Source of the DNA: Desulfobacteraceae bacterium
GTDB taxonomy: Bacteria; Desulfobacterota; Desulfobacteria; Desulfobacterales; JAIFKL01
Length of the DNA stretch: 42,927 nucleotides
Direction of reading: 5' to 3'
NCBI GenBank assembly: GCA_020049595.1
Contig: JAIFKL010000125.1
Location: 1-42,927, forward strand
In this document: positions 1-42,927 of the stretch, piece by piece
Layout of the letters: each line of letters opens with the position of its first letter
How positions within the stretch are numbered: the stretch's first letter is position 1
The notes under the pieces: model-generated
Told to the model about the DNA's origin: nothing
The model's database searches: none
What the model saw: the letters and a program-made list of their open reading frames with translations, nothing else
Program-made: the position numbers and the translations under genes

Positions 1-185
1 AGCATCTGCTTTCAGGCGCAAGTCATCAATCTGAAATAAATTCTTATCACTTTCATCAAAACTGATTTGGTCTAATTGCATATTTTCATCTTTTTAGACA
101 CTGTTAAATAGCATTTTTTTGTCATTAAATCAGGAAATTATAAAAAATTATGACGAGATTTGCATGTATCCGAAATTTGTCCGTC

Positions 186-500
186 ATGGACATCCGAGGA
201 TAGCCCGGCCCCGGCTAAAATAGATATTGCCGGAGAGGGAGTTCATATCATTTACCAGTCCCGAAGGGACTTCTGAGAATAGCCCGGCAATTTATTGCCG
301 GGAAGATGGTAAACGGAGTTTTTTCCAAGTCCCGTAGGGACGACTGAGGACAATTCGGAGCGAAGCGTTTCAGCCGTCCCTACGGGACTTAAAAAAAATG
401 GGGGACCCGCTCTCATCCGGCAATAAATTGGCGGGCTATTTTCATAAGATCGCCCGCCAATAAATTGGCGGGCTATTTTCAGTCGTCCCTTCGGGACTAT
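186..500. repeat. Cluster of short palindromic word hairpins
   Basis: AGTCCCGAAGGGACT (257-271). CCCGGCAATTTATTGCCGGG (283-302). 18-bp inverted repeat AGTCCCGTAGGGACGACTG / CAGCCGTCCCTACGGGACT (328-389). Tandem copies of GCAATAAATTGGCGGGCTATTTTCA (417-483). Confidence 0.85.
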
Positions 501-545
501 TTCTCAATTCTCAATTCTCACTTCTCACTTCTCAATTTTCACTTA
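501..545. repeat. Heptamer array, single arm (TTCTCAA/TTCTCAC x6 on the + strand)
   Basis: Directly abuts the TAA stop of the minus-strand OMF gene. On the gene strand it reads TGAGAAT/TGAGAAG. Confidence 0.9.
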
Positions 546-1946
546 CTCCCCCCATCCGCCGCCGAGGGCTTTATACAATCGCACCAGATCGGCAGTAGTA
601 TTTCCCTTGCTTTCCGCCAACTGATCCTCAAGATTCAGCAGGGAACGCTGGGCTTCCAATACCGTGTCAAAATCCGCCAGACCGGCGGAATATTTATTTC
701 CGGCTAATTTGGAAGCTTCCTGCGCGGCGCGGGTTGCAGCCGTCAGGGTCTGTCCGCGCTGCTGTTCCGCAGCGTATGCCGTGAGCGCATTTTCTACTTC
801 CTCCAAAGCATTGAGAACCGATGATTCATAGCGGAGCAGCGCCTGTTCCGCTAACGCTGATTGCACTTCAATATTTTGTCGGATCGCGCCGGCGTCAAAA
901 ATGCGCCAACTCAGACGGGGACCGAAACTGTGGCTTCTGCTGTCCCCAGAAAACAGATCGCCTGATGAAAGCGCCTCCAATCCCACAGAGCCGTTCAAAG
1001 TGAATTTCGGGTAAAGCTCGGATTCAGCAACGCCGATGCGCGCGGTCTGCGCCGCCAGATTCCGTTCCGCCTGACGAATATCAGGTCTGCGCCGCAAAAG
1101 GTCAGCGGGAATCCCCACAGCGATGTTCACGGAAGGGACAGGCACGGGCTTGTTTTCTTTCAGAAGCGTGTGCAGCGCGCCCGGAGATTCTCCCAGCAGC
1201 ACGGCAAGACGGTTTTCAGCCGCTTCCAGACCGGCGTGCAGCGTGGGAATCCGGGAGCGCGTCTGTTCCAGATTGTATCGCGCCTGCTGAACAGCGAGTT
1301 CATCGCCCAGACCTGCCTGATAGCGCGAGCGGACAAGTCCGTGAGTTTCCAGTTGTGCGGCAAGATTGGCATTTGCCACCGAGATACGGTTCTGATAGAT
1401 GCGGACATCAATGTAGTTGAGTGCGACTTCTGCCAGAAGCGAGACCTGCACATCCCGCAAATTTTCCTGCTCGGATTCCAGATTTGCCTGCGCCGCTTCA
1501 ATGGAACGGCTGACGCCTCCGAAAATATCCAATTCCCAACTCGCATCCAAGCCGATGGTATAGGATTTATTCTCCGAGCCGTTGCTGTGCCGCGTGGTGA
1601 CAGCACCGGAAGCATCGGCACTCGGAAATCTGTCCGCATCGCTGATGCCTCTGCGGGCGCGTGCTTCCCGAATCCGGGCGAATGCGTTTTTAATATCGGA
1701 ATTGCCTGTGACAGCACGCTCAATCAGCCCGGATAAAACAGGATCATTGAGGGTTTTCCACCATTGCGCCAGCAATTCTGCTGTTTCGGTGCCGGAGGAC
1801 AGCGTGCTGTTCCATGCGGTCGGGGTTTGGGTTTGAGGTCGGGCATAATTCGGACCCACGACTGCACATCCGGCAATGCCGATGATTGTCGCAAAGCATA
1901 TCAGGACAAAAGCTGAATGCGGAAAGGATTTATTGAAAGGATTCAT
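543..1946 (-). CDS. Efflux outer-membrane factor lipoprotein (NodT family)
   Basis: 467-aa ORF. Lipoprotein signal ends IAGC. WWKTLNDPVLSGLIERAV motif and two OEP-type repeats. No MFP or RND pump gene lies beside it in the window. Confidence 0.9.
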   Translation of the reverse strand: MNPFNKSFPHSAFVLICFATIIGIAGCAVVGPNYARPQTQTPTAWNSTLSSGTETAELLAQWWKTLNDPVLSGLIERAVTGNSDIKNAFARIREARARRGISDADRFPSADASGAVTTRHSNGSENKSYTIGLDASWELDIFGGVSRSIEAAQANLESEQENLRDVQVSLLAEVALNYIDVRIYQNRISVANANLAAQLETHGLVRSRYQAGLGDELAVQQARYNLEQTRSRIPTLHAGLEAAENRLAVLLGESPGALHTLLKENKPVPVPSVNIAVGIPADLLRRRPDIRQAERNLAAQTARIGVAESELYPKFTLNGSVGLEALSSGDLFSGDSRSHSFGPRLSWRIFDAGAIRQNIEVQSALAEQALLRYESSVLNALEEVENALTAYAAEQQRGQTLTAATRAAQEASKLAGNKYSAGLADFDTVLEAQRSLLNLEDQLAESKGNTTADLVRLYKALGGGWGE

Positions 1947-2043
1947 GGGAGTTCCATATTGAAATATGAAAACAGAGATTGGAGAAACTAAGTTTTTTCA
2001 AAAAAACTTAGTTTCTTTTTCATTCTTCAATTCATGCTGTTTT

Positions 2044-2376
2044 TCATTTCGCCGACTGATTATAGAAAGGGACTTCATCGGCAGTGACAACGCAGTCTAT
2101 GTTCTTATCCAAGCGGGTAAAGCGTTCAATGATAACGCCGCCGGCAGAAGCGGTGTTTGCCGTATTGCCGGAGAGAGGAGTGGTGTCAACTTCCTGAAAA
2201 GAATTTCCGGTATTACCTGCATTCGCATTCGTGCCAGTGCTGTTTTCAATTCCCTGAACAACATTTCCCCCGGTTTCGGCAGGACTTGCCTGCTGGGCAA
2301 AACTGCAAGCCGTGAAAACAAACAGCACTGCCAATACAATCGCCGCAGCCGTCTTGAACCTCATGTCAAATTTCAT
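2044..2376 (-). CDS. Small secreted protein with an EF-hand-like Ca-binding loop
   Basis: Start moved from ORF-track 2424 to ATG 2376, which has GGAGGAG just upstream. Signal peptide AAIVLAVLFVFTACSFAQQ is paralogous to that of 2854-3348. C-terminal DKNIDCVVTADE loop. Confidence 0.6.
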   Translation of the reverse strand: MKFDMRFKTAAAIVLAVLFVFTACSFAQQASPAETGGNVVQGIENSTGTNANAGNTGNSFQEVDTTPLSGNTANTASAGGVIIERFTRLDKNIDCVVTADEVPFYNQSAK

Positions 2377-2507
2377 GCGCTTTCTCCTCCTTAAAAAAAT
2401 AAAAAATTGAAACTTGTCAGACAATCAACTTACAGGCAAATCTTATCACCAAAATTAAAAAATTGAAAGTTTTTCAGATAAGTTTTAACTTTTTTCTCTC
2501 TATCTAT

Positions 2508-2732
2508 CCGGAGTGCTGAAATCTGTTCTTAGCCCGGGCGCAGTGAAATTTCAGCTGTAGAACGGGTTTGAAACCCGTTTTACTGTGCTGTGCCGAAATG
2601 AGCGAAGCGACCGAATTTTATAAAATGGGTCAGCTGTAGAACGGGTTTGAAACCCGTTTTACTGTGCTGTGCCGAAATGAGCGAAGCGAATTTTAGCATT
2701 CTCAGCCTGGGCGCAGTGAAATTTTAGCATTT
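2508..2732. repeat. Composite word element containing a 79-bp-period tandem duplication
   Basis: CAGCTGTAGAACGGGTTTGAAACCCGTTTTACTGTGCTGTGCCGAAATGAGCGAAGCGA occurs at 2552-2610 and 2631-2689. It is flanked by GGAGTGCTGAAAT and AATTTTAGCA words. Confidence 0.85.
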
Positions 2733-2853
2733 GATTCAATGGGTTTGTCAAACATTGCGTGTTTGCGGGAATTATCTGAGAAAGGCGGAATGCAGGTTTC
2801 CCCTTTGAATAGGCGGAAACACTGCATCCGTGATTCAATCCGAATGATTTCGG

Positions 2854-3348
2854 CTAATTCTGCTGCCCTTGTTTCGGAGGCGGGGGACCTTCAGGCATTT
2901 CATCGGCGCTGACAAAACCGTCGCCGTTTTTATCCAGAAGGGTGAAACGGTCAGGACGACCGGTAAACTCATCTTTCGACACCTTTCCGTCATTATTTTT
3001 GTCGAATTTCTGCATAAAATTCTGTCCCATACCCTGGGGACCTTCTCCGCCCAGGCGGGGCGGATTTCCCGGCTTTACTTCATCGGCGCTGATAAAACCG
3101 TCTGCGTTCTTATCCATACGGGTGAAATGCTCGGCGGGACCGACAAATTCCTCTTTCGACACTTTTCCGTCATTATCCTTGTCGAATTTCTGGATAAGAT
3201 GCTGTCCCATACCCTGCGGAGCCTGTCCGGCTCCGGGTGCGCTGCCCTCGTTTCCCTGAGGCTTGCCTTGCTGGGCAAAACTGCATACAGCGAAAACAAA
3301 CAGTATTGCCGACACGATAGCCAAACCTGCTTTAACCTTGAAACTCAT
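2854..3348 (-). CDS. Secreted EF-hand calcium-binding protein (two EF-hand pairs)
   Basis: Signal peptide LAIVSAILFVFAVCSFAQQ. Duplicated module FDKDNDGKVSKEEF ... DKNADGFISADE and FDKNNDGKVSKDEF ... DKNGDGFVSADE. ATG at 3348 preferred over TTG at 3354. Confidence 0.8.
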   Translation of the reverse strand: MSFKVKAGLAIVSAILFVFAVCSFAQQGKPQGNEGSAPGAGQAPQGMGQHLIQKFDKDNDGKVSKEEFVGPAEHFTRMDKNADGFISADEVKPGNPPRLGGEGPQGMGQNFMQKFDKNNDGKVSKDEFTGRPDRFTLLDKNGDGFVSADEMPEGPPPPKQGQQN

Positions 3349-3525
3349 CTTCAATTGCTTTTTCCTTTTCTGTTCAGTGTTAGAAAAAATGGACCTTATC
3401 TTATTAACAGTCGCAACTTTTTAAAAAAAAGTTACATAAAAGCGCAAAAAAAATGATTCCCGAAAAACTATCGGAAATCATTCTTTTTTCTGAAACACTC
3501 ATGTGACCGGCGGATGTTTTCCGAT

Positions 3526-3590
3526 AGGGCGGGCATTTTTCATGTCCGCCCTGCAACTATAGTAAGGCGGGCATGAAATGCCCACCTTAC
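3526..3590. repeat. Two adjacent hairpin words (GGGCGGGCAT and GTAAGGCGGGCAT families)
   Basis: AGGGCGGGCAT-TTTTC-ATGTCCGCCCT (3526-3552) and GTAAGGCGGGCAT-GAA-ATGCCCACCTTAC (3562-3590). Confidence 0.85.
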
Positions 3591-3606
3591 AAGGAACGAC
3601 CGCAGT

Positions 3607-4110
3607 TTAATTTGCCGGTTCGGTTTCAGTTGCTGTCGTTTCAGTTGTCGTGGTTTCAGTTGTTGCCGCCGCGGCAGATTCGATTTCCTGTGCAATTGCA
3701 GTGGCCTGATCCTGCGTAATCAAACCGCAGTTGGCAGCCTGCTGCGCCAGTTTGACCGTTTTGCCGTCCATCAGCGTGCGAAAAGTCGCATGGTCAATTT
3801 TATATGTTTCAAAAACTTTTCTGACGCCCTGCGCCTCAAGTTCTGCTTTCACCGTCTCCGCAGGCTGTCCGCTAAGTTCGGAAAGGGCTTCTGTCATCAT
3901 ATTGTCATGCAGATATTTTCCCAGCAGATCGCCCGGGTGTCCGTGCGGAGGGCGATGCTGCCGCACATCTGTACCGGCGGTTTCAGTTACGGTTGATGTT
4001 TCCGAAGCAGACACTTTCGTTCCCTCGCATTTTTGCCTGCCTCCTGCAAAAGCTGCTCCCCACATCATCATACTTACCATCAGCAGAATTGTTACGATTT
4101 TTTTAGTCAT
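3607..4110 (-). CDS. Secreted hypothetical protein (Thr/Glu-rich C-terminus)
   Basis: GGGAGG RBS before the ATG. N-terminal signal peptide VTILLMVSMMMWGAAFA. No family recognised. Confidence 0.65.
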   Translation of the reverse strand: MTKKIVTILLMVSMMMWGAAFAGGRQKCEGTKVSASETSTVTETAGTDVRQHRPPHGHPGDLLGKYLHDNMMTEALSELSGQPAETVKAELEAQGVRKVFETYKIDHATFRTLMDGKTVKLAQQAANCGLITQDQATAIAQEIESAAAATTETTTTETTATETEPAN

Positions 4111-4281
4111 TTTTCATATCCTCCCTTAAAATTGAAAATTGATGTTCTCCCGATCACATGATGCGTGAAAATAGCAGTTGATTGTGAAGAAAATATGAAG
4201 GAAATATGAGAAGGTTGTGAAGATTGATAAATTGCTTGAACTCGGAGGGAAAGAGTTTTATAGGATAAGAGTTAGAAGTGT

Positions 4282-4397
4282 TTTTTCGCCACGAATGGAC
4301 ACGAATTTATCACGAATAAAAGAACGCTAATTTATTCAGAATGATTAATTCGTGCTTTTTAATTTGTGATAAATCCGTGTCCATTCGTGGCGAAAAA
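4282..4397. repeat. 32-bp inverted repeat (CACGAAT word family) just upstream of the kinase gene
   Basis: TTTTTCGCCACGAATGGACACGAATTTATCAC (4282-4313) against GTGATAAATCCGTGTCCATTCGTGGCGAAAAA (4366-4397), with one mismatch. Confidence 0.85.
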
Positions 4398-4429
4398 TCC
4401 CCTGATTTTAAAATTTAAGGAAAATTCTC

Positions 4430-6007
4430 ATGCGGATCAAACTTTCATACAAAGTATTTGCGGCATTTCTGCTGACATCTCTGGTAAGCGTGATGCTGAT
4501 GATTGCAATCATCCATTATCATGCTTCACAGAACTTTGCGAATTATATCAATAAAGTCGAACTCGGCAAACTTGACAGGCTTATAAGCGAAGTAAGCAAG
4601 GAATACAGGAAACAGGGCGGATGGGACACACTGAAAAATAATCGGAGCCTGTGGGAGCGCATTTTGGATACATGCGATCTGAAACCCCGCCGGCACGATC
4701 AGCCGAGGCTTAAACATCCTTTTCCGCCGCCTCATCATATCGCGGATGAAGAATTTTTGAAACCGGAGCGCGCTTTGCGTCATGATATGTTTCCTGACGA
4801 GAACCGGGAGAATCCGGAACGCCGTCCGCCGCCTGATATGCCCCCGGATGATATGCCGCTGCCGAATGACAGAAACAGAGATGGAAATGGCTTGCCGCGG
4901 CACGAAGCTGTTTTCGGCATCGGTCCCCGTATTTCGCTTTTTGATGCACAAAAACAGCTTGTTGTCGGAAATCCTTTTATCAGCGACCAATTGCTGAAAG
5001 AAATCAGAATTGACGGAAAAATTGTCGGCCGGATAGGCTTGAAAAGAAGAAAACCCATGGCAAATCCGCTGGAAATCGCTTTTTTAAGACAGCAGTATGA
5101 ATTGTTTTATCTGACCGGCGGCATTATATTTATATTGACGGCGCTGGTTTCATTTTTTCTGTCAGGACATATTCTCAAGCCGGTCAGGAAATTGGCGCAG
5201 GGAACGCTGGCGCTGGCTTCCCGAAAATTTGAAACGCGTATCTGTGTTCGTTCATCGGATGAACTGGGGGAACTGGCTTCAAACTTCAACACCATGGCCC
5301 AGACCCTTGAAAAATATGAGCAGATGCAGAAACAGTGGATTTCCGACATTTCCCATGAATTAAGAACGCCGCTGTCCATTCTTCGCGGGGAACTTGAAGC
5401 CGCACAGGACGGCATTCGCGAACTGAATATGGAAACACTGGATTCTTTACATGACGAAGCGATTCATCTGTCTAAGATCGTTGAGGGGCTTCATCAGCTA
5501 TCGCTGGCGGACGCGGAAAGCGTTTCATTGAAAAAAGAAGCGGTTAATCCCCTGTCTGTTTTAAAAAAAACGCTTACACTTTTTCAAAGCCGCTTTGCAC
5601 AGCAGCAGATTTTGATTCAGCATGATCTTGATGCGGGGCAAAACATCATGCTCTCAGGGGATGGGGACCGTCTGATGCAGCTTTTTTCAAATCTGTTGGA
5701 AAATACATTGCGTTATACAAATTCTCCGGGTAAATTAAACATCTCCGGCCGCTGTGAACAGAATCATATACTGCTGAGTTTTGAAGATTCGGGTCCGGGT
5801 GTGCCGGAAGCATCGCTGGAACGCCTGTTTGACCGGCTGTACCGGGTGGATCCGTCAAGAAGCCGGGCAAAAGGGGGCAGCGGTCTGGGGCTGGCGATTT
5901 GCAAAAATATTGTGGAAACACACGGCGGAACCATTCGGGCTTTGAATGCGCCCGGCGGGGGGCTGCGGATTGAGATCATGTTTCCGCCGGCACCTCGCAG
6001 ACTGTAG
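4430..6007 (+). CDS. Sensor histidine kinase, BaeS/CpxA-like (TM, Pro-rich periplasmic loop, TM, HAMP, HisKA, HATPase)
   Basis: H-box SDISHELRTPLS. N, G1 and G2 boxes (LENTLRYT, DSGPGV, GGSGLGLAI). Two TM segments flank a Pro/Asp/Arg-rich loop. Confidence 0.9.
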   Translation: MRIKLSYKVFAAFLLTSLVSVMLMIAIIHYHASQNFANYINKVELGKLDRLISEVSKEYRKQGGWDTLKNNRSLWERILDTCDLKPRRHDQPRLKHPFPPPHHIADEEFLKPERALRHDMFPDENRENPERRPPPDMPPDDMPLPNDRNRDGNGLPRHEAVFGIGPRISLFDAQKQLVVGNPFISDQLLKEIRIDGKIVGRIGLKRRKPMANPLEIAFLRQQYELFYLTGGIIFILTALVSFFLSGHILKPVRKLAQGTLALASRKFETRICVRSSDELGELASNFNTMAQTLEKYEQMQKQWISDISHELRTPLSILRGELEAAQDGIRELNMETLDSLHDEAIHLSKIVEGLHQLSLADAESVSLKKEAVNPLSVLKKTLTLFQSRFAQQQILIQHDLDAGQNIMLSGDGDRLMQLFSNLLENTLRYTNSPGKLNISGRCEQNHILLSFEDSGPGVPEASLERLFDRLYRVDPSRSRAKGGSGLGLAICKNIVETHGGTIRALNAPGGGLRIEIMFPPAPRRL

Positions 6008-6030
6008 AACGGGTTTCAAACCCGTTTTAC
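6002..6030. repeat. GTAGAACGGGTTTCAAACCCGTTTTAC hairpin word overlapping the kinase stop codon
   Basis: The same word occurs at about 2556-2584 and 2635-2663. The TAG stop (6005-6007) of the kinase lies inside the word. Confidence 0.8.
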
Positions 6031-6056
6031 ATTTATGTCAACGCAGGAACAACATT

Positions 6057-6701
6057 ATGGAAAAACGGCATATTCTCATTGTTGAAGATGAAACCAAAAT
6101 TGCCCGGCTGCTTGCCGATTATCTGAAAAATGCGGGCATTCCATATATCAGAAAACAGCCGCCGGATATGATGCTTTTGGATATTATGCTTCCGGGTATG
6201 GACGGGATGGAAATATGCAGGGAACTCAGAAAATTTTCAACCCTTCCTGTCATTATGATTACTGCCAAAGTGGAAGAAATTGACCGGCTTCTCGGACTGG
6301 GACTCGGCGCGGACGATTATATCTGCAAGCCTTTCAGTCCCAGAGAAGTGATTGCACGGGTCAAAGCCGTGCTGAGACGCTCCTATCCTGAATCCGAAGA
6401 GAAGAAAATTGTTGCGGGTCCCATCACATTGGATGAAAATACGCGGCTGGTAACCATCCACGATGCGGAATTGAAGCTGACGCCCAGCGAATTCGGGTTT
6501 CTGAAAATCCTGATGACAAATCCGAACCGTGTGTTTACCCGCAATGAATTGTTAGACAAAGTGCAGGGATATAATTTTGACGGATATGACCGCACCATTG
6601 ACACGCATATCAAAAATCTGCGGAAAAAAATTTCGGAAAGGCTGCCGGATCAGGAGATTATTATGACAGTTTACGGAGCCGGCTATAAATTTAATATTTA
6701 A
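6057..6701 (+). CDS. OmpR-family response regulator, BaeR-like
   Basis: Start at ATG 6057 (MEKRHILIVEDE), not ORF-track 5946. ITAKVEEIDRLLGLGLGADDYICKPFSPREV receiver motifs plus a winged-helix C-terminus (TVYGAGYKF). The receiver looks about 13 aa short between beta1 and the phospho-Asp (see findings). Confidence 0.85.
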   Translation: MEKRHILIVEDETKIARLLADYLKNAGIPYIRKQPPDMMLLDIMLPGMDGMEICRELRKFSTLPVIMITAKVEEIDRLLGLGLGADDYICKPFSPREVIARVKAVLRRSYPESEEKKIVAGPITLDENTRLVTIHDAELKLTPSEFGFLKILMTNPNRVFTRNELLDKVQGYNFDGYDRTIDTHIKNLRKKISERLPDQEIIMTVYGAGYKFNI

Positions 6702-6724
6702 TATTATAGGAGTTACGCAGTTCA

Positions 6725-6829
6725 GACCTCACCCCCCGGCCCCCCACCTCCCCCCCCGGCCCCCTCTCCGAAGGAGAGGGGGCGACTTCTGCTCCCCTCC
6801 CCTTCGGAGAGGGGGCCGGGGGTGGGGTC
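6725..6829. repeat. GC-rich nested palindrome (CCCCTCTCC-TTCG/GAAG-GGAGAGGGG word family)
   Basis: Outer inverted repeat GACCTCACCCCCCGGCCCCC / GGGGGCCGGGGGTGGGGTC. Inner hairpins GGCCCCCTCTCCGAAGGAGAGGGGGC and CCCCTCCCCTTCGGAGAGGGGG. Confidence 0.85.
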
Positions 6830-6938
6830 TCCGTTCCGTTCATAACGACATCGGAAAGTTAAATTGACAAAGTAAAATTAATTTATATTAAATTCACCTT
6901 ATGATTGACATTTTCTATCAATTCGGGCAAATTATTGG

Positions 6939-7008
6939 GAAGTGAGAATTGAGAATTGAGAAATCAACACTTCCTGTTTCTCAATTCTCAATTCTCAATT
7001 CTCAATTT
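6939..7008. repeat. Inverted heptamer pair (hairpin)
   Basis: (TGAGAAT)n at 6939-6963, loop TCAACACTTCCTG, (ATTCTCA)n at 6977-7008. Lies 20 nt upstream of the PrkA-like start. Confidence 0.9.
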
Positions 7009-7027
7009 ATCGGGAGTGTTAAAACTT

Positions 7028-9361
7028 ATGGAAAATATCAGAAATGCCATGCAGCATCTTGATCGCCGCATGAGCGAAAAAGACCAGCAGTCAACCATTA
7101 CTTATGAAGAATTTCTCAAAATTCTTTCCGAGAATCCCGGCACCGTCATCCGCAATGTTTTTCAGGTCTTTCACGACATGATTAAGAATTATATTTCCGA
7201 AGGCGTTGACGAGTATCCCAATGATCCCGAATCCATCAATTTTGTTTATTACGACTGCACCAATCTTTTTGTGGCTGACTCGGAAAATGCTTTTTATCAT
7301 CCTTTTTTTGCAGACAGACTGTTTGCCAACCGCCTGATCGGTCATGTGGAGGCTTTGAAGCGGGGCGCGCAGCAAAATAAGATTTACATTTTTGACGGCC
7401 CCCCCGGATGCGGAAAAAGCACATTTCTCAACAACCTGCTCATGAAATTTGAAGAATATGCCAATACCGAGAAAGGGATGCGCTATGAAGCGGTGTGGCG
7501 TTTGGATCGCAAAGTGCTGGGGAGTTTCTCAGATCATGAAGCGGCACCCATATTTGAAAAAATGTTCGGCATGATGGCGGATGAGTCTGACGGGTTTGCC
7601 AGAAAGCACGATCTGCTGCATCAGGAGCAGAAAGAGGTTTATGAAGAACAGACTTCTCCCTATTTTACCGATGATTACATTGAAATTCCCTGCCCCAGCC
7701 ACGATCATCCCATTCTGATGATCCCCAAGCAGCATCGCCGCGACTTTTTTAACGAACTGCTTCCCAACATCGAAATCAAGTGGAAAATTTTCACTGAAAA
7801 GGAATATGAATGGGTTTTCCGTGACAATCCCTGCACAATATGCAGTTCCCTTTACGATGCGCTGCTGAAAAAGCTGAAGGCGCCGCTGGAGGTTTTTAAG
7901 ATGCTCCATGCAAGACCCTACAGGTTCAACCGGCGTCTGGGAGAAGGCATCAGCGTGTTCAACCCCGGCGACAAGCCTTCAAGAGAGAATGTGCTGGGCA
8001 ATCCCATGATTCAGAAGCGGATCAACAGCCTTCTCAGAGACAGCAATCAGGTGAGATATCTTTTTTCCCGATATGCCAAAACCAACAGCGGCATCTACGC
8101 GCTCATGGACATCAAAACCCACAATATCGAGCGGCTGATAGAACTCCACAACATCATCAGCGAAGGGGTTCACAAGGTTGACGATATTGAGGAGAACGTG
8201 ACCTCGCTTTTCATGGCGCTGATGAATCCTGAAGACAAAAAAAATATTCAGGGACAATCCTTTTCGGACCGCATCGAATACATCGGCATTCCTTATGTGC
8301 TGGACCTGAGTACGGAAGTTGACATATACCGCAATATTTTCGGAAAGCATATTGAAGACAGCTTTCTGCCCAAAGTGCTGCACAATTTTGCACGGGTCAT
8401 TATTTCCTCGCGTCTGAACGTGAAATCGGAGGCAATGCTGGAATGGATTGAAAATCCGAGGAAATATGCCCGTTACTGCGATGAAAATCTGCAACTGCTC
8501 AAGATGGAAATTTACACGGGTTATATTCCGCCCTGGCTGTCGGAGGAGGACAAGAAGCGTTTTACGGCAAAACGCCGCCGCAGGATCATTGCGGAATCCG
8601 AAGCCGAAGGTCAGAAGGGCTTTTCGGGGCGTGATGCGATCAAGATTTTCAATGAGTTTTACTCTGCTTATGCCAGAGAGGACAGGCTCATCAATATGAA
8701 CACGCTGTGCAATTTTTTCACCAAAGTCCGCAAAGACCTCAGTGAGGCGATTCCCAAAGGTTTTTTGGACTCCATGCTTCACATGTATAACTACACGATT
8801 CTGCAAAGCGTCAAGGAATCCCTGTATTATTATAATGAGGAGCAGATTTCCAAAGACATTCAGAATTATATGTTCGGCGTCAATTTCGACATCGGCGCGG
8901 CGGAAACCTGCGCCTACACTGGCGAAAAATTGGAAATCACCGAAGCTTTTTTTGAAAGCATTGAGAATCGGCTGCTGGGCGCAAAAGTAACAAAGGATCA
9001 GCGTCTGTCTTTTCGGAAAGAAACGCAGAAGTCATATACTTATGATGCGCTGACCCGTGAAATTCTGCTTGAGGGAATGAAAATCACCGATACCAAACTG
9101 TATCAGTCCCTCTATGACCGCTATGTTTATAATCTGAAAGAAAAGGTGCTGGATCCTTTTCTTGAGAATGAGAATTTCCGAAAGGGTATAAAAGATTATA
9201 ATACCGACGGGTTCAAGACTTTCGACAAAAGGATTCAGGATGATGTCACTTTCCTGATAAACAATCTGTGTAAAAAATACAGATATTCGGAGCAGGGCGC
9301 GAAGGAAGTCTGTATCTATGTCATTGACAATGACCTTGCAAAGACATTCGCCAACCCTTAA
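7028..9361 (+). CDS. Divergent PrkA/YeaG-family AAA+ protein (putative Ser protein kinase family)
   Basis: Walker A FDGPPGCGKST. The order of motifs is colinear with my memory of E. coli YeaG (N-terminal EEFL region, DHP block, SRL block). Start ATG 7028 lies just after the heptamer hairpin; ORF-track TTG 6956 lies inside the repeat. Confidence 0.7.
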   Translation: MENIRNAMQHLDRRMSEKDQQSTITYEEFLKILSENPGTVIRNVFQVFHDMIKNYISEGVDEYPNDPESINFVYYDCTNLFVADSENAFYHPFFADRLFANRLIGHVEALKRGAQQNKIYIFDGPPGCGKSTFLNNLLMKFEEYANTEKGMRYEAVWRLDRKVLGSFSDHEAAPIFEKMFGMMADESDGFARKHDLLHQEQKEVYEEQTSPYFTDDYIEIPCPSHDHPILMIPKQHRRDFFNELLPNIEIKWKIFTEKEYEWVFRDNPCTICSSLYDALLKKLKAPLEVFKMLHARPYRFNRRLGEGISVFNPGDKPSRENVLGNPMIQKRINSLLRDSNQVRYLFSRYAKTNSGIYALMDIKTHNIERLIELHNIISEGVHKVDDIEENVTSLFMALMNPEDKKNIQGQSFSDRIEYIGIPYVLDLSTEVDIYRNIFGKHIEDSFLPKVLHNFARVIISSRLNVKSEAMLEWIENPRKYARYCDENLQLLKMEIYTGYIPPWLSEEDKKRFTAKRRRRIIAESEAEGQKGFSGRDAIKIFNEFYSAYAREDRLINMNTLCNFFTKVRKDLSEAIPKGFLDSMLHMYNYTILQSVKESLYYYNEEQISKDIQNYMFGVNFDIGAAETCAYTGEKLEITEAFFESIENRLLGAKVTKDQRLSFRKETQKSYTYDALTREILLEGMKITDTKLYQSLYDRYVYNLKEKVLDPFLENENFRKGIKDYNTDGFKTFDKRIQDDVTFLINNLCKKYRYSEQGAKEVCIYVIDNDLAKTFANP

Positions 9362-9364
9362 CTG

Positions 9365-9503
9365 AGGATTCTCAGGACGCAGAAGATGAAGAATGGGAAT
9401 ATTTTATGCTGACGCCGCCTTAGTCCTGAGAATCCTTATAAAAAAAGGTCAGGGGTTCGGGGTCAGAGGTCAGGCGAACCCCTGACCCCTAACCACTGAC
9501 CCT
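9365..9503. repeat. Two hairpin words
   Basis: AGGATTCTCAGGAC (9365-9378) / GTCCTGAGAATCCT (9423-9436). GGTCAGGGGTTCG ... CGAACCCCTGACC (9447-9487) with further GGTCAG repeats. Confidence 0.8.
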
Positions 9504-9513
9504 TAATAACTAT

Positions 9514-10686
9514 ATGAGTCTTGTCGTATTACTGATTTGCATTGTACTGATGATTCTGGTGTCCATGCTGCAACAGTGGAAGCTTCTCGTGCTGCTGGCA
9601 GTGCTTTTTGCCGCAAATGCAGCCGTGCTGGTGTGGTACAGCATTCATGAGAAAACGGGCATCAGCGGGGATGCGCCGATTCAGAAGGAAATCGAAAGCA
9701 TTCATGTTCTTTACGGGTCTGAAAAAAAAGCACTTCTCAAAGACCCGGAATTTCAGGAAATTCTGCGGACAAAATACGGCATTGTCATTAACGGCACGCG
9801 GACCGACGGCATCCGTATTCCCGAAAGAGAAATTCAGGATATTGACGGACTCTGGCTCTCAACAGCAGCAGCAGCGGCTGAGTTTCAAAAACAGCATCCG
9901 CTTATGAACTGTAAAGCAGATACGGTTTTTGTCACGCCCCTTGTGATCTGTTCGTGGCGTGACATAGCGGAAGCGCTTGTCAGCAGAGGGCTTGCAGAAA
10001 AAAGAGAAACGCTTTATATTGTCAGGGATATGAAGAAACTTCTGCATGAAGGAAGCCGGACATGGGAGTCGCTCAGAGTGCCGAGAGTCAGCGGCAGCGT
10101 GGTCATTCAGTCTGCGGCTCCCGACAAAAGCATCGCCGGCTTTCTCATGCTCAATCTGACAGCCTTTGCCCTGAACAGCAACCGTCCGATTGACGGAAAC
10201 GCTTTTCCGCCGTTGATGCCGGAAATTCAAAACATATTGAAACAGGCGGGACCGCATGAAAATTCGGCAGATACGCTTTTCAACAGATACATCAAACAGG
10301 GACAGGAATCTTTTCCGCTGATTGCTGTCTGTGAAAATCAGATCATTGAGTTTTATCAGGCATATCCGAGTTATCAGGAGAAAATCAGGAATCTGGTCTG
10401 TGTGCTGATTCCCGAACCGACGGTGTTGAGCGAACATGTTTTTCTTGCGCTCACGGAAAAAGGCGACCGGCTTCTGACCGTGCTTTCCGACTCGGGCATT
10501 CGGAAACTTGCGTGGGAAAAGTTCGGATTTCGTTCGGCCGGAGCATACAATGATCCGAACATAGAAAATGATCCGGGCGAGTTAAAAGCAGTCGGTCTGC
10601 CCCTGCGGATAAAATCTGTTGCAGCCCTGCCGGCTCCGGATGTAATGGACAAAATCCTTGAAAATTTAAACACGAAAGGTTTTTAA
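9514..10686 (+). CDS. Membrane-anchored hypothetical protein (two N-terminal TM helices; soluble domain possibly periplasmic-binding-protein-like)
   Basis: 390-aa ORF. Hydrophobic N-terminus LVVLLICIVLMILV / LLVLLAVLFAANAAVLV. The family call is weak. Confidence 0.7.
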   Translation: MSLVVLLICIVLMILVSMLQQWKLLVLLAVLFAANAAVLVWYSIHEKTGISGDAPIQKEIESIHVLYGSEKKALLKDPEFQEILRTKYGIVINGTRTDGIRIPEREIQDIDGLWLSTAAAAAEFQKQHPLMNCKADTVFVTPLVICSWRDIAEALVSRGLAEKRETLYIVRDMKKLLHEGSRTWESLRVPRVSGSVVIQSAAPDKSIAGFLMLNLTAFALNSNRPIDGNAFPPLMPEIQNILKQAGPHENSADTLFNRYIKQGQESFPLIAVCENQIIEFYQAYPSYQEKIRNLVCVLIPEPTVLSEHVFLALTEKGDRLLTVLSDSGIRKLAWEKFGFRSAGAYNDPNIENDPGELKAVGLPLRIKSVAALPAPDVMDKILENLNTKGF

Positions 10687-10876
10687 CCACGAAAATGCGA
10701 AAACCTATTTTTATGTTTTGGCGAAAAGCACGAAATATTTTTAACCATGAATTTTTTTTCGTGTTTTTCATAAATTTCGTGCTTTCGTGGTAAAAAAGAG
10801 AACCACGAAAACACGAAAGCAGCGAAAAGCACGAAAAATAATTTCGTGGCTTTCATTAATTTCGTGCTTTCGTGGT
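10685..10876. repeat. CACGAAA-word palindromes
   Basis: AACCACGAAA...TTTCGTGCTTTCGTGGT appears twice. The element starts at the stop codon of 9514-10686. Confidence 0.8.
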
Positions 10877-10899
10877 AAAAAAAGCAGAAAGGAAAAAAA

Positions 10900-11373
10900 A
10901 TGGCTTACAATTTTAATGCAGATGACGTATTTGAAATGGCTGAACAGTTGGAAAGAAACGGCGCGGCATTTTACAAGACCGCAGCAGAAAAGATTTCGGC
11001 ACCCGAAGCAAAAAAGCTGCTGCTCAAATTAGCCGAAATGGAAGTCGGACACGAAAAAATATTTGCCGCTTTAAGAGCCGAACTTTCGGTTCAGGAAAAA
11101 ACATCAACGATTTTTGATCCTCAGGGAGAAGCGGCGCTTTATCTTCGTGCGCTTGCCGACACGCGTGTCTTTTTTGAAAAGAAAATTGACTCCTCATCTA
11201 TGAAGGAAATCCTGAAAGCCGCCATCGAAGCGGAAAAAGACTCCATCGTGTTTTATCTGGGAATGAAAGATGCCATCCCCGAAAAATTGGGAAAAAACCG
11301 CATGGACACGATTATCAGAGAAGAGATGGGACACATCCGGCTTCTCGGTAAGGAATTGCTTGCGCTTAAATAA
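10900..11373 (+). CDS. Rubrerythrin/ferritin-like di-iron protein (no rubredoxin domain)
   Basis: Two E..E..H-type metal motifs (AEMEVGHEKIF and IREEMGHIRLL) in a 157-aa four-helix-type protein. Confidence 0.75.
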   Translation: MAYNFNADDVFEMAEQLERNGAAFYKTAAEKISAPEAKKLLLKLAEMEVGHEKIFAALRAELSVQEKTSTIFDPQGEAALYLRALADTRVFFEKKIDSSSMKEILKAAIEAEKDSIVFYLGMKDAIPEKLGKNRMDTIIREEMGHIRLLGKELLALK

Positions 11374-11790
11374 GTGAGAAGTGATACCAATTCGCTATCA
11401 AAAACAGTGTTCTCCGTATCTGTTTTAAGCCGGGCGCTTTTCAGGCGGTTTAAGCGATCTCCGTATCTGTTTTAAGCTTCGGCGCTTTTTAAGCGCCCGG
11501 CTAAAAATAGATGCGGTTTATCTGTTTTCAGCCGGGTGTTTTCAGCCGGGGGCGCTTTACGATCTGTTTTCCGTAAAACCGCTTTTCAAGCGGTTTAAGC
11601 GATTTGAAAAATCGCTTTACGATCTGAACTCTGTAAAACCGCTTTTTAAGCGGTTTAAGCGGTTTATCTGTTTTCAGCCGGGTGTTTTCAGCCGGGGGCG
11701 CTTTACGATCTGAATCTGTTTTAAGCCGGGCCGATCTTTGAAAGCGAATTGGTATCAGTCTGAGCCTGTCAAAGACTCAATTCTCACTTA
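11371..11790. repeat. About 420-bp nested composite palindromic element
   Basis: Outer single heptamer units (TAAGTGAGAAGTGA / TCAATTCTCACTTA). Next layer TACCAATTCGCTATCAAA (11385-11403) / TTTGAAAGCGAATTGGTA (11737-11754). The interior holds GTAAAACCGCTTTTNAAGCGGTTTAAGCG hairpins and a roughly 145-bp-period direct repeat (11515-11566 and 11660-11711). Confidence 0.85.
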
Positions 11791-11791
11791 T

Positions 11792-12178
11792 TTATGAATC
11801 TTTCTGAACCAGACTGAAATTTAACGATTCAAAATCCTCCTGAAATTCTACGCCGAATTCAAGGGTGTCATCGTCATCTGCCTCATAAATCCAGTTCACG
11901 GTGATTTTTTTGCCGTTTTCGGCGGCGAAGTCCAACAGCTCGAAAAAATCCAGAAATATTTTTGATGAACTGCTGTTGAAATAGATCAGTTCCATATTGA
12001 CAGTAACTTCCCGGTCATCCAACTCTTCGAGATATTTTTCGATCCATTCAAAAACAGGCGCGTAAAATTCGGCGATATTTTCAGGATAGGATTCGCCTCT
12101 GATTTCAAGCTGGTCATTTTCACAGTCGAAAATGATTTCGGGCGTATATTTTGTGGCTCTGATTTTCAGATTTTCCAT
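11792..12178 (-). CDS. SiaC-family regulatory phosphoprotein (DUF1987), paralogue 2
   Basis: MENLKIRATKYTPEIIFD...LEIRGESYPEN...YFNSSSSK...VNWIYE matches the DUF1987 pattern. ATG 12178 is preferred over 12184 because it aligns with the paralogue start and has better GGAG spacing. Confidence 0.85.
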   Translation of the reverse strand: MENLKIRATKYTPEIIFDCENDQLEIRGESYPENIAEFYAPVFEWIEKYLEELDDREVTVNMELIYFNSSSSKIFLDFFELLDFAAENGKKITVNWIYEADDDDTLEFGVEFQEDFESLNFSLVQKDS

Positions 12179-12190
12179 GGTCATCTCCGT

Positions 12191-12751
12191 CTAAATAACA
12201 GTTTTTGTGGAAAAAAAGGAGAATTTTTCATCAATTTCCCTGAAATCGAATTCTATGGGCTGACTGGCTTTTTTAGCCATGTCAATAAAGCCGAGACCTG
12301 CGCCTTTGCTTTTGTCATCGGGTCCCTTTTTGCGCTGTTCTTTGTAAAATTTTTTCAGTTCTTCTTTGTCCATTTTCTGTAGCCGGGTCAGGCGCTCCGT
12401 GAGTCTTTCAACATCTTCTTTGTGAATACGGTTTCCGCACAGCACAAAATAATGTTCGCCTTCATAACCCACCGCAATGATACCGATGCTCAGTTCATCC
12501 TGTTTTTCGCTTCCGGGCAGAATTTCTTTGGGACATTTTTCAGCAGAATAATGGATAACATTCTGCGCCTGCTCCACAACCATGGAGAAAACTCTGAGCG
12601 CAACGGAGTTGTGGGCTTCTTCCAATTCCATTTTCAGTTTCAGCGTCGCGCCGATTTCCACGAGCAGATCCTGTGAAACCGGACCGCTGAAACAAAAGAA
12701 AATTCCCCGCCTGTTGAGGTCATTTTTGAAATCATAAAGATTTTGCAACAT
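12191..12751 (-). CDS. SiaB-like protein kinase (anti-sigma-type GHKL fold)
   Basis: N-terminus LYDFKNDLNRRGIFFCFSGPVSQDLLVEIG and C-terminal GAGLGFIDMAKK, typical of SiaB-family kinases. ATG 12751 has GAGGGAG about 8 nt upstream; ORF-track start is 12775. Confidence 0.8.
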   Translation of the reverse strand: MLQNLYDFKNDLNRRGIFFCFSGPVSQDLLVEIGATLKLKMELEEAHNSVALRVFSMVVEQAQNVIHYSAEKCPKEILPGSEKQDELSIGIIAVGYEGEHYFVLCGNRIHKEDVERLTERLTRLQKMDKEELKKFYKEQRKKGPDDKSKGAGLGFIDMAKKASQPIEFDFREIDEKFSFFSTKTVI

Positions 12752-12778
12752 ATTCATACTCCCTCTTTTAAACATGAA

Positions 12779-12844
12779 AACAAGTTGCAGGTAACAGGTT
12801 GCAAGATAACCTGTTACATGTTACCTGTTACATGTAACTTGTTT
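12779..12844. repeat. CAGGT-word palindrome between the siaB-like and siaC-like genes
   Basis: AACAAGTTGCAGGTAACAGGT ... ACCTGTTACATGTAACTTGTT. Confidence 0.8.
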
Positions 12845-13233
12845 CATTTTTGAATCTGAATCAGGTTAAATTCCAACGATGCCAAATCTTCTTTAAAGTC
12901 CTCTCCGTTTTCCATGGCCATATCATTTTCCTGATCGTAATACCAGTTGACAACAATATGCTTTCCTTCGGAAACAGCCTTGTCAAGCAAATCAAACAGT
13001 CCCATGAATGTTTTTGAGCTGTTGCTGTTGAAATACACCATTTCGATATTCACCGTAACTTTCCGCTCTTGTGACAATTGTGCCAGATACGATCTTATCC
13101 ATTCCGATACCGGTCTGTAAAAATCGGCAAGATTTTCAGGATAGGACTCCCCCCTGATCTCCAGTATGTCTTTATCCGCATCAAATCGGATATACGGCGT
13201 GTATTTTGTTGCTTCAATAATCAGATTGTTCAT
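12844..13233 (-). CDS. SiaC-family regulatory phosphoprotein (DUF1987), paralogue 1
   Basis: MNNLIIEATKYTPYIRFD...LEIRGESYPEN...YFNSNSSK...VNWYYD; clear paralogue of 11792-12178. Confidence 0.85.
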   Translation of the reverse strand: MNNLIIEATKYTPYIRFDADKDILEIRGESYPENLADFYRPVSEWIRSYLAQLSQERKVTVNIEMVYFNSNSSKTFMGLFDLLDKAVSEGKHIVVNWYYDQENDMAMENGEDFKEDLASLEFNLIQIQK

Positions 13234-13244
13234 TTCCCCTCTTT

Positions 13245-13428
13245 ATTGAGAATTGAGAATTGAGAATTGAGAATTGAGAAAGGTTTCTCGCATCTATTTT
13301 TAGCCTTGGCGCAGAGATTGCAAAGTTTTTTTTATAAAAAGAGTTTTTCTTTGCGCCCTTTGCGCCAAGGCTAAAAATAGATGCGAGACATTATTTAGAA
13401 TTGACAATTCTCAATTCTCAATTCTCAA
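13245..13428. repeat. Three-layer nested palindrome capped by heptamer arms
   Basis: (TGAGAAT)5 at 13245-13281 / (ATTCTCA)3 at 13408-13428. Inner inverted repeat 13283-13312 / 13362-13389 (GGCTAAAAATAGATGCGAG word). Core CTTTGCGCCC word with a TTTTTATAAAAA centre. Confidence 0.9.
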
Positions 13429-15689
13429 AATCCGAACCCGATAACGGTCATATCGTCTCTTTGTTCTTCATCGCCTTTCCATGCCATATATGCTTCTCTT
13501 ATGAGCCTCTTCTGTTCATCAAAAGATTTTTCCCGCATTTCTTTCAGCAGGGAACGAAAGCGTTTGTTTCCGAAAGGAAGATGTCCAGGTCCCCCGGGCT
13601 GATCCGTGATGCCGTCTGTTGCCATATAAAATGACATGCCCTCCTGAATCGGAATCTGATGATTGCTGAAATTGAAATCAGGATTTGCGTCTTTATATCC
13701 GATGCTATGCCTGTCGCCTCTGATAATCCTGAGCGTATCCCCCGACGAGGTATATGCCAGCGCGGTTTTTGCGCCTGCAAAGGTCAGGATTCCGGTTTTC
13801 ACATTCATAAAAACGATGCCCGCATCCATACCGTCATCAGAACCGGCAGTTTTTTCATCAGAAGAATATAAAGAGGTTTTGACCGCAGCATTCAGAGATT
13901 TCAATATTTGCGAGGGATCATTGTAATAATCTTTCTGAATGATTTCTTTAAAAGCGGTTCCGGCAAGCATGGTCATCAGCGCGCCCGGAATGCCGTGACC
14001 CGTACAGTCTATCAGCGCCATCAGCCAGCCTTCCGGAAATTCCTCAAAGAAATATATGTCGCCGCCCACAATATACTTGGGTTCGTCTATGATGAAACAG
14101 TGCTTCAGACACCTGTTTATCGCGGCTTCGGAGGGCAGAAGCGAGCGCTGGATGCGTTCAGCGTAGCGGATATTTTCCAGAATATGCTTGTTGGCATATT
14201 CCACCTGTTCAAGACTTGCCCGCAGTTCCCCGGTTCTTTCTTCCACAATTTCTTCCATCATCTGTGTGGCTTCTTCCTGCGCTGCAAAAGCCTCATGCCG
14301 GACTTTCAATATTTTCTCATAAGCCGCCAATTTTTCTTTGCGTTCAGCATTGATTCGGTCTGCCAGCCCCAGCCCCAGCAGAATGACTAACATCGCGGAA
14401 CCGATCTGCATGACATAAGCTGTTAAAAGATTGCTTGGCAAAATGCCGAAAGATTTCAAAGCGTAAAAAATCGCCCCGATGCCGAAGCAGCACCATGCAA
14501 TCATAAAATATTTGGCAACACGATGCCCCGTTTTCAGACAGAAAAGCCCCGTCAGCAGCACTGCCCCCACTAACGGCATGATACATATCACCGCTATTTT
14601 CACGCTCAGACTGTAACTGCTCAGAATTAAGGAAAACACGGCGCTTGCAGCCGCAGCAGTTGAAAAAATGTTAAGGAGACTGTCCATGCGGGGCATGGCG
14701 ATTTCGGTTTTCAGAAAAGCCCGGGTAAACTGTGCAATCCATAAGCCTGTGAATGCGATAAAAAAAGGAATGCTGCGATTGAACCACCAGGGCAGTTCTG
14801 ACCACAGATATTGGTATCCTTCACCGCTCAGGGACAGTTGAAAAAGCGTGTAACTGATGATGTACAGAATGTAAAAAAGATAGCTTCTGTCCCGGATCGA
14901 AACAAACAGAAAGAAATTGTAACATGCCATTGCCAGCATGATGCCGTAATAAATTCCGGACACAAACTGTTCTGCCGTCACTTTTTCGGCAAAAGCTGCC
15001 GGGGACCAGAGCGTAAAGGAAAATTCCATTGTTCCGGCAGTTCTGATGCGGAAATACAGGGTTTGCGGAGTTCCATGCCTCATGTTTACCCGGAATACAA
15101 AATGATGATGTCTGATATCCCGGTGCCGGAAAGGCAGCATATCTCCGCCGCGGCTGAGAACAAACCTTTTTTGCCATTCCTGTTTTCCGTTATGAACGGG
15201 GAACCAGCATTCCACATCATCTAAAAGCGGATAGTGTTCTTCCAGAAACCATTCTTTTTTTTCCGTTGTAAAACGACCCGGCTTAAAATCGTCCAACTTG
15301 TTTTGCTCATCTGTAAAACGAGTTTTCAACTCGTTTTGATAATCCAGCGTCAATCTGATCCAGTAAACTGAATCTGTATAGCCGAAATTCTGCACCTGCG
15401 AACCGCTTTCGACAAATTTTTCGGAAAATTCATCCGAGGCCACATCATTGACAGACCATTGACCGGCTTTATCTTCCAGATATGCGATGTGATGCCCCAG
15501 CGGATATTTATCCGTGAAGTCATTCAGAACTGCCGGCTTTTGCGCTCCGACAACTGACACAGGCGTCAAAAAAATCAGAAAAAGACAGAGGAAAAGAGAA
15601 GTGAGAAATGAGAAGTGAGAAATGCCGTTTTTTAATAAGACGGCTCTTTCCCTTTTCCCGCTTCTCAATTCCCGCTTTTCAATTCTCAT
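13425..15689 (-). CDS. SiaA-type PP2C (SpoIIE) phosphatase with 7TMR-DISM extracellular and 7-TM input domains
   Basis: Periplasmic 7TMR-DISMED2-like region, seven predicted TM helices, a coiled coil, then PP2C motifs (GGDIYFF, IDCTGHGIPGA, DDGMDA, ATDGITDQ, DDMTVIGFGF). ATG 15689 is chosen; GTG 15722 is an alternative. The stop TGA is the first unit of a heptamer array. Confidence 0.85.
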   Translation of the reverse strand: MRIEKRELRSGKRERAVLLKNGISHFSFLTSLFLCLFLIFLTPVSVVGAQKPAVLNDFTDKYPLGHHIAYLEDKAGQWSVNDVASDEFSEKFVESGSQVQNFGYTDSVYWIRLTLDYQNELKTRFTDEQNKLDDFKPGRFTTEKKEWFLEEHYPLLDDVECWFPVHNGKQEWQKRFVLSRGGDMLPFRHRDIRHHHFVFRVNMRHGTPQTLYFRIRTAGTMEFSFTLWSPAAFAEKVTAEQFVSGIYYGIMLAMACYNFFLFVSIRDRSYLFYILYIISYTLFQLSLSGEGYQYLWSELPWWFNRSIPFFIAFTGLWIAQFTRAFLKTEIAMPRMDSLLNIFSTAAAASAVFSLILSSYSLSVKIAVICIMPLVGAVLLTGLFCLKTGHRVAKYFMIAWCCFGIGAIFYALKSFGILPSNLLTAYVMQIGSAMLVILLGLGLADRINAERKEKLAAYEKILKVRHEAFAAQEEATQMMEEIVEERTGELRASLEQVEYANKHILENIRYAERIQRSLLPSEAAINRCLKHCFIIDEPKYIVGGDIYFFEEFPEGWLMALIDCTGHGIPGALMTMLAGTAFKEIIQKDYYNDPSQILKSLNAAVKTSLYSSDEKTAGSDDGMDAGIVFMNVKTGILTFAGAKTALAYTSSGDTLRIIRGDRHSIGYKDANPDFNFSNHQIPIQEGMSFYMATDGITDQPGGPGHLPFGNKRFRSLLKEMREKSFDEQKRLIREAYMAWKGDEEQRDDMTVIGFGF

Positions 15690-15740
15690 TTTCCGGTGAT
15701 TTCCGCACTTCTCACTTCTCACTTCTCACTTCTCACTTTC
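15596..15740. repeat. Heptamer hairpin element lying entirely within coding sequence
   Basis: (GAGAAGT/GAGAAAT) arm at 15596-15623. Centre GCCGTTTTTTAATAAGACGGC at 15624-15644. Degenerate then perfect (CTTCTCA)n up to 15740. Confidence 0.85.
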
Positions 15741-16474
15741 ATCATTTCCCGCTGGCGGAAAGCTTCATACATGACAACCGCGCCTGCTGCGGAAGCGTTG
15801 AGCGAATCTGTCTGTCCTGTCTGCGGGATGCGGATCAGCAGATCGCAATGTTTTCTGACAAGGGGACGGATGCCTTTTTCCTCTCCTCCGATAACAAATG
15901 CAAGCGGATATGTCAATTCAGCAGCAAAAAGCGACTGATTCGCTGCTGTGTCCGTGCCTATAACCCATAAGCCTTTTTTTTTCAATTCTTTTATCGTGGC
16001 AACGAGATTTGTCACTCTTGTCAGAAGTATATGCTCCATCGCGCCCGCGGAAGCTTTTGACACTGCCGGCGTCGGCAATGCAGAGCGGTCTTTCAGAAGA
16101 ATGATGCCGTGAACGCCTGCACACAATGCGGTCCGAATCAGCGCACCCAGATTGTTTGTATCCGAAACCGTATCCGGTATGAGCAGAAACGGCGGACCGG
16201 CTGAGGAATCGGCTTTTTCAAAAATATCCGAAAGATCGGCAAAGGGATAGGGACTGACGCGTGCGGCGATGCCCTGATGATGGTCTGTGCCTGTCATTTC
16301 CTTCAGTTGGGAAAGGGAAATTCTTTTGACAGGAATATGACCGGATTCTGCATAATCTGCAAGCTTTTCAAGCCGTGGTGAAGATTTTGCAATACAGATT
16401 TCAACAAAATCTCTTCTGGCTGCCCGAATCGCTTCAAGAACCGGATGAATGCCGTAAAGTATCTCTGTTTTCAT
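15719..16474 (-). CDS. rlmB: 23S rRNA (guanosine-2'-O)-methyltransferase, SpoU/TrmH family (RlmB-like)
   Basis: YGIHPVLEAI N-terminal substrate-binding domain plus SpoU motifs (NLGALIRTA, FVIGGEEKGI, SLNASAAGAVVMYE). The last 5 codons and the stop are encoded by the heptamer array. Confidence 0.85.
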   Translation of the reverse strand: MKTEILYGIHPVLEAIRAARRDFVEICIAKSSPRLEKLADYAESGHIPVKRISLSQLKEMTGTDHHQGIAARVSPYPFADLSDIFEKADSSAGPPFLLIPDTVSDTNNLGALIRTALCAGVHGIILLKDRSALPTPAVSKASAGAMEHILLTRVTNLVATIKELKKKGLWVIGTDTAANQSLFAAELTYPLAFVIGGEEKGIRPLVRKHCDLLIRIPQTGQTDSLNASAAGAVVMYEAFRQREMMKVRSEK

Positions 16475-16496
16475 TTATATGCTTATGCTGTTATTT

Positions 16497-16544
16497 GTTC
16501 AGCCACGATATTCGTGAACAATTCGTGTTCATTCGTGGCTGAAC
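16497..16544. repeat. CACGAA-word hairpin
   Basis: GTTCAGCCACGA ... TCGTGGCTGAAC, between gmk and rlmB. Confidence 0.8.
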
Positions 16545-16555
16545 AAAAAATACAA

Positions 16556-17164
16556 TTATTTTTTTTCCAAACGATAGGATTCCACGACGGCAATCAGTTC
16601 TTTCACCGTATCCGGAAGGCTGTCATTTACAATGATATGACGGTAACGGTCCTTTTCCGCCATTTCTTTTTCCGCATGGAGCAGGCGCGCGGCAATCACT
16701 TCTTTTTTGTCTGTGGCTCTTGATTCCAAACGGGCTTTAAGCGCCTCAGAAGACGGCGGCATAATAAAAATCGTCACAGCCTCGTGGTATAGTGTGATAA
16801 TTTGCAGCATTCCATGAACATCAATATCCAGCAGCACGTCATATCCGGCTGACATGGCTGTATCTAAAAATTCGGCGGATGTGCCGTAAAAATTGCCGTG
16901 AAGTGTTGCCCATTCTGCCCATTTGCCGGTCTGAGTTCCTTTCACAAACTCGTCTTTTGTGATGAAACAGTAATCAATACCGTCAGTTTCGCCTGCACGG
17001 GGCTGGCGGGTGGTATAAGATACGGAAAAGCGCATATCGGGAAAATGAGCAAGCAGGGCCTTGCAAAGCGTTGTTTTGCCTGCTCCCGAAGGCGCGGAAA
17101 GAATAAAAAGCTTGCCACGGGTTCGGGATTCAGTCACGGTTTTCATCGGAATTGTCATTGTCAT
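16556..17164 (-). CDS. gmk: Guanylate kinase
   Basis: P-loop [20 protein letters not shown], and YGT motifs. The start may be one of the internal Met codons (17158 or 17146). Confidence 0.9.
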
Positions 17165-17489
17165 AAGTTTTTTCCCTCTCCTTCGGGGAGAACACAGAGG
17201 AGAGGCTTATCTGTTTTTTATCGCTGCGGGCATTCCTGTCAGTGTCTTTCAGCATTTCATATCGCTGTGATATGGTTTCTGCCTGAATTGCAGAGAGAAT
17301 CACATGGTTACTGTCTGTGATGATGATTGAGCGTGTTTTACGCCCGTGGGTGGCGTCCACCAGACGTTTTTCTTCTTTTGCCTCATCTTTCAGACGTTTC
17401 ATCGGCGCGGAATTGGGAGAAACAACGGCAACCACGCGCTCGGCAACCACCGTACCCCCGAAACCGATATTTAACAAACTTTGTTCCAT
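17130..17489 (-). CDS. remA: RemA/DUF370 family regulator with a roughly 30-aa C-terminal extension
   Basis: [29 protein letters not shown]...[29 protein letters not shown] matches the RemA family. The tail runs through a hairpin word and overlaps gmk. Confidence 0.8.
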
Positions 17490-17504
17490 TCTTCCTCCCG
17501 GAAA

Positions 17505-17556
17505 AGAATTGAGAATTGAGAATTGAGAATTGAGAAATAATTCTCAATTCTCAATT
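17505..17556. repeat. Inverted heptamer pair with a 3-nt loop
   Basis: (TGAGAAT)4 followed by TAA and (ATTCTCA)2, between the yicC stop and the remA start. Confidence 0.9.
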
Positions 17557-18436
17557 ATTCAATATTCTGAACCTGTTCTCTGATTTTTTCAAGTTCGGAT
17601 TTAAGGGCAACGATGATATGAGAAATATCCACATTTCCCGATTTGGATCCCATCGTGTTAAATTCCCGGTTAAATTCCTGCAAGAGAAAATTGAGTTTCC
17701 GGCCCGGGGCCTCTTCCGAGTCCATAATCAAACGAAACTGCCGGATATGGCTTCTGGCTCTGAGGATTTCTTCGGAAATATCGCTTCGGTCCGCAAGAAA
17801 AGCAGCTTCCTGTGCAATCCGTGAGGGATCAATCTCGGTGATGCCACGGGTTAAGGCTTCGATGCGCTCTTTCAGACGTTCCTGATAATAAAACACAAGA
17901 TCGCCGGCTTTTTTTTCGATTTCATTCATACTTTCAGCGATATACGCAAGGCGGGCGGTAAAATCTCCGGCAATAAATTCCCCCTCCTTTTTCCGCATGG
18001 CATTGAGTTCGGCGATTGCACCGCTGATGCAGTCCCGGATTTCGGGCCAGCGTTTTTCGGCATCCGTATCAGTTTCTGCCGGTCTTATAATGCCCCCAAG
18101 CCCTGCCAGAAGTTCCAGAGAGATGTCCGTATGAATGCCGAACATCTCTTTCAACTGTAGCAGCGCCTGATGATATGCTGCCGCTTTTGCCTCTCTGACT
18201 TCAAAAATGCAGGCTTCTTCAGCATCATCTTTTATGTGTAATTTAATTTCTATCCTGCCTCTTGTCACTTTTTCTGAAATCAGCGATTTGATTTTTTCTT
18301 CGAGCGCAATATAACTTTGGGGAATACGCAGAACAAGATCGAGGTATCTGCTGTTGTAAGAACGGGCTTCAACTCTGATTTCCATGTTCTCCGTTATCTG
18401 TTCCGCCCGTGAAAAAGCTGTCATGCTTTTTATCAT
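17555..18436 (-). CDS. yicC: YicC-family stress-induced protein (YicC_N + DUF1732)
   Basis: MIKSMTAFSRAE start and C-terminal LLQEFNREFNTMGSK motif. The yicC-remA-gmk order is a common operon. Confidence 0.85.
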   Translation of the reverse strand: MIKSMTAFSRAEQITENMEIRVEARSYNSRYLDLVLRIPQSYIALEEKIKSLISEKVTRGRIEIKLHIKDDAEEACIFEVREAKAAAYHQALLQLKEMFGIHTDISLELLAGLGGIIRPAETDTDAEKRWPEIRDCISGAIAELNAMRKKEGEFIAGDFTARLAYIAESMNEIEKKAGDLVFYYQERLKERIEALTRGITEIDPSRIAQEAAFLADRSDISEEILRARSHIRQFRLIMDSEEAPGRKLNFLLQEFNREFNTMGSKSGNVDISHIIVALKSELEKIREQVQNIE

Positions 18437-18490
18437 TTTAAGACCTTGATTTATAGGATTAAAAGATTTTCATGATTAAAAATGTGCTGT

Positions 18491-18530
18491 CACTTCTCAC
18501 TTCTCACTTCTCAATTCTCAATTCTCAATT
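18491..18530. repeat. Heptamer array, single arm (CTTCTCA x3 then ATTCTCA x3 on the + strand)
   Basis: Contains the stop and last codons of the minus-strand gene 18511-19041. Confidence 0.9.
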
Positions 18531-19041
18531 CCCTGACATACCTGTCACGCACCTGTTTCAGCCAGACCCGCATTTTTTTGTCGGCATAATCCGGATAGGT
18601 CCAGGGTAAGGTCTGAAATCCGCCTTTTGTATAAATCAGGGTGAGGTCTGCATAAATTCCTTTGCCGATATAGATTCTGTGGGTAAAATTTTTGCCGCTT
18701 GCAAGGACAAACCGCTCGTGCAGCATGTATCCGGGATCAATATTTATATTCCGCATACCGTCTTTCGAAAAATTTTTTTCAATCTCGTTGGTGATGATTT
18801 TTATATCTGCCAAAGCCGTCTGTTCTGTCAGGGTCTGAAAGGTAAGCATCCGCCGGAAAAGGGGACTTCCTGTTTCACGTTCATAATAATCGGTATAGTC
18901 AAATGCCATCCATGAACTTATCATGTCAACCGGACCGAAATTTTCAGCCAGCAGCTTTGCAGCCGGTTCCAAGAGATTCTTTTCTTTCATAAAAAGCCCG
19001 ATTACCAACTTTGCGGGCTTGGGCAGTTGGGGAATACTCAT
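18511..19041 (-). CDS. Conserved hypothetical protein (possibly DUF4416 family)
   Basis: 176-aa ORF. The family call is from memory of the KLVIGLF...FDYTDYYE pattern. The last residues RELRIEN and the stop are encoded by a heptamer array. Confidence 0.7.
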   Translation of the reverse strand: MSIPQLPKPAKLVIGLFMKEKNLLEPAAKLLAENFGPVDMISSWMAFDYTDYYERETGSPLFRRMLTFQTLTEQTALADIKIITNEIEKNFSKDGMRNINIDPGYMLHERFVLASGKNFTHRIYIGKGIYADLTLIYTKGGFQTLPWTYPDYADKKMRVWLKQVRDRYVRELRIEN

Positions 19042-19097
19042 ATATACAAAAAATTTGAAAGTTGAGGGATTTTTTAAAACAAACTTAATTTTTCCAT

Positions 19098-19274
19098 TTA
19101 ATCAGATGATATCTTTTTTGCTTCCTCAATCAGCATAATAGGAATCTCATCTCTTATTTCATATAACAGTTTGCATTTGTCACAAATCAGTCCGGTTTCC
19201 GTATCATTCAGACGGATGCCGCCTTTGCACTTGGGACATGCCAGAATTTCAAGAAGTTCTTTGTTGATTGCCAT
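19098..19274 (-). CDS. Trm112-family small zinc-ribbon protein (UPF0434)
   Basis: Hand-translated 58-aa ORF that the ORF track misses: MAINKELLEILACPKCKGGIRLNDTETGLICDKCKLLYEIRDEIPIMLIEEAKKISSD. AAGGAGA RBS upstream. Confidence 0.8.
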   Translation of the reverse strand: MAINKELLEILACPKCKGGIRLNDTETGLICDKCKLLYEIRDEIPIMLIEEAKKISSD

Positions 19275-19532
19275 GATTCTTTCTCCTTACGCATGGTTGA
19301 ATCTCTGAAAAAGGTAAGGTAATAATGCAGACGCAGTGATGAATTTTATCTCTGTCATTCTGATCCGATTCTGCCATTCTGAGCTGACTGCTCATACAGA
19401 ACATAAAATATCATCATAGCAAATAAAATAGAAGCTTGCAAAATAAAAAACGCTTCCCCCTGTTTTCGCTACTTTCTTGCTTTATGAACTTTTTAATGTT
19501 ACAAGAAGTCCTCAAATAATGTTATTATGTAA

Positions 19533-19675
19533 TAGGAGTTACGCTTATGGAATTTCTGCATCGTAAAAATTAACCGCAAAGAGCGCAAAGTTCCCGCAAA
19601 GAGCGCAAAGTTTTAAAATATATCTTTGCGTAACTTTGCGGTTAAAAAAAGCAGGATTCAACTGCGTAACTCCTA
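19533..19675. repeat. Nested palindrome (TAGGAGTTACGC outer, CGCAAAG words inner)
   Basis: TAGGAGTTACGC (19533-19544) / GCGTAACTCCTA (19664-19675). TTAACCGCAAAG / CTTTGCGGTTAA. CGCAAAGAGCGCAAAGTT occurs twice. Confidence 0.85.
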
Positions 19676-19774
19676 ATGTAAATTGAAATATCGTCATAAA
19701 TTATGATGCTGATCATAAGGCTATGACCGTAACCGCAGGGGCAGGAAATCCCATAAGCCTGCATGATTTGAAAT

Positions 19775-20785
19775 ATGAGCAGTAATTTTAAAATTCAACA
19801 TAAAGAAAATGTCTTGTTTCCGGAAATGATTGCAGAAAAAACAATCAGTTTGGAAAGTCGCAGGTATATTGGAAATAAATCAAAGCTGACCGGTTGGATT
19901 TTTGAAAATATCTTGAACGAAACTGCTGAAATAAATACTTTTTTTGATGTGTTCGCAGGAACGGCAAGCATTGCGAAAGCAGCAATAAAATACTTCAAAA
20001 AATTGATAATAAATGATATTTTGTATTCAAATGCCATTATTTACAAAGCATTTTTTGAAAAAAGCCGGTGGAATAAAATAAAAATTGAAAAATTGTTGAA
20101 TGGCTATAATTCAATTGATCCCGATATGTTGACCGATAATTATTTTTCCGAAAATTTCGGGAATAAATTTTTTGACAACCAAAATGCAAAATTAATCGGT
20201 TTTATCAGAGAAGATATTGAAAAACAGAAAACGGATTTAACAGAAAAAGAATACAGTATTTTATTGGCAACTCTGATTTATAATATTGATAAAATTGCAA
20301 ATACTGTCGGACATTTTGACGCTTACATAAAAAAACCGATTAAATATCGTCAATTGGAATTAAAATTAATTGAATCCGTAGAATTTGAACATATTGAAAT
20401 TTATAGAGAAGACGCAAATAAATTGGTCAGAAATTTGCGGGCAGACCTTGCATATATTGACCCGCCTTATAATTCAAGACAATACAGTCGTTTTTATCAT
20501 ATATACGAAACGCTCGTAAAGTGGGACAAACCGCCTTTATTCGGCGTTGCTTTGAAACCCGAAACCGAAAATATGAGTTTATATTGCACAGTAAAAGCAA
20601 AAGACACTTTTAAAGATTTAATTGAAAATCTGAATGTCAGATATATTGCTGTTTCTTATAACAATACATATAAATCGAAGAGCAATTCATCGGAAAATAA
20701 AATTAAATTGGAATATTATATAAATATATGCAGCCTAAAATTCAAATTTTGTCAAATACAAATTTCGCTCTTGCAGATGTTTTAA
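19775..20785 (+). CDS. N6-adenine DNA methyltransferase, D12 (Dam-like) class
   Basis: Motif I FDVFAGTASIA and motif IV IDPPYNSRQY, then SYNN. The gene is very AT-rich. Its 3' end overlaps the next gene by 58 nt. Confidence 0.85.
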   Translation: MSSNFKIQHKENVLFPEMIAEKTISLESRRYIGNKSKLTGWIFENILNETAEINTFFDVFAGTASIAKAAIKYFKKLIINDILYSNAIIYKAFFEKSRWNKIKIEKLLNGYNSIDPDMLTDNYFSENFGNKFFDNQNAKLIGFIREDIEKQKTDLTEKEYSILLATLIYNIDKIANTVGHFDAYIKKPIKYRQLELKLIESVEFEHIEIYREDANKLVRNLRADLAYIDPPYNSRQYSRFYHIYETLVKWDKPPLFGVALKPETENMSLYCTVKAKDTFKDLIENLNVRYIAVSYNNTYKSKSNSSENKIKLEYYINICSLKFKFCQIQISLLQMF

Positions 20786-21669
20786 AAAGCGAATTTGTTG
20801 AAAGTACATCAGTAAAAATCGCTGTGGCTTTTTTACGTAGAACAGGTTTGGATTATTTATATAAAAGCTTAGATTATGCTTTAACTGTAAATAATGCGAA
20901 AGTTGAATTTATTGTTGGTTTAGATTTTAAAACTACTGACGCAGAAGCATTAACCGCTTTAAATGAAATAAAAAGTAACTATACAAATTTTGAATTTTAT
21001 TGTTTTGGAGATAAAAGAGATAATCATAATGATTTAATATTTCATCCTAAAATATATATGTTTCATACAGAGCTTTCAAAAGGAACAAAGTATAGCTCTG
21101 TTGTCGGTTCTTCAAATTTCACAGGTGGTGGTTTAACTACAAATTTTGAAGTAAATACCATTTTCAGAGAATACAAACCTATATATTATAATCAATTAAG
21201 TGCTATTTATGATGAAATAAAATATACTGATAGTATCTTTCAGCCTTCAAAAAATTACATAAATAAATATAAAAATATAAAAGAAGAATTAGATAAATCA
21301 GTAAAAAAAATAATTGATATTGATGTTAAAGAAGAACTTATTGAATTAAAACAAGAAGAATTAAACTTACCCGGAACAATTCCTTCGATAAACTTGATGA
21401 TTATTAAATTTATTAAAGAAAAAAATAAGCAAGGTTTAGAATTTGTTTCTTTAAAAGATATTTATATTGAACTTGAAAATCAAATTAAACAAAGAAATCT
21501 TGAAGGCAAATATAAATTAGATACTTTCAGAAATACAATCAGGGGTGAGTTAAATACAAATGAAATAAATAGCGGACACAAAAACAATAAAAAATTATTT
21601 ATTCGTTCAAATGATAAAAATGCTTTTTATAAACTATCAGAAAATGGTATAAATTATAAAGGAAGATAA
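20728..21669 (+). CDS. PLD-family (HKD) nuclease, putative restriction endonuclease, with a C-terminal winged-helix-like domain
   Basis: Single HxK...GSxN motif (HPKIYMFH...VVGSSNFT), as in Nuc/BfiI-type nucleases. Lies adjacent to the methyltransferase and is AT-rich. Confidence 0.75.
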   Translation: MQPKIQILSNTNFALADVLKSEFVESTSVKIAVAFLRRTGLDYLYKSLDYALTVNNAKVEFIVGLDFKTTDAEALTALNEIKSNYTNFEFYCFGDKRDNHNDLIFHPKIYMFHTELSKGTKYSSVVGSSNFTGGGLTTNFEVNTIFREYKPIYYNQLSAIYDEIKYTDSIFQPSKNYINKYKNIKEELDKSVKKIIDIDVKEELIELKQEELNLPGTIPSINLMIIKFIKEKNKQGLEFVSLKDIYIELENQIKQRNLEGKYKLDTFRNTIRGELNTNEINSGHKNNKKLFIRSNDKNAFYKLSENGINYKGR

Positions 21670-21671
21670 CT

Positions 21672-21890
21672 ATGTATTATGCAATTTATGATAATCAAAC
21701 TGATGAAATAAAGCATCTGGGATTAAATAGCAATTCCTTGAAAGAGATAAGAGACAGTCTGATAAGTTTTTTGTTGGACGGTAATTTTTGCGAAGAAGGT
21801 GAAAAATCAATTAGAAAAAGTTCATTGAAAAACCTATTGAATGATTACGAATTTTCATTGTTAAAATCTAAAACCCCATTTGAAATCTAA
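21672..21890 (+). CDS. Hypothetical 72-aa protein
   Basis: Starts 3 nt after the nuclease stop and has the same AT-rich composition. No motif recognised. Confidence 0.45.
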   Translation: MYYAIYDNQTDEIKHLGLNSNSLKEIRDSLISFLLDGNFCEEGEKSIRKSSLKNLLNDYEFSLLKSKTPFEI

Positions 21891-21922
21891 TACCGATTCG
21901 CTTTCAAACACGGGGTTTTTTT
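21874..21922 (+). terminator. Possible intrinsic terminator of the AT-rich islet
   Basis: Imperfect stem CCCCATTTGAAA / TTTCAAACACGGGG followed by T7. It overlaps the stop of the 72-aa ORF. Confidence 0.4.
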
Positions 21923-22011
21923 CCTAATTTTATGCCTATAACTACAGAAGATGACTTTTATTTTTTGATAGCGAGTTAGTATAAAAACGAAATTTTAACA
22001 ATTAAAATTAT

Positions 22012-22170
22012 TGGTAGTGGTATAGAAGATGTGATAAAGTCTGTCGTTGTCATTCTGATCTGAGTGAAGAATACTTTATTATAACAGTGTATTATATAAA
22101 TGAGATTCTTTCGCTCCTCTCAGAATGACACTTCCGAATCACCTGCTTCTGTACCACCAGCAAATTATTT
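22012..22170. repeat. Imperfect inverted repeat (GTCATTCTGA word family) at the right edge of the AT-rich islet
   Basis: ...GTCGTTGTCATTCTGA (to about 22058) against TCAGAATGACACTTCCGAATCACCTGCTTCTGTACCACCAG (from about 22120). Confidence 0.6.
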
Positions 22171-22417
22171 AAAAAGCAACGAAAGCGTTGATACAGAAAG
22201 GACTGTATAAAGCTAAAATTTCATTTTAGCACTCCGCATTTACAGACACATGCAGAAATGCGGCGTTTATAAAATTTCAATACGGTTTGGATGTTAAAAT
22301 ATTAGATATTGATTTATTTCTGAATCAATTAGAAAAACGGAAAACATTAAAAGAAGCCGCCTTTACGGCGACAAGCTGTAACTTATTGAATATAAAATAA
22401 AAAAGAAAGGAAAAACA

Positions 22418-25400
22418 ATGCGCTTTAAGAATCTGAAATTAGCGACAAAGCAGGGGCTTGCTTTCGGTTTTATCCTTGTGATCATGGCAGGCGTAACCGT
22501 TTTTTCCCTGCTGAAAATGTCCGCGCTCAAAGATGAGATTGACAGAGTGAATACCAAACGGCTGCCCGGAGTGATCGCTGTTTCCGAAATTAATTTCAAT
22601 ACTTCCGAGTACCGCATCAATGAAATGCAGCACGCACTGACCTATTACGGATACAAGATGCGGGAGCAGGAACAGATGATGCTGGGCCTCAAGACGAAAA
22701 TTGAAAAAAATCAGGAGGTTTATCAGCCGCTCATCACATCTCCCGAAGAACAGACGCTGTATTCCGAGTTTCAGGAAAAATGGGGGCGTTATTTAGAAAT
22801 GCACGAGCAGTTCATGAAACTTTCCCGTGACAGCAAAGACGAAGAAGCCCTTACGCTGCTCAATGAGGAAGCCTATAAACTGTTCAGAGATTTCAGCGCA
22901 AATCTGGAAGGGCTTGTCAAGCTGAACAAAGAAGCCTCGTTTGAAGCTGCACGCCGCGCCGAAGAGACCTACCGCTCCGCCCGCACGGTGACAACGGTGC
23001 TGCTGGCGATGACCGTACTGATGTCAACACTGATCACCCTGGTGCTGGTACGCACGATTACCATACCCATCCGGCAGTTGGAACGGGCTGCCAAAAGTGT
23101 TGCCGAGGGCAACGTCAATGTGAGTCTCGATATTCAGACACAGGAAGAAATCGGCAATCTGGCAAGATCATTCAACCGCATGACCGATTCACTCCGTGAG
23201 GCAAAACAGGAAAATGAAAAACAGGACTGGTTTAAGAGCGGTCAGAACGAACTGAATGAAAAAATGCGGGGAGATCAGGATGTGCAGACCCTTGCCCGCA
23301 ATGTGATTACCTGTCTGTCAAAATATCTGGGTGCGCAGATCGGCGCGCTGTATCTGGTTTCAGACGGGGAAAACGGGGAAAACACAGAAATGAAACTTGC
23401 CGGAACTTACGCCTTTGCCAAGCGCAAAAGTCTGGGCGACATCATCCGCATCGGCGAAGGATTGGCAGGGCAGGCGGCTTTTGAAAAGGAAATCATTTCT
23501 GTTACGGATGTTCCCCAAGACTACATCCGAATTGCCTCGGCAATCGGCGACACTCATCCCCGCAACATCATGGTTTCACCATTTTTGTATGAAGGCAGGT
23601 TGGTCGGTGTGGTCGAACTGGGAACTTTTGCGGAATTTACCGACAGGGAAATGGAGTTCCTGAAATATGCCATGGAAAATATTGCCATCGGCTTTAATTC
23701 TGCCCGGTCCCGGGACAAAATCGCCTTTCTCCTCAAGGAATCGCAGCGTCAGGGCTCAGAACTCAAGATTCAGCAGGAAGAACTCCGAGCCACCAATGAA
23801 GAACTGGCAGAGCAGCGGGACGCGCTCAGGCTGTCGGAAGCGCAGTTGAAATCCCAGCAGGAAGAGCTTCAGGCTGCCAATGAGGAATTGGAAGAAAAAA
23901 CCCAGTATCTGGAGAAACAGCAGATTGAGATTACCGAAAAGAATGTTGCGCTGGAAATTGCCCGGAATGACATTGAAAAGAAGGCAAAAGAATTGGAAGT
24001 GACCAGCAAATACAAATCCGAATTTCTTGCCAATATGTCTCATGAACTTCGCACGCCGCTCAACAGTATGCTCATTCTTGCCCGGAGTCTGGCGGACAAC
24101 AAAGAGGAAAATCTCAGCGAAGATCAGTCCGAATCTGCCCGGATTATTTACAAAAGCGGAAATGATCTGCTCAAACTCATCAATGAGATTCTGGACCTTT
24201 CCAAAATCGAAGCCGGCAAAATGTCGGTCAATATTGAAAAAGTTTTGCTCCAAGATGTTGCGGACAGCCTTCATGCCAATTTCAAGCATGTCATTGCCGA
24301 TAAGGGCTTGACGCTCGCTATCCGATTGGATGAGCATATCCCGGAATATATGGAAACCGACTCTCAGCGTTTGGAACAGATTATCAAAAATTTTATGTCC
24401 AATGCGATCAAGTTTACGGAAAAAGGCGAAATCACGTTTTCTGTTCACACACCTGAACCGGAGACCGATCTGTCCCGCAGCGGTCTGAATCGGCAGGATG
24501 CCATTGCCTTTTCGGTCAGCGATACGGGCATCGGTATTCCGGAAGACAAGCTTCTTGATATTTTTGAAGCGTTCCAGCAGGTTGACGGAAGCACTTCCCG
24601 GAAATACGGCGGCACCGGACTGGGGCTTTCCATTTCCCGTGAACTGGCAAAACTGCTGGGCGGTGAGATTCAGTTGAAAAGCGAAATGGGAAAGGGTTCG
24701 ACGTTTACACTCTATCTCCCCGGTTCAAGTAAGGTGGGCAGCTTGCTGCCCACCAAACAGAAAACCGCAGAGGTTCAGGCTTCGTGTAAGGCGGGCAGCG
24801 TTCGACTGAGCGCGGCAGTTGAGCCTGCCGAAACTCACGCCGAAGTCAAGCTGCCCGCCAAACAGAAAACCACAGAGGTTCAGGCTTCGGGTAAGGTGGG
24901 CAGCAAGCTGCCCACCCTACGGAAAATAACAGCCCCTGCCCCTTCACCCGGCGACAGGTGCATTCTGATTATCGAAGAGGATGCGGATTTTGTAAAGGTG
25001 CTGTCCGCGCAATGTTCGCAGAAAGGTTTCAAAGCGGTGGTATGTGCCAGCGGGGAGGAAGGATTGCAGTTGGCGGAAAAGCAGCGGCACGAGGCGATTA
25101 TTCTGGATATACGGCTTCCCGGCATGGATGGCTGGGCGGTTCTGGAGCGGCTCAAGGCAAATCCCGAAACCCGTCATATTCCGGTGCATATCATTTCGGC
25201 TGAGGAAGTCAGTCTTGATGCGCTCAAAAAAGGTGCCGTCGGTTTTCTCACAAAACCGGCTGAAAAAGAAGCTTTGGACGCGGCTTTCCGCAAACTCGAA
25301 AGCTTTATCGAGAAAAACATCAAAGACCTGCTGGTGGTGGAAGATGATGAAAACCTGCGGAAAAGCATCAGAAAACTGATCGGCAACGGCGATGTGAAAA

Positions 25401-26122
25401 TCACCGAAGCCGCCAGCGGCAAAGATGCGCTGGATGCCCTCCTGAACAGACAATTCGACTGTATGGTGCTGGACCTGGGGCTGCCGGATATGACCGGTTT
25501 TGAACTGCTCAGTATGCTGAAAAATGAAAAAGGAATCAATATCCCGCCGGTTATTGTCTATACAGGGAAAGACCTTAGCCGTGAAGAGGAAGAGCAACTG
25601 CGGGGCTATGCGGAGGCGATCATTGTCAAAGGTGTGAAATCCGAAGAACGCCTGCTGGATGAGACGACCCTGTTTCTGCATCGGATTGTCAGCAATATGC
25701 CGCAGAAAGAGCAGAAAGTTATATGCAACCTTCAGGATAAAGACAGCGTTTTCAAAAACAAGAGAATTCTTTTGGCAGACGACGACATGCGGAATGTCTT
25801 TGCCATGTCCAAAATTCTGCGGGAAAAAGGAATGGAGATAGTTAAAGCGGAAGACGGCGCGAAAGCATTGAAAGTGCTGGAACAGGAGCCGGGCATTCAT
25901 CTGGTGCTGATGGATATTATGATGCCGATCATGGACGGATATGAAACCATGAAAAAAATCCGGGAGCAGGAGCGATTTGCGAAACTGCCGATTATTGCCT
26001 TAACCGCAAAGGCAATGAAAGGCGACAGAGAAAAATGTATCGAATCGGGCGCAAGCGATTATCTGGCAAAACCCGTTGACATGGAAAGACTGCTGTCAAT
26101 GATGCGGGTGTGGATGTATTAA
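22418..26122 (+). CDS. Hybrid sensor histidine kinase (4HB_MCP-like sensor, HAMP, GAF, coiled coil, HisKA, HATPase, repeat-derived linker, three receiver domains)
   Basis: H-box ANMSHELRTPLNS. HATPase motifs DTGIGI and GGTGLGLSI. Three receivers (ILDIRLPGMDG, VLDLGLPDMTG, LMDIMMPIMDG). No Hpt domain. Confidence 0.9.
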   Translation: MRFKNLKLATKQGLAFGFILVIMAGVTVFSLLKMSALKDEIDRVNTKRLPGVIAVSEINFNTSEYRINEMQHALTYYGYKMREQEQMMLGLKTKIEKNQEVYQPLITSPEEQTLYSEFQEKWGRYLEMHEQFMKLSRDSKDEEALTLLNEEAYKLFRDFSANLEGLVKLNKEASFEAARRAEETYRSARTVTTVLLAMTVLMSTLITLVLVRTITIPIRQLERAAKSVAEGNVNVSLDIQTQEEIGNLARSFNRMTDSLREAKQENEKQDWFKSGQNELNEKMRGDQDVQTLARNVITCLSKYLGAQIGALYLVSDGENGENTEMKLAGTYAFAKRKSLGDIIRIGEGLAGQAAFEKEIISVTDVPQDYIRIASAIGDTHPRNIMVSPFLYEGRLVGVVELGTFAEFTDREMEFLKYAMENIAIGFNSARSRDKIAFLLKESQRQGSELKIQQEELRATNEELAEQRDALRLSEAQLKSQQEELQAANEELEEKTQYLEKQQIEITEKNVALEIARNDIEKKAKELEVTSKYKSEFLANMSHELRTPLNSMLILARSLADNKEENLSEDQSESARIIYKSGNDLLKLINEILDLSKIEAGKMSVNIEKVLLQDVADSLHANFKHVIADKGLTLAIRLDEHIPEYMETDSQRLEQIIKNFMSNAIKFTEKGEITFSVHTPEPETDLSRSGLNRQDAIAFSVSDTGIGIPEDKLLDIFEAFQQVDGSTSRKYGGTGLGLSISRELAKLLGGEIQLKSEMGKGSTFTLYLPGSSKVGSLLPTKQKTAEVQASCKAGSVRLSAAVEPAETHAEVKLPAKQKTTEVQASGKVGSKLPTLRKITAPAPSPGDRCILIIEEDADFVKVLSAQCSQKGFKAVVCASGEEGLQLAEKQRHEAIILDIRLPGMDGWAVLERLKANPETRHIPVHIISAEEVSLDALKKGAVGFLTKPAEKEALDAAFRKLESFIEKNIKDLLVVEDDENLRKSIRKLIGNGDVKITEAASGKDALDALLNRQFDCMVLDLGLPDMTGFELLSMLKNEKGINIPPVIVYTGKDLSREEEEQLRGYAEAIIVKGVKSEERLLDETTLFLHRIVSNMPQKEQKVICNLQDKDSVFKNKRILLADDDMRNVFAMSKILREKGMEIVKAEDGAKALKVLEQEPGIHLVLMDIMMPIMDGYETMKKIREQERFAKLPIIALTAKAMKGDREKCIESGASDYLAKPVDMERLLSMMRVWMY
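24729..24920. repeat. Word-type palindromic/direct-repeat element inside the hybrid kinase ORF
   Basis: GGTGGGCAGC-TT-GCTGCCCACC (24733-24754). GGTGGGCAGC-AA-GCTGCCCACC (24894-24915). Direct repeat CAAACAGAAAACCRCAGAGGTTCAGGCTTCGKGTAAGGYGGGCAGC occurs twice. GGCGGGCAGC / GCTGCCCGCC inverted repeat. This is the same GTAAGGYGGGCA word seen at 3562-3590. Confidence 0.8.
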
Positions 26123-26189
26123 TTGAGAATTGAGAATTGAGAATTAAACACTGTCTATTTCTCAATTCTCAATTCTCAATTCTCAATTT
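26120..26189. repeat. Inverted heptamer pair (hairpin) between the hybrid kinase gene and cheR
   Basis: The TAA stop overlaps the first unit. (TGAGAAT)3, loop AAACACTGTCTA, (ATTCTCA)4. The cheR ATG follows 2 nt later. Confidence 0.9.
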
Positions 26190-26191
26190 TT

Positions 26192-27016
26192 ATGACTGAC
26201 AACGAAATCGAAAAAATAGAGATAGACCTTTTTCTTGAAGCGGTTTTCCGGCGCTACGGCTATGATTTCACGCATTATGCCAAAGCCTCTATCCGGAGAA
26301 GGGTTCGGAATTTTCTGCAAAAAACGGGCTACACCCGCGTCAGCGAAATGATCCCGGAAGTTTTGTATAACGAATCGTTTTTTGCAAATCTGGTCTTTGA
26401 TTTTTCCGTAACTGTTACAGAAATGTTCCGTGACCCGGACTTCTTTCTGTCGGTGAGGAATATGATATTTCCCTATCTCAGAACCTATCCGTTTATCAAA
26501 ATCTGGCAGGCCGGCTGTGCAACCGGTGAAGAAGTTTACAGCCTTGCCATTTTGATGACAGAAGCGGGACTTTATGAAAAAAGCACTGTTTTTGCAACGG
26601 ATTTCAATGATCCCGCGCTGAAAAAAGCAAAAGAAGGTATTTATCCGATAAAAAATGTAAAAGACTTTACGGCAAATTATCAGAAAGCCGGCGGAAACTT
26701 ATCTTTCGCCAAATATTATCATGCACAGTATGATTCTGTTATTATGGATAAATATTTAAAACAGCGCATCACGTTTGCGAATCATAATTTGGCCACGGAC
26801 GGGGTATTCGGAGAAATGCATCTGATTCTCTGCCGCAATGTGCTGATTTATTTTGACAGAGAACTTCAAAACCGGGTGCTTTCTCTGTTTAAAGACAGTC
26901 TGATACACAAGGGTTTTCTCTGCCTCGGAACCAAAGAAAGCCTTCAATTTTCAGATGTGTGTGATGATTTCAAACTGATTGACGCAAAGAATAAAATCTA
27001 TCAGAAAAAGTTTTAG
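26192..27016 (+). CDS. cheR: CheR-type protein-glutamate O-methyltransferase
   Basis: IWQAGCATGEEVYSLAI SAM motif and LILCRNVLIYFD motif. Confidence 0.9.
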   Translation: MTDNEIEKIEIDLFLEAVFRRYGYDFTHYAKASIRRRVRNFLQKTGYTRVSEMIPEVLYNESFFANLVFDFSVTVTEMFRDPDFFLSVRNMIFPYLRTYPFIKIWQAGCATGEEVYSLAILMTEAGLYEKSTVFATDFNDPALKKAKEGIYPIKNVKDFTANYQKAGGNLSFAKYYHAQYDSVIMDKYLKQRITFANHNLATDGVFGEMHLILCRNVLIYFDRELQNRVLSLFKDSLIHKGFLCLGTKESLQFSDVCDDFKLIDAKNKIYQKKF

Positions 27017-27080
27017 ACCTCTCCCCACGACACCCCCTCTCCTTCGGAGAGGGGGCCGGGGGGTGAGGTGCGGGTGAGGC
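27016..27080. repeat. CCCCCTCTCCTTCGGAGAGGGGG hairpin word between cheR and cheB
   Basis: Same word family as 6725-6829. Confidence 0.85.
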
Positions 27081-27095
27081 AGGGGCAGAATCTTG

Positions 27096-27686
27096 ATGAA
27101 AAAATACAAAGCGGTTGTGATCGGCGTTTCCGCCGGAGGGATGAAGGTGCTGACAAAGCTGCTGTCCATGCTGCCCGAAAATTTCTCTCTGCCTGTTATG
27201 ATTGTTCAGCATCTGCATCCGAGCCAGTCCGATTTCTATATCCGGCATTTTAATGAAAAATGCGCCCTGACAGTGAAAGAAGCAGATGAAAAAGAAAAAA
27301 TTCAGAGCGGATATGTTTATTTTGCACCGCCGAATTACCATCTGCTCATTGAAGAAGACCGCAGCTTTTCATTGTCTTGTGATGAAAAAGTAAATTTTTC
27401 AAGGCCCTCCGTAGATGTGCTGTTTGAAAGTGCGGTGGATGTGTATCACTCTGATTTGATAGGCATTATCCTGACAGGTGCGAACAATGACGGCGCTTAC
27501 GGTTTGCAACTGATAAAAAACAACGGCGGACTGACGTTAGTTCAGAATCCTTCTGAGGCGGAATCCGCGGTGATGCCCCAAGCCGCTATCGCTGCCGGCG
27601 GCGCGGATGATATTCTTTCTGCGGAAGAAATCGGAAACCTGCTGATCCGCTTAGATAAAAAACAACAAACCCCAGTCTATTCTTAG
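27096..27686 (+). CDS. cheB: CheB-type protein-glutamate methylesterase, catalytic domain only (no receiver)
   Basis: VIGVSAGG, QHL, SVDVLFESA and LTGANNDGAYG motifs. ATG 27096 is one codon after the ORF-track TTG. Confidence 0.85.
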   Translation: MKKYKAVVIGVSAGGMKVLTKLLSMLPENFSLPVMIVQHLHPSQSDFYIRHFNEKCALTVKEADEKEKIQSGYVYFAPPNYHLLIEEDRSFSLSCDEKVNFSRPSVDVLFESAVDVYHSDLIGIILTGANNDGAYGLQLIKNNGGLTLVQNPSEAESAVMPQAAIAAGGADDILSAEEIGNLLIRLDKKQQTPVYS

Positions 27687-27715
27687 CTTTGGCGATCTAT
27701 TCTTAGCTTTGGCGA
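27676..27715. repeat. 20-bp tandem duplication TCTATTCTTAGCTTTGGCGA x2
   Basis: The first copy contains the TAG stop of cheB. It is a variant of the TCTATTTTTAGCCTTGGCGC word. Confidence 0.85.
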
Positions 27716-27724
27716 ACCTCTGAC

Positions 27725-29416
27725 ATGAACTATAAGCCCAAAATTCTGATAGTTGACGACAGACGGGAAAATTTATATACGCTGGAAAATGTCTTAAAAG
27801 GCGTTGATGCGGAAATTATAAAAACGGACAACGGGAATGACGCGCTCATTGCCACGCTCAACAATGAGTTTGCATTGGCGATTCTCGATGTGCAGATGCC
27901 CGGAATGGACGGCTACGAACTCGCGGAACTCATGCGCGGGGAGGCGGAAACCAAATATCTGCCGATCATTTTTCTGTCCGCCGTCTTTTCAGACGATTTC
28001 CATATTTTCAAGGGATACGGTGCCGGCGCGGTTGATTTTATCACAAAACCCTTCAATCCTGACGTGTTGCTGGCAAAAGTCCGCATATTTTTAGAACTCT
28101 ACGGTCAGAGAATTTCTTTGGAAAAGCACAAAAAAGAATTGTCAACCTCCAATGCGCTGATGACCTCTGTGATGGAAAGTCCGAGAAATATCGGCATCTT
28201 TGCGCTGGATAGGGAATACCGCTATCTTTCTTTCAATCAGAATCATAAAGACATGATCAGACGGCTCTACAATGAAGACATAAAAATCGGAATGAGAAAA
28301 CTTGATATTTTAAAAAACGAAGTGGAAAGAGAAAAGTCAAAGCTCAATTTTGACAGCGCGCTGCGCGGTGAAACCTTTGTACTGATTGAGGTGAATGAAG
28401 AATGCAGACCGGGTGAAAATATTTCCCGTTATTACAGAGAAAATCATTACAATCCGATTGTTGTCGGAGATGAAATTATCGGTCTGACCGTTTTTCTGAC
28501 AGATATTACCAAAAGCAAGCAGACAGAAGAAGACCTGAAAGAGACAAATGAAAAACTCCGCGAGCAGATCGCAGAACGCAAACGCGCTCAGGAAGAATTG
28601 CTCAAAAACAAGGAAAAAGCGGAAAGAGAACGGGAAACCGCGGAAGTCGCCAATAAAAAGATTATGGCAAGCATCCGATATGCCCACCTGATTCAGAGTT
28701 CCCTGCTGCCGAATCCGGAAAATATCAAAGGTTTTCTCCCGGACAGCTTTTTCATCTGGATGCCCAGAGACATTGTGGGCGGCGATTTTATTTTTACCGA
28801 TTATGTGGAAGACGGATTTATCATCGCGGTGATTGACTGCACCGGACACGGGGTCCCGGGCGCGTTCATGACCATGATTGCTTCTTTCGGACTGAGAAAA
28901 ATCATCGGCACCGAAGGGTTCCGGGATCCGGCAAAAATTCTGAAAAGGCTTAATTTTATTGTCAAAACAACGCTTCAGCAGGATACGGAATACGCGCTTT
29001 CCGATGACGGTTTGGATGCGGCAGTCTGTTTTATCTCCGAATCTTCGGGAACGCTGACTTTTGCCGGTGCCAAACTGCCGCTGATTTCTATTCATAACGG
29101 AAAAATAAGGATTGTAAAAGGCGACAAGAAGAGCATCGGCTACAAACGCTCCGAACTGAATTTCAATTTCGCCAATCATGAAATCCCTCTTGAAAAAGAG
29201 ATGTGTTTCTATATGTTAAGCGACGGATTCATAGATCAGCTGGGCGGAGAGAATCACCGCCGCTTCGGCAGTTGGCGTTTTAAAGAACTGCTTAAAAATA
29301 ACTATATGAAATCTTTTGCAGATCAGAGAGAAATAATGATTCAGACCTTTAACGAACACAAAGGAAAAAATGAAAGACAGGATGATGTCACGGTGGTGGG
29401 TTTCGGTTTCAGATAG
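27725..29416 (+). CDS. Response regulator fused to a SiaA-type PP2C phosphatase (REC, PAS-like, coiled coil, PP2C)
   Basis: Receiver motifs ILIVDD, ILDVQMPGMDG and FITKP. The PP2C domain is colinear with 13425-15689 (GGDFIF, IDCTGHGVPGA, DDGLDA, LSDGFIDQ, DDVTVVGFGF). Confidence 0.9.
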   Translation: MNYKPKILIVDDRRENLYTLENVLKGVDAEIIKTDNGNDALIATLNNEFALAILDVQMPGMDGYELAELMRGEAETKYLPIIFLSAVFSDDFHIFKGYGAGAVDFITKPFNPDVLLAKVRIFLELYGQRISLEKHKKELSTSNALMTSVMESPRNIGIFALDREYRYLSFNQNHKDMIRRLYNEDIKIGMRKLDILKNEVEREKSKLNFDSALRGETFVLIEVNEECRPGENISRYYRENHYNPIVVGDEIIGLTVFLTDITKSKQTEEDLKETNEKLREQIAERKRAQEELLKNKEKAERERETAEVANKKIMASIRYAHLIQSSLLPNPENIKGFLPDSFFIWMPRDIVGGDFIFTDYVEDGFIIAVIDCTGHGVPGAFMTMIASFGLRKIIGTEGFRDPAKILKRLNFIVKTTLQQDTEYALSDDGLDAAVCFISESSGTLTFAGAKLPLISIHNGKIRIVKGDKKSIGYKRSELNFNFANHEIPLEKEMCFYMLSDGFIDQLGGENHRRFGSWRFKELLKNNYMKSFADQREIMIQTFNEHKGKNERQDDVTVVGFGFR

Positions 29417-29637
29417 CAGATTTCACAGGAAACTGTAGGATTGGCAGGCAGTGTCCGCCCTGCTGCCGAACCGGATGAAAGAGATGTCCGGCAATGTCTG
29501 ATTTTCCAATTAAAAAATTTGCATGAATAAAAAAAACATGCTAATCTTTTTTTAATTTAAAATTTAAAAAATCAGGGTTCAGACAGCGGCGGCGCGGTGC
29601 AGGTCTGCCGCTGCCCGGCCCCCCGGAGATTTCAGAA

Positions 29638-30075
29638 ATGGAAAAATCAGTTTGCAGAGAGTTCAAACCCGGACGCCGCTTTGTCGGGCGTCTGCCTCAC
29701 GGCAAAGACCTGATTCAGTCTGTCGAAAATTTCTGCAAAGAAAAAGCGATTGTTATGGCAACATTTTCCCTTATCGGCGCTGTCAGTTCGGCAACTGTCG
29801 GCGCTTACGACCAGAAACAGCAGGTTTACGTTACGTTCAGGGAAAACTCACCCCTTGAAATCGTAATCTGCGCGGGCAATGTTTCAATAAAAGACGGAAA
29901 CCCCGTTGTTCATGCCCACATTCTCCTCGGCGACGAACAGGGAAAAACCGTCGGCGGCCATCTGTTTTCGGAAACGCTTCTCTTTGCCGGAGAAATCGAG
30001 ATTCAGGAACTGATCGGAAATCCGTTGGAAAGGACATCAGACGCTGTAACAGGTTTGATGTTATGGAAATTTTAG
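29638..30075 (+). CDS. PPC/DUF296 domain protein
   Basis: GRLPHGKDLIQSVENFCKE...GAVS...HAHILLGDEQGKTVGGHL pattern of the PPC (DUF296) fold. Confidence 0.7.
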   Translation: MEKSVCREFKPGRRFVGRLPHGKDLIQSVENFCKEKAIVMATFSLIGAVSSATVGAYDQKQQVYVTFRENSPLEIVICAGNVSIKDGNPVVHAHILLGDEQGKTVGGHLFSETLLFAGEIEIQELIGNPLERTSDAVTGLMLWKF

Positions 30076-30079
30076 AAGA

Positions 30080-30162
30080 GTTGCAGGTTACAGGTTGCAG
30101 GTTGCAGGTAGCAGGTTACATGCTACATGCAACTTGTAACCTGCTACCTGCTACCTGCTACC
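30080..30162. repeat. CAGGT-word palindrome upstream of ilvE
   Basis: GTTGCAGGTTACAGGTTGCAGGTTGCAGGTAGCAGGTTACATG ... CATGCAACTTGTAACCTGCTACCTGCTACCTGCTACC. Confidence 0.85.
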
Positions 30163-30189
30163 AATTGACAATGAAGGAGAGATAAAAAA

Positions 30190-31254
30190 ATGCAAATCAC
30201 GATTACAAAAGCAAAAGACCTCAAACCCAAGCCGGATGAATCCAATCTCGGTTTCGGAACATTTTTTACAGATCACATGCTGCTGATGGATTACAATCCG
30301 GACAAGGGATGGCATCTGCCCCGTATTGAACCGTTTTCCCCTTTTGAAATGTCCCCTGCGACCATGGTTCTGCACTACGGACAGGCAGTATTTGAAGGGC
30401 TGAAGGCATATCGGACTGCTGCCGGCAAAATACAGCTTTTTCGGCCCAAAGCCAATTTTGCGCGCATGAACCGTTCCTGTGAGATGCTTTGCATTCCCCC
30501 GATTGACGAATCGCTTCTCACGGCTTCGCTGAAAGACCTGCTGAAGCTTGAAAAAGACTGGGTTCCCAGAGTCCCGGGCACCTCTCTTTATATACGTCCC
30601 ACGATTATTTCAACCGATCCCTATCTCGGAGTGCGGGCGTCGAAAACCTATCGTTATTTTGTCATTCTCTGTCCTGTGGGCGCATATTATGCCGCAGGCT
30701 TCAACCCTGTGAAAATATGGGTGACAAAAAATTATGTCAGGGCAGTTCGCGGGGGCATCGGCGAGGCAAAAACCCCGGCAAACTATGCGGCAAGCCTGTA
30801 CGCCGGAGAAAGGGCAGGCAAAAACGGTTATGCTCAGGTTTTGTGGTTGGACGGCGTGGAACAGAAATATGTGGAAGAAGTGGGTTCCATGAATATCTTT
30901 TTTGTCATTGACAATGAACTCGTCACGCCAATGCTCAACGGCAGCATTCTTCCGGGCGTTACACGGGATTCCGTCATTGCGCTGGCAAAACACTGGAAGC
31001 TGAAAGTTTCGGAGCGGAAAATCAGCATTGACGAAGTGATGAATGCTCATGACGCGGGAAAACTTCAGGAAGTTTTCGGATCCGGCACCGCGGCGGTGAT
31101 TTCGCCGGTAGGCGAGATGAAATACGGGGACCGGATCATCCAAATCGGCGGCGGCAAGGTCGGTCCCGTAGCGAACAAATTTTTCAAATCTATTCAGGAT
31201 ATTCAGTACGGCAAAGCTGAAGATCCCATGGGATGGATTGAGCCGGTTTGTTAG
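30190..31254 (+). CDS. ilvE: Branched-chain amino acid aminotransferase
   Basis: 354 aa. LGFGTFFTDHM, HYGQAVFEGLKAYR, AKTPANYAASL and EVGSMNIFF motifs. Confidence 0.9.
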   Translation: MQITITKAKDLKPKPDESNLGFGTFFTDHMLLMDYNPDKGWHLPRIEPFSPFEMSPATMVLHYGQAVFEGLKAYRTAAGKIQLFRPKANFARMNRSCEMLCIPPIDESLLTASLKDLLKLEKDWVPRVPGTSLYIRPTIISTDPYLGVRASKTYRYFVILCPVGAYYAAGFNPVKIWVTKNYVRAVRGGIGEAKTPANYAASLYAGERAGKNGYAQVLWLDGVEQKYVEEVGSMNIFFVIDNELVTPMLNGSILPGVTRDSVIALAKHWKLKVSERKISIDEVMNAHDAGKLQEVFGSGTAAVISPVGEMKYGDRIIQIGGGKVGPVANKFFKSIQDIQYGKAEDPMGWIEPVC

Positions 31255-31320
31255 AATTGAGAATTGAGAATTGAGAAATACCGTTTTTAATAAGATGGCT
31301 CAATTCTCAATTCTCACTTA
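31253..31320. repeat. Inverted heptamer pair with the conserved centre CCGTTTTTAATAAGATGGC
   Basis: It abuts the ilvE TAG stop. The centre is nearly identical to that of 15624-15644. Confidence 0.9.
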
Positions 31321-31352
31321 TATATTATCTCTTGCAACTGAAAACTGACAAA

Positions 31353-32405
31353 ATGGCTTCCAAAAAAACCGCTTTTGCAGTGGGCTTGTTTATGATTGTG
31401 GGGCTGACCCTTGCTGTTATTGCCATTATATGGCTGGGCATGTCCAACTATTTTGAAAAAGGGCGAAATTATGTCGCATATTTTGACGAGTCCGTACAGG
31501 GATTGGATAAAGATTCGCCGGTAAAATATCGGGGCGTGTCTGTCGGACGGGTGAAAAGCGTCCGACTTGCGCCGGATGCCACGCTGATTGAAGTTCTGCT
31601 GACCATTGAGCAGGATGTGAAACTTGAATCCGACATGGTAGGACAACTGAAATCGGTCGGAATCACCGGCATCATGTTCATTGAAATTGACCGGAAAAAA
31701 GAAGGCGAACCCGATTACCTGCCCAAAATCAGCTTCGGCACAGATTATCCCATTCTCCGCACCCGCCCTTCAGGCATCAAAATGTTAATGGACGGTATGG
31801 ATGCGGTCTTGTCGCTCGTCAATGAATTAGACACCAAAGGCATATCGAACAAAGTAAAATCCGGTTTTGATAAAATCAGTCAGGCGGTTGAAGAAGCCAG
31901 ATTCAAAGAAATATCAGCAAATATTCAGTCTGTGAGCGCGAAAATTGATGCGATGTTAGATGTTGAAAAATGGAATAAAATTATAGCCTCTGTTGAAAAT
32001 ACCGCCCAGTCTTTGGACACGCTTACGGCAAATGCCGACAGGACCCTTAACGACATTCGCAAAGACATCGGCGGCATTTCGGCAAATGCGAATAAAACGG
32101 TTTTAAATATTAACAATACCGTCACTGATGTTGACCGGATCATTGCAAAAAATGAAAAAGAACTGACAGCGGCGATTTCTGATTTCAAGGGTTCTGTAAA
32201 AAATATTGATACGTTTATGAAACAAGGCGCCGGACTGATACAAAGTTCTGATGTCAAGGTTTCAGCGTTGCAGCGGCATCTGCTGGTGACGCTTCAGAAT
32301 CTTGAAAAAGCAAGTGAAAATTTGAACAATCTTTTGGAACATCTTTCGGAGCAGCCGTCTCAACTGCTTTTCGGGGAGCCGGTTCCCTCGAAGAAGAGTG
32401 AATGA
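31353..32405 (+). CDS. MCE/MlaD-family protein with a long helical C-terminus
   Basis: N-terminal TM, then the MCE core YFDESVQGLDKDSPVKYRGVSVGRVKSV. ATG 31353 preferred to TTG 31332. Confidence 0.8.
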   Translation: MASKKTAFAVGLFMIVGLTLAVIAIIWLGMSNYFEKGRNYVAYFDESVQGLDKDSPVKYRGVSVGRVKSVRLAPDATLIEVLLTIEQDVKLESDMVGQLKSVGITGIMFIEIDRKKEGEPDYLPKISFGTDYPILRTRPSGIKMLMDGMDAVLSLVNELDTKGISNKVKSGFDKISQAVEEARFKEISANIQSVSAKIDAMLDVEKWNKIIASVENTAQSLDTLTANADRTLNDIRKDIGGISANANKTVLNINNTVTDVDRIIAKNEKELTAAISDFKGSVKNIDTFMKQGAGLIQSSDVKVSALQRHLLVTLQNLEKASENLNNLLEHLSEQPSQLLFGEPVPSKKSE

Positions 32406-32411
32406 GTGATG

Positions 32412-32497
32412 ATTACCGGCGTACTACTCATTCCCACGCTCCGCGTGGGAATGCAGACCAGACGCTCTGCGTCCGATTAAAGTATTACCGGCGTACT
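32412..32497. repeat. Direct repeat ATTACCGGCGTACT x2 flanking the hairpin ATTCCCACGC-TCCG-CGTGGGAAT
   Basis: Direct-repeat copies at 32412-32425 and 32484-32497. Hairpin at 32429-32451. Confidence 0.8.
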
Positions 32498-32525
32498 CGT
32501 GGTTAAAAAAGCAGGGAAATAAGCA

Positions 32526-33155
32526 ATGAAACGAAGTCTTCTTCTTTTACTCATATCTCTCGGCATATCTCTCAGCAGTTGTATGAATTTGAAGCAGCCG
32601 CCGGAGAAGATAAGCTATTATTCTTTTGAATATGACTCACCGAATGCGGGAGTGAAAAAACAGCTTCCGTTTGTGCTGAGGGTGAAACGCTTTCAGATTT
32701 CGCCGCTTTACGCATCGAATAAAATCGTGTTCAGAGACGCCGCGTTCAAACGGGACATGTATGCTTATCACCGATGGCATTCAAATCCGCGAGATATGGT
32801 GAGTTATTTTTTGGCAAGAGATTTGAAAGGCTCCGGCGCATTCAAGGCTGTTTTCTCCGTTGAAGACAGCACGCCCTGTTCCTACACCATAGACGGCGCA
32901 GTGGAGGAATTTTTTGAACAGGACAATACGGATTCGTGGGAAGCGGTGCTGTGTCTTGAAATTACCTTGTCGAAAGAAGAGGAGCCGGATGCGAGCAAAA
33001 GAATCATCATGCAGAAAAACTACCGCTCAAGACAGACGTGCAGTCAGAAAAATCCGGCATCTCTTGCAGAAGCCATGAGTAAAGCCATGTCAGAAATTTC
33101 CGGAAAAATCATCAGCGATGTTTACGGAAAGTTGTCAGCAGTCAATGTTTATTAG
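32526..33155 (+). CDS. ABC-transport auxiliary lipoprotein (PqiC/YmbA, DUF330-like)
   Basis: Lipobox LSSC. YAYHRWHSNPRDMVSYFLARDL pattern. Lies next to the MCE gene. Confidence 0.75.
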   Translation: MKRSLLLLLISLGISLSSCMNLKQPPEKISYYSFEYDSPNAGVKKQLPFVLRVKRFQISPLYASNKIVFRDAAFKRDMYAYHRWHSNPRDMVSYFLARDLKGSGAFKAVFSVEDSTPCSYTIDGAVEEFFEQDNTDSWEAVLCLEITLSKEEEPDASKRIIMQKNYRSRQTCSQKNPASLAEAMSKAMSEISGKIISDVYGKLSAVNVY

Positions 33156-33175
33156 ACCTTATCGGAAATAAAAGG

Positions 33176-33352
33176 TTTTTCGCAGAGACGCAACGCAGAT
33201 TTTTGTAAAGCGATTTTTAAAATCGCTCTACTGTAAACGCAGATTTTTGTAAAGCGAATTTTATCTATTTTCAGCCCGGGCGCTTGCGAAGCGATTTTCA
33301 AAATCGCTCTACTTCTCTTTGCGCCCTTTGCGTTCTTTGCGAGAGATAAAAG
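33176..33352. repeat. Composite word element
   Basis: ACGCAGATTTTTGTAAAGCGA occurs twice. GCGATTTTNAAAATCGCTCTAC occurs twice. ATCTATTTTCAGCC word. CTTTGCGCCCTTTGCG words. Confidence 0.8.
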
Positions 33353-33381
33353 TGTCTTTGTGAGAAAAAGTTGAACCGACA

Positions 33382-35529
33382 ATGAACCGATTTGCCTATC
33401 TTACATCAGGATTTGCCGTAAAGACGCTTTCCCGGCTTTCCAAAGCCCGGATCAATATTCACGGGAAAGAAAACTTGCCCGACGGCACGAGTATTTTTGT
33501 CATCAATCACTTCACCCGCATCGAAACCCTGCTGATGCCCTACTATATCTGTCAGTTGACAGGGGTTCCGGTATGGTCGCTGGCGGATTACGGGCTTTTC
33601 AGGGGAAGTCTGGGGGTTTATCTTGACAAAGTGGGTGCGGTGTCCACGAGAAATCCTGACAGGGACCGGATCATCGTGAAAAGTCTGCTTGCCGGAGAAG
33701 CCAACTGGATTATTTTTCCCGAAGGTTTCATGGTAAAAACAAAGAAGATATTTGAGAAAGGCCAGTTCATGGTCTCTTCTCCTGAAGGAACTCATCCGCC
33801 GCATACGGGCGCGGCAACCCTTGCGCTCCGAGCCGAATTTTACCGCCGGCGACTCCTCAGCATTCGGGAAAACTCGCCGGATGAAGCCAAACGCGTGAGC
33901 GAACTTTTCGGCATGGATTCCGTGAAATCCGTGTCTGAAAAAACCATATACATCGTGCCGGTAAATATTACTTATTATCCCATACGGGCGAGGGAAAATA
34001 TCCTCAACAAGTTGGCGGCAAACCTTGTCGAAGACATGCCGGACCGAGCCGCCGAAGAAATTATGATCGAAGGCACCATGCTGCTTTCCGGCGTTGACAT
34101 TGACATCCGTTTCGGCAAGCCTATTCCGGTGGGAGAATTTATCTGCAATACGCCCGTTGAAAAAGACATTGCCGCAACCTGCGAAATCAATTTTGACGAT
34201 CCCATTCCCTCAAAACAGGTCATGCGGAATGTCTCACTGAAAATGATGCAGCAATACATGTCCGCAATTTACAGCATGACGACTGTGAACCACGATCATC
34301 TTTTTGCCTCTGTTCTCAAGCAGATTCCATTTCAGAAAATTGATGAGGCAGACCTCAGACGCAGAGTCTTTCTTGCCGCGACGCTGAATCTTGGGAAAAG
34401 CAATATTTTTCATCATACCAGCCTTGATGCGGATCAGGCGCATCTGCTCACAGACGACCGATATAACAAGTATAAGGAATTTATCGCCATCGCGACAGAA
34501 AAAGGGGTTATACGCAAAGAAGACAATACGCTGGTGAAAGACTCGTCCAAATTCTCCGTGCCTTCTGATTTTCACCGGATGCGGATTGAAAACCCTGTTT
34601 CAGTCATTGCAAACGAAGTGGAACCGCTGGCAATGCTTCAGCGTCATATCCGGGGGATTGCGTGGCAGCCTGCTTTCCGCATCAGACGCAGAGTTTTCAA
34701 TTATCTGCAAAACAAAGAGCTTGCTGAATTTGAAAATGACTACAAGGCATACTATATCAAAGGAGAGTCAAAAGGAAAAGAAGTCGGATCGCCTTTTCTT
34801 CTCAAAGGGGCTTCCAAAGACATGGGCGTGGTGCTGATTCACGGATATATGGCGGCGCCGCTGGAAGTCAGAGAATTGGCGGAATATCTTGCCCGTCGGG
34901 GGCTGTGGGTTTACTGTCCGCGCTTGAAAGGACATGGAACCGCTCCCGACGACCTTGCCGTGAGGAGCTATAAGGATTGGATAGAATCTGTTGATACAGG
35001 CTTTGCCCTTATCAGCAGCATAACCAAGCATGTAGTTGCGGGCGGCTTTTCCACCGGCGCCGCGCTCGCGCTGGATTTGGCGGCAAGAGTCAGAGAGGTG
35101 CGGGGCGTATTTGCGGTATGTCCGCCCCTGCGGCTTCAGGATTTTGCCGCAAGATTTGCGCCGGCTGTGGATACATGGAATCGTCTCATGACAAAAGTTC
35201 ATCTCGGAGTCAAAAAAGAATTTGTTGAAAACAGACCGGAAAATCCCCATATCAATTATGTGAGAAATCCGATTTCCGGCGTAAAAGAGATCGGCGAACT
35301 CATGGACTCGCTCGAACCCCGCCTGTCTGAGATAACAAAACCCGCGATGATTATACAGACGCTCAATGATCCGGTAGTCAATTATAAAGGCTCAAGGCAG
35401 ATATTCAAGATGCTGGGTTCCGAAGACAAGCAATATATTTTATTCAATTTTGACCGTCACGGCATTCTGATGGGAAAAGGTTCGCACAAAGTGCATGAAT
35501 CAATATGGAATTTTATAAAATATTTATAA
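33382..35529 (+). CDS. Fusion protein: PlsC-type acyltransferase (N-terminal) plus alpha/beta-hydrolase carboxylesterase/lipase (C-terminal)
   Basis: NHFTRIE (an H-x4-E variant of H-x4-D) and IIFPEG acyltransferase motifs. C-terminal VVLIHGYMAAP...LKGHG and the GFSTG nucleophile elbow. Confidence 0.8.
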   Translation: MNRFAYLTSGFAVKTLSRLSKARINIHGKENLPDGTSIFVINHFTRIETLLMPYYICQLTGVPVWSLADYGLFRGSLGVYLDKVGAVSTRNPDRDRIIVKSLLAGEANWIIFPEGFMVKTKKIFEKGQFMVSSPEGTHPPHTGAATLALRAEFYRRRLLSIRENSPDEAKRVSELFGMDSVKSVSEKTIYIVPVNITYYPIRARENILNKLAANLVEDMPDRAAEEIMIEGTMLLSGVDIDIRFGKPIPVGEFICNTPVEKDIAATCEINFDDPIPSKQVMRNVSLKMMQQYMSAIYSMTTVNHDHLFASVLKQIPFQKIDEADLRRRVFLAATLNLGKSNIFHHTSLDADQAHLLTDDRYNKYKEFIAIATEKGVIRKEDNTLVKDSSKFSVPSDFHRMRIENPVSVIANEVEPLAMLQRHIRGIAWQPAFRIRRRVFNYLQNKELAEFENDYKAYYIKGESKGKEVGSPFLLKGASKDMGVVLIHGYMAAPLEVRELAEYLARRGLWVYCPRLKGHGTAPDDLAVRSYKDWIESVDTGFALISSITKHVVAGGFSTGAALALDLAARVREVRGVFAVCPPLRLQDFAARFAPAVDTWNRLMTKVHLGVKKEFVENRPENPHINYVRNPISGVKEIGELMDSLEPRLSEITKPAMIIQTLNDPVVNYKGSRQIFKMLGSEDKQYILFNFDRHGILMGKGSHKVHESIWNFIKYL

Positions 35530-35553
35530 TCTGTTTTCCGTCAGTCGTAAAGG

Positions 35554-35648
35554 CTCTCGCAAAGGGCGCAAAGTTCGCAAAGAGAGACAAAGAGACAAAT
35601 ATTTTTTATAAAAAAGCTTTTCTTTGCGCCCTTCGCGTCTTTGCGAGA
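35554..35648. repeat. CGCAAAG-word palindrome with a TTTTTATAAAAA centre
   Basis: CTCTCGCAAAGGGCGCAAAG ... CTTTGCGCCCTTCGCGTCTTTGCGAGA. Same core as in 13311-13362. Confidence 0.85.
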
Positions 35649-35661
35649 AAAAATGCGCTTC

Positions 35662-35950
35662 AAAAAAAGGAGATATTTTGAATCAGGAACAAGTAGAAAA
35701 ATCAAAATCTGTATTGGTCGAAAACACATTTAAAATAATGCGTCAGGTTCATGAAGACACGATACGGATATTGGAGAATCTGGGCGCCGGCTTTATATTT
35801 CCGAGGGAATCTGAAGAACGCAAAAAAGGAGATATTTTGAATCAGGAACAAGTAGAAAAATCAAAATCTGTACTGGGTGAAAACACAGTTAAGATGCTGC
35901 GTCAGGTTCATGAAGACGCGATATGGATACTGGGGAATCTGGGCGTCGGC
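35662..35950. repeat. 159-bp-period tandem duplication of the RBS, start and first ~40 codons of the MttB-like gene
   Basis: 35662-35791 against 35821-35950. The first ~50 nt are identical, including AAGGAGATATTTTG. After that there are roughly a dozen substitutions. The period is a multiple of 3. Confidence 0.9.
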
Positions 35951-37051
35951 TGTAACAACCTTGAAATACTGAAACAATTTCAGATATTGGAAGAAGACAA
36001 TCAGGCGATTGTTTATGAAAACCGCATCTATATCATGCCTGATCTGGCGGAGCGGTGTCTGAAGACGGTTCCGGGAATTGCCGAGTTTTTTGTGCCTCGG
36101 AACAGTTTTTTTATCGGCGGAACCGCGCCGTATATCTATGACGATGCAGCCGGAAAAGGCGGTTTGTCTCCTTCTCTCGGGCATCTGATTCGGATTGCCA
36201 AGACTGCCGAAAAAAACAAAGTCGTTGCCGGTATGGGAAAAGGCGTAAAACTCAAAAATGAAATTTTGCAGATGAACATCATGGCTGAATATTGCAGCAA
36301 GCCGCTTTATTTCAATGTAAATTCAGATGCGGCGATTGAAAACGCAAAAGCAATTTACGCAAAACGGAAAAATATCATGGCGATGTTTAATCTGACCCGT
36401 TCCCCGCTGCAAGTAAATGAAAATGTCTCAGACTCTTTTGTGAAAACAGTGAAAGCGGGTCTGCCGGTTTTTATTTCGGCAATGCCCTTAGCCGGTGTGA
36501 GTGCGCCCTATTGTTACAACGGCGTGCTTGCCATGACTCACGCGGAAGTTCTTTTCGGGATATGTACGGCGCAACTGCTTCATCCGGGAATCACCTGCAT
36601 TCATGCCGGTTATCCGACCATTGCGGATCCCAGCCTTGACTACCATCCCAATTTCGGACTGATAAGCCACAATCTCGCAAACATTCTCATGGCGCATCTG
36701 AATCTGATGCTTGATATTCCTACCTGTCAGAGTGCGGGAATGACGCATGAGGCAAAGCTTACGGAACGGTCCATGGCAGATACCCGCATGGGACATGCTT
36801 TGTGTCTGAAATACGGATTTCATATCATGCGGCATAGTTTCGGATTTCTCCGTTATCTCACGGATTTCTCATTTGCCAAATTGGACACGGACATTTCAAT
36901 TGCACAAACCGTCACACCTGCCGACGCGCCTGAGATTGAAATGCCGGTTTATGACGAAAGAGGAATGGCATCTGTCAGGCAGACCGGTGCGAATATGTAT
37001 AAAGAAGATTCCCTGACTACCGTCAATCTGGGAAAAATATTTGTCAGTTAA
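35678..37051 (+). CDS. MttB-superfamily (trimethylamine/glycine-betaine type) methyltransferase, no in-frame amber codon
   Basis: The N-terminal helical region and overall pattern resemble non-Pyl MttB proteins. TTG 35678 has AAGGAG upstream. An equally good duplicated TTG/RBS lies at 35837. ORF-track start 35624 lies inside a repeat word. Confidence 0.7.
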   Translation: MNQEQVEKSKSVLVENTFKIMRQVHEDTIRILENLGAGFIFPRESEERKKGDILNQEQVEKSKSVLGENTVKMLRQVHEDAIWILGNLGVGCNNLEILKQFQILEEDNQAIVYENRIYIMPDLAERCLKTVPGIAEFFVPRNSFFIGGTAPYIYDDAAGKGGLSPSLGHLIRIAKTAEKNKVVAGMGKGVKLKNEILQMNIMAEYCSKPLYFNVNSDAAIENAKAIYAKRKNIMAMFNLTRSPLQVNENVSDSFVKTVKAGLPVFISAMPLAGVSAPYCYNGVLAMTHAEVLFGICTAQLLHPGITCIHAGYPTIADPSLDYHPNFGLISHNLANILMAHLNLMLDIPTCQSAGMTHEAKLTERSMADTRMGHALCLKYGFHIMRHSFGFLRYLTDFSFAKLDTDISIAQTVTPADAPEIEMPVYDERGMASVRQTGANMYKEDSLTTVNLGKIFVS

Positions 37052-37273
37052 CGAGTCGGGAGTTGAAACACGAGTTGATATAAACGAAGTTTTAATCTTT
37101 AACTTTCAACTTATTACTTTTTGAAATATCAAAGTTTTTTCAGATATTCCTTGAATTCGGCTTCAAAAAATGCTACTAAGTTTGAAAATATGGCAGTCAT
37201 GCAGACATAGTGACAAAATTTTATCCCTGTCATTCACCCGGACCCTAATACGGATTCGCTTTCAAACAGCGAT

Positions 37274-37451
37274 GTAGGGCGGACAAAGCGAAGCGTGTCC
37301 GCCATGCAATGCTGAAATGCTAAAATTTCGCCTGGCGGCTCATTTCAGCACTCCGCTTCGGAACTTTCCGGAGTGCTGAAATGAGCGAAGCGAAATTTTA
37401 GCACTGCACCGATACTGGCATGGCGGACATGCTGCGCTTTGTCCGCCCTAC
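37274..37451. repeat. Three-layer nested palindrome
   Basis: 34-bp inverted repeat 37274-37307 / 37418-37451 with 2 mismatches. Inner GCTGAAATGCTAAAATTTCGC / GCGAAATTTTAGCACTGC. Innermost GCTCATTTCAGCACTCCG / CGGAGTGCTGAAATGAGC (37338-37386). Confidence 0.9.
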
Positions 37452-37554
37452 GGGCTTCCGGAGTGCTGAAATGAAAACAGATGCGTCTCTGCGAGAAATA
37501 AAAGCGGGAGACTTTTACTTCCGATACAATCTGATAATAAAGAGGATTTTTCCA

Positions 37555-38454
37555 ATGAAAAACATCATGATGATTTTAACGCTGCTCTTTTTGATTACAG
37601 CAGTCATTGCGGTCAACGGCTGCCATTCCCGAAACGAAGCGCCGAAAATAACACCTCAGGGCTGGTTTGACGCGGGTACTACCTGGGCGGAAAAAGGCGA
37701 ATACGATAAGGCAATTGACTCGTACAATAAGGCATTGAAAATGGACCCGCTTTACACAGGCGCATATTTTTACAGGGCGCAGATGTGGGAGGAAAAAGGC
37801 GAGTATAACAAGGCAATCAAGGATTACAACAAAGTTCTGAAAATCAGTCCGAATCTTGAAAAAGCCTATAATTATCGGGGCGGCGCATGGCAGATGAAAG
37901 GCGAATCGGACAAAGCTGTTGAAGACTACACCAAAGCCTTGGAAATAAATCCGAACAATGCGGTTGCCTACCATAACCGGGGAAATGTCTGGGGCAAAAA
38001 AGGCGACTATGACAAAGCCATTGAGGATTTTAACAAGGCGGCGGAGCTGAGTCCCAGTGAACCGGCAATTTATGACAATCGTGGAAATGCGTGGAGTAAA
38101 AAAGGCGACTACGGAAGGGCAATTGCAGATTATAACAGGGCATTGGAAATTGATCCGAATTTCGGCATGTCCTGCAACAATCTGGCATGGCTGCTGGCGA
38201 CCTGCACGGATTCCCGGCTTCGGGACGGAAACAGAGCCGTAAAACTGGCGCATAAGGCATTGACGCTTCTTCCTGATATTTCCACTTCCGACACGCTGGC
38301 TGCCGCTTACGCTGAAGCCGGTAATTTTGATGAAGCTGTCAGAACGATGGAAAGGCTTATTCTACTGCTCCGCAGAAGCAAAACAGAAGATTTGGTGCCT
38401 TATCTTGAACATTTGAATGCCTACAAAGCCCGAAAGCCCTGGCGGATAAAATAG
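37555..38454 (+). CDS. TPR-repeat lipoprotein
   Basis: Start ATG 37555 (MKNIMMILTLLFLITAVIAVNGC lipobox). About seven TPR units (KGEYDKAIxDYNKAL). ORF-track start 37420 lies inside a palindromic element. Confidence 0.8.
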   Translation: MKNIMMILTLLFLITAVIAVNGCHSRNEAPKITPQGWFDAGTTWAEKGEYDKAIDSYNKALKMDPLYTGAYFYRAQMWEEKGEYNKAIKDYNKVLKISPNLEKAYNYRGGAWQMKGESDKAVEDYTKALEINPNNAVAYHNRGNVWGKKGDYDKAIEDFNKAAELSPSEPAIYDNRGNAWSKKGDYGRAIADYNRALEIDPNFGMSCNNLAWLLATCTDSRLRDGNRAVKLAHKALTLLPDISTSDTLAAAYAEAGNFDEAVRTMERLILLLRRSKTEDLVPYLEHLNAYKARKPWRIK

Positions 38455-38467
38455 AAACATAAAAACC

Positions 38468-38569
38468 GGAACACGAAAGCACGAACATCTTATTTCAATC
38501 AGGAATGAAAAACACGGAAAATCATGTTAATCCTTTAATCCTTTAATCAAAATCGTGTTTTCGTGTTCC
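38468..38569. repeat. CACGAAA-word hairpin
   Basis: GGAACACGAAAGCACGAA / TCGTGTTTTCGTGTTCC. Confidence 0.8.
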
Positions 38570-38589
38570 CAAATTAAGGAAAAATATAG

Positions 38590-39630
38590 ATGAAGATAAC
38601 AGCAATCGGTGTAAATTCGGCATTTGCCACAGGGAATTATGAGGATGTAGTCTCAGAAAAAGACGCTTGCGAACTTGCCTTGAAAATAGCTTATTCTCAG
38701 GATTTCAAACATGCCTCCGCAGAGGTGCTGACGGCTGAAATCAGAAAACACAGCAAACGCTCCTACATGCCGAAATGGCAGGCAAATTTTCTGATAGAAT
38801 TTGATATGCCGAGCAAAAGAGGAAAAAGTCCCTATCGTCTGCTCATAGACATCGGCGGAGACGCAAGACACGCATTAAAAGGACTCGGACTGACTTCTGC
38901 GGATATAGACGGCGTGTATATTTCCCATCCCCATAATGACCATATCGGCGGCATAGAATACCTCGGCGTCACCACGCTTTTCAACCCCTACTACACACCG
39001 GCAAAAAAGGAATGGCTGGGCGCTCAGTTCATTGCGGACAAGCTCTTTCTCGAAAAAGAATGGTGGAACGGTCCCCCTGAAAACGCCAAACCGGATATTT
39101 TTATTCACAGAAAAGTGCTTGAGCCTTTGAAAAGAGCGGTAGCGCCGGGTTTGGACACGGTGCAGGGCGTGCCGAATGTATGTTTGGAAACCTACTTCAA
39201 TATTCATCTGATAGGCAAGCAGGAAAGCGGAAAAACCGTAACCAAAAGGTTTCAGGACGGCAAGGGCGAATGGATTATGACGCCTATTTTCGCCATGCAC
39301 GTCATTTCCAGTTCCGAAGAAATGGCGAGCTACGGTATCAGCCTTCAGCATTCCAGCGGTTACAATATCCTTATGCCCACAGATACGTTGCACATGATGC
39401 CGCCCCAGTTGGAGTCTCACTACAGACGGGCAAACCGGATTTATATGGATTGCGAAACCAGTCCTTTTCCTTCGGGCGTTCATCCGCATATCTCTGATTT
39501 GATAAATCGTCTTGTCCCGGAGATTCAAAAGAAATGTCTGCTTTATCACTATGATGCTTATCCTGATGTTCCTGAAGGCATGTTTTGCGGCGTTCTGAAA
39601 ATCGGAGACTCGCATGTTTATCCCGAATAA
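38590..39630 (+). CDS. MBL-fold metallo-hydrolase
   Basis: HPHNDHIGG (HxHxDH) motif. No signal peptide. Confidence 0.8.
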   Translation: MKITAIGVNSAFATGNYEDVVSEKDACELALKIAYSQDFKHASAEVLTAEIRKHSKRSYMPKWQANFLIEFDMPSKRGKSPYRLLIDIGGDARHALKGLGLTSADIDGVYISHPHNDHIGGIEYLGVTTLFNPYYTPAKKEWLGAQFIADKLFLEKEWWNGPPENAKPDIFIHRKVLEPLKRAVAPGLDTVQGVPNVCLETYFNIHLIGKQESGKTVTKRFQDGKGEWIMTPIFAMHVISSSEEMASYGISLQHSSGYNILMPTDTLHMMPPQLESHYRRANRIYMDCETSPFPSGVHPHISDLINRLVPEIQKKCLLYHYDAYPDVPEGMFCGVLKIGDSHVYPE

Positions 39631-40723
39631 GGCGGAAAAAGTGATTCGGAAACTGAGTTTTTCAAAAAAGCTCAGTTTCTTCAGACCGCAGTGTGCAACA
39701 ATCGTAATTTTTTCACTTCTGATAAGTTTTATTTTTCTGCATCCGGCTTACGGGGCAGAGGTTGAATTGCTTTTAAAAGAATATTCAAAAAGTATTGTCC
39801 TTGTCAAAACAGAAAAGGGAAGCGGCACCGGATTTTTTATCAACTCCTGCGGCAGTATTGCGACATGCTTTCATGTGATTCAGGGGGCGAAAACAATTCA
39901 GGTAAAATGGGACAATGCCTTGTGGGATGCACAAGTCATTTATAAAGAAGAAAAATACGATCAGGCAATTGTTCAAATATGCCGGACAGATACGCCCTAT
40001 CTGAAGATTCAGAAACATATTGTGGAGCGGATTCCCGATCAACTGGCGAAAACTTCAGATGCGGTTTCAATTCTCGGTTATCCCTTCGGACAGGAAGTTT
40101 TGACCGTAACACGCGGGAAAATAACGGAGATATATTACCGCTATGAGGAAATGGGCGGTATGGAGCTGTCCGGTATGCTGGAAAATGTGATTTATCAGAC
40201 AGATGTGCCGGTTCAGCCGGGAAATTCCGGCAGTCCGGTTTTTGACGAAAAGGGAACGGTCATCGGCATGGCAACCGCAAAAAAAGACGCGGCAGAAGGC
40301 GCATCGGAAATGAGTTTTATCCATTCCTCAGATCACTTGCTGGACAAAAAACGTCTGCTGTTTCAGTCTGCTGACCTTGAGGAAAAAGCGGTTGTACTGC
40401 ACAGAGAAACAGAAAAATGTATGCATCACGGCAATCCTTATTACTTCAGATACGCAGATTGCTGCAAAGACAATACGGGTCCATTTTATTATGAATGTCC
40501 AAATGTTTCCTGCGGAATCGTGAAGTACAGAGACATTTTTGCCGGCAGTTTTCTGGGGATTCCGCTGTATGTCTCATGCAAGCCCACGGTTACGCCCCGC
40601 AATTTTGAAGACAAATTTTTTGATAAGACGACATATTCCGAGTCATTTTATCTGTTTTTGTGTCAGACCGCAGAAAATGCCGAGTTGAAAGATTTGCTTG
40701 CAAATCGGAGGAAGGCAAAATAG
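39614..40723 (+). CDS. Membrane-anchored/secreted trypsin-like serine protease (S1 family) with a Cys-rich C-terminal domain
   Basis: GSGTGFFIN...CFHV (His), a candidate Asp near YDQAIV, and GNSGSPVFDEKG (Ser). N-terminal hydrophobic anchor. Overlaps the MBL gene by 17 nt. Confidence 0.75.
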   Translation: MFIPNKAEKVIRKLSFSKKLSFFRPQCATIVIFSLLISFIFLHPAYGAEVELLLKEYSKSIVLVKTEKGSGTGFFINSCGSIATCFHVIQGAKTIQVKWDNALWDAQVIYKEEKYDQAIVQICRTDTPYLKIQKHIVERIPDQLAKTSDAVSILGYPFGQEVLTVTRGKITEIYYRYEEMGGMELSGMLENVIYQTDVPVQPGNSGSPVFDEKGTVIGMATAKKDAAEGASEMSFIHSSDHLLDKKRLLFQSADLEEKAVVLHRETEKCMHHGNPYYFRYADCCKDNTGPFYYECPNVSCGIVKYRDIFAGSFLGIPLYVSCKPTVTPRNFEDKFFDKTTYSESFYLFLCQTAENAELKDLLANRRKAK

Positions 40724-40744
40724 GCATGGGGGATGTCTCACTCT

Positions 40745-40850
40745 CCCTTTGAAGGGGGGGCAGGGGGGATGTTTCCGCTCAGGGAGGATATTTTGCCACG
40801 GACACTTAACCTGCCTTACAGAAACACCCCCCTGCCCCCCTCGAGGGGGG
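40745..40850. repeat. G-rich/C-rich inverted repeat
   Basis: GGGGGGCAGGGGGG (about 40755) against CCCCCCTGCCCCCC (about 40827), plus a CCCCCCTCGAGGGGGG palindrome. Confidence 0.75.
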
Positions 40851-40893
40851 ATTTTTTCGGTGATAAAATTAAAATTTAAAGGAGGTCAGAAAG

Positions 40894-41253
40894 ATGCAGT
40901 GTGAGAGATGTCAAACCCATATCGCCGCAGGAGAAGAAAAAGAACTTCACGGGCGTACCTTATGCGAGGATTGCTACATGGATGTGCTTTCTCCTGCCCG
41001 CGCCTGTGACCCCTGGGCGGTTCACAGCGCCAAGTCTTTTGAAAAAAGCGGAGGCGCGGTGTCTGAAGTAAATGAGACACAGGCAAAAATTCTCCGAATT
41101 TTGAAAGAAACCGGCGGGATATCGCCGGGTGAACTGGCAGAAAAACTTCAAATCAGACTGTCAGACCTTGAAAGAGAATTTGCCTCGCTTCGGCATACAG
41201 AGAAAATAAGAGCCGAACTTCGGGACGGAAAGAAAATTCTCCTGTTGTGGTAA
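40894..41253 (+). CDS. Zinc-ribbon plus winged-helix small protein (hypothetical regulator)
   Basis: CERC...CEDC N-terminus. C-terminal QAKILRILKETGGISPGELAEKL is wHTH-like. AAAGGAGG RBS. Confidence 0.6.
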   Translation: MQCERCQTHIAAGEEKELHGRTLCEDCYMDVLSPARACDPWAVHSAKSFEKSGGAVSEVNETQAKILRILKETGGISPGELAEKLQIRLSDLEREFASLRHTEKIRAELRDGKKILLLW

Positions 41254-41500
41254 CAGCATGAAAACCTTGACACCCGGAAAGACATGCCCCGCCTCTGTTT
41301 CCCTTCAATGCCTTCTCATTGAATTATTTGTATTTTATTATTCTTATCTCAGATTCAGACTTATGACTCAGGATTTAAAGTTTTACTTTGCCAGCTTGAC
41401 TTTCCGGTGTTATTGCAGAATGCCGGGGCTGAAAACAGAATCTGTTTCAGCCGGGCCGTTTTACTGACTGAACGGAGTGAAGAATCTCTTTCAGGGATTA

Positions 41501-41740
41501 TACCAATTCGCTATCAAAGATCGGTCTTTTCAGACCGTAAATCGCCCCGGCTTAAAACACCCGGCTGAAAATAGATAAACCGCTTAAACCGCTTGAAAAG
41601 CGGTTTTACGGAGATCGCTCAAACCGTAAAGCGATTTTTCAAATCGCTTAAACCGCTTAAAAAGCGGTTTTACGGAAAACACCGTTTTTGAAAGCGGTTT
41701 TACGGAGAACACCGTTTTTGAAAGCGAATCGGGATTACCC
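41501..41740. repeat. Composite word element related (partly in reverse complement) to 11371-11790
   Basis: Starts with TACCAATTCGCTATCAAA. Contains CGTAAAGCGATTTTTCAAATCGCTTAAACCGCTTAAAAAGCGGTTTTACGG, which is the near-exact reverse complement of about 11570-11620. Ends with TTTGAAAGCGAATCGGGATTA. Confidence 0.85.
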
Positions 41741-41834
41741 TTCGCTACATTCAGAGTGACATTTCAGGGAAAGTTGACAACATACTGCTATAATGCTAAA
41801 GATTAAAAAAAAAATTAAAAACAAAGGTGAAACC

Positions 41835-42927
41835 ATGAAAAAAAACAGTCTTGCCAAGACACTCATTGTGTGGGTATGTGTTTTCGGCTTTTCATCTGCC
41901 TTATCTGCTCAGGATATATCTTTAAAAGAAGCAGATGAAAATATTGATGAAGAACTCAGATGGCTTAAAGCGGAGTCAATTGTCATAACCGAAATCGCTA
42001 CCAAAACCGGAATGGATGCGGAACTTGTTCCGGGCATGGTCACGGTTTTGCAGGGCAGGGAACTTGAAGAAAAAGGCATCCGCACGGTTTATGAAGCGAT
42101 TTCTCTTGTTCCGGGAATTAACACACATATCAATACAATGGGCGACAAGCAGGCTTCTGTCAGAGGATTGGGAGGCGGTTTTTTTTCAGGCAATCTGAAA
42201 CTGATGACAGACGGGATTGTTATGAATGACGCCCTGAACGCCTCGGGTTATGCAATATATAACATTCCTGTCAGACAGATTGACAGAATAGAAATCATAC
42301 GGGGTCCCGGTTCTGTTGTCTATGGCGAATATGCTTATGCAGGCGTGATAAATGTCATAACCCGCAAAAATCAAAACCATGTTTACGGTTATTATGACAG
42401 CAATGAGGGTTACGGCGGAGGCGGAAATTTATGCTGCAAATTTCCTGAAAAAGATTTCAGTATAAATCTCGGTCTTTCAGGATTTAAAAGCGACGGTCCC
42501 GATGTTGAAGCAGGCAAAGACAGGCTTTATGAAGGATTTTTCGGTCTGAAACTCGGCGATTACTCCAATGCGCCGGGGACTGTCAATGAGGCTCAGAAAG
42601 ACAGATTTGCAAATCTGATTCTTAAATATAAGGATTTTTCGCTGACAGGGCAGTATATTTCCGGCGGCAACGGGGATTATTTCGGTATTATCAATGTTCT
42701 TCCGTCTGATAACAAGCGGGTTGTCATATTATACGAACATAAGGCAGTTGAAGCCGCACAAAGCATCAGTTTCTCGGATTTCTTTAAAACAGACGTAAAA
42801 GCAGGATGTCGGCTGTATAAGTATGAATTTGACAGGATGGAAGCACTTCCGCCTATAACGGGTTTACCTTTGCCTGACGGTTCAACTATGGATATTACTC
42901 CGGCTGACGGCTCTCTTCTTTCTCCCT
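41835..42927 (+). CDS. TonB-dependent receptor, 5' partial (runs off the window)
   Basis: Hand-translated open frame from ATG 41835 to the window end. Signal peptide ends SALSAQD. Plug-domain motifs VTVLQGRELEEKGIRTVYEAISLVPGI and IEIIRGPGSVVYG. Confidence 0.85.
   Translation, partial: MKKNSLAKTLIVWVCVFGFSSALSAQDISLKEADENIDEELRWLKAESIVITEIATKTGMDAELVPGMVTVLQGRELEEKGIRTVYEAISLVPGINTHINTMGDKQASVRGLGGGFFSGNLKLMTDGIVMNDALNASGYAIYNIPVRQIDRIEIIRGPGSVVYGEYAYAGVINVITRKNQNHVYGYYDSNEGYGGGGNLCCKFPEKDFSINLGLSGFKSDGPDVEAGKDRLYEGFFGLKLGDYSNAPGTVNEAQKDRFANLILKYKDFSLTGQYISGGNGDYFGIINVLPSDNKRVVILYEHKAVEAAQSISFSDFFKTDVKAGCRLYKYEFDRMEALPPITGLPLPDGSTMDITPADGSLLSP

Follow-up and report, generated by a model that had tools for sequence, protein, structure and literature searches.

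The window, i.e. the whole 42,927-nt stretch of DNA analysed, carries an OEP/TolC-like gene, prkA, sia-like genes, an rlmB-like gene, gmk, remA, yicC, a DUF4416 gene, a hybrid histidine kinase gene, cheR and cheB. Almost all gaps between its genes consist of a few families of short hairpin-forming repeats (Table 1), and in many of these families the hairpin arms are made of tandem 7-base units. The host is an uncultured Desulfonema-like bacterium (Desulfococcaceae/Desulfobacterales) of microbial mats.

Table 1. Repeat features of the window. L002 and L004 are two syntenic loci of relatives; depth is relative to single-copy flanks.
Coordinates	Strand	Feature	Remarks
257..498		two-hairpin-unit cluster: GTCCC-NNN-GGGAC and CCGGCAA/CCCGCCAA-TTTA-TTGCCGG/TTGGCGGG, joined by GGCTATTTTCA	longer GTCCC-armed hairpin at 328-389; Rfam Acido-Lenti-1 matches at 257-302 (-) and 453-498 (+)
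501..542	-	one-armed array (GAGAAKT)x6, minus-strand reading	directly past OEP/TolC-like gene stop codon
1981..2018		AGAAACTAAGTTTTT hairpin, 15-17 bp stem	word also in L002 and L004 spacers; depth ~10x flanks
2506..2730		composite, outer arms GGAGTGCTGAAAT / ATTTTAGCA around two 79-nt tandem units, each with REP-like GTAGAACGGGTTTGAAACCCGTTTTAC and CCGAAATGAGCGAAGCG	depth 110-440x
3526..3591		two adjacent GC-rich hairpins, GGGCGGGCA..TGTCCGCCC and GTAAGGCGGGCAT..ATGCCCACCTTAC	
4276..4402		CACGAAT-repeat-armed hairpin (CACGAATGGACACGAATTTATCACGAAT ... ATTCGTG..GTGTCCATTCGTG)	divergent spacer
6003..6031		lone REP-like GTAGAACGGGTTTCAAACCCGTTTTAC	between histidine kinase stop and response regulator start
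6706..6835		TAGGAGTTACGC word, then C-rich/G-rich composite hairpin of a family with the pyrimidine arm first	two CCCCTCTCC-NNN-GGAGAGGGG units inside
6940..7010		GAGAATT hairpin: (GAGAATT)n, loop ATCAACACTTCCTGT, (AATTCTC)n	ends 18 nt before prkA ATG (7029), SD GGGAG left over
9362..9506		two hairpins after prkA: CTGAGGATTCTCAGGAC..GTCCTGAGAATCCTTA; G-rich heptamer hairpin (GGTCAGG/GGTTCGG ... CCTGACC)	both orthologous in L004
10687..10880		two side-by-side CACGAAA-repeat-armed hairpins	orthologous in L004
11374..11791		nested composite: outer GAGAAGT / AATTCTC arms around 370-nt MITE-like unit	unit bounded by inverted TACCAATTCGCTATCAAA (11385-11402, 11737-11754), filled with GTAAAACCGCTT, AAGCGATTT and GGCTAAAAATAGAT hairpins
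12779..12843		CAGGTWR-heptamer-armed hairpin	between siaB-like and siaC-like genes; also in L002 and L004
13245..13428		three-layer nested hairpin: outer GAGAATT; middle GCATCTATTTTTAGCCTTGGCGCA and complement; inner CGCAAAG/CTTTGCG	-98 kcal/mol, z -21.7; orthologous in L004
15591..15739		GAGAAGT hairpin, 87-nt loop	provides last codons and TGA stop of rlmB-like gene; falsely lengthens SiaA ORF N-terminally
16489..16548		CACGA-armed hairpin	between gmk and rlmB
17165..17195		CCCTCTCC-TTC-GGGGAGA word	inside remA ORF 3' tail
17505..17556		GAGAATT hairpin	fills yicC-remA spacer
18490..18531	-	one-armed array (GAGAAKT)x6	encodes last residues and stop of DUF4416 gene
19531..19677		nested hairpin: outer TAGGAGTTACGC / GCGTAACTCCTA; inner CGCAAAG(NN) vs CTTTGCG repeats	divergent spacer
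22047..22240		GTCATTCTGA...TCAGAATGAC hairpin (22047-22131) and GCTAAAATTTCATTTTAGCACTCCG (22208-22240)	
24722..24925	+	204-nt composite hairpin, GTAAGGTGGGCAG-type words	translated in frame; encodes hybrid kinase linker between HATPase and first receiver domain
26121..26191		GAGAATT hairpin, 23-bp stem	fills kinase-cheR spacer
27017..27075		CCCCCTCTCC-TTC-GGAGAGGGGG hairpin, C-rich/G-rich flanks	between cheR and cheB
30080..30165		CAGGTTG/CAGGTAG-heptamer-armed hairpin, 5-6 copies per arm	
31253..31320		GAGAATT hairpin, ATACCGTTTTTAATAAGATGGC loop	
33175..33345		composite: CGCAGAG-type arm ... CTTTGCG array	interior: two REP-like GTAAAGCGATTTT-NAA-AATCGCTCTAC units and one GGCTGAAAATAGAT word
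35554..35662		CGCAAAG-array hairpin	3' arm mis-read as MTTB-like ORF start
37245..37412		solo TACGGATTCGCTTTCAAA; GTAG-headed hairpin GTAGGGCGGACA..TGTCCGCC (37274-37306); inverted doublet of GGAGTGCTGAAATGAGCGAAGCGAAATTTTAGC unit (37311-37412)	depth 70-560x
38468..38577		CACGAAA-armed hairpin, long loop	
40740..40872		long G-rich/C-rich hairpin (GGGGGGGCAGGGGGG ... CCCCCCTGCCCCCC)	
41497..41740		second MITE-like unit	bounded by TACCAATTCGCTATCAAA and degenerate inverted copy; filled with AAACCGCTT and AAGCGATTT hairpins

Repeat content and folding of the spacers

Sequence sharing was compared with non-overlapping coding pieces and shuffled spacers. In the window, 12-mers common to different spacers covered 23.6% of the spacer bases (3.1% coding, 1.2% shuffled) and 14-mers 16.4% (0.5% and 0.2%). 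The MFE z-score against shuffles was below -3 in 25 of the 29 spacers (median -7.0), whereas length-matched coding controls had a median z of 0.07 and none below -3. The original prediction that most of the intergenic DNA is composed of a limited set of recurring hairpin words was borne out, and the words are over-represented against the shuffled background. Its extension to nearly every spacer holds for these 25, but the largest spacers (19274-19774, 21891-22417 and 41254-41831) also contain much unique sequence. All 14 word families that it listed were recovered at or near their positions by a regex check and inspection of the spacers, with one- or two-base variants at 213, 27676, 37228, 37248 and 40745. 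Two of the sites fall outside the spacers: 24729-24920 is an in-frame part of the hybrid histidine kinase gene, and 17173 belongs to the remA 3' tail (RemA has 119 aa in the window vs 91 aa in D. ishimotonii). The flat list had to be replaced by a hierarchy, in which tandem-heptamer arms are outermost and other words are nested in loops.

Heptamer-array hairpins

The commonest family is formed by tandem GAGAATT/GAGAAGT heptamers (GAGAAKT), with 11 arrays of at least three perfect copies in the window. Overall, 84 arrays had period 7 vs at most 13 with any one of the other periods between 4 and 15; in the window the numbers were 11 vs none. The tandem arm units (GAGAAKT, CACGAAW, CAGGTWR, CGCAAAG or CGCAAAGnn, GGTCAGR) are 7-9 nt long. 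On both strands, the 5' arm is almost always the purine-rich array, the ratio of purine-first to reverse arrangements being 55:1 for GAGAAKT, 22:6 for CACGAA, 66:20 for CGCAAAG, 8:0 for CAGGT, 9:0 for GGTCAG and 2:0 for CACAGAG. The original prediction had overlooked the GAGAAKT family as well as the period of 7 nt, the constant orientation of the arms and the presence of in-frame copies in genes.

Array hairpins follow a stop codon and precede the next Shine-Dalgarno (SD) site. Their 3' end lies 14-30 nt upstream of an SD-preceded start and the upstream stops fall at -16 to +8 nt, about half of them being the array's own TGA. This precise geometry would be expected if the hairpins were mainly functional cis-elements selected in place (attenuators, bidirectional terminators, RNase III/RNase E sites or arrays bound by a heptamer-reading RNA/ssDNA-binding protein), the vocabulary then coming from convergent selection and local slippage and not from mobility. 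The purine-first arrangement of six unrelated array families, found at 12:1 in other phyla, points the same way, as does the regulatory role proposed for heptamer repeats that lie close to start codons in Beggiatoaceae and Nostoc (PMC4679880; bioRxiv 10.1101/2022.06.06.494920). At the variable base of GAGAAKT, the two arms are complementary in 67% of cases vs 49% under the null; however, mismatches affect one third of the unit pairs, and some arms consist throughout of the non-pairing variant. Divergent spacers carry hairpins too. The folding advantage of sense over antisense transcripts is slight and mostly compositional, and its residual is not significant once composition is controlled (-0.6 kcal/mol, p = 0.09). 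Given also the copy numbers and strain differences described below, selection in place is judged unlikely as the main explanation.

The two arms have unequal copy numbers and were homogenised independently of each other. Simple direct (GAGAATT)n arrays occur in many unrelated phyla, so the origin or role of the heptamer arrays may be independent of any lineage-specific mobile element. Both observations would suit a purely mutational by-product, with heptamers made by slippage and palindromes by template switching or fold-back repair, devoid of transposition and function. In a variant of this explanation, purine-rich repeats are added to both 3' ends of a break before joining; if two 3'-extended ends were joined head to head in this way, exactly the purine-first arrangement would result. 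Against it, the loop core is conserved in copies at unlinked loci and in different genomes, and loops contain discrete word-sized insertions. AACAC/GTGTT is common to 18 of 37 short GAGAAKT loops and 6940-7008 is 91% identical to 26121-26189, which argues for common descent of the GAGAAKT copies. Together with the REP-like words described below, this makes a by-product origin quite improbable.

REP-like words and copy number

The REP-like words, 25-35 nt in length, are imperfect palindromes, and several have a GTAG head. They are found as single copies, inverted doublets or mosaic tandem clusters, and also nested in the loops of GAGAAKT hairpins. They have defined ends and hundreds of near-identical copies, which a mutational by-product does not readily explain. 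Compensatory changes between copies, which had been proposed as a check, were found in stem sub-families (CGGGTT/AACCCG, CGAGTT/AACTCG and CGATTT/AAATCG). Copy number outside the window was taken from the depth of Logan contigs in four mat metagenomes, with single-copy flanks as the reference. Depth reached 70-560x over 37244-37465 and 110-440x over 2538-2705, and 3-10x over other words; GTAG-headed palindromes reach 100-400 copies per genome-equivalent. Hundreds of copies also speak against cis-elements selected in place.

Logan contigs break off at 37132-37300 and around 2536-2600. Short-read assemblies that break at the words are what a chimeric metagenome contig stitched via repeats would lead one to expect, but gene order is conserved with two independent assemblies, the same architecture is seen in an NCBI MAG, JGI contigs and the complete D. 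magnum chromosome, and 65-80-nt spacers of one hairpin each are flanked by conserved genes. An assembly artefact is therefore very improbable.

No target-site duplications were recognised. As originally stated, the window contains no RAYT/TnpA-type gene, nor was any other transposase found in it; about 1 Mb of word-bearing loci, searched using phmmer with E. coli RayT and the motif HUH...Y..NP, likewise gave no RAYT or transposase.

Sharing and turnover among relatives

In the syntenic loci L002 and L004 (YicC 88% and 86% identical), spacers are filled with the same kinds of words. Nearly all window words were found in about 1 Mb of a third related genome (118 loci, 960 kb, mostly from one WGS project, with a single match to the window at 79% identity), at densities of 1-146 per Mb that are in the tens or higher for most words (expected < 0.01). 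Locally inverted 8-mers cover 28% of the bases in the 480 spacers of these loci vs 4% in controls. D. magnum is also filled with this vocabulary, and its chromosome has GAGAATT and GGTGTTA array-armed hairpins; the vocabulary is absent from the syntenic locus of D. ishimotonii (20 kb).

In orthologous spacers the hairpin is kept and the word may be swapped. The yicC-remA spacer holds GAGAATT in the window, GAGAAGT in L002 and CACGAAA in L004; that of D. ishimotonii has no hairpin. Such retention favours cis-elements, but strains differ by whole words, copies reside in frame within proteins, and near-identical composites at unlinked loci share a conserved non-palindromic loop. A strain in run X4 lacks 3521-3566, the first hairpin of 3526..3591, and the L002 hybrid kinase has a different composite at the place of 24722..24925. 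The siaC-rubrerythrin spacer has 418 nt in the window vs 56 nt in L004 (GAGAATT hairpin only). By alignment, the outer arms of the gmk-rlmB hairpin enclose 150-200 nt more words in L002 and L004. One arm of 12779..12843 has grown to 8 copies in L004, as a slippage by-product would also predict.

Proposed origin and likeness to known systems

The reading preferred here, with a probability of about 0.6, is that the repeats are non-autonomous, slippage-prone hairpins which insert into loops, are transcribed together with the neighbouring genes and are either tolerated or made use of as RNA structure between cistrons. Several small dispersed families saturate the intergenic DNA in layers: array-armed hairpins (7-9-nt units) filling the stop-to-SD gap, where the array's TGA is often the stop; REP/BIME-like 25-35-nt palindromes at about 10^2 copies per genome; and larger TIR-bounded MITE-like composites. 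Palindromes would grow from the centre, as most new words would be inserted into the loops of hairpins already present. Replication slippage would alter arm copy number, with homogenisation arm by arm, and whole words are gained and lost between strains. The GTAG-headed words may be mobilised by a RAYT-like single-strand transposase encoded elsewhere in the genome.

Many words lie between co-directional genes just 65-150 nt apart, so co-transcription within operon mRNAs is the natural inference. There the elements would form stable stem-loops. The cell would tolerate these and probably use them as a barrier to 3'-exonucleases, for processing of the RNase III type or for partial termination. 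This last role fits the weak RNA:DNA hybrid that a 3' arm rich in pyrimidines would give; U-tracts are missing from most hairpins, and consensus terminator-like sites are only marginally more frequent than in shuffles.

The window repeats are related to REP/BIME elements and to the heptamer repeats and small dispersed repeats of cyanobacteria, as an extreme bacterial case. The view that they go well beyond REP/BIME content stands for density only; in GTAG heads, copy number and tandem clusters, some of the words resemble ordinary REP/BIME elements. Two copies of one window word pair are members of the curated Rfam family Acido-Lenti-1.

Repeat content of the spacers

All 14 families of short palindromic words that had been proposed as the material of the intergenic spacers were located in the window at or near their predicted positions. 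The 12-mers common to different spacers made up 23.6% of spacer bases, against 3.1% for non-overlapping coding pieces and 1.2% for shuffles; for 14-mers the values were 16.4%, 0.5% and 0.2%. Folding z was below -3 in 25 of the 29 window spacers (median -7.0) and in none of the length-matched coding controls (median 0.07). The words are generally spacer material, as the original prediction held, except at two sites that lie inside ORFs, and the large spacers contain unique sequence as well as words. Several entries listed as single words proved to be tandem arrays (CACGAAA, CAGGTTG) or, for CGCAAAGnn, arrays with a unit of 8-9 nt. The list was also incomplete, the commonest family, the tandem heptamer GAGAATT/GAGAAGT (written GAGAAKT, K being G or T), having been overlooked. 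Coordinates are collected in the table.

Over-representation outside the window was tested using contig depth in four mat metagenomes. Depth rose from about 5-22 in the flanks to 265-12,700 over one word cluster (70-560x), reached 110-440x the single-copy flanks over a second, and was 3-10x the flanks over other words. The words are thus in excess beyond the window, because their depth is far above that of single-copy flanks. The vocabulary was also recovered from 118 metagenome loci (960 kb, 46.6% GC, mostly from one WGS project) that are related to the window and distinct from it (a single match, at 79% identity). Nearly all window words were present in these 960 kb, at 1-146 per Mb and mostly at tens to 146 per Mb. 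In the 480 spacers of the 118 loci, locally inverted 8-mers took in 28% of bases, compared with 4% for both shuffles and coding DNA; divergent spacers had 22%, co-directional and convergent spacers 28%.

Coordinates of repeat elements and other features in the window and in related contigs
Feature	Contig	Position	Remark
GAGAATT/GAGAAGT sites	window	501, 6940, 11374, 13245, 15591, 17505, 18490, 26121, 31253	
Two closely similar GAGAAKT hairpins	window	6940-7008, 26121-26189	
Layered hairpin	window	13245-13428	three layers
Further nested layers	window	11374-11791	
Words inside ORFs	window	24729-24920, 17173	
Word cluster of highest depth	window	37244-37465	
Second high-depth cluster	window	2538-2705	
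Hairpin missing from one strain	window	3521-3566	run X4
GTAGAACGGG..	window	2556, 2635, 6004	GTAG-headed
GTAGGGCGGACA	window	37274	GTAG-headed
GTAGGGTGGGCGG	L002	3908	GTAG-headed
Double unit	window	2551-2689	
REP-like tandem clusters	L184; L202; L136	1170-1442; 12805-13031; 1190-1522	27-nt units
REP words in GAGAAKT hairpins	L180; L172	14122; 1231	beside loop core
MITE-like units	window	11385-11754, 41501-41734	
TACCAATTCGCTATCAAA	window	11385, 11737	second copy inverted
TACCAATTCGCTATCAAA	window	41501, 41717	second copy degenerate
TACCAATTCGCTATCAAA	window	21891, 37248	solo copies
Acido-Lenti-1 matches	window	453-498 (+), 257-302 (-)	full length
REP-like hairpin in SiaA-like gene	window; L002	15311-15340; 13318-13345	N-terminal part
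G-rich heptamer arms	L002	3020-3087, 6075-6375, 18264-18363	
Tandem 100-bp hairpin units	L006	12600-14000	downstream of rlmB
Low-GC island	window	19775-21890	
EF-hand protein genes	window	2044-2424 (-), 2854-3354 (-)	
ORFs opposite the EF-hand genes	window	1966-2394, 2869-3456	
Beginning of MTTB-like ORF	window	35663-35960	

Heptamer arrays and the purine-first order

Tandem arrays of at least three perfect copies were counted for periods 4 to 15. In the window all 11 such arrays have period 7; the related 960 kb hold 84 of period 7 and at most 13 of any other. Usually two arrays face each other as arms of one hairpin, nearly always in the order purine-rich array, loop, pyrimidine-rich array. 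The ratio of purine-first to reverse order was 55:1 for GAGAAKT, 22:6 for CACGAA, 66:20 for CGCAAAG, 8:0 for CAGGT, 9:0 for GGTCAG and 2:0 for CACAGAG. As either order would give a hairpin, the asymmetry is real. Some of the minority-order cases are probably separate hairpins lying side by side. The purine-first rule is confined to the array-armed families. A purine-rich 5' arm was rejected as a rule for all hairpins, the overall bias being only 57-65% and the CCCCTCTCC family pyrimidine-first. The idea that the 5' arm always carries stop codons was also rejected: these were read in GAGAAKT and in some CAGGTAA and CAGGTGA units, and are absent from the CACGAAA, CGCAAAG, GGTCAGG and CACAGAG sequences.

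The arms of GAGAAKT hairpins comprise 2-15 units and are frequently unequal. AACAC/GTGTT was found in 18 of 37 short loops (chance, about 2%), mostly as WTRAACACTTCCTAT and in either orientation. GAGAAKT copies share descent, since two hairpins of the window are 91% identical, loop included. In 67% of unit pairs the variable bases of the two arms are complementary; the null expectation is 49%. In some hairpins each arm is homogeneous for a non-pairing variant, which argues for arm-wise homogenization by slippage. The hairpin 3' end lies 14-30 nt upstream of a start codon preceded by an SD (n=32). The stop codon of the upstream ORF falls between -16 and +8 nt relative to the 5' arm, and about half of these stops are the array's own TGA. 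The GAGAAKT array places TGA in all three frames, and the rlmB-like and DUF4416 genes of the window terminate inside arrays.

REP-like and MITE-like words

The REP-like words are 25-35-nt imperfect palindromes. Several are headed by GTAG, including the word written GTAGAACGGGTTT.AAACCCGTTTTAC; others start with GTAA. GTAGAACGGGTTTSAAACCCGTTYTAC and related words are short (20-40 nt) extragenic multicopy palindromes, GTAGAACGGGTTTSAAACCCGTTYTAC being present in more than 118 metagenome loci and at 110-440x depth. In sub-families the flanks are kept and both sides of the stem are changed (CGGGTT/AACCCG, CGAGTT/AACTCG, CGATTT/AAATCG). A 79-nt double unit of the window is a BIME-type mosaic. Five related contigs (L184, L136, L154, L193 and L202) carry tandem clusters of up to nine REP-like units with 11-12-nt or hairpin linkers, and in some clusters the unit is combined with a second hairpin word in a BIME-like manner. 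In three of these contigs, up to nine 27-nt units are joined by 11-12-nt linkers that alternate in two versions. The likeness to a CRISPR array, which has 24-48-nt repeats and unique spacers about as long, is superficial: at 11-12 nt the linkers are too short, they are themselves repeated, and no cas genes were found in the window.

Inverted copies of TACCAATTCGCTATCAAA delimit two units, 370 and 234 nt long, which so have the terminal inverted repeats of MITEs; no target-site duplication was evident at their four ends. Full-length matches to Acido-Lenti-1 (RF01687) were obtained at 51.4 bits on the plus strand and 41.7 bits on the minus strand (gathering score 37), only these two copies of the GTCCC/CCGGCAA double hairpin reaching the threshold. 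The copies show compensated changes in stem 1 and a conserved linker. Weinberg et al. (2010, PMC2864571) presented Acido-Lenti-1 as a candidate sRNA found in Acidobacteria and Lentisphaerae. In this Desulfobacterota genome it belongs to a vocabulary of dispersed repeats and clusters with related hairpins; the family might be a REP-like repeat and not an independent small RNA gene. Other Rfam families were rejected, the many weak miRNA-precursor matches merely reflecting long hairpins. The SiaA-like gene carries a REP-like hairpin, GTAAAACGAGTT-TTC-AACTCGTTTTGA, in both the window and the syntenic contig L002. On one strand, G-rich heptamer arms of L002, e.g. (GGGGTTC)n, could fold into G-quadruplexes; enrichment of a G4-forming repeat in Nostoc and Xanthomonas has been reported (PMC4692102).

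Nesting, turnover and copies inside genes

The layered hairpin of the window has GAGAATT arms outermost, a GCATCTATTTTTAGCC.. pair next and CGCAAAG arms innermost (-98 kcal/mol, z -21.7), and a second region shows further nested layers. REP-like 27-mers were found inside GAGAAKT loops, and in two related contigs REP words are inserted beside the conserved loop core. In the gmk-rlmB spacer, CACGAA outer arms are common to the window and the contigs L002 and L004, both syntenic with it, and the latter two have an extra 150-200 nt of words in the loop. The siaC-rubrerythrin spacer is 418 nt in the window, with a MITE-like unit within GAGAAGT arms; it is a plain 56-nt hairpin in L004 and 791 nt of other words in L002. 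The yicC-remA spacer carries GAGAATT in the window, GAGAAGT in L002 and CACGAAA in L004, and in Desulfonema ishimotonii this spacer lacks a hairpin. A strain in one mat metagenome run (X4) lacks exactly one hairpin, its flanks differing by scattered substitutions only.

Copies also occur inside genes. The linker of the hybrid kinase, from the HATPase to the first receiver, is a 204-nt in-frame composite hairpin (-109 kcal/mol, z -8.4). The L002 orthologue is about 90% identical on both sides of the linker; the linker itself is another composite, whose arms are G-rich heptamers and whose interior holds GTCA..CTGAGCGGAGCGAAG words. Words were also found within the RemA tail and the SiaA N-terminal region.

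Distribution across genomes and phyla

In Desulfonema magnum, a GAGAATT hairpin and a (GGTGTTA)n/(TAACACC)n hairpin lie within 8 kb. None of the words was found in 20 kb of the syntenic locus of D. ishimotonii. Its contig BEXT01000001.1 (L006) carries about 14 tandem copies of a 100-bp hairpin unit, CGGAGTGCAAAAG...TTTTCGCACTCCG around GCCCCGAAGGGGC and CCGGCCTTCGGCCTC, whose outer arms resemble the GGAGTGCTGAAAT word of the window. (GAGAATT)3 was found in more than 118 places in at least eight phyla (Cyanobacteria, Acidobacteria, Chloroflexota, Bacteroidota, Clostridia, Planctomycetota and others), hosts including marine filamentous cyanobacteria and gut Bacteroidales; (GAGAATT)n also occurs in Caldora, Okeania, Symploca, Microcoleus and Phormidium. 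Outside this clade it is mostly a single direct array beside genes, often abutting a start codon. Paired GAGAAKT arrays in other phyla were purine-first in 12 cases and reverse in one. Other heptamer arrays lie near the (GAGAATT)3 places, and the related units GAAAATT and GAGAATG recur. A viral origin was rejected, as no GAGAATT hairpin was found in viral contigs of IMG/VR.

Comparison with known repeat systems

The words resemble REP, BIME and REPIN elements in being extragenic 25-35-nt imperfect palindromes of ~10^2 or more copies, in the GTAG-type 5' head of several, in their inverted doublets and mosaic tandem clusters, and in their sites after stop codons within operons. GTAG is reportedly a hallmark of REPs. 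They differ in that far more families occur per genome, nearly all spacers are occupied and some copies lie in frame within genes; unlike classical REPs, much of the material consists of array-armed hairpins with a 7-nt periodicity. RAYT is a Y1 HUH transposase, usually flanked by its REPs. As predicted, no RAYT/TnpA-type gene was found in the window, nor any other transposase gene, and no RAYT was detected among the 4946 ORFs from ~1 Mb of word-bearing loci (phmmer with E. coli RayT; motif search), an apparent further difference from REP systems.

Heptamer tandem repeats have been known in cyanobacteria since 1990, and we know of no accepted function or origin for them. Cyanobacterial heptamer repeats are termed STRR, and Nostoc reportedly has small dispersed repeats (SDR). 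The arrays here are likewise tandem heptanucleotides in spacers. By description, the words are like SDRs in being 21-27-nt hairpins nested in each other and in heptamer arrays, and in forming families with a common fold and different sequence. The hosts are alike in being filamentous, gliding and mat-forming. The differences from STRR lie in the host phylum (Desulfobacterota), in the unit sequences (GAGAAKT, CACGAAW etc.) and in the arrangement, mostly inverted paired arms in a fixed purine-first order, whereas arrays in the cyanobacterial loci sampled were mostly single and direct. SDRs have been named as possible relatives of REPINs (PMC3116915).

Heptamer repeats have been known in Beggiatoaceae since 2015, and intergenic direct repeats of TAACTGA occur in marine Beggiatoaceae, Cyanobacteria and Bacteroidetes (MacGregor, 2015, PMC4679880). 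Common features are intergenic arrays near start codons, stops in three frames in one orientation, and a patchy cross-phylum spread among filamentous mat and sediment bacteria. The heptamers are different, and about half of the GAGAAKT arrays here are hairpin arms, whereas TAACTGA repeats are essentially all direct, with one inverted case in 170 sets (PMC4679880). Deltaproteobacteria and Desulfonema are absent from that study, and a literature search found no paper mentioning both Desulfonema and heptamers.

Correia/NEMIS elements are MITEs, and Rickettsia palindromic elements reside in frame in proteins. Counterparts here are the non-coding 230-370-nt units bounded by terminal inverted repeats and the hairpins that lie in frame in a protein linker (kinase) or tail (RemA). 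The former appear to differ from MITEs: target-site duplications were not seen, the sampled DNA yielded no related autonomous IS, and the interiors of the units are mosaics of smaller words. The ingredients are familiar; what appears to be undescribed is the array-armed hairpin, with the rules for its orientation and position, together with the level of saturation and the occurrence in Desulfobacterota.

Possible mechanism and function

The elements are repeated, hairpin-forming, dispersed, nested and labile, and the geometry of their placement is fixed. We favour a reading in which they would be selfish hairpin repeats of a non-autonomous kind, entering at the loops of hairpins and altered by slippage; operon mRNAs would carry the words as stem-loops, tolerated or used as intercistronic structure. 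Identity with intrinsic terminators, in which a U-tract comes directly after a GC-rich stem-loop, was rejected. Consensus sites numbered 36 against 25.7+-6.1 in shuffles, and 30 against 22.7+-5.4; most words are not canonical terminators, and the consensus does not pick up most of them, including the AU-rich GAGAATT stems. The sense fold was 2.0 kcal/mol more stable than the antisense fold (p = 0.003); same-composition shuffles gave 1.4, leaving a residual p = 0.09. The purine-first rule would fit a weak RNA:DNA hybrid of the pyrimidine-rich 3' arm behind a multi-register hairpin. It would fit equally well an origin by the joining of two 3' ends extended with purine-rich repeats.

A bolder proposal, which we regard as unlikely, is that the array-armed hairpins form a distinct, undescribed class of element: a cassette complete in itself, bidirectional and intercistronic, built as (purine-rich heptamer)n - loop - (pyrimidine-rich heptamer)n, with an orientation dictated by mechanism. 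The cassette could be a register-tolerant 'zipper' attenuator or processing site, the pyrimidine-rich 3' arm giving a weak RNA:DNA hybrid and the 5' arm often three-frame stops. Alternatively, an enzyme might add purine-rich heptamers to 3' DNA ends. If this were true, (GAGAATT)n in Cyanobacteria, Acidobacteria, Chloroflexi, Bacteroidota and Desulfonema would point to heptamer-reading or -making machinery shared across mat-dwelling bacteria, because the same unit occurs across phyla and is purine-first where paired.

This clade shows heptamer arrays in an unusually readable state: paired in hairpins, with an orientation rule, a fixed place between stop codon and RBS, and fast turnover between close relatives. 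Function and spread of the heptamers are open to experiment, since D. magnum is cultured, has a complete genome and carries the same hairpins. Short-read assemblies are broken by the words, which also occur in frame in proteins and include matches to at least one Rfam 'sRNA' family.

Host and gene content

Window DNA was found in microbial-mat DNA runs only, and the sole match of its BCAT protein is a JGI mat-metagenome contig. YicC is 86-88% identical to that of L002 (NCBI MAG GCA_975759245.1) and L004 (a JGI contig), and 65-70% identical to that of Desulfobacteraceae IS3, Desulfobacterales HSG2, Desulfococcaceae HSG8 and D. ishimotonii. By these relatives the host is Desulfonema-like. Large filamentous bacteria living in sulphidic sediments are the source of the HSG genomes (PMC11920609).

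The window encodes about 35 ordinary genes, including OEP, EF-hand proteins, a kinase/regulator pair, PrkA, a SiaABC-like set, BCAT, MlaD, the group rlmB-gmk-remA-yicC, and the hybrid kinase with cheR, cheB and a PP2C regulator. Genes for a D12 N6-adenine DNA methyltransferase and a PLD-like nuclease are found in a low-GC island (26% GC against 45%). This island lies between the Trm112-like/DUF4416 genes and the hybrid kinase, with word-rich spacers on both sides, and looks like an inserted restriction-modification island, because L002 has only ~400 nt at this position.

The words extend or truncate ORF calls (prkA, siaA, MTTB-like gene). For the MTTB-like gene the annotated start falls within a CGCAAAG hairpin, in its 3' arm, so that translation probably begins at a more downstream site. 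This ORF has a 159-nt tandem duplication at its start, in two copies that are 87-90% identical. The two EF-hand protein genes are paralogues, the longer one with an internal 180-nt duplication, and the ORFs on the strand opposite to them are spurious.

Follow-up and report, generated by a model that had tools for sequence, protein, structure and literature searches.

TGAGAAT heptamer arrays form polar intercistronic hairpins in a Desulfobacteraceae bacterium and are a variant of a known repeat class

Introduction

In filamentous cyanobacteria, 7-bp STRR repeats form intercistronic hairpins, as between hupS and hupL (PMC2670836). The TAACTGA repeats are intergenic and oriented, carry stops in all three frames and overlap the stop codons of upstream genes (MacGregor, 2015; PMC4679880). 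Here we analyzed a 42,927-nt contig from a Desulfobacteraceae bacterium (JAIFKL010000125.1, hereafter the window), in which a first-pass annotation had noticed arrays of TGAGAAT or TGAGAAG (together TGAGAAK) at gene boundaries and read them as insulators for which it knew of no description.

Results

Both TRF and a pattern scan detected arrays at all eight loci where they had been reported (Table 1). TGAGAAK occurs 63 times in the window, far above the 16.5 ± 4 copies expected and a count reached in 0 of 100 shuffles, and 45 of the 63 copies fall within arrays, which leaves the singletons at chance level. The single units described as capping the composite element at 11371-11790 were found as well. 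Array bases are 88% intergenic (366 of 417); coding sequence makes up 81% of the window. Period 7 is the dominant class among all tandem repeats, with 19 such arrays in the window, 16 and 4 in relatives L121 and L123, and 6 in D. magnum (L022). The contig of another relative, L126, terminates within the yicC-remA hairpin, which indicates that heptamer repeats break short-read assemblies and could point to an assembly artifact. However, independent assemblies from JGI, ENA, NCBI and Logan (L120, L121=L122, L123=L124 and L126) contain the same arrays, as does the complete chromosome of D. magnum, and we give an artifactual origin practically no credence.

Six of the loci are inverted pairs with the invariable order (TGAGAAT)n…(ATTCTCA)n, with TGAGAAK on the + strand in the left arm and on the - strand in the right arm, and their predicted folding energies range from -22 to -63 kcal/mol. 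The other two are single arms, and both read TGAGAAK on the same strand as the gene terminating there, as first reported. All six pairs separate co-directional genes, including one pair within the conserved yicC-remA-gmk cluster, and convergent gene ends have none; therefore, translation arrives from one side only and not, as had been proposed, from either side.

Table 1. Positions of heptamer arrays and associated features in the window
Feature	Position	Strand	Description
OMF single-arm array	501..541	-	~6 units, (TGAGAAT)2(TGAGAAG)2 + degenerate units; begins 1 nt past OMF stop (543-545); unstructured as RNA (dG 0)
RR>PrkA hairpin (6934-7007), 5' arm	6934..6962	+	~3 units + GGGAAG; 232 nt downstream of RR stop; hairpin -41.9 kcal/mol, z -8.0
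RR>PrkA hairpin, 3' arm	6978..7007	-	4.3 units, ATTCTCA on +; ends 20 nt before PrkA ATG (7028)
GGTCAGG / CCCCTGA hairpin	9446..9504		Between PrkA and hyp390; TGA in 3' arm; also in L123
Composite (11371-11790), left cap	11375..11381	+	Single TGAGAAG immediately 3' of rubrerythrin stop; L123 counterpart of composite is a plain 62-nt hairpin with identical caps
Composite, right cap	11780..11786	-	Single TGAGAAT past SiaC1 stop
GTWACAG/GTTGCAG family hairpin	12785..12847		Fills SiaC2>DUF6272 spacer
SiaA>SiaC2 hairpin (13245-13428), arm	13245..13280	+	5.1 units; 3' arm on sense (-) strand; ends 11 nt before SiaC2 ATG
Nested inner palindrome	13281..13404		CATCTATTTTTAGCCTTGGCGC... with CTTTGCGCC 9-mers, in loop of SiaA>SiaC2 heptamer hairpin; also in L123
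SiaA>SiaC2 hairpin, arm	13405..13428	-	3.4 units; first TGA is SiaA-like stop codon
rlmB>SiaA hairpin (15591-15738), arm	15591..15624	+	GAGAAG/GAGAAA units; sense-strand 3' arm; ends 21 nt before SiaA TTG (15569); hairpin -60.8 kcal/mol, z -7.5
Core small hairpin	15624..15644		GCCGTTTTTTAATAAGACGGC in rlmB>SiaA loop; terminator-like; recurs at 31280-31298 and in L123 convergent spacer
rlmB>SiaA hairpin, arm	15706..15738	-	(TGAGAAG)4; rlmB runs 5 codons into arm (..KVRSEK-stop)
yicC>remA hairpin (17505-17556), arm	17505..17536	+	4.6 units; sense-strand 3' arm; ends 15 nt before remA ATG; SD outside stem; hairpin -27.7 kcal/mol, z -4.9
yicC>remA hairpin, arm	17539..17556	-	2.6 units; overlaps yicC TAA
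DUF4416 single-arm array	18490..18531	-	(TGAGAAT)2(TGAGAAG)3; DUF4416 ends inside (..RELRIEN-stop); 53 nt upstream of yicC ATG
HK>cheR hairpin (26121-26188), 5' arm	26121..26145	+	3.6 units; overlaps hybrid kinase TAA; hairpin 25/25 bp paired, -31.8 kcal/mol, z -8.0
HK>cheR hairpin, 3' arm	26159..26188	-	4.3 units; ends 3 nt before cheR ATG; no SD
GTTGCAG / CTGCTAC family hairpin	30080..30162		Between PCC and ilvE; neither arm stop-rich
ilvE>mlaD hairpin (31253-31316), 5' arm	31253..31277	+	3.6 units; overlaps ilvE TAG; identical in L120; hairpin -33.1 kcal/mol, z -6.5
ilvE>mlaD hairpin, 3' arm	31299..31316	-	2.6 units; ends 36 nt before MlaD ATG (31353)

The arrays had been placed exactly on gene boundaries, in or abutting the stops of at least eight genes. 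The first, often degenerate, unit holds those of the OMF, SiaA-like, yicC, hybrid kinase and ilvE genes, the rlmB and DUF4416 ORFs run 5-6 codons into their arrays to give two array-encoded tails, the rubrerythrin stop adjoins one single unit, and the 5' arm begins inside the upstream stop codon in five of the six pairs. However, this abutment is partly automatic for an all-frame-stop sequence, because any ORF entering a stop-rich arm must end there, and the left arm at 6934 is separated from its nearest upstream stop by 232 nt. A comparison with arrays inside ORFs on the stop-rich strand, put forward as a refutation, is vacuous since such ORFs cannot exist. The claim that starts follow shortly after arrays was correct, with gaps of 3 nt (cheR) to 36 nt (MlaD). 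An ORF at 13425-15722 that seemed to start in an array was an artifact of ORF listing, and orthologue comparison puts its start at TTG 15569. That the stop-rich arm closes ORFs is borne out by two 1-nt indels in relatives, each of which lengthens an ORF by only 5 codons: the rlmB tail is REMMK-stop in L123 and REMMKVRSEK-stop in the window, and the SiaA tail is GFGF-stop in the window and GFGFLRIEN-stop in L121.

The arrays are polymorphic and turn over rapidly among relatives. At DUF4416>yicC, L126 (98.9% identical) has five TGAGAAG units and the window three, whereas all that L123 has is a degenerate proto-array of three units within the ORF tail, with no array past the stop. No target-site duplication was found on comparing L123 with the window at this site, where the array expanded in place and L123 shows the un-expanded form. 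The GTTGCAG hairpin at 30080-30162 differs in L120 (99.1% identical) by 8 substitutions and one additional unit within ~85 nt, with folding retained, whereas the remaining ~3.6 kb of the alignment has ~16 (25 mismatches over all 3,727 aligned bases). At ~88% identity, arrays are swapped for other families: the repeat in the yicC>remA spacer is TGAGAAT in the window, but TGAGAAG in L121 and of a CACGAAA type in L123, with none in D. ishimotonii, and in the HK>cheR spacer L121 has GGTAAGA/CCTCTGA where the window has TGAGAAT. The D. ishimotonii spacers that were compared are short, with no arrays found. Retained hairpin spacers are 80-83% identical, compared with 73-83% at flanking third codon positions, and array sequences that are not replaced drift at about the synonymous, near-neutral rate. 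The yicC>remA hairpin of L121 has one compensatory double change (T>G/A>C), which, together with the retention of hairpins through family replacement, could reflect selection for the stem rather than mutation pressure. In two species with hairpins of different families, the cheR start has no SD and is flush with the hairpin, which suggests functional coupling.

Other heptamers occupy equivalent spacers within the window. The hairpins at 9446-9504, 12785-12847 and 30080-30162 are stop-less or have TGA in the 3' arm, which weakens the stop property as a reason for siting. Left-arm units of the 12785-12847 hairpin, counted by eye, number ~4 in the window, 2 in L121 and 9 in L123 (TRF gives 5.1 copies in the window arm). 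Within the hybrid kinase, stop-free palindromic repeats have invaded a permissive coding linker.

Three arrays (13246, 17530 and 535) match sigma-70-type promoters in a consensus scan (TTGAGA-N17-GAGAAT; 9/12 matches, 17-nt spacer), a match found in only 32 of 2344 heptamer classes (1.4%) when arrayed. Arrays with at least four TGAGAAT units might then fire in the TGAGAAT direction, the upstream arm of a pair driving the downstream gene with a hairpin-free leader. However, the score is 0 for TGAGAAG arrays and for every other heptamer family, although these are found at equivalent sites, several arms fall short of the length needed (<4.1 units), transcription from the second arm would run antisense into the upstream gene, and the match is one post-hoc property of many examined, making promoter activity highly improbable.

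The TGAGAAT unit occurs in identical arrangement in at least eight phyla, ranging from GC-rich Acidobacteriota to gut Bacteroidales, a recurrence that may point to a more specific cause, for example horizontal spread or a common binding factor. Period-7 arrays number 345 in 841 kb from other phyla, 209 of them with non-TGAGAAT units, and no other period exceeds 36. Horizontal transfer between phyla, or small mobile elements of the MITE or REPIN type, would account for the recurrence in GC-rich genomes, and other repeats are nested within loops and a recombination tract is present in the window clade. Against such an origin, at DUF4416>yicC a degenerate proto-array expanded in situ and shows neither target-site duplication nor terminal repeats, arm lengths and loops differ between all loci, the window encodes no transposase or RAYT genes, and the viral contigs searched contain no matches. 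We therefore hold little belief in mobility.

The orientation rule for pairs proved real and general. The stop- and purine-rich arm is 5' in 6/6 window pairs, by 10:1 in a separate scan of 119 loci from other phyla, and by 32:3 among TGAGAAT-like pairs detected with TRF in other phyla; a reverse-order 3+3 pair was found once among 241 M metagenome records. Across phyla, all heptamer hairpins detected with TRF are purine-first by 50:9. The bias is 18:6 for non-TGAGAAT hairpins and 8:2 for those with equal stop content in both arms, and a stop filter alone cannot therefore explain it. Ordinary hairpins in the same DNA lean the same way but less strongly (67:46), and the orientation of single arms in other phyla is only weak (29 sense, 20 antisense). 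There is no G.U bias in favor of sense RNA (39 G.U pairs sense, 65 antisense).

Such strong polarity fits the selected bidirectional insulator first proposed, in which all-frame stops end translation, transcription next ends or is blocked at the long hairpin, and neighboring genes are insulated. The same is true of the 5' arms that start within upstream stops, the 9/13 co-directional cases in other phyla that start ≤13 nt from the upstream ORF end, the demonstrable use of back-up stops at rlmB and SiaA, and three loci where U/C-rich heptamer tails accompany a small terminator-like core hairpin; the bias of ordinary hairpins also resembles the A-tract/U-tract layout of bidirectional terminators. 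However, with co-directional pairs, strong termination would silence the downstream gene in yicC-remA-gmk and before the SD-less cheR. None of the arrays themselves passes a stem-plus-T-run terminator scan, and the hairpins are not canonical terminators. Stop-less heptamer hairpins fill equivalent spacers, the sequences are freely exchanged for others and drift neutrally, and D. ishimotonii does without arrays. An insulator role is thus unlikely.

Alternatively, the heptamers might bind a single-strand nucleic-acid-binding protein with a ~7 nt footprint, such as a cold-shock-type OB-fold or ribosomal protein S1, with the bound pyrimidine-rich arm opening or closing the hairpin to tune downstream translation or antitermination. 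MacGregor put this model forward for TAACTGA, a precedent that is a hypothesis only. The strict period of 7 in many families and phyla, the recurrence of TGAGAAT across phyla, the position of the pyrimidine-rich ATTCTCA arm 3-36 nt before start codons, and the SD-less cheR of two species are consistent with this model. However, at least five unrelated heptamers are interchangeable at the same spacers, which argues against sequence-specific recognition, no candidate protein in the window is tied to the arrays, and single arms elsewhere are only weakly oriented. We consider protein binding distinctly doubtful.

Discussion

We favor, at slightly better than even odds (roughly 55%), a reading in which the arrays are a fast-evolving heptanucleotide SSR family that grows by slippage, is placed and polarized by a purifying-selection filter, and acts, if at all, as generic stem-loops. 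Replication slippage would expand and contract arrays in situ from the stop-codon end of a gene, and a second, inverted arm would convert most of them to long palindromes. Upon transcription of the gene cluster, the palindromes would form 14-30 bp stem-loops that occupy the intercistronic spacer. Position and polarity would mainly be what purifying selection permits. Arrays could not persist in ORFs on the stop-rich strand, and an array touching the 3' end of a gene would be tolerated only with the stop-rich arm read first, because a slipped or frameshifted ORF is then closed within ~6 codons. The pyrimidine-rich arm, with neither a start codon nor an SD-like sequence, would be the arm tolerated beside the next gene's start. 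The likely effect is that of a 3'-exonuclease barrier, processing site or leaky terminator, with no sequence-specific signal.

The slippage and filter model is supported by the dominance of period 7, copy-number change between strains, growth in place, family replacement and the array-free spacers of D. ishimotonii, and by near-neutral drift, the lack of a G.U bias, ORF capping, the stop-free repeats in the kinase linker, and the STRR and TAACTGA precedents. The purine-first polarity of families that have no stop asymmetry argues against it, as do the recurrence of the identical heptamer across phyla, the retention of hairpins through family replacement, the one compensatory double change, and the SD-less, hairpin-flush start of cheR.

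The window arrays, which come from a sulfate reducer related to Desulfonema, belong to the same class as the cyanobacterial STRR, both forming heptamer hairpins between genes, and as the Beggiatoaceae TAACTGA repeats, both combining all-frame stops with orientation. The novelty first claimed for the orientation and all-frame stops was overstated, as these were published for TAACTGA (PMC4679880), and heptamer hairpins between genes were published for STRR (PMC2670836). What appears new is the TGAGAAT family itself, its presence in a Desulfonema relative, and the strong cross-phylum rule that the purine- and stop-rich arm is 5'. The TGAGAAT arrays are therefore a new family and variant of a known repeat class, and not a new kind of signal.

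Heptamer arrays and their placement in the window

Tandem Repeats Finder (TRF) and a pattern scan of the window confirmed period-7 TGAGAAT/TGAGAAG (TGAGAAK) arrays at every locus named in the first-pass annotation, with 2.6–6 copies and 81–100% matches across all loci; heptanucleotide LSSR/STRR repeats likewise consist of at least three head-to-tail copies. The window contains 63 copies of TGAGAAK compared with 16.5 ± 4 expected, a count that none of 100 shuffles reached. Because 45 of the 63 copies lie within arrays, isolated copies occur at chance level. The eight loci are dispersed over 43 kb and, as is usual for LSSR/STRR repeats, are mostly intergenic: 366 of the 417 array bases (88%) fall between genes in a window that is 81% coding and 19% intergenic. 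The G+C content of the arrays is 22–42%. When folded as RNA, the inverted pairs give about −28 to −61 kcal/mol, with z-scores from −4.9 to −8.0, and the single arms have no structure. Gene names from the first-pass annotation agree with Pfam scans. An Rfam search of the window returned no family matching any array. Its only matches are two copies of Acido-Lenti-1 (RF01687; gathering score 37) beside the single arm at 501–541, downstream of the OMF gene: one at 453–498 on the + strand (51.4 bits) and one at 257–302 on the − strand (41.7 bits), which together form a 46-nt inverted pair.

Heptamer arrays and hairpins in the window
Feature	Position	Remarks
Inverted pair	6934–7007	Left arm TGAGAAK on + strand, right arm on − strand
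Inverted pair	13245–13428	Left arm TGAGAAK on + strand, right arm on − strand
Inverted pair	15591–15738	Left arm TGAGAAK on + strand, right arm on − strand
Inverted pair	17505–17556	Left arm TGAGAAK on + strand, right arm on − strand
Inverted pair	26121–26188	Left arm TGAGAAK on + strand, right arm on − strand
Inverted pair	31253–31316	Left arm TGAGAAK on + strand, right arm on − strand
Single arm	501–541	Reads with gene strand
Single arm	18490–18531	Reads with gene strand; 53 nt before yicC
Single heptamer units	Both ends of 11371–11790 composite	Caps
GGTCAGG/CCCCTGA hairpin	9446–9504	Co-directional spacer
GTWACAG hairpin	12785–12847	Co-directional spacer
GTTGCAG/CTGCTAC hairpin	30080–30162	Co-directional spacer
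CACGAAA-type hairpins	4282–4397, 10690–10880	

Each of the six pairs is flanked by co-directional genes, one pair lying inside the yicC-remA-gmk cluster, and translation therefore arrives from one side only, which contradicts the earlier proposal that ribosomes meet the pairs from either side. The pair between the hybrid kinase gene and cheR occupies the entire 69-nt spacer ahead of cheR, which has no Shine-Dalgarno (SD) sequence either in the window (26188–26194, start ATG) or in the related contig L121 (4860–4900, start TTG). In both, a hairpin starts at the stop codon of the kinase gene and ends 3–13 nt ahead of the cheR start; it is built from a different heptamer family in each, and its geometry is compatible with translational coupling via hairpin melting. 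The sole convergent spacer of the window, between the rubrerythrin and SiaC1 genes, is a composite capped by single heptamer units. In the related contig L123 this spacer (8166–8227) is a simple 62-nt hairpin, GAATTGAG-core-CTCAATTC, touched by both stop codons. The composite at 11371–11790 has the caps seen in L123, and nested repeats (AAACCGCTT..AAGCGGTTT, TGTTTTCAGCCGGG and a duplication of 60 nt) take up the ~400 nt between them.

TGAGAAT is one of several heptamer hairpin families in the window. Hairpins of the other families likewise fill co-directional spacers, beginning 0–5 nt past the upstream stop, and are either stop-free or carry TGA in the 3′ arm; the GGTCAGG, GTWACAG and GTTGCAG hairpins have no stop-first property. 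In the CACGAAA/CACGAAT-type hairpins at 4282–4397, 10690–10880 and 16480–16550, the purine-rich arm is 5′. Period 7 is the dominant tandem-repeat class, with 19 arrays in the window, 16 in L121, four in L123 and six in the 8 kb of Desulfonema magnum examined; 21 kb of D. ishimotonii contains no such array. The clade-specific inner repeat was too degenerate to serve as a probe for further contigs.

Repeats also occur within coding sequence. In the interdomain linker of the hybrid kinase (24715–24935 in ORF 22418–26122), the coding sequence consists of a nested palindromic repeat with GGTGGGCAGCWWGCTGCCCACC arms that is stop-free, in frame, and folds at −109 kcal/mol (z −7.7), which indicates that stop-free repeat hairpins invade permissive coding linkers. 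The corresponding linker in L121 is non-homologous and contains heptamer arrays (L121 6073–6105). Copies of a GCTCCGCTCAGAATGAC-type repeat, which we take to resemble one in hypothetical proteins of many phyla, lie in the L121 gmk-rlmB spacer (11905–12200), and a relative of this repeat is translated as ..HPERSEGS..LRSAQNDS in the L121 kinase linker. Elsewhere in the window, a 159-nt tandem duplication at 35663–35960 (1.9 copies, 87% identical) lies at the 5′ end of an MTTB-like ORF (35624–37051). Between the DUF4416 and hybrid kinase genes, 19775–21669 holds a D12-class adenine methyltransferase gene and a PLD-family nuclease-like gene; both are missing from the corresponding position in L121, and the segment is probably an inserted restriction-modification-like module.

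Contact with stop codons

Each TGAGAAT unit brings in a TGA, and its length is not divisible by three, so any ORF that enters this strand closes within three units. This all-frame property holds as originally described: the forward strand shuts all three frames, the reverse strand is open, and ORF tails that run into an array end within six codons. Array-encoded tails are found in the DUF4416 protein (..RELRIEN*) and RlmB (..KVRSEK*), and the hybrid kinase, yicC, ilvE, SiaA-like and OMF genes all have their stop within the first unit, which is often degenerate. Two indels in relatives show the arrays capping frameshifted ORFs. RlmB ends in REMMK* in L123 and in REMMKVRSEK* in the window and L121, owing to a 1-nt insertion (AAATGA to AAAGTGA), and SiaA ends in GFGF* in the window and L123 and in GFGFLRIEN* in L121 (TTTTGA to TTTTTGA). 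An ORF that seems to start inside the arm at 15706–15738 is spurious, as orthologues place the start at TTG 15569.

The statement that arrays sit exactly on gene boundaries survives only in part. ORF ends do contact the arrays, but this contact follows automatically once an array grows up to, or into, the 3′ end of a gene, and for the pair beginning at 6934 the closest preceding stop is 232 nt away.

Arm polarity across phyla

The polarity of the arms is the strongest and most general result. It is identical in six of six window pairs, with TGAGAAK on the + strand at the left and on the − strand at the right, and the two single arms, which complete the eight loci, both read with the gene strand. 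A scan for (TGAGAAT)3 with one genome per species matched more than 119 contigs and placed the array in Cyanobacteria, Acidobacteriota, Bacteroidota, Planctomycetota, Chloroflexota, Actinomycetota and others. Among these cross-phylum loci, TGAGAAT pairs within 200 nt had the window order in ten cases and the reversed order in one, and TGAGAAT-like pairs detected by TRF favored the window order 32:3. In 241 million metagenome records, where reverse order alone was counted, a reversed pair of 3+3 units with a gap of ≤30 nt occurred once. This sole (ATTCTCA)3..(TGAGAAT)3 pair, at 310–368 of metagenome record L127, is part of a longer palindrome in GC-rich DNA and lies, by eye, ~40 nt past an apparent ORF stop. 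Neither arrangement of TGAGAAT pairs was found in viral contigs.

The cross-phylum loci also hold 209 arrays of other heptamers. Across all heptamer hairpins, the purine-rich arm is 5′ in 50 and 3′ in nine; for non-TGAGAAT hairpins the ratio is 18:6, or ~18:5 by family. Stops confined to one arm are less general, with nine non-TGAGAAT hairpins having them solely in the 5′ arm, compared with five for the opposite arrangement and ten ties. Ordinary perfect hairpins without tandem units are biased in the same direction in this DNA, though less strongly (67:46, compared with 39:12 for tandem-associated hairpins). Single arms in other phyla are weakly oriented with respect to co-directional genes (29 sense, 20 antisense), and 21 antisense arms lie inside predicted ORFs. 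In nine of 13 co-directional spacers from other phyla the hairpin begins ≤13 nt from the end of the upstream ORF, although gene calls there are crude.

Arrays in independent assemblies and close relatives

The nearest named relatives by YicC sequence are D. ishimotonii (65%) and the Desulfonema-like metagenome-assembled genomes HSG2, HSG8 and IS3 (67–70%), of which HSG2 and HSG8 appear to belong to a series of large filamentous bacteria obtained from sulphidic sediment. We compared the window with contigs L120 (JGI, 99.1% identical, with 25 mismatches in 3,727 aligned bases), L126 (ENA, 98.9% identical), L121 (the same as L122; 88% amino-acid identity in YicC), L123 (the same as L124; 86%) and L125 (D. 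ishimotonii). Paired TGAGAAT arrays are likewise present on the complete chromosome of D. magnum. Arrays do break assemblies, and contig L126 terminates inside a hairpin. The same or related arrays recur in independent assemblies and in the finished D. magnum chromosome, which leaves the possibility of an assembly artefact, raised in the first-pass annotation, with practically no weight.

Unit number differs even between near-identical strains. Three TGAGAAG units of the window correspond to five in L126, and the ~85-nt GTTGCAG hairpin of L120 has gained one unit and eight substitutions, compared with ~16 in the remaining ~3.6 kb of the alignment, yet still folds (−54.8 kcal/mol compared with −53 kcal/mol). 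Counted by eye, the left arm in the SiaC2-DUF6272 spacer has ~4, 2 and 9 units across three genomes. At ~88% nucleotide identity, spacers in relatives hold other heptamer families. In the yicC-remA spacer, the hairpin is built from TGAGAAT in the window and from TGAGAAG/CTTCTCA in L121, a compensatory T>G and A>C change; L123 has a CACGAAA-type hairpin there, and D. ishimotonii has nothing. Similarly, the TGAGAAT hairpin between the hybrid kinase and cheR genes is replaced by GGTAAGAGG/CCTCTGACC in L121. The array between DUF4416 and yicC is missing in L123, where the ORF tail contains a degenerate proto-array, GAATTGAGAAATGAAAAATGA, and comparison of L123 with the window reveals no target-site duplication. 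The L123 site is un-expanded, so the array grew in place. This history does not fit a MITE, and it makes a mobile or transferred element a quite unlikely source of the arrays.

Sequence constraint on the spacers was considered and rejected, since retained hairpin spacers are 80–83% identical, no better conserved than flanking third codon positions (73–83%). The sole highly similar spacer, SiaA-SiaC2, is 97% identical to that of L123 and lies within a recombination tract where genes are 95–98% identical. Identity between the window at 11792–15570 and L123 is mosaic, at 88–91% from DUF4416 to rlmB and 95–98% from SiaA to SiaC1 (third positions 92–96%), which indicates a recent recombination tract across the Sia-like cluster. 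Selection on the sense-strand RNA was likewise set aside, by what is a weak test: 24 hairpins have 39 G·U pairs in the sense orientation and 65 in the antisense, and the sense strand is the more stable in 11, the antisense in 13. Spacers in D. ishimotonii are short and array-free, with 10 nt between gmk and rlmB compared with 81–290 nt in the window clade. Copy-number change, family replacement, identity at the level of third codon positions, the lack of a G·U bias and the short D. ishimotonii spacers together point to mutation-driven, near-neutral elements that invaded compact spacers.

A proposed selective filter and alternative readings

We favor a model in which the arrays are shaped by a selective filter, to which we assign a probability of roughly 0.55. 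In this model, slippage would make and resize heptamer arrays, and a second, inverted arm would turn an array into a palindrome. Selection would eliminate arrays that truncate ORFs or lengthen them much, and at the 3′ end of an adjoining gene only the stop-first order would persist. The pyrimidine arm could be tolerated beside the following start because it contains no start codon and no SD-like sequence. The stem-loop RNAs, whose function we infer, would probably behave like other intercistronic hairpins, by blocking exonucleases, providing processing sites or terminating transcription leakily.

The filter model leaves unexplained the purine-first bias in families that lack stops, the identity of the unit across phyla, and the retention of hairpins at the same spacers despite family replacement, and these three observations keep functional models alive. 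The first-pass annotation interpreted the pairs as insulators that combine all-frame stops with a hairpin. Its observation of the arrays and the capping of all frames stand, the two-sided translation does not, and the strict boundary rule is partly automatic; we consider insulation possible, with low confidence. A heptamer-binding OB-fold protein, as suggested for TAACTGA repeats (PMC4679880), is unlikely. It is also conceivable, as a tentative proposal, that purine-first heptamer palindromes (stop-first in the case of TGAGAAT) form a cross-phylum intercistronic class, read by RNA polymerase, by the ribosome or by an RNA-binding OB-fold protein of ~7 nt, and actively couple or insulate neighboring genes. 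As part of that same tentative proposal, the recurrence of TGAGAAT from Desulfobacterota to Acidobacteriota, Bacteroidota and Cyanobacteria would be due to a conserved machine that reads it. The geometry at the hybrid kinase-cheR site suggests how coupling might work: a ribosome that terminates there would melt the 5′ arm and thereby expose an SD-less start at the 3′ base. Finally, arrays of at least four TGAGAAT units match a sigma-70-type promoter, TTGAGA-N17-GAGAAT, at nine of 12 positions (13246–13274, 17530–17558 and 535–507). Only 1.4% of heptamer classes give such a match when arrayed, but we regard promoter activity as very unlikely to account for the arrays.

If the polarity rule holds genome-wide, it provides a testable handle on why 7-nt repeats, and particular units, collect between genes in unrelated large filamentous bacteria, and would help decide between selection-shaped junk and regulatory stem-loops. 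For the annotation of Desulfonema-like genomes it is relevant that the arrays act as built-in back-up stop codons, break short-read assemblies, and produce false ORF starts and array-encoded ORF tails. The same arrays occur in D. magnum, for which both a culture and a complete genome exist, so the question can be addressed experimentally.

Comparison with known repeat systems

REP/BIME elements are extragenic, occurring past 3′ ends and inside operons, and their RNA stem-loops can protect upstream mRNA or attenuate transcription. The REP unit is a fixed imperfect palindrome of ~35 nt moved by RAYT transposases. TGAGAAT arrays share the extragenic position at 3′ ends and within operons but are slippage-prone tandem heptamers. 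They are not REPs or REPINs: arm length and loop differ at each locus, and a Pfam search of 30 of the 34 listed window ORFs found no Y1 transposase.

The pairs resemble intrinsic bidirectional terminators in that, on both strands, the 5′ side is purine/A-rich and the 3′ side pyrimidine/U-rich. At three loci, U/C-rich heptamers also follow a small core hairpin with a GC clamp. Unlike canonical terminators, in which a short G+C-rich stem with a 3–8-nt loop precedes a U-run, they have AT-rich stems of 14–30 bp, loops of up to 128 nt and no consistent U-run, and they lie inside co-directional clusters. A consensus terminator scan of the window reported no array itself, which together with the low G+C content argues against canonical intrinsic terminators. 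It reported only the core hairpin at 15624–15644, inside one loop; this core recurs at 31280–31298 and in L123.

The STRR units that Mazel described in 1990 are said to be other than TGAGAAT/G, and canonical STRR identity is rejected on the unit and on the host, which is related to Desulfonema and is not a heterocystous cyanobacterium. In filamentous cyanobacteria, 7-bp STRR repeats form hairpins between genes such as hupS and hupL, and roles in transcript stability or translational coupling have been proposed (PMC2670836). The two are alike in their 7-bp tandem units, dispersed intergenic location and intercistronic hairpins. They differ in taxon, and the available part of PMC2670836 describes neither a polarity rule, with the purine- or stop-rich arm 5′, nor contact with stop codons.

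Heptamers are the commonest class of long simple-sequence repeats, and slippage changes their copy number (Mrazek 2007, as summarized in PMC4679880). TGAGAAT arrays resemble such contingency loci in unit length and slippage-driven copy-number change. However, none lies in a promoter or in the 5′ coding part of a surface gene, and gain or loss of units therefore does not turn an ORF on or off; the position of all arrays at 3′ ends or in intercistronic spacers rules against phase variation. The Fur-family 7-1-7 operator, TGATAAT-N-ATTATCA (PMC11353095), resembles the arms in half-site and polarity; the arms, at 3–6 units long and 4 to 128 nt apart, do not match its 1-nt spacing.

The TAACTGA arrays described by MacGregor (2015, PMC4679880) are intergenic, oriented to the start codon, place stops in three forward frames and overlap upstream stops. 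Their reverse strand is translatable, and they are scattered among marine Beggiatoaceae, some Cyanobacteria and Bacteroidetes, with 169 direct sets and one inverted repeat in the BOGUAY genome (PMC4679880). TGAGAAT arrays share with them a tandem heptamer structure (2–6 units for TAACTGA) that is nearly all intergenic, forward stops in every frame with a translatable reverse strand, forward arrays that overlap the upstream stop, following genes that often have no SD, and large filamentous gliding hosts. The orientation of direct arrays to the next start may be shared as well, given that both single arms read with the gene strand, although most loci here are inverted pairs. TGAGAAT also agrees with the rotation TGATAAC at five of seven positions. 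In contrast, the unit differs at the other two positions even in this best rotation, with TAACTGA itself present in three cross-phylum loci; six of the eight loci here are inverted pairs forming long hairpins; TAACTGA arrays mostly stop ~1 nt short of the start codon, whereas TGAGAAT arrays contact the upstream stop tightly; and the host belongs to Desulfobacterota, a group not reported in PMC4679880. The open-access literature yielded no paper on TGAGAAT arrays or on heptamer repeats in Desulfonema. TGAGAAT arrays appear to be a new family within a repeat type that was already known, arranged in pairs with a fixed arm order and present in Desulfobacterota as well as in many other phyla.

Follow-up and report, generated by a model that had tools for sequence, protein, structure and literature searches.

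Nested intergenic palindromes with persistent heptamer arms and variable centres in a Desulfobacteraceae genome

The spacer between a siaA-like and a siaC-like gene in a Desulfobacteraceae genome related to the MAG "IS3" is occupied by a hairpin inside a hairpin (13245-13428, 184 bp), and comparison with relatives shows that the centres of such structures turn over much faster than their arms. We tentatively regard the element as an intergenic palindrome of the REP/BIME/MITE kind that is both modular and nested, and in which a resident scaffold of heptamer repeats would carry small non-autonomous repeats at its apex, a reading that we consider quite possible if not quite probable. The nested element is a variant of known palindromes of the REP/BIME/MITE type, not a new kind of system. 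Our analysis covers a 42,927-nt stretch of one contig (hereafter the window) and a small sample of ~190 kb of related sequence, all in contigs, in which four relatives were compared. Exact look-ups of three proteins of the window gave no match.

Anatomy of the siaA-siaC element

The element takes up the whole siaA-siaC spacer, beginning at the stop codon of siaA and reaching the ribosome-binding site (RBS) of siaC. In the direction of transcription, the locus is composed as follows:

13425-15515, minus strand: siaA-like gene (7TMR-DISM and SpoIIE phosphatase), upstream of the element; its start is approximate, as the 765-aa ORF continues into the next hairpin
13405-13428, minus strand: purine-rich 5' arm, (TTGAGAA)x3.4 on the transcribed strand, containing the siaA TGA stop (13425-13427)
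13393-13415: heptamer tip palindrome TTTAGAATTG-A-CAATTCTCAA, from the inverted-repeat search, also found in the MAG contig L313
13362-13392: right copy of word B (GCGCCAAGGCTAAAAATAGATGCGAGA...)
13349-13366: run of two CTTTGCGCC, continuing into the right copy of word B
13313-13361: centre of the composite, with degenerate CGCAAAG words (13313-13325) and a 23-nt A/T loop with TTTTTATAAAAA
13281-13312: left, inverted copy of word B (AGGTTTCTCGCATCTATTTTTAGCCTTGGCGC), forming with 13362-13392 a REPIN-like inverted doublet
13245-13280, minus strand: pyrimidine-rich 3' arm, (TTCTCAA)x5 on the transcribed strand, ending 3 nt before the siaC RBS (AAAGAGGGG)
12844-13233, minus strand: siaC-like gene (PF09345), with its ATG at 13233, downstream of the element

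The initial annotation had described heptamer arms enclosing a longer inverted repeat, which in turn encloses a word palindrome, and the nesting itself proved real. An inverted-repeat search recovered two gapless 80-nt arms (13246-13325 and 13349-13428; 84% complementary) around a 23-nt loop. On the forward strand, the outer layer pairs (TTGAGAA)x5.1 (13245-13280) with (TTCTCAA)x3.4 (13405-13428), which are complementary at 24/24 positions. The second layer pairs TCTCGCATCTATTTTTAGCCTTGGCGC (13286-13312) with its complement within 13362-13392 (27/27), and the inner layer consists of CGCAAAG/CTTTGCGCC words (13313-13325 and 13349-13361), with a 12-nt palindrome, TTTTTATAAAAA, at 13329-13340. 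A single axis at ~13337 is common to every layer. Two details of the original description did not stand. The second and third layers are one ~45-nt word (word B) and not two independent families, and the inner doublet is not placed precisely at the apex: it lies ~1.5 heptamer units off it, not inside the loop itself, adjoining a small heptamer tip (TTTAGAATTGACAATTCTCAA, 13394-13415). This tip has the appearance of a simple heptamer hairpin's apex, and the inner doublet lies beside it. A 16 x 16-nt non-complementary segment keeps layers 1 and 2 apart.

The whole element folds as one long hairpin, both as RNA (-98.1 kcal/mol, z = -14.1) and as DNA (-66.5 kcal/mol, z = -15.8), and none of 200 shuffles (0/200) folded as well. 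An intrinsic (Rho-independent) terminator was considered and rejected: the terminator scan gave no call, the stem is rich in A/T, and after it come an RBS and ATG instead of a T run. Neither the heptamer arm nor word B is self-complementary, so that the 20-40-nt imperfect palindrome typical of a REP is missing from the element. Its layers contain no GTAG/CGTC tetranucleotide, and it matched no Rfam family.

Heptamer hairpins at gene junctions

The window contains 29 occurrences of the motif TTGAGAATTGAGAA (at most one mismatch), where 0.05 would be expected. Head-to-tail heptamer arrays were detected in intergenic DNA (TRF, period 7), and hairpins of the form (TTGAGAA)n...(TTCTCAA)n stand at many operon junctions. 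The window arrays are inverted pairs with the purine-rich arm first, not direct arrays immediately before start codons, and when gene ends are read against them 10 of 12 start at or overlap the upstream stop codon. A further succession of stop codon, arm, filler, arm and RBS is found in a related contig (L172, 1537-1735). Simple heptamer hairpins have loops of 2-23 nt and filled ones loops of 84-392 nt; the arrays are always the outermost layer and never lie within another element. The hairpins that matter for the argument are:

6934-7007: simple TTGAGAA hairpin, with arms and centre paralogous to 26121-26188
15591-15738: GTGAGAA-type heptamer hairpin in the SpoU-siaA spacer, with a filled loop of 84 nt; conserved in species L175
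17505-17556: simple TTGAGAA hairpin in the YicC-RemA spacer, with a loop of 2-4 nt; conserved in L175/L315
26121-26188: simple TTGAGAA hairpin in the HK-CheR spacer; the same site in L175 has a GGTAAGA/GGTCAGA-type heptamer hairpin
30080-30162: GGTTGCA-type heptamer hairpin; in strain L182 the centre is rearranged and one heptamer unit differs
31251-31316: TTGAGAA hairpin whose loop is a mini-word alone (31279-31298)

The short loop first noted at 17505-17556 was thus borne out by measurement. Such structures could be purely functional, that is, regulatory stem-loops selected at cistron boundaries, the variety of their centres reflecting neutral drift or functional tuning without any mobility. 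The YicC-RemA junction speaks for this, since a palindrome is kept there through differing families (the window and L175 have TTGAGAA hairpins, L176 a heptamer hairpin of the GGGGTGC type and L313 a CACGAA palindrome) and the L175/L315 hairpin is conserved at ~87% gene identity with one compensatory pair change. The embedding of the stop codon in the first arm, with the RBS just past the second, points the same way. However, identical words occur at many unrelated loci, and swapping palindrome families at one site requires a source copy. Together with the wholesale replacement of a centre between 99.5% identical strains and the uncompensated decay of the inner doublet in L313, both described below, this makes a purely functional origin improbable in our view. 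As to function itself, the heptamer hairpins would most likely work in the manner of REPs, forming RNA stem-loops at cistron boundaries with an effect on stability or translation.

The TTGAGAA heptamer is not lineage-specific, because a GTDB scan for (TTGAGAA)x3 matched more than 118 stretches spread over many phyla (none of this organism among the matches listed). Neither is it a special unit: in IMG/VR controls TTAGGAA x3 was found in 59 stretches and TTGAGAA x3 in 61, with 10 for TGTAGAA x3. The stop-codon asymmetry across phyla is weak (34 versus 23 of 108 arrays), and we do not claim a stop-codon association outside this lineage.

Other nested composites and their word families

Nesting recurs in the window far above random juxtaposition, and the layered arrangements proposed earlier at 11371-11790, 19533-19675 and 37274-37451 were all recovered. 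The relevant features are:

257-541: inverted doublet of Rfam Acido-Lenti-1 (257-302 / 453-498), enclosing a hairpin (319-398)
11371-11790: second composite, with short heptamer arms (AAATAAGTGAGAAGTGA / TCAATTCTCACTTATTT) around a TGACAGGCTCAG word and a MITE-like ATACCAATTCGC element
11513-11658: strain-polymorphic 146-nt tandem duplication inside the ATACCAATTCGC element of the second composite
15622-15643: mini-word (AT)GCCGTTTTTTAATAAGACGG at the arm-loop junction, not in the orthologous L175 composite
19533-19675: three-layer palindrome of CGCAAAG words, just within the left edge of a low-GC restriction-modification island
37274-37451: GTAG-tagged REP-like hairpins in an inverted doublet (REPIN-like), with two further concentric inverted repeats inside

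In the second composite, the heptamer pair surrounds the MITE-like element (11382-11757), whose 21-nt terminal inverted repeat TGATACCAATTCGC... (11382-11402 / 11737-11757, 95%) encloses more repeats. Elements of this family measure 130-370 bp, have at least 25 ends in ~100 kb and are present or absent between relatives; their interior is itself a mosaic in which the same small words are shuffled, and it contains tandem duplications. At 37274-37451 the axes of the three inverted repeats agree within 2 nt, and 37274-37307 and 37418-37451 are each a 20-40-nt imperfect palindrome as defines a REP. The GTAG/CGTC tag is present there (GTAGGGCGGACA...), at 24729-24920 and in spacer repeats of IS3 strains. 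The three layers at 19533-19675 have axes offset by 3.5 and 13 nt, and the 257-498 composite is eccentric, with axes offset by 19 nt; after the latter comes a solo heptamer array (499-541), which begins at the OEP gene's stop codon.

Word B is found solo in three related contigs (L167, L175 and L165), inside MITE-like elements and, in L160 (6950-7095), as a doublet without heptamers. In the small sample of ~190 kb there are about three doublets and at least four solo copies, and the copies end at differing points. The doublets of the window, L313 and L160 are of the REPIN type, inverted, with a short spacer and able to form a hairpin. A metagenome scan with GGCTAAAAATAGATGCG gave 52 matches, eight of them related (seven JFJP01 contigs and L167); the others look like chance. 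The mini-word is shorter (19-21 nt). It is common to 15624-15643 and 31279-31298, which upholds the conserved small centre previously noted at these hairpins, and the pattern generalises to five loci, at all of which (5/5) the mini-word occupies an apex or an arm-loop junction, the arms belonging to two unrelated families.

The geometry of these composites suggests another possible origin, by a single step or by outward growth. A mosaic half-unit (heptamers, word B, CGCAAAG words) would have been duplicated in inverted orientation, or arms added symmetrically by slippage and template switching, the layers being the mosaic of one arm. Gapless 80-nt arms with one axis for all layers fit such a process, as do the nearly coincident axes at 37274-37451, the changes of arm copy number by single heptamers between strains and the finding that layers 2 and 3 are one word, which also occurs solo. 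It accounts poorly, however, for the non-complementary 16 x 16-nt block and separate tip palindrome between layers 1 and 2, for the eccentricity of other composites (19 nt at 257-498, up to 13 nt at 19533-19675) and for intermediates whose arms are intact and whose centre is different or absent. We give it only a small chance of being correct.

Conserved arms and variable centres in relatives

The composites do not appear and disappear only as whole units, because relatives show intermediate states (L001, L175 and L313); the layers are thus separable, in agreement with what had been proposed. L313 carries the whole 13245-13428 composite, ~5% diverged, and another contig, L002, covers 13281-13373. 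Being common to L313 at this divergence, the composite is old. In strain L001, the siaA-siaC spacer has the same arms with the centre replaced and the inner doublet absent. This allele differs from the composite of the window and L313 by a complex replacement (a new tip and a 22-nt word) and not by a clean indel, in flanks that are 99.5% identical; no donor locus for its centre was found among the window and the relatives' contigs searched. Since L313 shares the composite, the polymorphism at this site reflects loss or replacement of the centre and no fresh insertion, and the "empty" allele is a derived replacement. A recent insertion of the B doublet was rejected, given that L313 has this composite as well. 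The right arm of the doublet has diverged in L313 without compensation, which indicates that the inner layer is not under structural constraint.

Other junctions show the same kind of variation. The SpoU-siaA composite is kept in species L175 save for the 21-nt mini-word. The siaC-rubrerythrin spacer of L313 has short heptamer arms around a 36-nt mini-word palindrome, and that of the window has arms and a MITE-like element of 372 nt, the filler measuring 392 nt. Between DUF4416 and YicC, L175 has a solo array and then a nested inverted repeat. When the window is compared with strain contigs of 99.1-99.5% identity, every structural difference lies inside these repeats: the 146-nt duplication, the centre swap, single heptamer units by which arm copy number shifts, the 30080-30162 centre, and 32411-32496, where the window keeps only the last CGTGGTTAAAAA of a CACGAA palindrome.

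As metagenome assemblers can collapse or mis-join repeats, one may ask whether the nested structure or its variants are artefacts of assembly. L174, a contig of the JGI assembly that also yielded L001 and L182, indeed starts with a fold-back duplication running through the 26121-26188 hairpin. However, three assemblies obtained independently contain the siaA-siaC composite, namely that of the window, one of an ENA sample (L002) and an NCBI MAG (L313). L314 and L315 likewise repeat the composite of L175, and the variant centres are not fold-backs. An artefact is very improbable indeed.

Apex association and turnover of centres

Hairpin loops represent, roughly, 1.5-2% of the 8.0 kb of intergenic DNA. 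By rough arithmetic, three of ~16-20 other elements lie in loops, against ~0.3-0.4 expected (P ~0.005). The initial annotation had proposed that palindrome centres are the preferred insertion target of the word families, or that the palindromes grow outward, in either case by way of a specific mobilisation or amplification mechanism. Preferential insertion into centres by such a mechanism is not borne out by our results. No direct repeats indicative of target-site duplication flank more than 25 ends of ATACCAATTCGC elements or the B doublet, none were found at the layer boundaries, and a Pfam scan of 20 window ORFs detected neither a transposase nor a RAYT. Target-site duplications being absent and the ends of word B variable, recombination therefore fits better than the cut-and-paste of a defined unit. 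Free mutual insertion of the word families, moreover, does not predict that heptamer arrays should always be outermost.

Recombination could take the form of cassette exchange, in which breaks at hairpin tips would be repaired from other hairpin loci, centres being copied while arms stay and gene conversion spreading the nesting. The heptamer arrays and CACGAA arms are dispersed homologies of the required kind, and whole hairpins are paralogous with their centres included (6934-7007 matches 26121-26188 over 69 nt, at 91%). One mini-word recurs under similar arms at several loci, module boundaries vary without target-site duplications, and both the L001 allele, a complex replacement despite its nearly identical flanks, and the remnant palindrome at 32411-32496 are consistent with exchange. 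On the other hand, the L001 centre has no donor among the contigs searched, and arm homology alone cannot explain the distribution of the mini-word because two unrelated arm families carry it. Cassette exchange also leaves the origin of the first nested copy unexplained, and we consider it somewhat unlikely.

In the reading that we favour, a modular palindrome of the REP/BIME/MITE kind, two tiers would be combined. The first would be the heptamer hairpin, a resident scaffold at stop-to-RBS junctions, with the purine-rich (TTGAGAA)n arm coming first and including the stop of the upstream gene, and the (TTCTCAA)n arm ending at the next RBS. These hairpins persist at given junctions from one species to another, and their arms vary in length by slippage. 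The second tier would consist of small non-autonomous repeats (the inverted doublet of the ~45-nt word, the MITE-like element and the 19-21-nt mini-word) lodged at or near the apex, whose turnover is rapid. The apex would be single-stranded whenever the hairpin extrudes. Single-stranded hairpins are substrates of HUH/Y1-type transposases that are specific for hairpins and act on single strands (such as RAYT and IS200/IS605), and of hairpin-break repair. The apex may also be the sole place in a tight spacer where extra DNA spares the stem, the stop codon and the RBS. Apex insertion, centre exchange through shared arms and selective tolerance are each possible, and either centre exchange via shared arms or selective tolerance of apex insertions would account for the data roughly as well as preferential insertion. 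What the sequences show is the anatomy, the separability of the layers, the association with apices and a turnover that is fast in centres and slow in arms; which enzyme acts, in which direction single events went and what the hairpins do at the RNA level are inferred.

A bolder proposal would be that heptamer-armed hairpins form a distinct class of operon "punctuation" (purine arm first, stop in the stem, occurrence at matching junctions in different genera and a polarity shared by many phyla), with apices serviced by an apex-specific activity that installs or exchanges tiny words (CCGTTTTTAATAAGAYGG, 19-21 nt) and larger cargo. Such a system of arms plus exchangeable centre would lie beyond RAYT/REPIN or MITE biology, and we think it unlikely.

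Comparison with known systems

The elements resemble REPs, BIMEs and REPINs in being short, intergenic, palindromic and high-copy, in occurring both singly and as inverted doublets able to fold into a long hairpin, in their mosaic combinations and in their position between operon cistrons. In contrast to these families, the outer layer here is a pair of tandem heptamer arrays and not a GC-rich palindrome, word B is neither self-complementary nor tagged with GTAG/CGTC, and no RAYT is found among the 20 window ORFs. The elements here are clear mosaics of words, in a concentric arrangement (arms outside, cargo inside) instead of the alternating palindromic units with linkers of BIMEs. REPINs have been reported to insert into or beside other REPINs (PMC3116915). 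Genuine GTAG-tagged REP doublets do exist at 37274-37451 in the window and in the siaA-siaC spacer of IS3 strains.

With its 21-nt terminal inverted repeats, size of 130-370 bp and many copies, the ATACCAATTCGC element recalls bacterial MITEs, from which it differs in having no target-site duplication at more than 25 ends and a mosaic interior of small words. The heptamer arrays of the 13245 composite could ambiguously be read as MITE terminal inverted repeats.

Abundant intergenic tandem heptamers, the STRR, are known in cyanobacteria. Elhai and colleagues reportedly described in 2008 small dispersed repeats (SDR) of cyanobacteria, tiny words at set positions inside palindromes. In the portion of the literature on them considered here, SDR5 is inserted precisely within the HIP1 palindrome (PMC4390886). 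As far as that portion goes, our ~20-nt dispersed mini-word is similar, with its precise spots in palindromes and its presence or absence between relatives; phylum and sequences differ, and the heptamers here are in inverted pairs hosting small words.

TAACTGA heptamer direct repeats are intergenic and patchily distributed across phyla, in Beggiatoaceae, Cyanobacteria and Bacteroidetes (MacGregor 2015, PMC4679880). They share with our arrays a placement relative to coding sequences; the TAACTGA arrays are direct and just before start codons, with one inverted case reported (PMC4679880). Our arrays, in contrast, form hairpins in pairs, begin at stop codons and have other repeats inside them.

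Hairpin repeats can also be specific insertion targets. IS1397 reportedly inserts into the palindromic units of BIMEs, and Tobes and Pareja are said to have described in 2006 insertion sequences that target REP hairpins. Those are autonomous insertion sequences with transposase genes, whereas the inserts here are non-coding words of 20-370 bp.

If the apex preference is real, these elements would offer a natural system for studying how small mobile sequences are drawn to hairpins of DNA or RNA, tolerated there and exchanged, with the heptamer arms as stable and recognisable scaffolds, and could help to explain the long-noted abundance of tandem heptamers in bacteria. For metagenomics, they break or fold back assemblies, and they inflate ORF calls because the pyrimidine arm is without stop codons. 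Virtually all the structural variation seen at this locus between near-identical strains is due to them, and they are relevant to strain typing and to the annotation of Desulfobacteraceae MAGs.

The Rfam Acido-Lenti-1 RNA (RF01687) reaches the gathering score in two copies of the window and one of L160. These copies, which lie outside the 13245-13428 element, are one more palindromic word family within the mosaics; forming the arms of an inverted doublet, they look unlike a free-standing small-RNA gene.

The siaA-siaC palindrome

The composite at 13245-13428 lies on the minus strand within a siaA-siaC-DUF6272-siaC cluster, and occupies the spacer between a siaA-like gene (7TMR-DISM + SpoIIE), from its stop codon on, and siaC. 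Its first arm contains the siaA TGA stop (13425-13427), and the RBS begins 3 nt past the end of the second arm. An inverted-repeat search returned ungapped 80-nt arms (13246-13325 and 13349-13428) that are 84% complementary around a 23-nt loop. Folding of the full element gave, for RNA of the transcribed (-) strand, a single long hairpin (-98.1 kcal/mol, z = -14.1) and, for the DNA strand, -66.5 kcal/mol (z = -15.8). The nested hairpin described in the initial annotation is thus borne out, and the other nested examples listed there are likewise real.

Parts of the composite at 13245-13428 (minus strand)
Outer layer: (TTGAGAA)x5 against (TTCTCAA)x3.4, by direct sequence reading
Second layer: TCTCGCATCTATTTTTAGCCTTGGCGC inverted repeat, 27/27 perfect, by direct sequence reading
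Innermost part: CGCAAAG/CTTTGCGCC words flanking an A/T loop
13329-13340: TTTTTATAAAAA, within the A/T loop
13393-13415: small heptamer tip palindrome, adjoining the inner doublet

The composite had been read as three layers. The nesting holds, but the second and third layers are parts of one word of about 45 nt (word B), whose inverted doublet sits beside the tip, about 1.5 heptamer units off the apex. A non-complementary block of 16 x 16 nt separates layers 1 and 2. An intrinsic terminator reading of the element was rejected, as it failed the terminator test.

Heptamer hairpins in the window and beyond

Almost all intergenic spacers of the window carry palindromic or tandem words, and the heptamer dimer occurs 29 times against 0.05 expected. 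Inverted-pair arrays are built from several units (TTGAGAA, GTGAGAA and GGTTGCA, with GGGGTCA/GGTGAGG types in relatives); in every such pair, whether from the window or from a relative, the purine-rich array precedes its partner, and heptamer arrays always lie outermost. When gene ends are read against the arrays, 10 of the 12 in the window begin at or overlap the upstream stop codon; (TTGAGAA)n carries a TGA in each of its three frames, and the complementary array is stop-free. Loop sizes are bimodal, either 2-23 nt ('empty') or 84-392 nt ('filled'). These loops, about 1.5-2% of 8.0 kb of intergenic DNA, host 3 of some 16-20 other elements, so that nesting exceeds random juxtaposition (P about 0.005, by rough arithmetic on loop share and element counts).

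Exact (TTGAGAA)x3 matches turned up in many phyla among GTDB genomes (L003-L120), including Cyanobacteriota, Bacteroidota, Acidobacteriota, Chloroflexota and Planctomycetota, as well as Desulfonema magnum, and IMG/VR viral contigs (L183-L243) hold them too. At GTDB loci of other phyla the complementary array lay downstream 29 times and upstream four times. About half of the loops in these pairs exceed 20 nt. A control heptamer, TTAGGAA, is as common as TTGAGAA in IMG/VR; abundance is therefore a general property of heptamer arrays, and TTGAGAA was rejected as a special unit.

Orthologous spacers

The host was assigned to Desulfobacteraceae through its nearest SiaA homologues. Strain contigs L001, L002, L173, L174 and L182, from two metagenomes, are 99.1-99.7% identical to the window. 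L313 (a contig of MAG 'Desulfobacteraceae bacterium IS3') shows 94-96% nucleotide identity in genes across window 6.9-15.6 kb, L175 is a sister species (84-90%), and L176-L181 represent a second, more distant IS3-like genome (SiaA 53% identical).

States of orthologous spacers
siaA-siaC, window: heptamer arms, tip and word B doublet
siaA-siaC, L313: same composite; other arm copy numbers; right B arm diverged without compensation
siaA-siaC, L001 (99.5%): arms retained; centre replaced by a 22-nt word and a new short tip
siaA-siaC, L175: first arm only, then a different nested inverted repeat within a 22-nt tandem array
siaA-siaC, L176-L181: one, three or four GTAG-tagged REP hairpins
SpoU-siaA, window: GTGAGAA hairpin, filled loop
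SpoU-siaA, L175: composite kept except the mini-word
SpoU-siaA, L313: first arm and unrelated fillers
YicC-RemA, window: TTGAGAA hairpin
YicC-RemA, L175 and L315: hairpin retained; one compensatory pair change, U-A to G-C
YicC-RemA, L176: GGGGTGC-type heptamer hairpin
YicC-RemA, L313: CACGAA palindrome
siaC-rubrerythrin, window: short heptamer arms and 392-nt filler
siaC-rubrerythrin, L313: short heptamer arms and 36-nt mini-word palindrome
RemA-Gmk, window, 17162-17206: 45-nt CCTCTCC...GGAGAGG hairpin between the RemA stop and the Gmk start
RemA-Gmk, L313: hairpin absent and the genes abut, a clean occupied-versus-empty site

The arms are comparatively stable, kept foldable at YicC-RemA through one compensatory change, and change is concentrated in the centres. 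All structural differences from the 99.1-99.5% strain contigs fall within these repeats, and relatives show intermediate states; the composite therefore does not come and go only as a single unit, which would have counted against the reading in the initial annotation.

The 17162-17206 hairpin shares its word family with 6750-6825 and 27033-27069. Among the L176-L181 strains, which have identical SiaA protein, the 39-nt GTAG-tagged hairpin (CCGCCTGAAGGCGG) occurs in 1, 3 or 4 tandem copies, spacers measure 81, 159 or 198 nt, and HigB toxin gene presence also varies. The response regulator-PrkA spacer holds a G/C-rich CCCCGGCCCCCTCTCC palindrome cluster in the window (6702-6886), and spans 928 nt in L313 (12715-13644), with a gene for a PemK-type toxin preceded by a small ORF.

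Dispersed modules

The modules within the palindromes are dispersed repeats. Word B consists of CTTTGCGCC twice, then AAGGCTAAAAATAGATGCGAGAAACCTT, at times extended by TTATTTCCGAAAA. It occurs as solo copies (L167, L175, L165), as an inverted doublet without heptamers (L160) and, joined differently, inside MITE-like ATACCAATTCGC elements, which are bounded by 21-nt terminal inverted repeats; across about 100 kb at least 25 such ends occur. The singlets and doublets of word B recall REP/REPIN behaviour, but its ends are variable and it lacks target-site duplications.

A mini-word of 19-21 nt, CC(G/T)TTTTT(T)AATAAGA(C/T)GG, lies at the apex or arm-loop junction of a larger palindrome at all five of its loci, under heptamer arms (window 15624 and 31279; L313 8194) or unrelated CACGAA arms (L313 16049; L165 5112). 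The two 'conserved small centres' noted initially (15624, 31279) are this same word.

A 146-nt tandem duplication (11513-11658) inside a MITE-like element is missing from L001 and L002. Rfam Acido-Lenti-1 RNA (RF01687) scores above gathering at 257-302 (-) and 453-498 (+), and in L160 at 6290-6335 (-); each match adjoins a heptamer array, and the window copies form inverted-doublet arms around another hairpin. In this lineage the 'sRNA' acts as another dispersed palindromic repeat. TGTCATTCTGAGCGGAGCGAAGAATC-type words (window 19340-19390 and 22040-22130; L175 3090-3190 and 8830-8960; L080, an unrelated Faecousia contig) look like a further short repeat family common to distant lineages.

Origin of the nesting

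The composite is older than the split from L313, and the sole event seen at this site is therefore the centre replacement in L001. Palindrome centres had been proposed as insertion targets of a specific mechanism, or as points of outward growth. Nesting and separability are supported; as to insertion, target-site duplications were sought at element and word ends and none was found, the word ends being ragged. Together with the L001 replacement and the paralogous hairpins (6934-7007 and 26121-26188 match, centres included, at 91% over 69 nt), this is explained by recombination or gene conversion via the shared arms no less well than by transposition. Arm-mediated cassette exchange, for which these same observations speak, is the main rival, though we consider it rather unlikely. 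An apex-directed process, or apex-only survival, is suggested by the apical position of the mini-word in palindromes with two unrelated kinds of arm and by doublets and MITE-like units without heptamers. We tentatively favour, at somewhat less than even confidence, a two-tier model in which resident heptamer hairpins would play a REP-like part at the boundaries between cistrons; at their tips, small palindromic repeats of non-autonomous type would build up and be swapped. The tip may be favoured because it becomes single-stranded upon hairpin extrusion, and could then be acted on by HUH/Y1-type enzymes or by hairpin-break repair, and also because nowhere else in a stop-to-RBS spacer is neutral. 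An origin by inverted duplication in one step, or by outward growth, seems improbable to us, and purely functional structures equally so.

One of the assemblies does contain a fold-back artefact: in L174 (a JGI contig), positions 1-78 repeat the CheR start (window 26212-26289) in reverse complement, joined via the 26121-26188 hairpin, which caused it. That the nested palindromes at large are assembly artefacts is very improbable. Contigs L002 and L315 likewise end within composites.

Comparison with known repeats

The composite comes closest to REP/BIME/REPIN elements, to bacterial MITEs, and to the small dispersed repeats of cyanobacteria together with tandem heptamers. REPIN insertion into REPIN has been reported (PMC3116915), as have intergenic heptamer arrays without assigned function (PMC4679880) and a small repeat placed precisely inside a palindrome (PMC4390886). 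The 13245-13428 composite has neither the self-palindromic unit nor the GTAG/CGTC tag that define REPs, nor the target-site duplication of MITEs; it behaves as a BIME/REPIN mosaic would, yet falls outside those families as defined. True GTAG-tagged REP doublets occur elsewhere in the window (37274-37451). Four aspects look new: heptamer-array hairpins as a constant outer shell with exchangeable centres, their anchoring to stop codon and RBS, their recurrence, with differing heptamer units, at matching positions in different genera, and a tiny apex-associated word common to different palindrome families. The nested hairpins form a clean, unusually rich natural system, of little surprise to specialists in bacterial repeats.

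Neighbouring features

ORF 22418-26122 encodes a hybrid histidine kinase of 1234 aa. The linker past its HATPase domain holds a palindromic insert (24729-24920, about 220 nt) that is composed of inverted, REP-like GGTGGGCAGC..GCTGCCCACC units and is translated in frame, free of stops. At the same point L175 carries a different 288-nt insert between GGTGCGG/CCCCGAA heptamer arms. The arrangement resembles that of intragenic Rickettsia palindromic elements. An island of low GC (25-35%) and about 2.9 kb (~19506-22405), with the nested palindrome 19533-19675 just within its left edge, carries genes for a D12-class N6-adenine methyltransferase and for a nuclease of the PLD family, which probably form a restriction-modification pair; the syntenic L175 locus lacks the island and has in its place a spacer of 80 nt that bears a GGTCAGA heptamer hairpin.

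Assembly GCA_002083955.1 (L313 and P0006; MAG 'Desulfobacteraceae bacterium IS3') holds the Trm112-DUF4416-YicC-RemA-Gmk-SpoU-siaA locus in two divergent copies, one SiaA clustering at ≥90% with that of the window and the other 53% identical; the bin is probably a mixture of two genomes. The SiaA ORF (13425-15722, 765 aa) and the L001 gene call (2651-4948) extend through hairpin 15591-15738 because its pyrimidine-rich arm is stop-free; for the orthologue in L175 the predicted length is 696 aa. Heptamer hairpins systematically lengthen predicted ORF 5' ends.

Follow-up and report, generated by a model that had tools for sequence, protein, structure and literature searches.

Can repeats of the extragenic palindromic kind enter a signalling gene and be translated there as an interdomain linker? 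The question is raised by a hybrid histidine kinase gene of an uncultured member of the Desulfobacterales. The gene lies in a contig of 42,927 nt, referred to here as the window, meaning the whole stretch of DNA that was analysed. An earlier note on this DNA had proposed that about 64 in-frame codons between the HATPase domain and the first receiver are a single palindromic word element, inserted in frame and comparable to the Rickettsia palindromic elements (RPEs).

Architecture of the linker segment

The kinase ORF is the first gene of a kinase–cheR–cheB–RR/SpoIIE cluster, with synteny in the compared loci L001, L002 and L005. Its Pfam domains are 4HB_MCP, HAMP, GAF, HisKA, HATPase_c and three receivers. 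The segment is flanked by HATPase_c on one side and by the first receiver on the other, and the ILIIEED motif of this receiver is aligned in all homologues. It spans base 2 of codon 771 to base 1 of codon 835 and is therefore in frame; the proposed position of the 64 codons is borne out. AlphaFold2 gives pLDDT <50 exactly over aa 771–836, with confident domains on both sides. Peptides predicted from the linker include VGSLLPTK and LSAAVEPAETHAEVK; RNA-seq runs were screened for the region and none contained it.

Table 1. Features of the kinase gene, its linker segment and related intergenic hairpins in the window.
Feature	Positions	Strand	Basis
Hybrid histidine kinase ORF, 1234 aa	22418..26122	+	ORF list, translation, Pfam domains
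HATPase_c domain, aa 648–768, ends just 5' of linker	24359..24721	+	Pfam PF02518, E = 5e-30; AlphaFold2 pLDDT ~90
First receiver, start ~aa 848	24959..25330	+	AlphaFold2 strand E208-212 of fragment, pLDDT >90
Composite palindromic segment, 192 nt = 64 codons, edges are inverted GTA[A/G]GGTGGGCAGC arms	24729..24920	+	outer arms, fold
REP unit A: GTAA tag, 10-bp stem, TT loop	24729..24754	+ (forward)	hairpin and matches elsewhere
31-nt spacer copy 1 (KQKTAEVQAS)	24755..24785	+	repeat comparison
REP unit B, left half (GTAAGGCGGGCAGC)	24786..24799	+	hairpin arms
Nested 45–50 nt palindromic mini-element, fills unit B loop	24800..24849	+	copies elsewhere, metagenome depth, folds
REP unit B, right half (GCTGCCCGCC)	24850..24859	+	hairpin arms
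31-nt spacer copy 2, within 55-nt direct repeat (93% identity)	24860..24890	+	repeat comparison
REP unit C, inverted: AA loop, 3' CTAC tag	24891..24920	-	inverted-repeat pair
Two adjoining intergenic family hairpins, AGGGCGGGCA..TGTCCGCCCT and GTAAGGCGGGCA-TGAAA-TGCCCACCTTAC	3528..3590	.	hairpin survey
Intergenic inverted pair, AAGCGAAGCG-loop subtype: GTAG-GGCGGACA...TGTCCGCC and inverted partner ...CTAC	37274..37451	.	hairpin survey

Three GTA[A/G]GG-YGGGCAGC hairpin units are found in the segment: A and B run forward, and C is inverted. They follow a GTAG-tagged REP consensus, GTAG-GGTGGGCAGC-TT-GCTGCCCACC. The decamer GGYGGGCAGC occurs six times in the window, always inside 24733–24916, against 0.11 by chance, and none of 100 shuffles reaches six. 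The two perfect palindromes with 10-bp stems reported in the earlier note were recovered at 24733–24754 (loop TT) and 24895–24916 (loop AA); the stem of unit C comes to 14 bp, because GTAAGG is also present at its 5' end. The longer inverted repeat is likewise real, with arms GGCGGGCAGC (24790–24799) and GCTGCCCGCC (24850–24859) lying 50 nt apart. The direct repeat exists too, but it is longer than the 45 nt first given, matching over 55 nt (24745–24799 versus 24850–24904). A block of REP plus 31-nt spacer is present in two copies. Block lengths are 57, 57+48 and 30 nt, all multiples of three, and a REP unit is open in five of its six frames. The outer arms of the segment, 26 nt long and 96% complementary, are separated by 140 nt.

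The spacers make up 62 of the 192 nt. Dispersed copies of them were looked for and none was found, so spacer copy 1 could have survived from the former linker; in the linker of L002 a diverged homologue of it lies 3' of the second hairpin. No second copy of the whole block was found; recurrence is limited to its REP arms and its inner core. The flanks (GGTTCAA to the left, GGAAAAT to the right) hold no direct repeat that could be a target-site duplication. G+C content is 0.60 in the segment, 0.49 in the remainder of the gene and 0.447 in the window. The segment combines at least two repeat families with a duplicated spacer, and is not the single inserted element first envisaged.

Relatives of the repeats outside the kinase gene

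Exact copies of the units lie between genes in a sister genome. Unit C is identical over 26/26 nt to an intergenic site of L002 just past the cheR stop (14672–14697), and over 30/30 nt to both L067 5440–5469 and L110 5350–5379. Unit A matches L092 2057–2082 over 26/26 nt, and its 22-nt hairpin core recurs unchanged at intergenic L002 14676–14697 and in many copies in the sister MAG DZCT01. The loops of the matching copies are orientation-specific: TT forward and AA inverted. In 92.7 kb of DZCT01, 25 of 26 family hairpins are tagged, with 5' GTAG/GTAA or 3' CTAC/TTAC, and the majority of copies stand outside long ORFs. At least 19 contigs of a single sister MAG carry the exact hairpin; copy number in this account is that of the sister MAG and of metagenomes, the source genome being seen through the 43-kb window alone.

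Four other family hairpins are found in the window, all intergenic (3528–3550, 3566–3586, 37278–37303 and 37422–37447). In the intergenic hairpin at 3562–3590, each arm contains the 12-mer GTAAGGYGGGCA (six matches at ≤1 mismatch versus 0.19 expected), in keeping with the shared motif reported before. Kinase units A and B are tagged GTAA and unit C CTAC; the intergenic copy at 37274 is tagged GTAG, and its loop subtype also occurs in the L001 kinase linker. Inverted dimers were seen in L011, L071, L079, L093, L041 and L097, at L001 5726/5764 and at window 37278/37422. These exact 26–30 nt intergenic matches, together with the restriction of the segment to one lineage, uphold the central proposal that intergenic word elements are present in coding DNA as a linker. 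An ORF of L069 (1029–1841) was considered as a second coding REP and rejected; it is probably spurious, because it has no Pfam match and an implausible peptide.

Further copies of the mini-element that fills the unit B loop lie in L121, where it is intergenic and occupies a different hairpin loop, and in L124, a locus of a related organism, where it is in frame in nadD. In nadD, a clean 45-nt presence/absence separates orthologues of 90% identity: the site is filled in L124 and empty in L125 and L126. In mat metagenomes the depth of the mini-element is 9–35x that of its flanks, and these flanks comprise at least eight different sequences, several of them REP arms. On such comparisons of sequence and depth, the mini-element behaves as an insertion. 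Rfam at gathering score gave no credible family on L121 or L124. Inspection by eye led to rejection of a hammerhead-ribozyme core and of an integron attC site for the 45-nt piece, as neither the CUGAUGA core nor the R'/R'' boxes fit. For cyanobacteria, Elhai et al. reportedly described very small nested dispersed repeats in 2008, to which this piece may be comparable.

The nearest family is that of the GTAG-tagged REPs. Intragenic dimers and clusters of GTAG REPs, encoding 20–82 aa, have been proposed to lie in flexible linkers (Di Nocera, De Gregorio and Rocco 2013, BMC Genomics 14:522, PMC3733652), and a GTAG-7 dimer is located at aa 589–612 of the S. maltophilia sensor histidine kinase Smlt4296 (PMC3733652). 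Intragenic GTAG REPs, one of them in a sensor kinase, are thus already published, and the segment is a clear new example. As in that family, the units are short stem-loops (here 26–30 nt, with a 10–14 bp stem and a 2-nt loop) with a GTAG tag at one end; they are multi-copy, dispersed and mostly extragenic, as shown in the sister MAG; and they often lie close together as inverted dimers and occasionally inside ORFs. Four traits differ: the GGYGGGCAGC stem family and its host; the forward coding units, which carry GTAA rather than GTAG; the second element nested in the loop of one unit; and the repeat content at the same site, which varies among sister lineages.

Other systems are more distant. 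In REPIN–RAYT systems (Bertels and Rainey 2011, PMC3116915), a single long hairpin can form from two inverted REPs. The present family likewise forms inverted doublets at other loci, but the outer arms of the segment have other material between them, and duplication of the doublet as a unit was not found. A scan for HUH/Y-NP motifs yielded no cognate RAYT in the window or the sampled loci, a weak test, as these are a small fraction of any genome; by Pfam, no transposase is encoded in ORFs beside the REPs or in the left part of the window. RPEs are Rickettsia-specific elements of ~100–150 bp, each with a conserved peptide (reviewed in PMC10969869), and RPE-4 and RPE-6 are tagged CGTC. The parallel with RPEs holds at the functional level: lineage-confined palindromic repeats lie in frame in a functional gene, and the fold tolerates the added peptide. 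It fails at the level of family, as the 26–30 nt units, the GTAG rather than CGTC tag, the host, a relative of the Desulfobacterales, and the unrepeated 192-nt block set the segment apart; it is GTAG-REP-like, not an RPE. With MITEs (70–300 bp, terminal inverted repeats, target-site duplication, repetition as a unit) the segment shares terminal 26-nt inverted arms, but neither a visible target-site duplication nor repetition as a unit.

Elements that target REP hairpins are also on record (Tobes and Pareja 2006, cited in PMC3116915), among them IS1111 in the QMITE2 GTAG REP (PMC10969869). The 45–50 nt piece resembles them in that it sits centrally within a REP hairpin and within other small palindromes, and in its presence/absence polymorphism. 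It differs in being far too small for coding, and no target-site duplication or mobilising enzyme was found for it.

The tether in sister lineages

Among 109 homologues the median linker length is 59 aa, compared with 78–102 aa in the query clade, and a DDR-like linker motif found in 98 of the 109 is absent from this clade. Orthologue alignment thus shows the segment to be confined to one lineage. The linkers of the syntenic outgroups L004 and L005 hold no such hairpins, and outgroup linkers fold in an ordinary way (z = -2.0 and +1.0). Searched exhaustively with phmmer, 1.84 billion representatives yielded one irrelevant repeat protein, so that no other protein family was found with the linker peptide; a word-index protein search with the 80-aa linker gave no match and was uninformative, since it missed near-identical orthologues too.

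Within the clade, the query and L003 linkers have the order REP, spacer, REP with mini-element, spacer, REP. Sister lineages whose kinases are 95% and 86% identical carry other palindromes at the same linker site. In L001 (94.8% nt identity) another REP subtype begins at the identical left boundary; the 3' 135 nt of the segment, from unit B to unit C, is present at 96% identity, and the first block alone differs. In the L002 linker (87.2%), heptamer-word arms are accompanied by two decayed REPs and by a palindrome whose arms are 28 nt long. Linker-window identity to the query is 0.73 for L001 and 0.45–0.50 for L002, and the linker holds 14 of 23 alignment gap columns versus L001 and 98 of 98 versus L002. 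It is the kinase gene's hotspot of divergence and indels. No clean empty site for the REP units was found among the kinase alleles compared. A 138-nt 'joint' (24754->24893, run X3) was rejected as a kinase allele; as one side is only 28 nt, a further REP doublet locus is its most likely source.

For the most part, the repeats displaced the ancestral linker, with a net gain of about 20 aa. The proposed in-frame insertion therefore stands as to frame but not as a simple addition of 64 codons.

Origin of the segment

The segment is very probably a pile-up of small selfish hairpin repeats that colonised the unconstrained tether between kinase core and receiver and are translated as a disordered linker. 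The following course of events is envisaged. (i) The units would have arrived by single-strand hairpin transposition of the REP/REPIN type, presumably via a RAYT-like HUH transposase. (ii) Slippage, duplication and conversion among family members may have reshuffled them later. (iii) The mini-element probably entered the REP hairpin at its centre, CAGC^GCTG. (iv) Selection would have removed only frame-breaking or receiver-breaking events. (v) The peptide would serve as a flexible tether and nothing further.

The strongest rival, which is nonetheless improbable, holds that the hairpins are retained for action in cis in mRNA or DNA, and that their repeat origin is secondary. They might pause translation where the two domains meet, serve as a site of RNase processing or of stabilisation that parts kinase core from receivers, or bind gyrase or IHF. 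The predicted fold is very stable (single strand versus dinucleotide shuffles, DNA z = -8.4, RNA z = -6.5), the hairpin-rich linker is kept in three lineages (L002 z = -6.2), and action as RNA elements has been reported for REPs elsewhere (PMC3733652). The arms also stay complementary through paired T/A versus C/G variants, as in the left half of unit B, where a C/G variant co-varies with the right arm, so that in-place selection on structure is also possible. However, the sequence and arrangement of the palindromes vary by lineage, L001 folds weakly (z = -2.4), and most homologues have no such structure. Several arms are decaying, with C/A in unit C of L003, G/T in unit C of L001, and decay in both L002 units. 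The element has neither a terminator-type T-run nor a promoter-like site, so that an intrinsic terminator and an internal promoter were both rejected there, and Rfam gave no credible family on 24650–25000 at E up to 10.

It is less probable still that the segment arose by local tandem duplication in an otherwise ordinary, fast-evolving linker, with palindromes that formed in place and resemble the intergenic hairpins by coincidence. Tandem duplication of a 55–57 nt block, the generally variable length and sequence of linkers in this kinase family and the lack of dispersed spacer copies fit such an origin. It is already contradicted by the REP-unit matches, in which tag and orientation-specific loop agree with intergenic units of another genome, and by the mini-element data, with the inner piece at unrelated loci; the 12-mer in common with the hairpin at 3562–3590 argues the same way. 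Mis-threading of repeat k-mers into the gene during metagenome assembly can be set aside as the least credible reading: short-read contigs do break inside the linker, but the independent JGI assembly L003 has the same arrangement at 98.9% nt identity without gaps, L001 repeats the 3' part, Logan contigs from separate runs cover 24509–24841, 24812–24920, 24786–25300 and 24891–25300, and every version keeps the frame.

Beyond the pile-up of selfish hairpin repeats, a bolder proposal is tentative. The 45–50 nt piece may belong to a class of ultra-small mobile palindromes that is as yet undescribed, inserting at CAG(C)^GCTG centres of other small palindromes such as REP loops, terminator-like hairpins and short ORF palindromes (e.g. 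that of nadD). In that case at least four repeat families (GTAG REPs, heptamer-word hairpins, the 28-nt-arm palindrome and the mini-element) would be layered in the kinase linker as a recurrent landing pad, each layer creating hairpin targets for the next as well as novel peptide sequence. A tractable handle on the movement of very small palindromes is offered by the mini-element, whose nadD sites are cleanly filled or empty.

For extragenic palindromes in coding sequence, the locus provides a well-resolved example from beyond Proteobacteria and Rickettsia. Three sister lineages carry differing repeats at one tether and so provide a natural time series of linker remodelling by selfish hairpins, with the flanking domains conserved. 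It is also a warning: where a genome is rich in repeats, the interdomain linkers of its multidomain signalling proteins can derive from them. Such linkers can break short-read assemblies and are not to be read as conserved motifs.

Architecture of the repeat-rich linker

The hybrid histidine kinase comprises 4HB_MCP, HAMP, GAF, HisKA and HATPase_c (aa 648–768) domains and three receiver domains. Between HATPase_c and the first receiver, a palindrome-rich segment of 192 nt (24729–24920; 64 codons) keeps the reading frame, as the earlier note had described for a word element in an interdomain linker. Its repeats are all present and non-random. The motif GGYGGGCAGC occurs six times, against 0.11 expected in the 42.9-kb window, and all six occurrences lie within the segment; folding is well above that of shuffled sequences (RNA z = −6.5, DNA z = −8.4). 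Both perfect 10-bp-stem hairpins were found (24733–24754, loop TT; 24895–24916, loop AA), as was the inverted pair GGCGGGCAGC/GCTGCCCGCC, separated by 50 nt. The direct repeat, put at 45 nt, in fact spans 55 nt at 93% identity. Each arm of the 3562–3590 intergenic hairpin carries the 12-mer GTAAGGYGGGCA again. Within the gene, G+C content peaks in the segment (0.60; remainder of the gene, 0.49; window, 0.447). Its blocks measure 57, 105 (57 + 48) and 30 nt, each divisible by three, and no terminator-like or promoter-like site was found in it. An AlphaFold2 model of aa 641–971, built on a 41-sequence alignment, gives pLDDT values of about 90 for HATPase_c and the first receiver. Fragment residues 131–196 (aa 771–836) are predicted at pLDDT below 50 with no secondary structure, and coincide with the repeat-derived stretch.

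Coordinates of the kinase gene, the blocks of the linker segment and the heptamer-word hairpins in the window
Feature	Position	Strand	Size
Hybrid histidine kinase ORF	22418–26122	+	1234 aa
Unit A, GTAAGGTGGGCAGC-TT-GCTGCCCACC	24729–24754		26 nt
Spacer copy 1	24755–24785		31 nt
Unit B left half, GTAAGGCGGGCAGC	24786–24799		14 nt
Insert in unit B loop	24800–24849		50 nt
Unit B right half, GCTGCCCGCC	24850–24859		10 nt
Spacer copy 2	24860–24890		31 nt
Unit C, GTAAGGTGGGCAGC-AA-GCTGCCCACCCTAC	24891–24920		30 nt
Heptamer-word hairpin	4282–4397		
Heptamer-word hairpin	6934–7007		
Heptamer-word hairpin	9444–9504		
Heptamer-word hairpin	10750–10843		
Heptamer-word hairpin	12778–12844		
Heptamer-word hairpin	13246–13428		
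Heptamer-word hairpin	17504–17559		
Heptamer-word hairpin	26121–26188		
Heptamer-word hairpin	30080–30162		
Heptamer-word hairpin	31250–31326		

Lineage restriction and turnover at the linker

The nearest proteins are 99% (P0001, locus L003), 95% (P0002, ‘Desulfobacteraceae bacterium IS3’, L001) and 86% (P0003, L002) identical to the kinase; the next falls to 67%. The gene order kinase-cheR-cheB-RR/SpoIIE is common to L001, L002 and L005, which carries a 62% orthologue. Alignment confines the segment to the query clade. The median linker length between HATPase and receiver is 59 aa (IQR 54–65) across 109 homologues, of which 98 carry a DDR-like motif directly ahead of the receiver; the clade's linkers are 78–102 aa long and lack this motif. 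Linkers of the syntenic outgroups contain no family hairpins and fold like shuffled sequence (z = −2.0, +1.0). Since the clade linker is only about 20–40 aa above the norm and the DDR motif is lost, the repeats largely replaced the ancestral linker. Of the proposed in-frame insertion, the repeat origin stands, given exact intergenic matches, whereas simple addition does not.

DNA identity over the kinase gene is 94.8% to L001 and 87.2% to L002. In the alignment windows covering the linker it is 0.73 and 0.45–0.50, and the linker holds 14 of 23 and 98 of 98 alignment gap columns, respectively. L001 retains unit B (insert included), a single spacer and unit C; from the same left boundary, after GGTTCAAG, an inverted AAGCGAAGCG-subtype unit and a truncated head replace unit A and spacer 1. 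The L002 linker is flanked by heptamer-word arms, (GRGGTNN)n, at 12308–12335 and, inverted, at 12565–12585, within which two decayed units of the short GTAG-tagged hairpin (REP) type surround a palindrome with 28-nt arms. Intergenic hairpins have these same words, both in L002 and at 9452–9472 of the window. This directly shows that such words can also occupy the kinase linker. Related lineages carry different family members at the same linker site.

Hairpins with tandem-heptamer arms (AATTGAG, GGTTGCA, GGGGTCA/GGGGTTC and CACGAAT-like words) stand in almost all intergenic spacers of the window, one immediately 3′ of the kinase stop codon and one with 80-nt arms; they resemble cyanobacterial STRR heptamers. 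The L005 linker contains (CCCCAAG)x3 in frame (about 12310–12340), and a (GGGGTTC)n run lies at the gmk/remA junction of L002 (7344–7373), so heptamer words may enter or abut coding DNA at other places too. Separately, window 24218–24368, between HisKA and HATPase_c, is only 82% identical to L003, versus 99–100% elsewhere in the gene, and gives the second-lowest identity against L002 (0.74); recombination probably produced this tract. In the window (19775–21669) and in L003, the interval from Trm112p to the kinase encloses a Dam-like MethyltransfD12 ORF and another that is PLDc_2-like. Syntenic L002 lacks both, which points to the insertion of a module of restriction-modification or defence-like type.

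A dispersed family of GTAG-tagged hairpins

Exact intergenic matches were found for unit C (30/30 nt; L067 5440–5469 and L110) and unit A (26/26 nt; L092). In L002, GTAGGGTGGGCAGCTTGCTGCCCACC lies directly 3′ of the cheR stop (14672–14697), its 22-nt core identical to unit A. A scan for GGYGGGCAGCNNGCTGCCCRCC, with one genome per species, returned at least 113 stretches, many of them unrelated and from high-GC genomes. One class can be told apart by its loop, which is TT when GTAG is 5′ and AA when CTAC is 3′; it thus represents one oriented 26-nt unit. The sister metagenome-assembled genome (MAG) DZCT01 carries this unit on at least 19 contigs, and a second MAG on two. DZCT01 loci totalling 92.7 kb contain 26 GGYGGRCA-loop-TGYCCRCC hairpins, of which 25 have a GTAG/GTAA or CTAC/TTAC tag. 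Loops are of the subtypes GC-TT-GC, TGAAA (as at window 3566), TGGCTTTTTA and AAGCGAAGCG (as at window 37278/37422). Copies often form inverted dimers and mostly fall outside long ORFs. Five of the unit's six frames are open, the exception being the G/TAG reading; the kinase uses the RVGSLLPT-type and VGSKLPTL-type frames.

The family fits GTAG-tagged REPs as they have been defined in print (PMC3733652). The defining study already lists REP dimers and clusters inside genes (20–82 aa), one of them in a sensor histidine kinase of S. maltophilia, and suggests that they occupy flexible linkers. The parallel drawn earlier with Rickettsia palindromic elements (RPE; PMC10969869) holds at the functional level, in that both are in-frame insertions, but the segment is not an RPE.

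The same 26-nt GTAG-tagged unit, in part paired as inverted doublets, was also seen in high-GC Comamonadaceae, Competibacteraceae and other MAGs (L041 5451–5511, L113, L082, L083, L050, L076, L097). One REP sequence across distant phyla could stem from bin contamination or from a horizontally transferred REP/RAYT system. Many Clostridia MAG contigs start or end with GATTTT-GGTGGGCAGCTCGCTGCCCACC-AAAATC (nt 18–41; L031, L032, L045, L098, L054, L086 and others), an unrelated palindrome family, possibly an assembly-breaking repeat terminus.

The nested mini-element and the origin of the segment

The loop of unit B holds a mini-element. In four microbial-mat metagenomes, contig depth over 24812–24848 is in 9–35 times excess, and this stretch has at least eight different flanks, several of them REP arms. 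A metagenome scan with its 21-nt core identified two related copies. (i) In L121 the copy occupies the loop of an unrelated stem, in an intergenic region flanked by convergent genes. (ii) The L124 copy (6798–6842) lies in opposite orientation and in frame inside nadD (nicotinate-nucleotide adenylyltransferase; 6375–7103). Both L124 and P0121 have 15 extra residues in nadD after the conserved R(P/A)G (FGVSFGRLNCRSVKR in L124). These are missing from a 90%-identical orthologue (P0122, L125, L126) and every other orthologue compared. In DNA they amount to exactly 45 nt, with GGGCGG/GCTGCGG as the empty site and GGGCAG-(45 nt)-GCTGCGG as the filled one. In all three contexts the mini-element occupies the centre of a small palindrome, flanked by ..CAG(C) and GCTG... 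It forms a hairpin of its own, with greater stability on the minus strand (−47.3 kcal/mol, z = −6.4) than on the plus strand (−39.3 kcal/mol, z = −4.4), and no Rfam match was found to it. The exact core 21-mer also occurs near several GGTTTCGACAGGCTCAACC-like words in other, higher-GC organisms (L122, about 1088–1230; L123, about 3332–3470); these sequences may be a distantly related repeat family.

The segment is specific to one lineage, keeps the frame and is built from members of dispersed palindromic families, and the mini-element, at least, acts as a discrete insertion at other loci. The demonstrably repeat-derived share is about 130 of 192 nt; the two 31-nt spacers have no copies elsewhere and may be old linker. 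The units would have arrived by REP/REPIN-like hairpin transposition, with duplication and conversion after arrival, and selection would have been limited to purging frame-breaking events. No RAYT was found, a weak test in that a small part of any genome was scanned. The original observation is confirmed, and its interpretation supported with these refinements. The parts most likely to be new are the nested mini-element and the linker as a possible multi-family ‘landing pad’.
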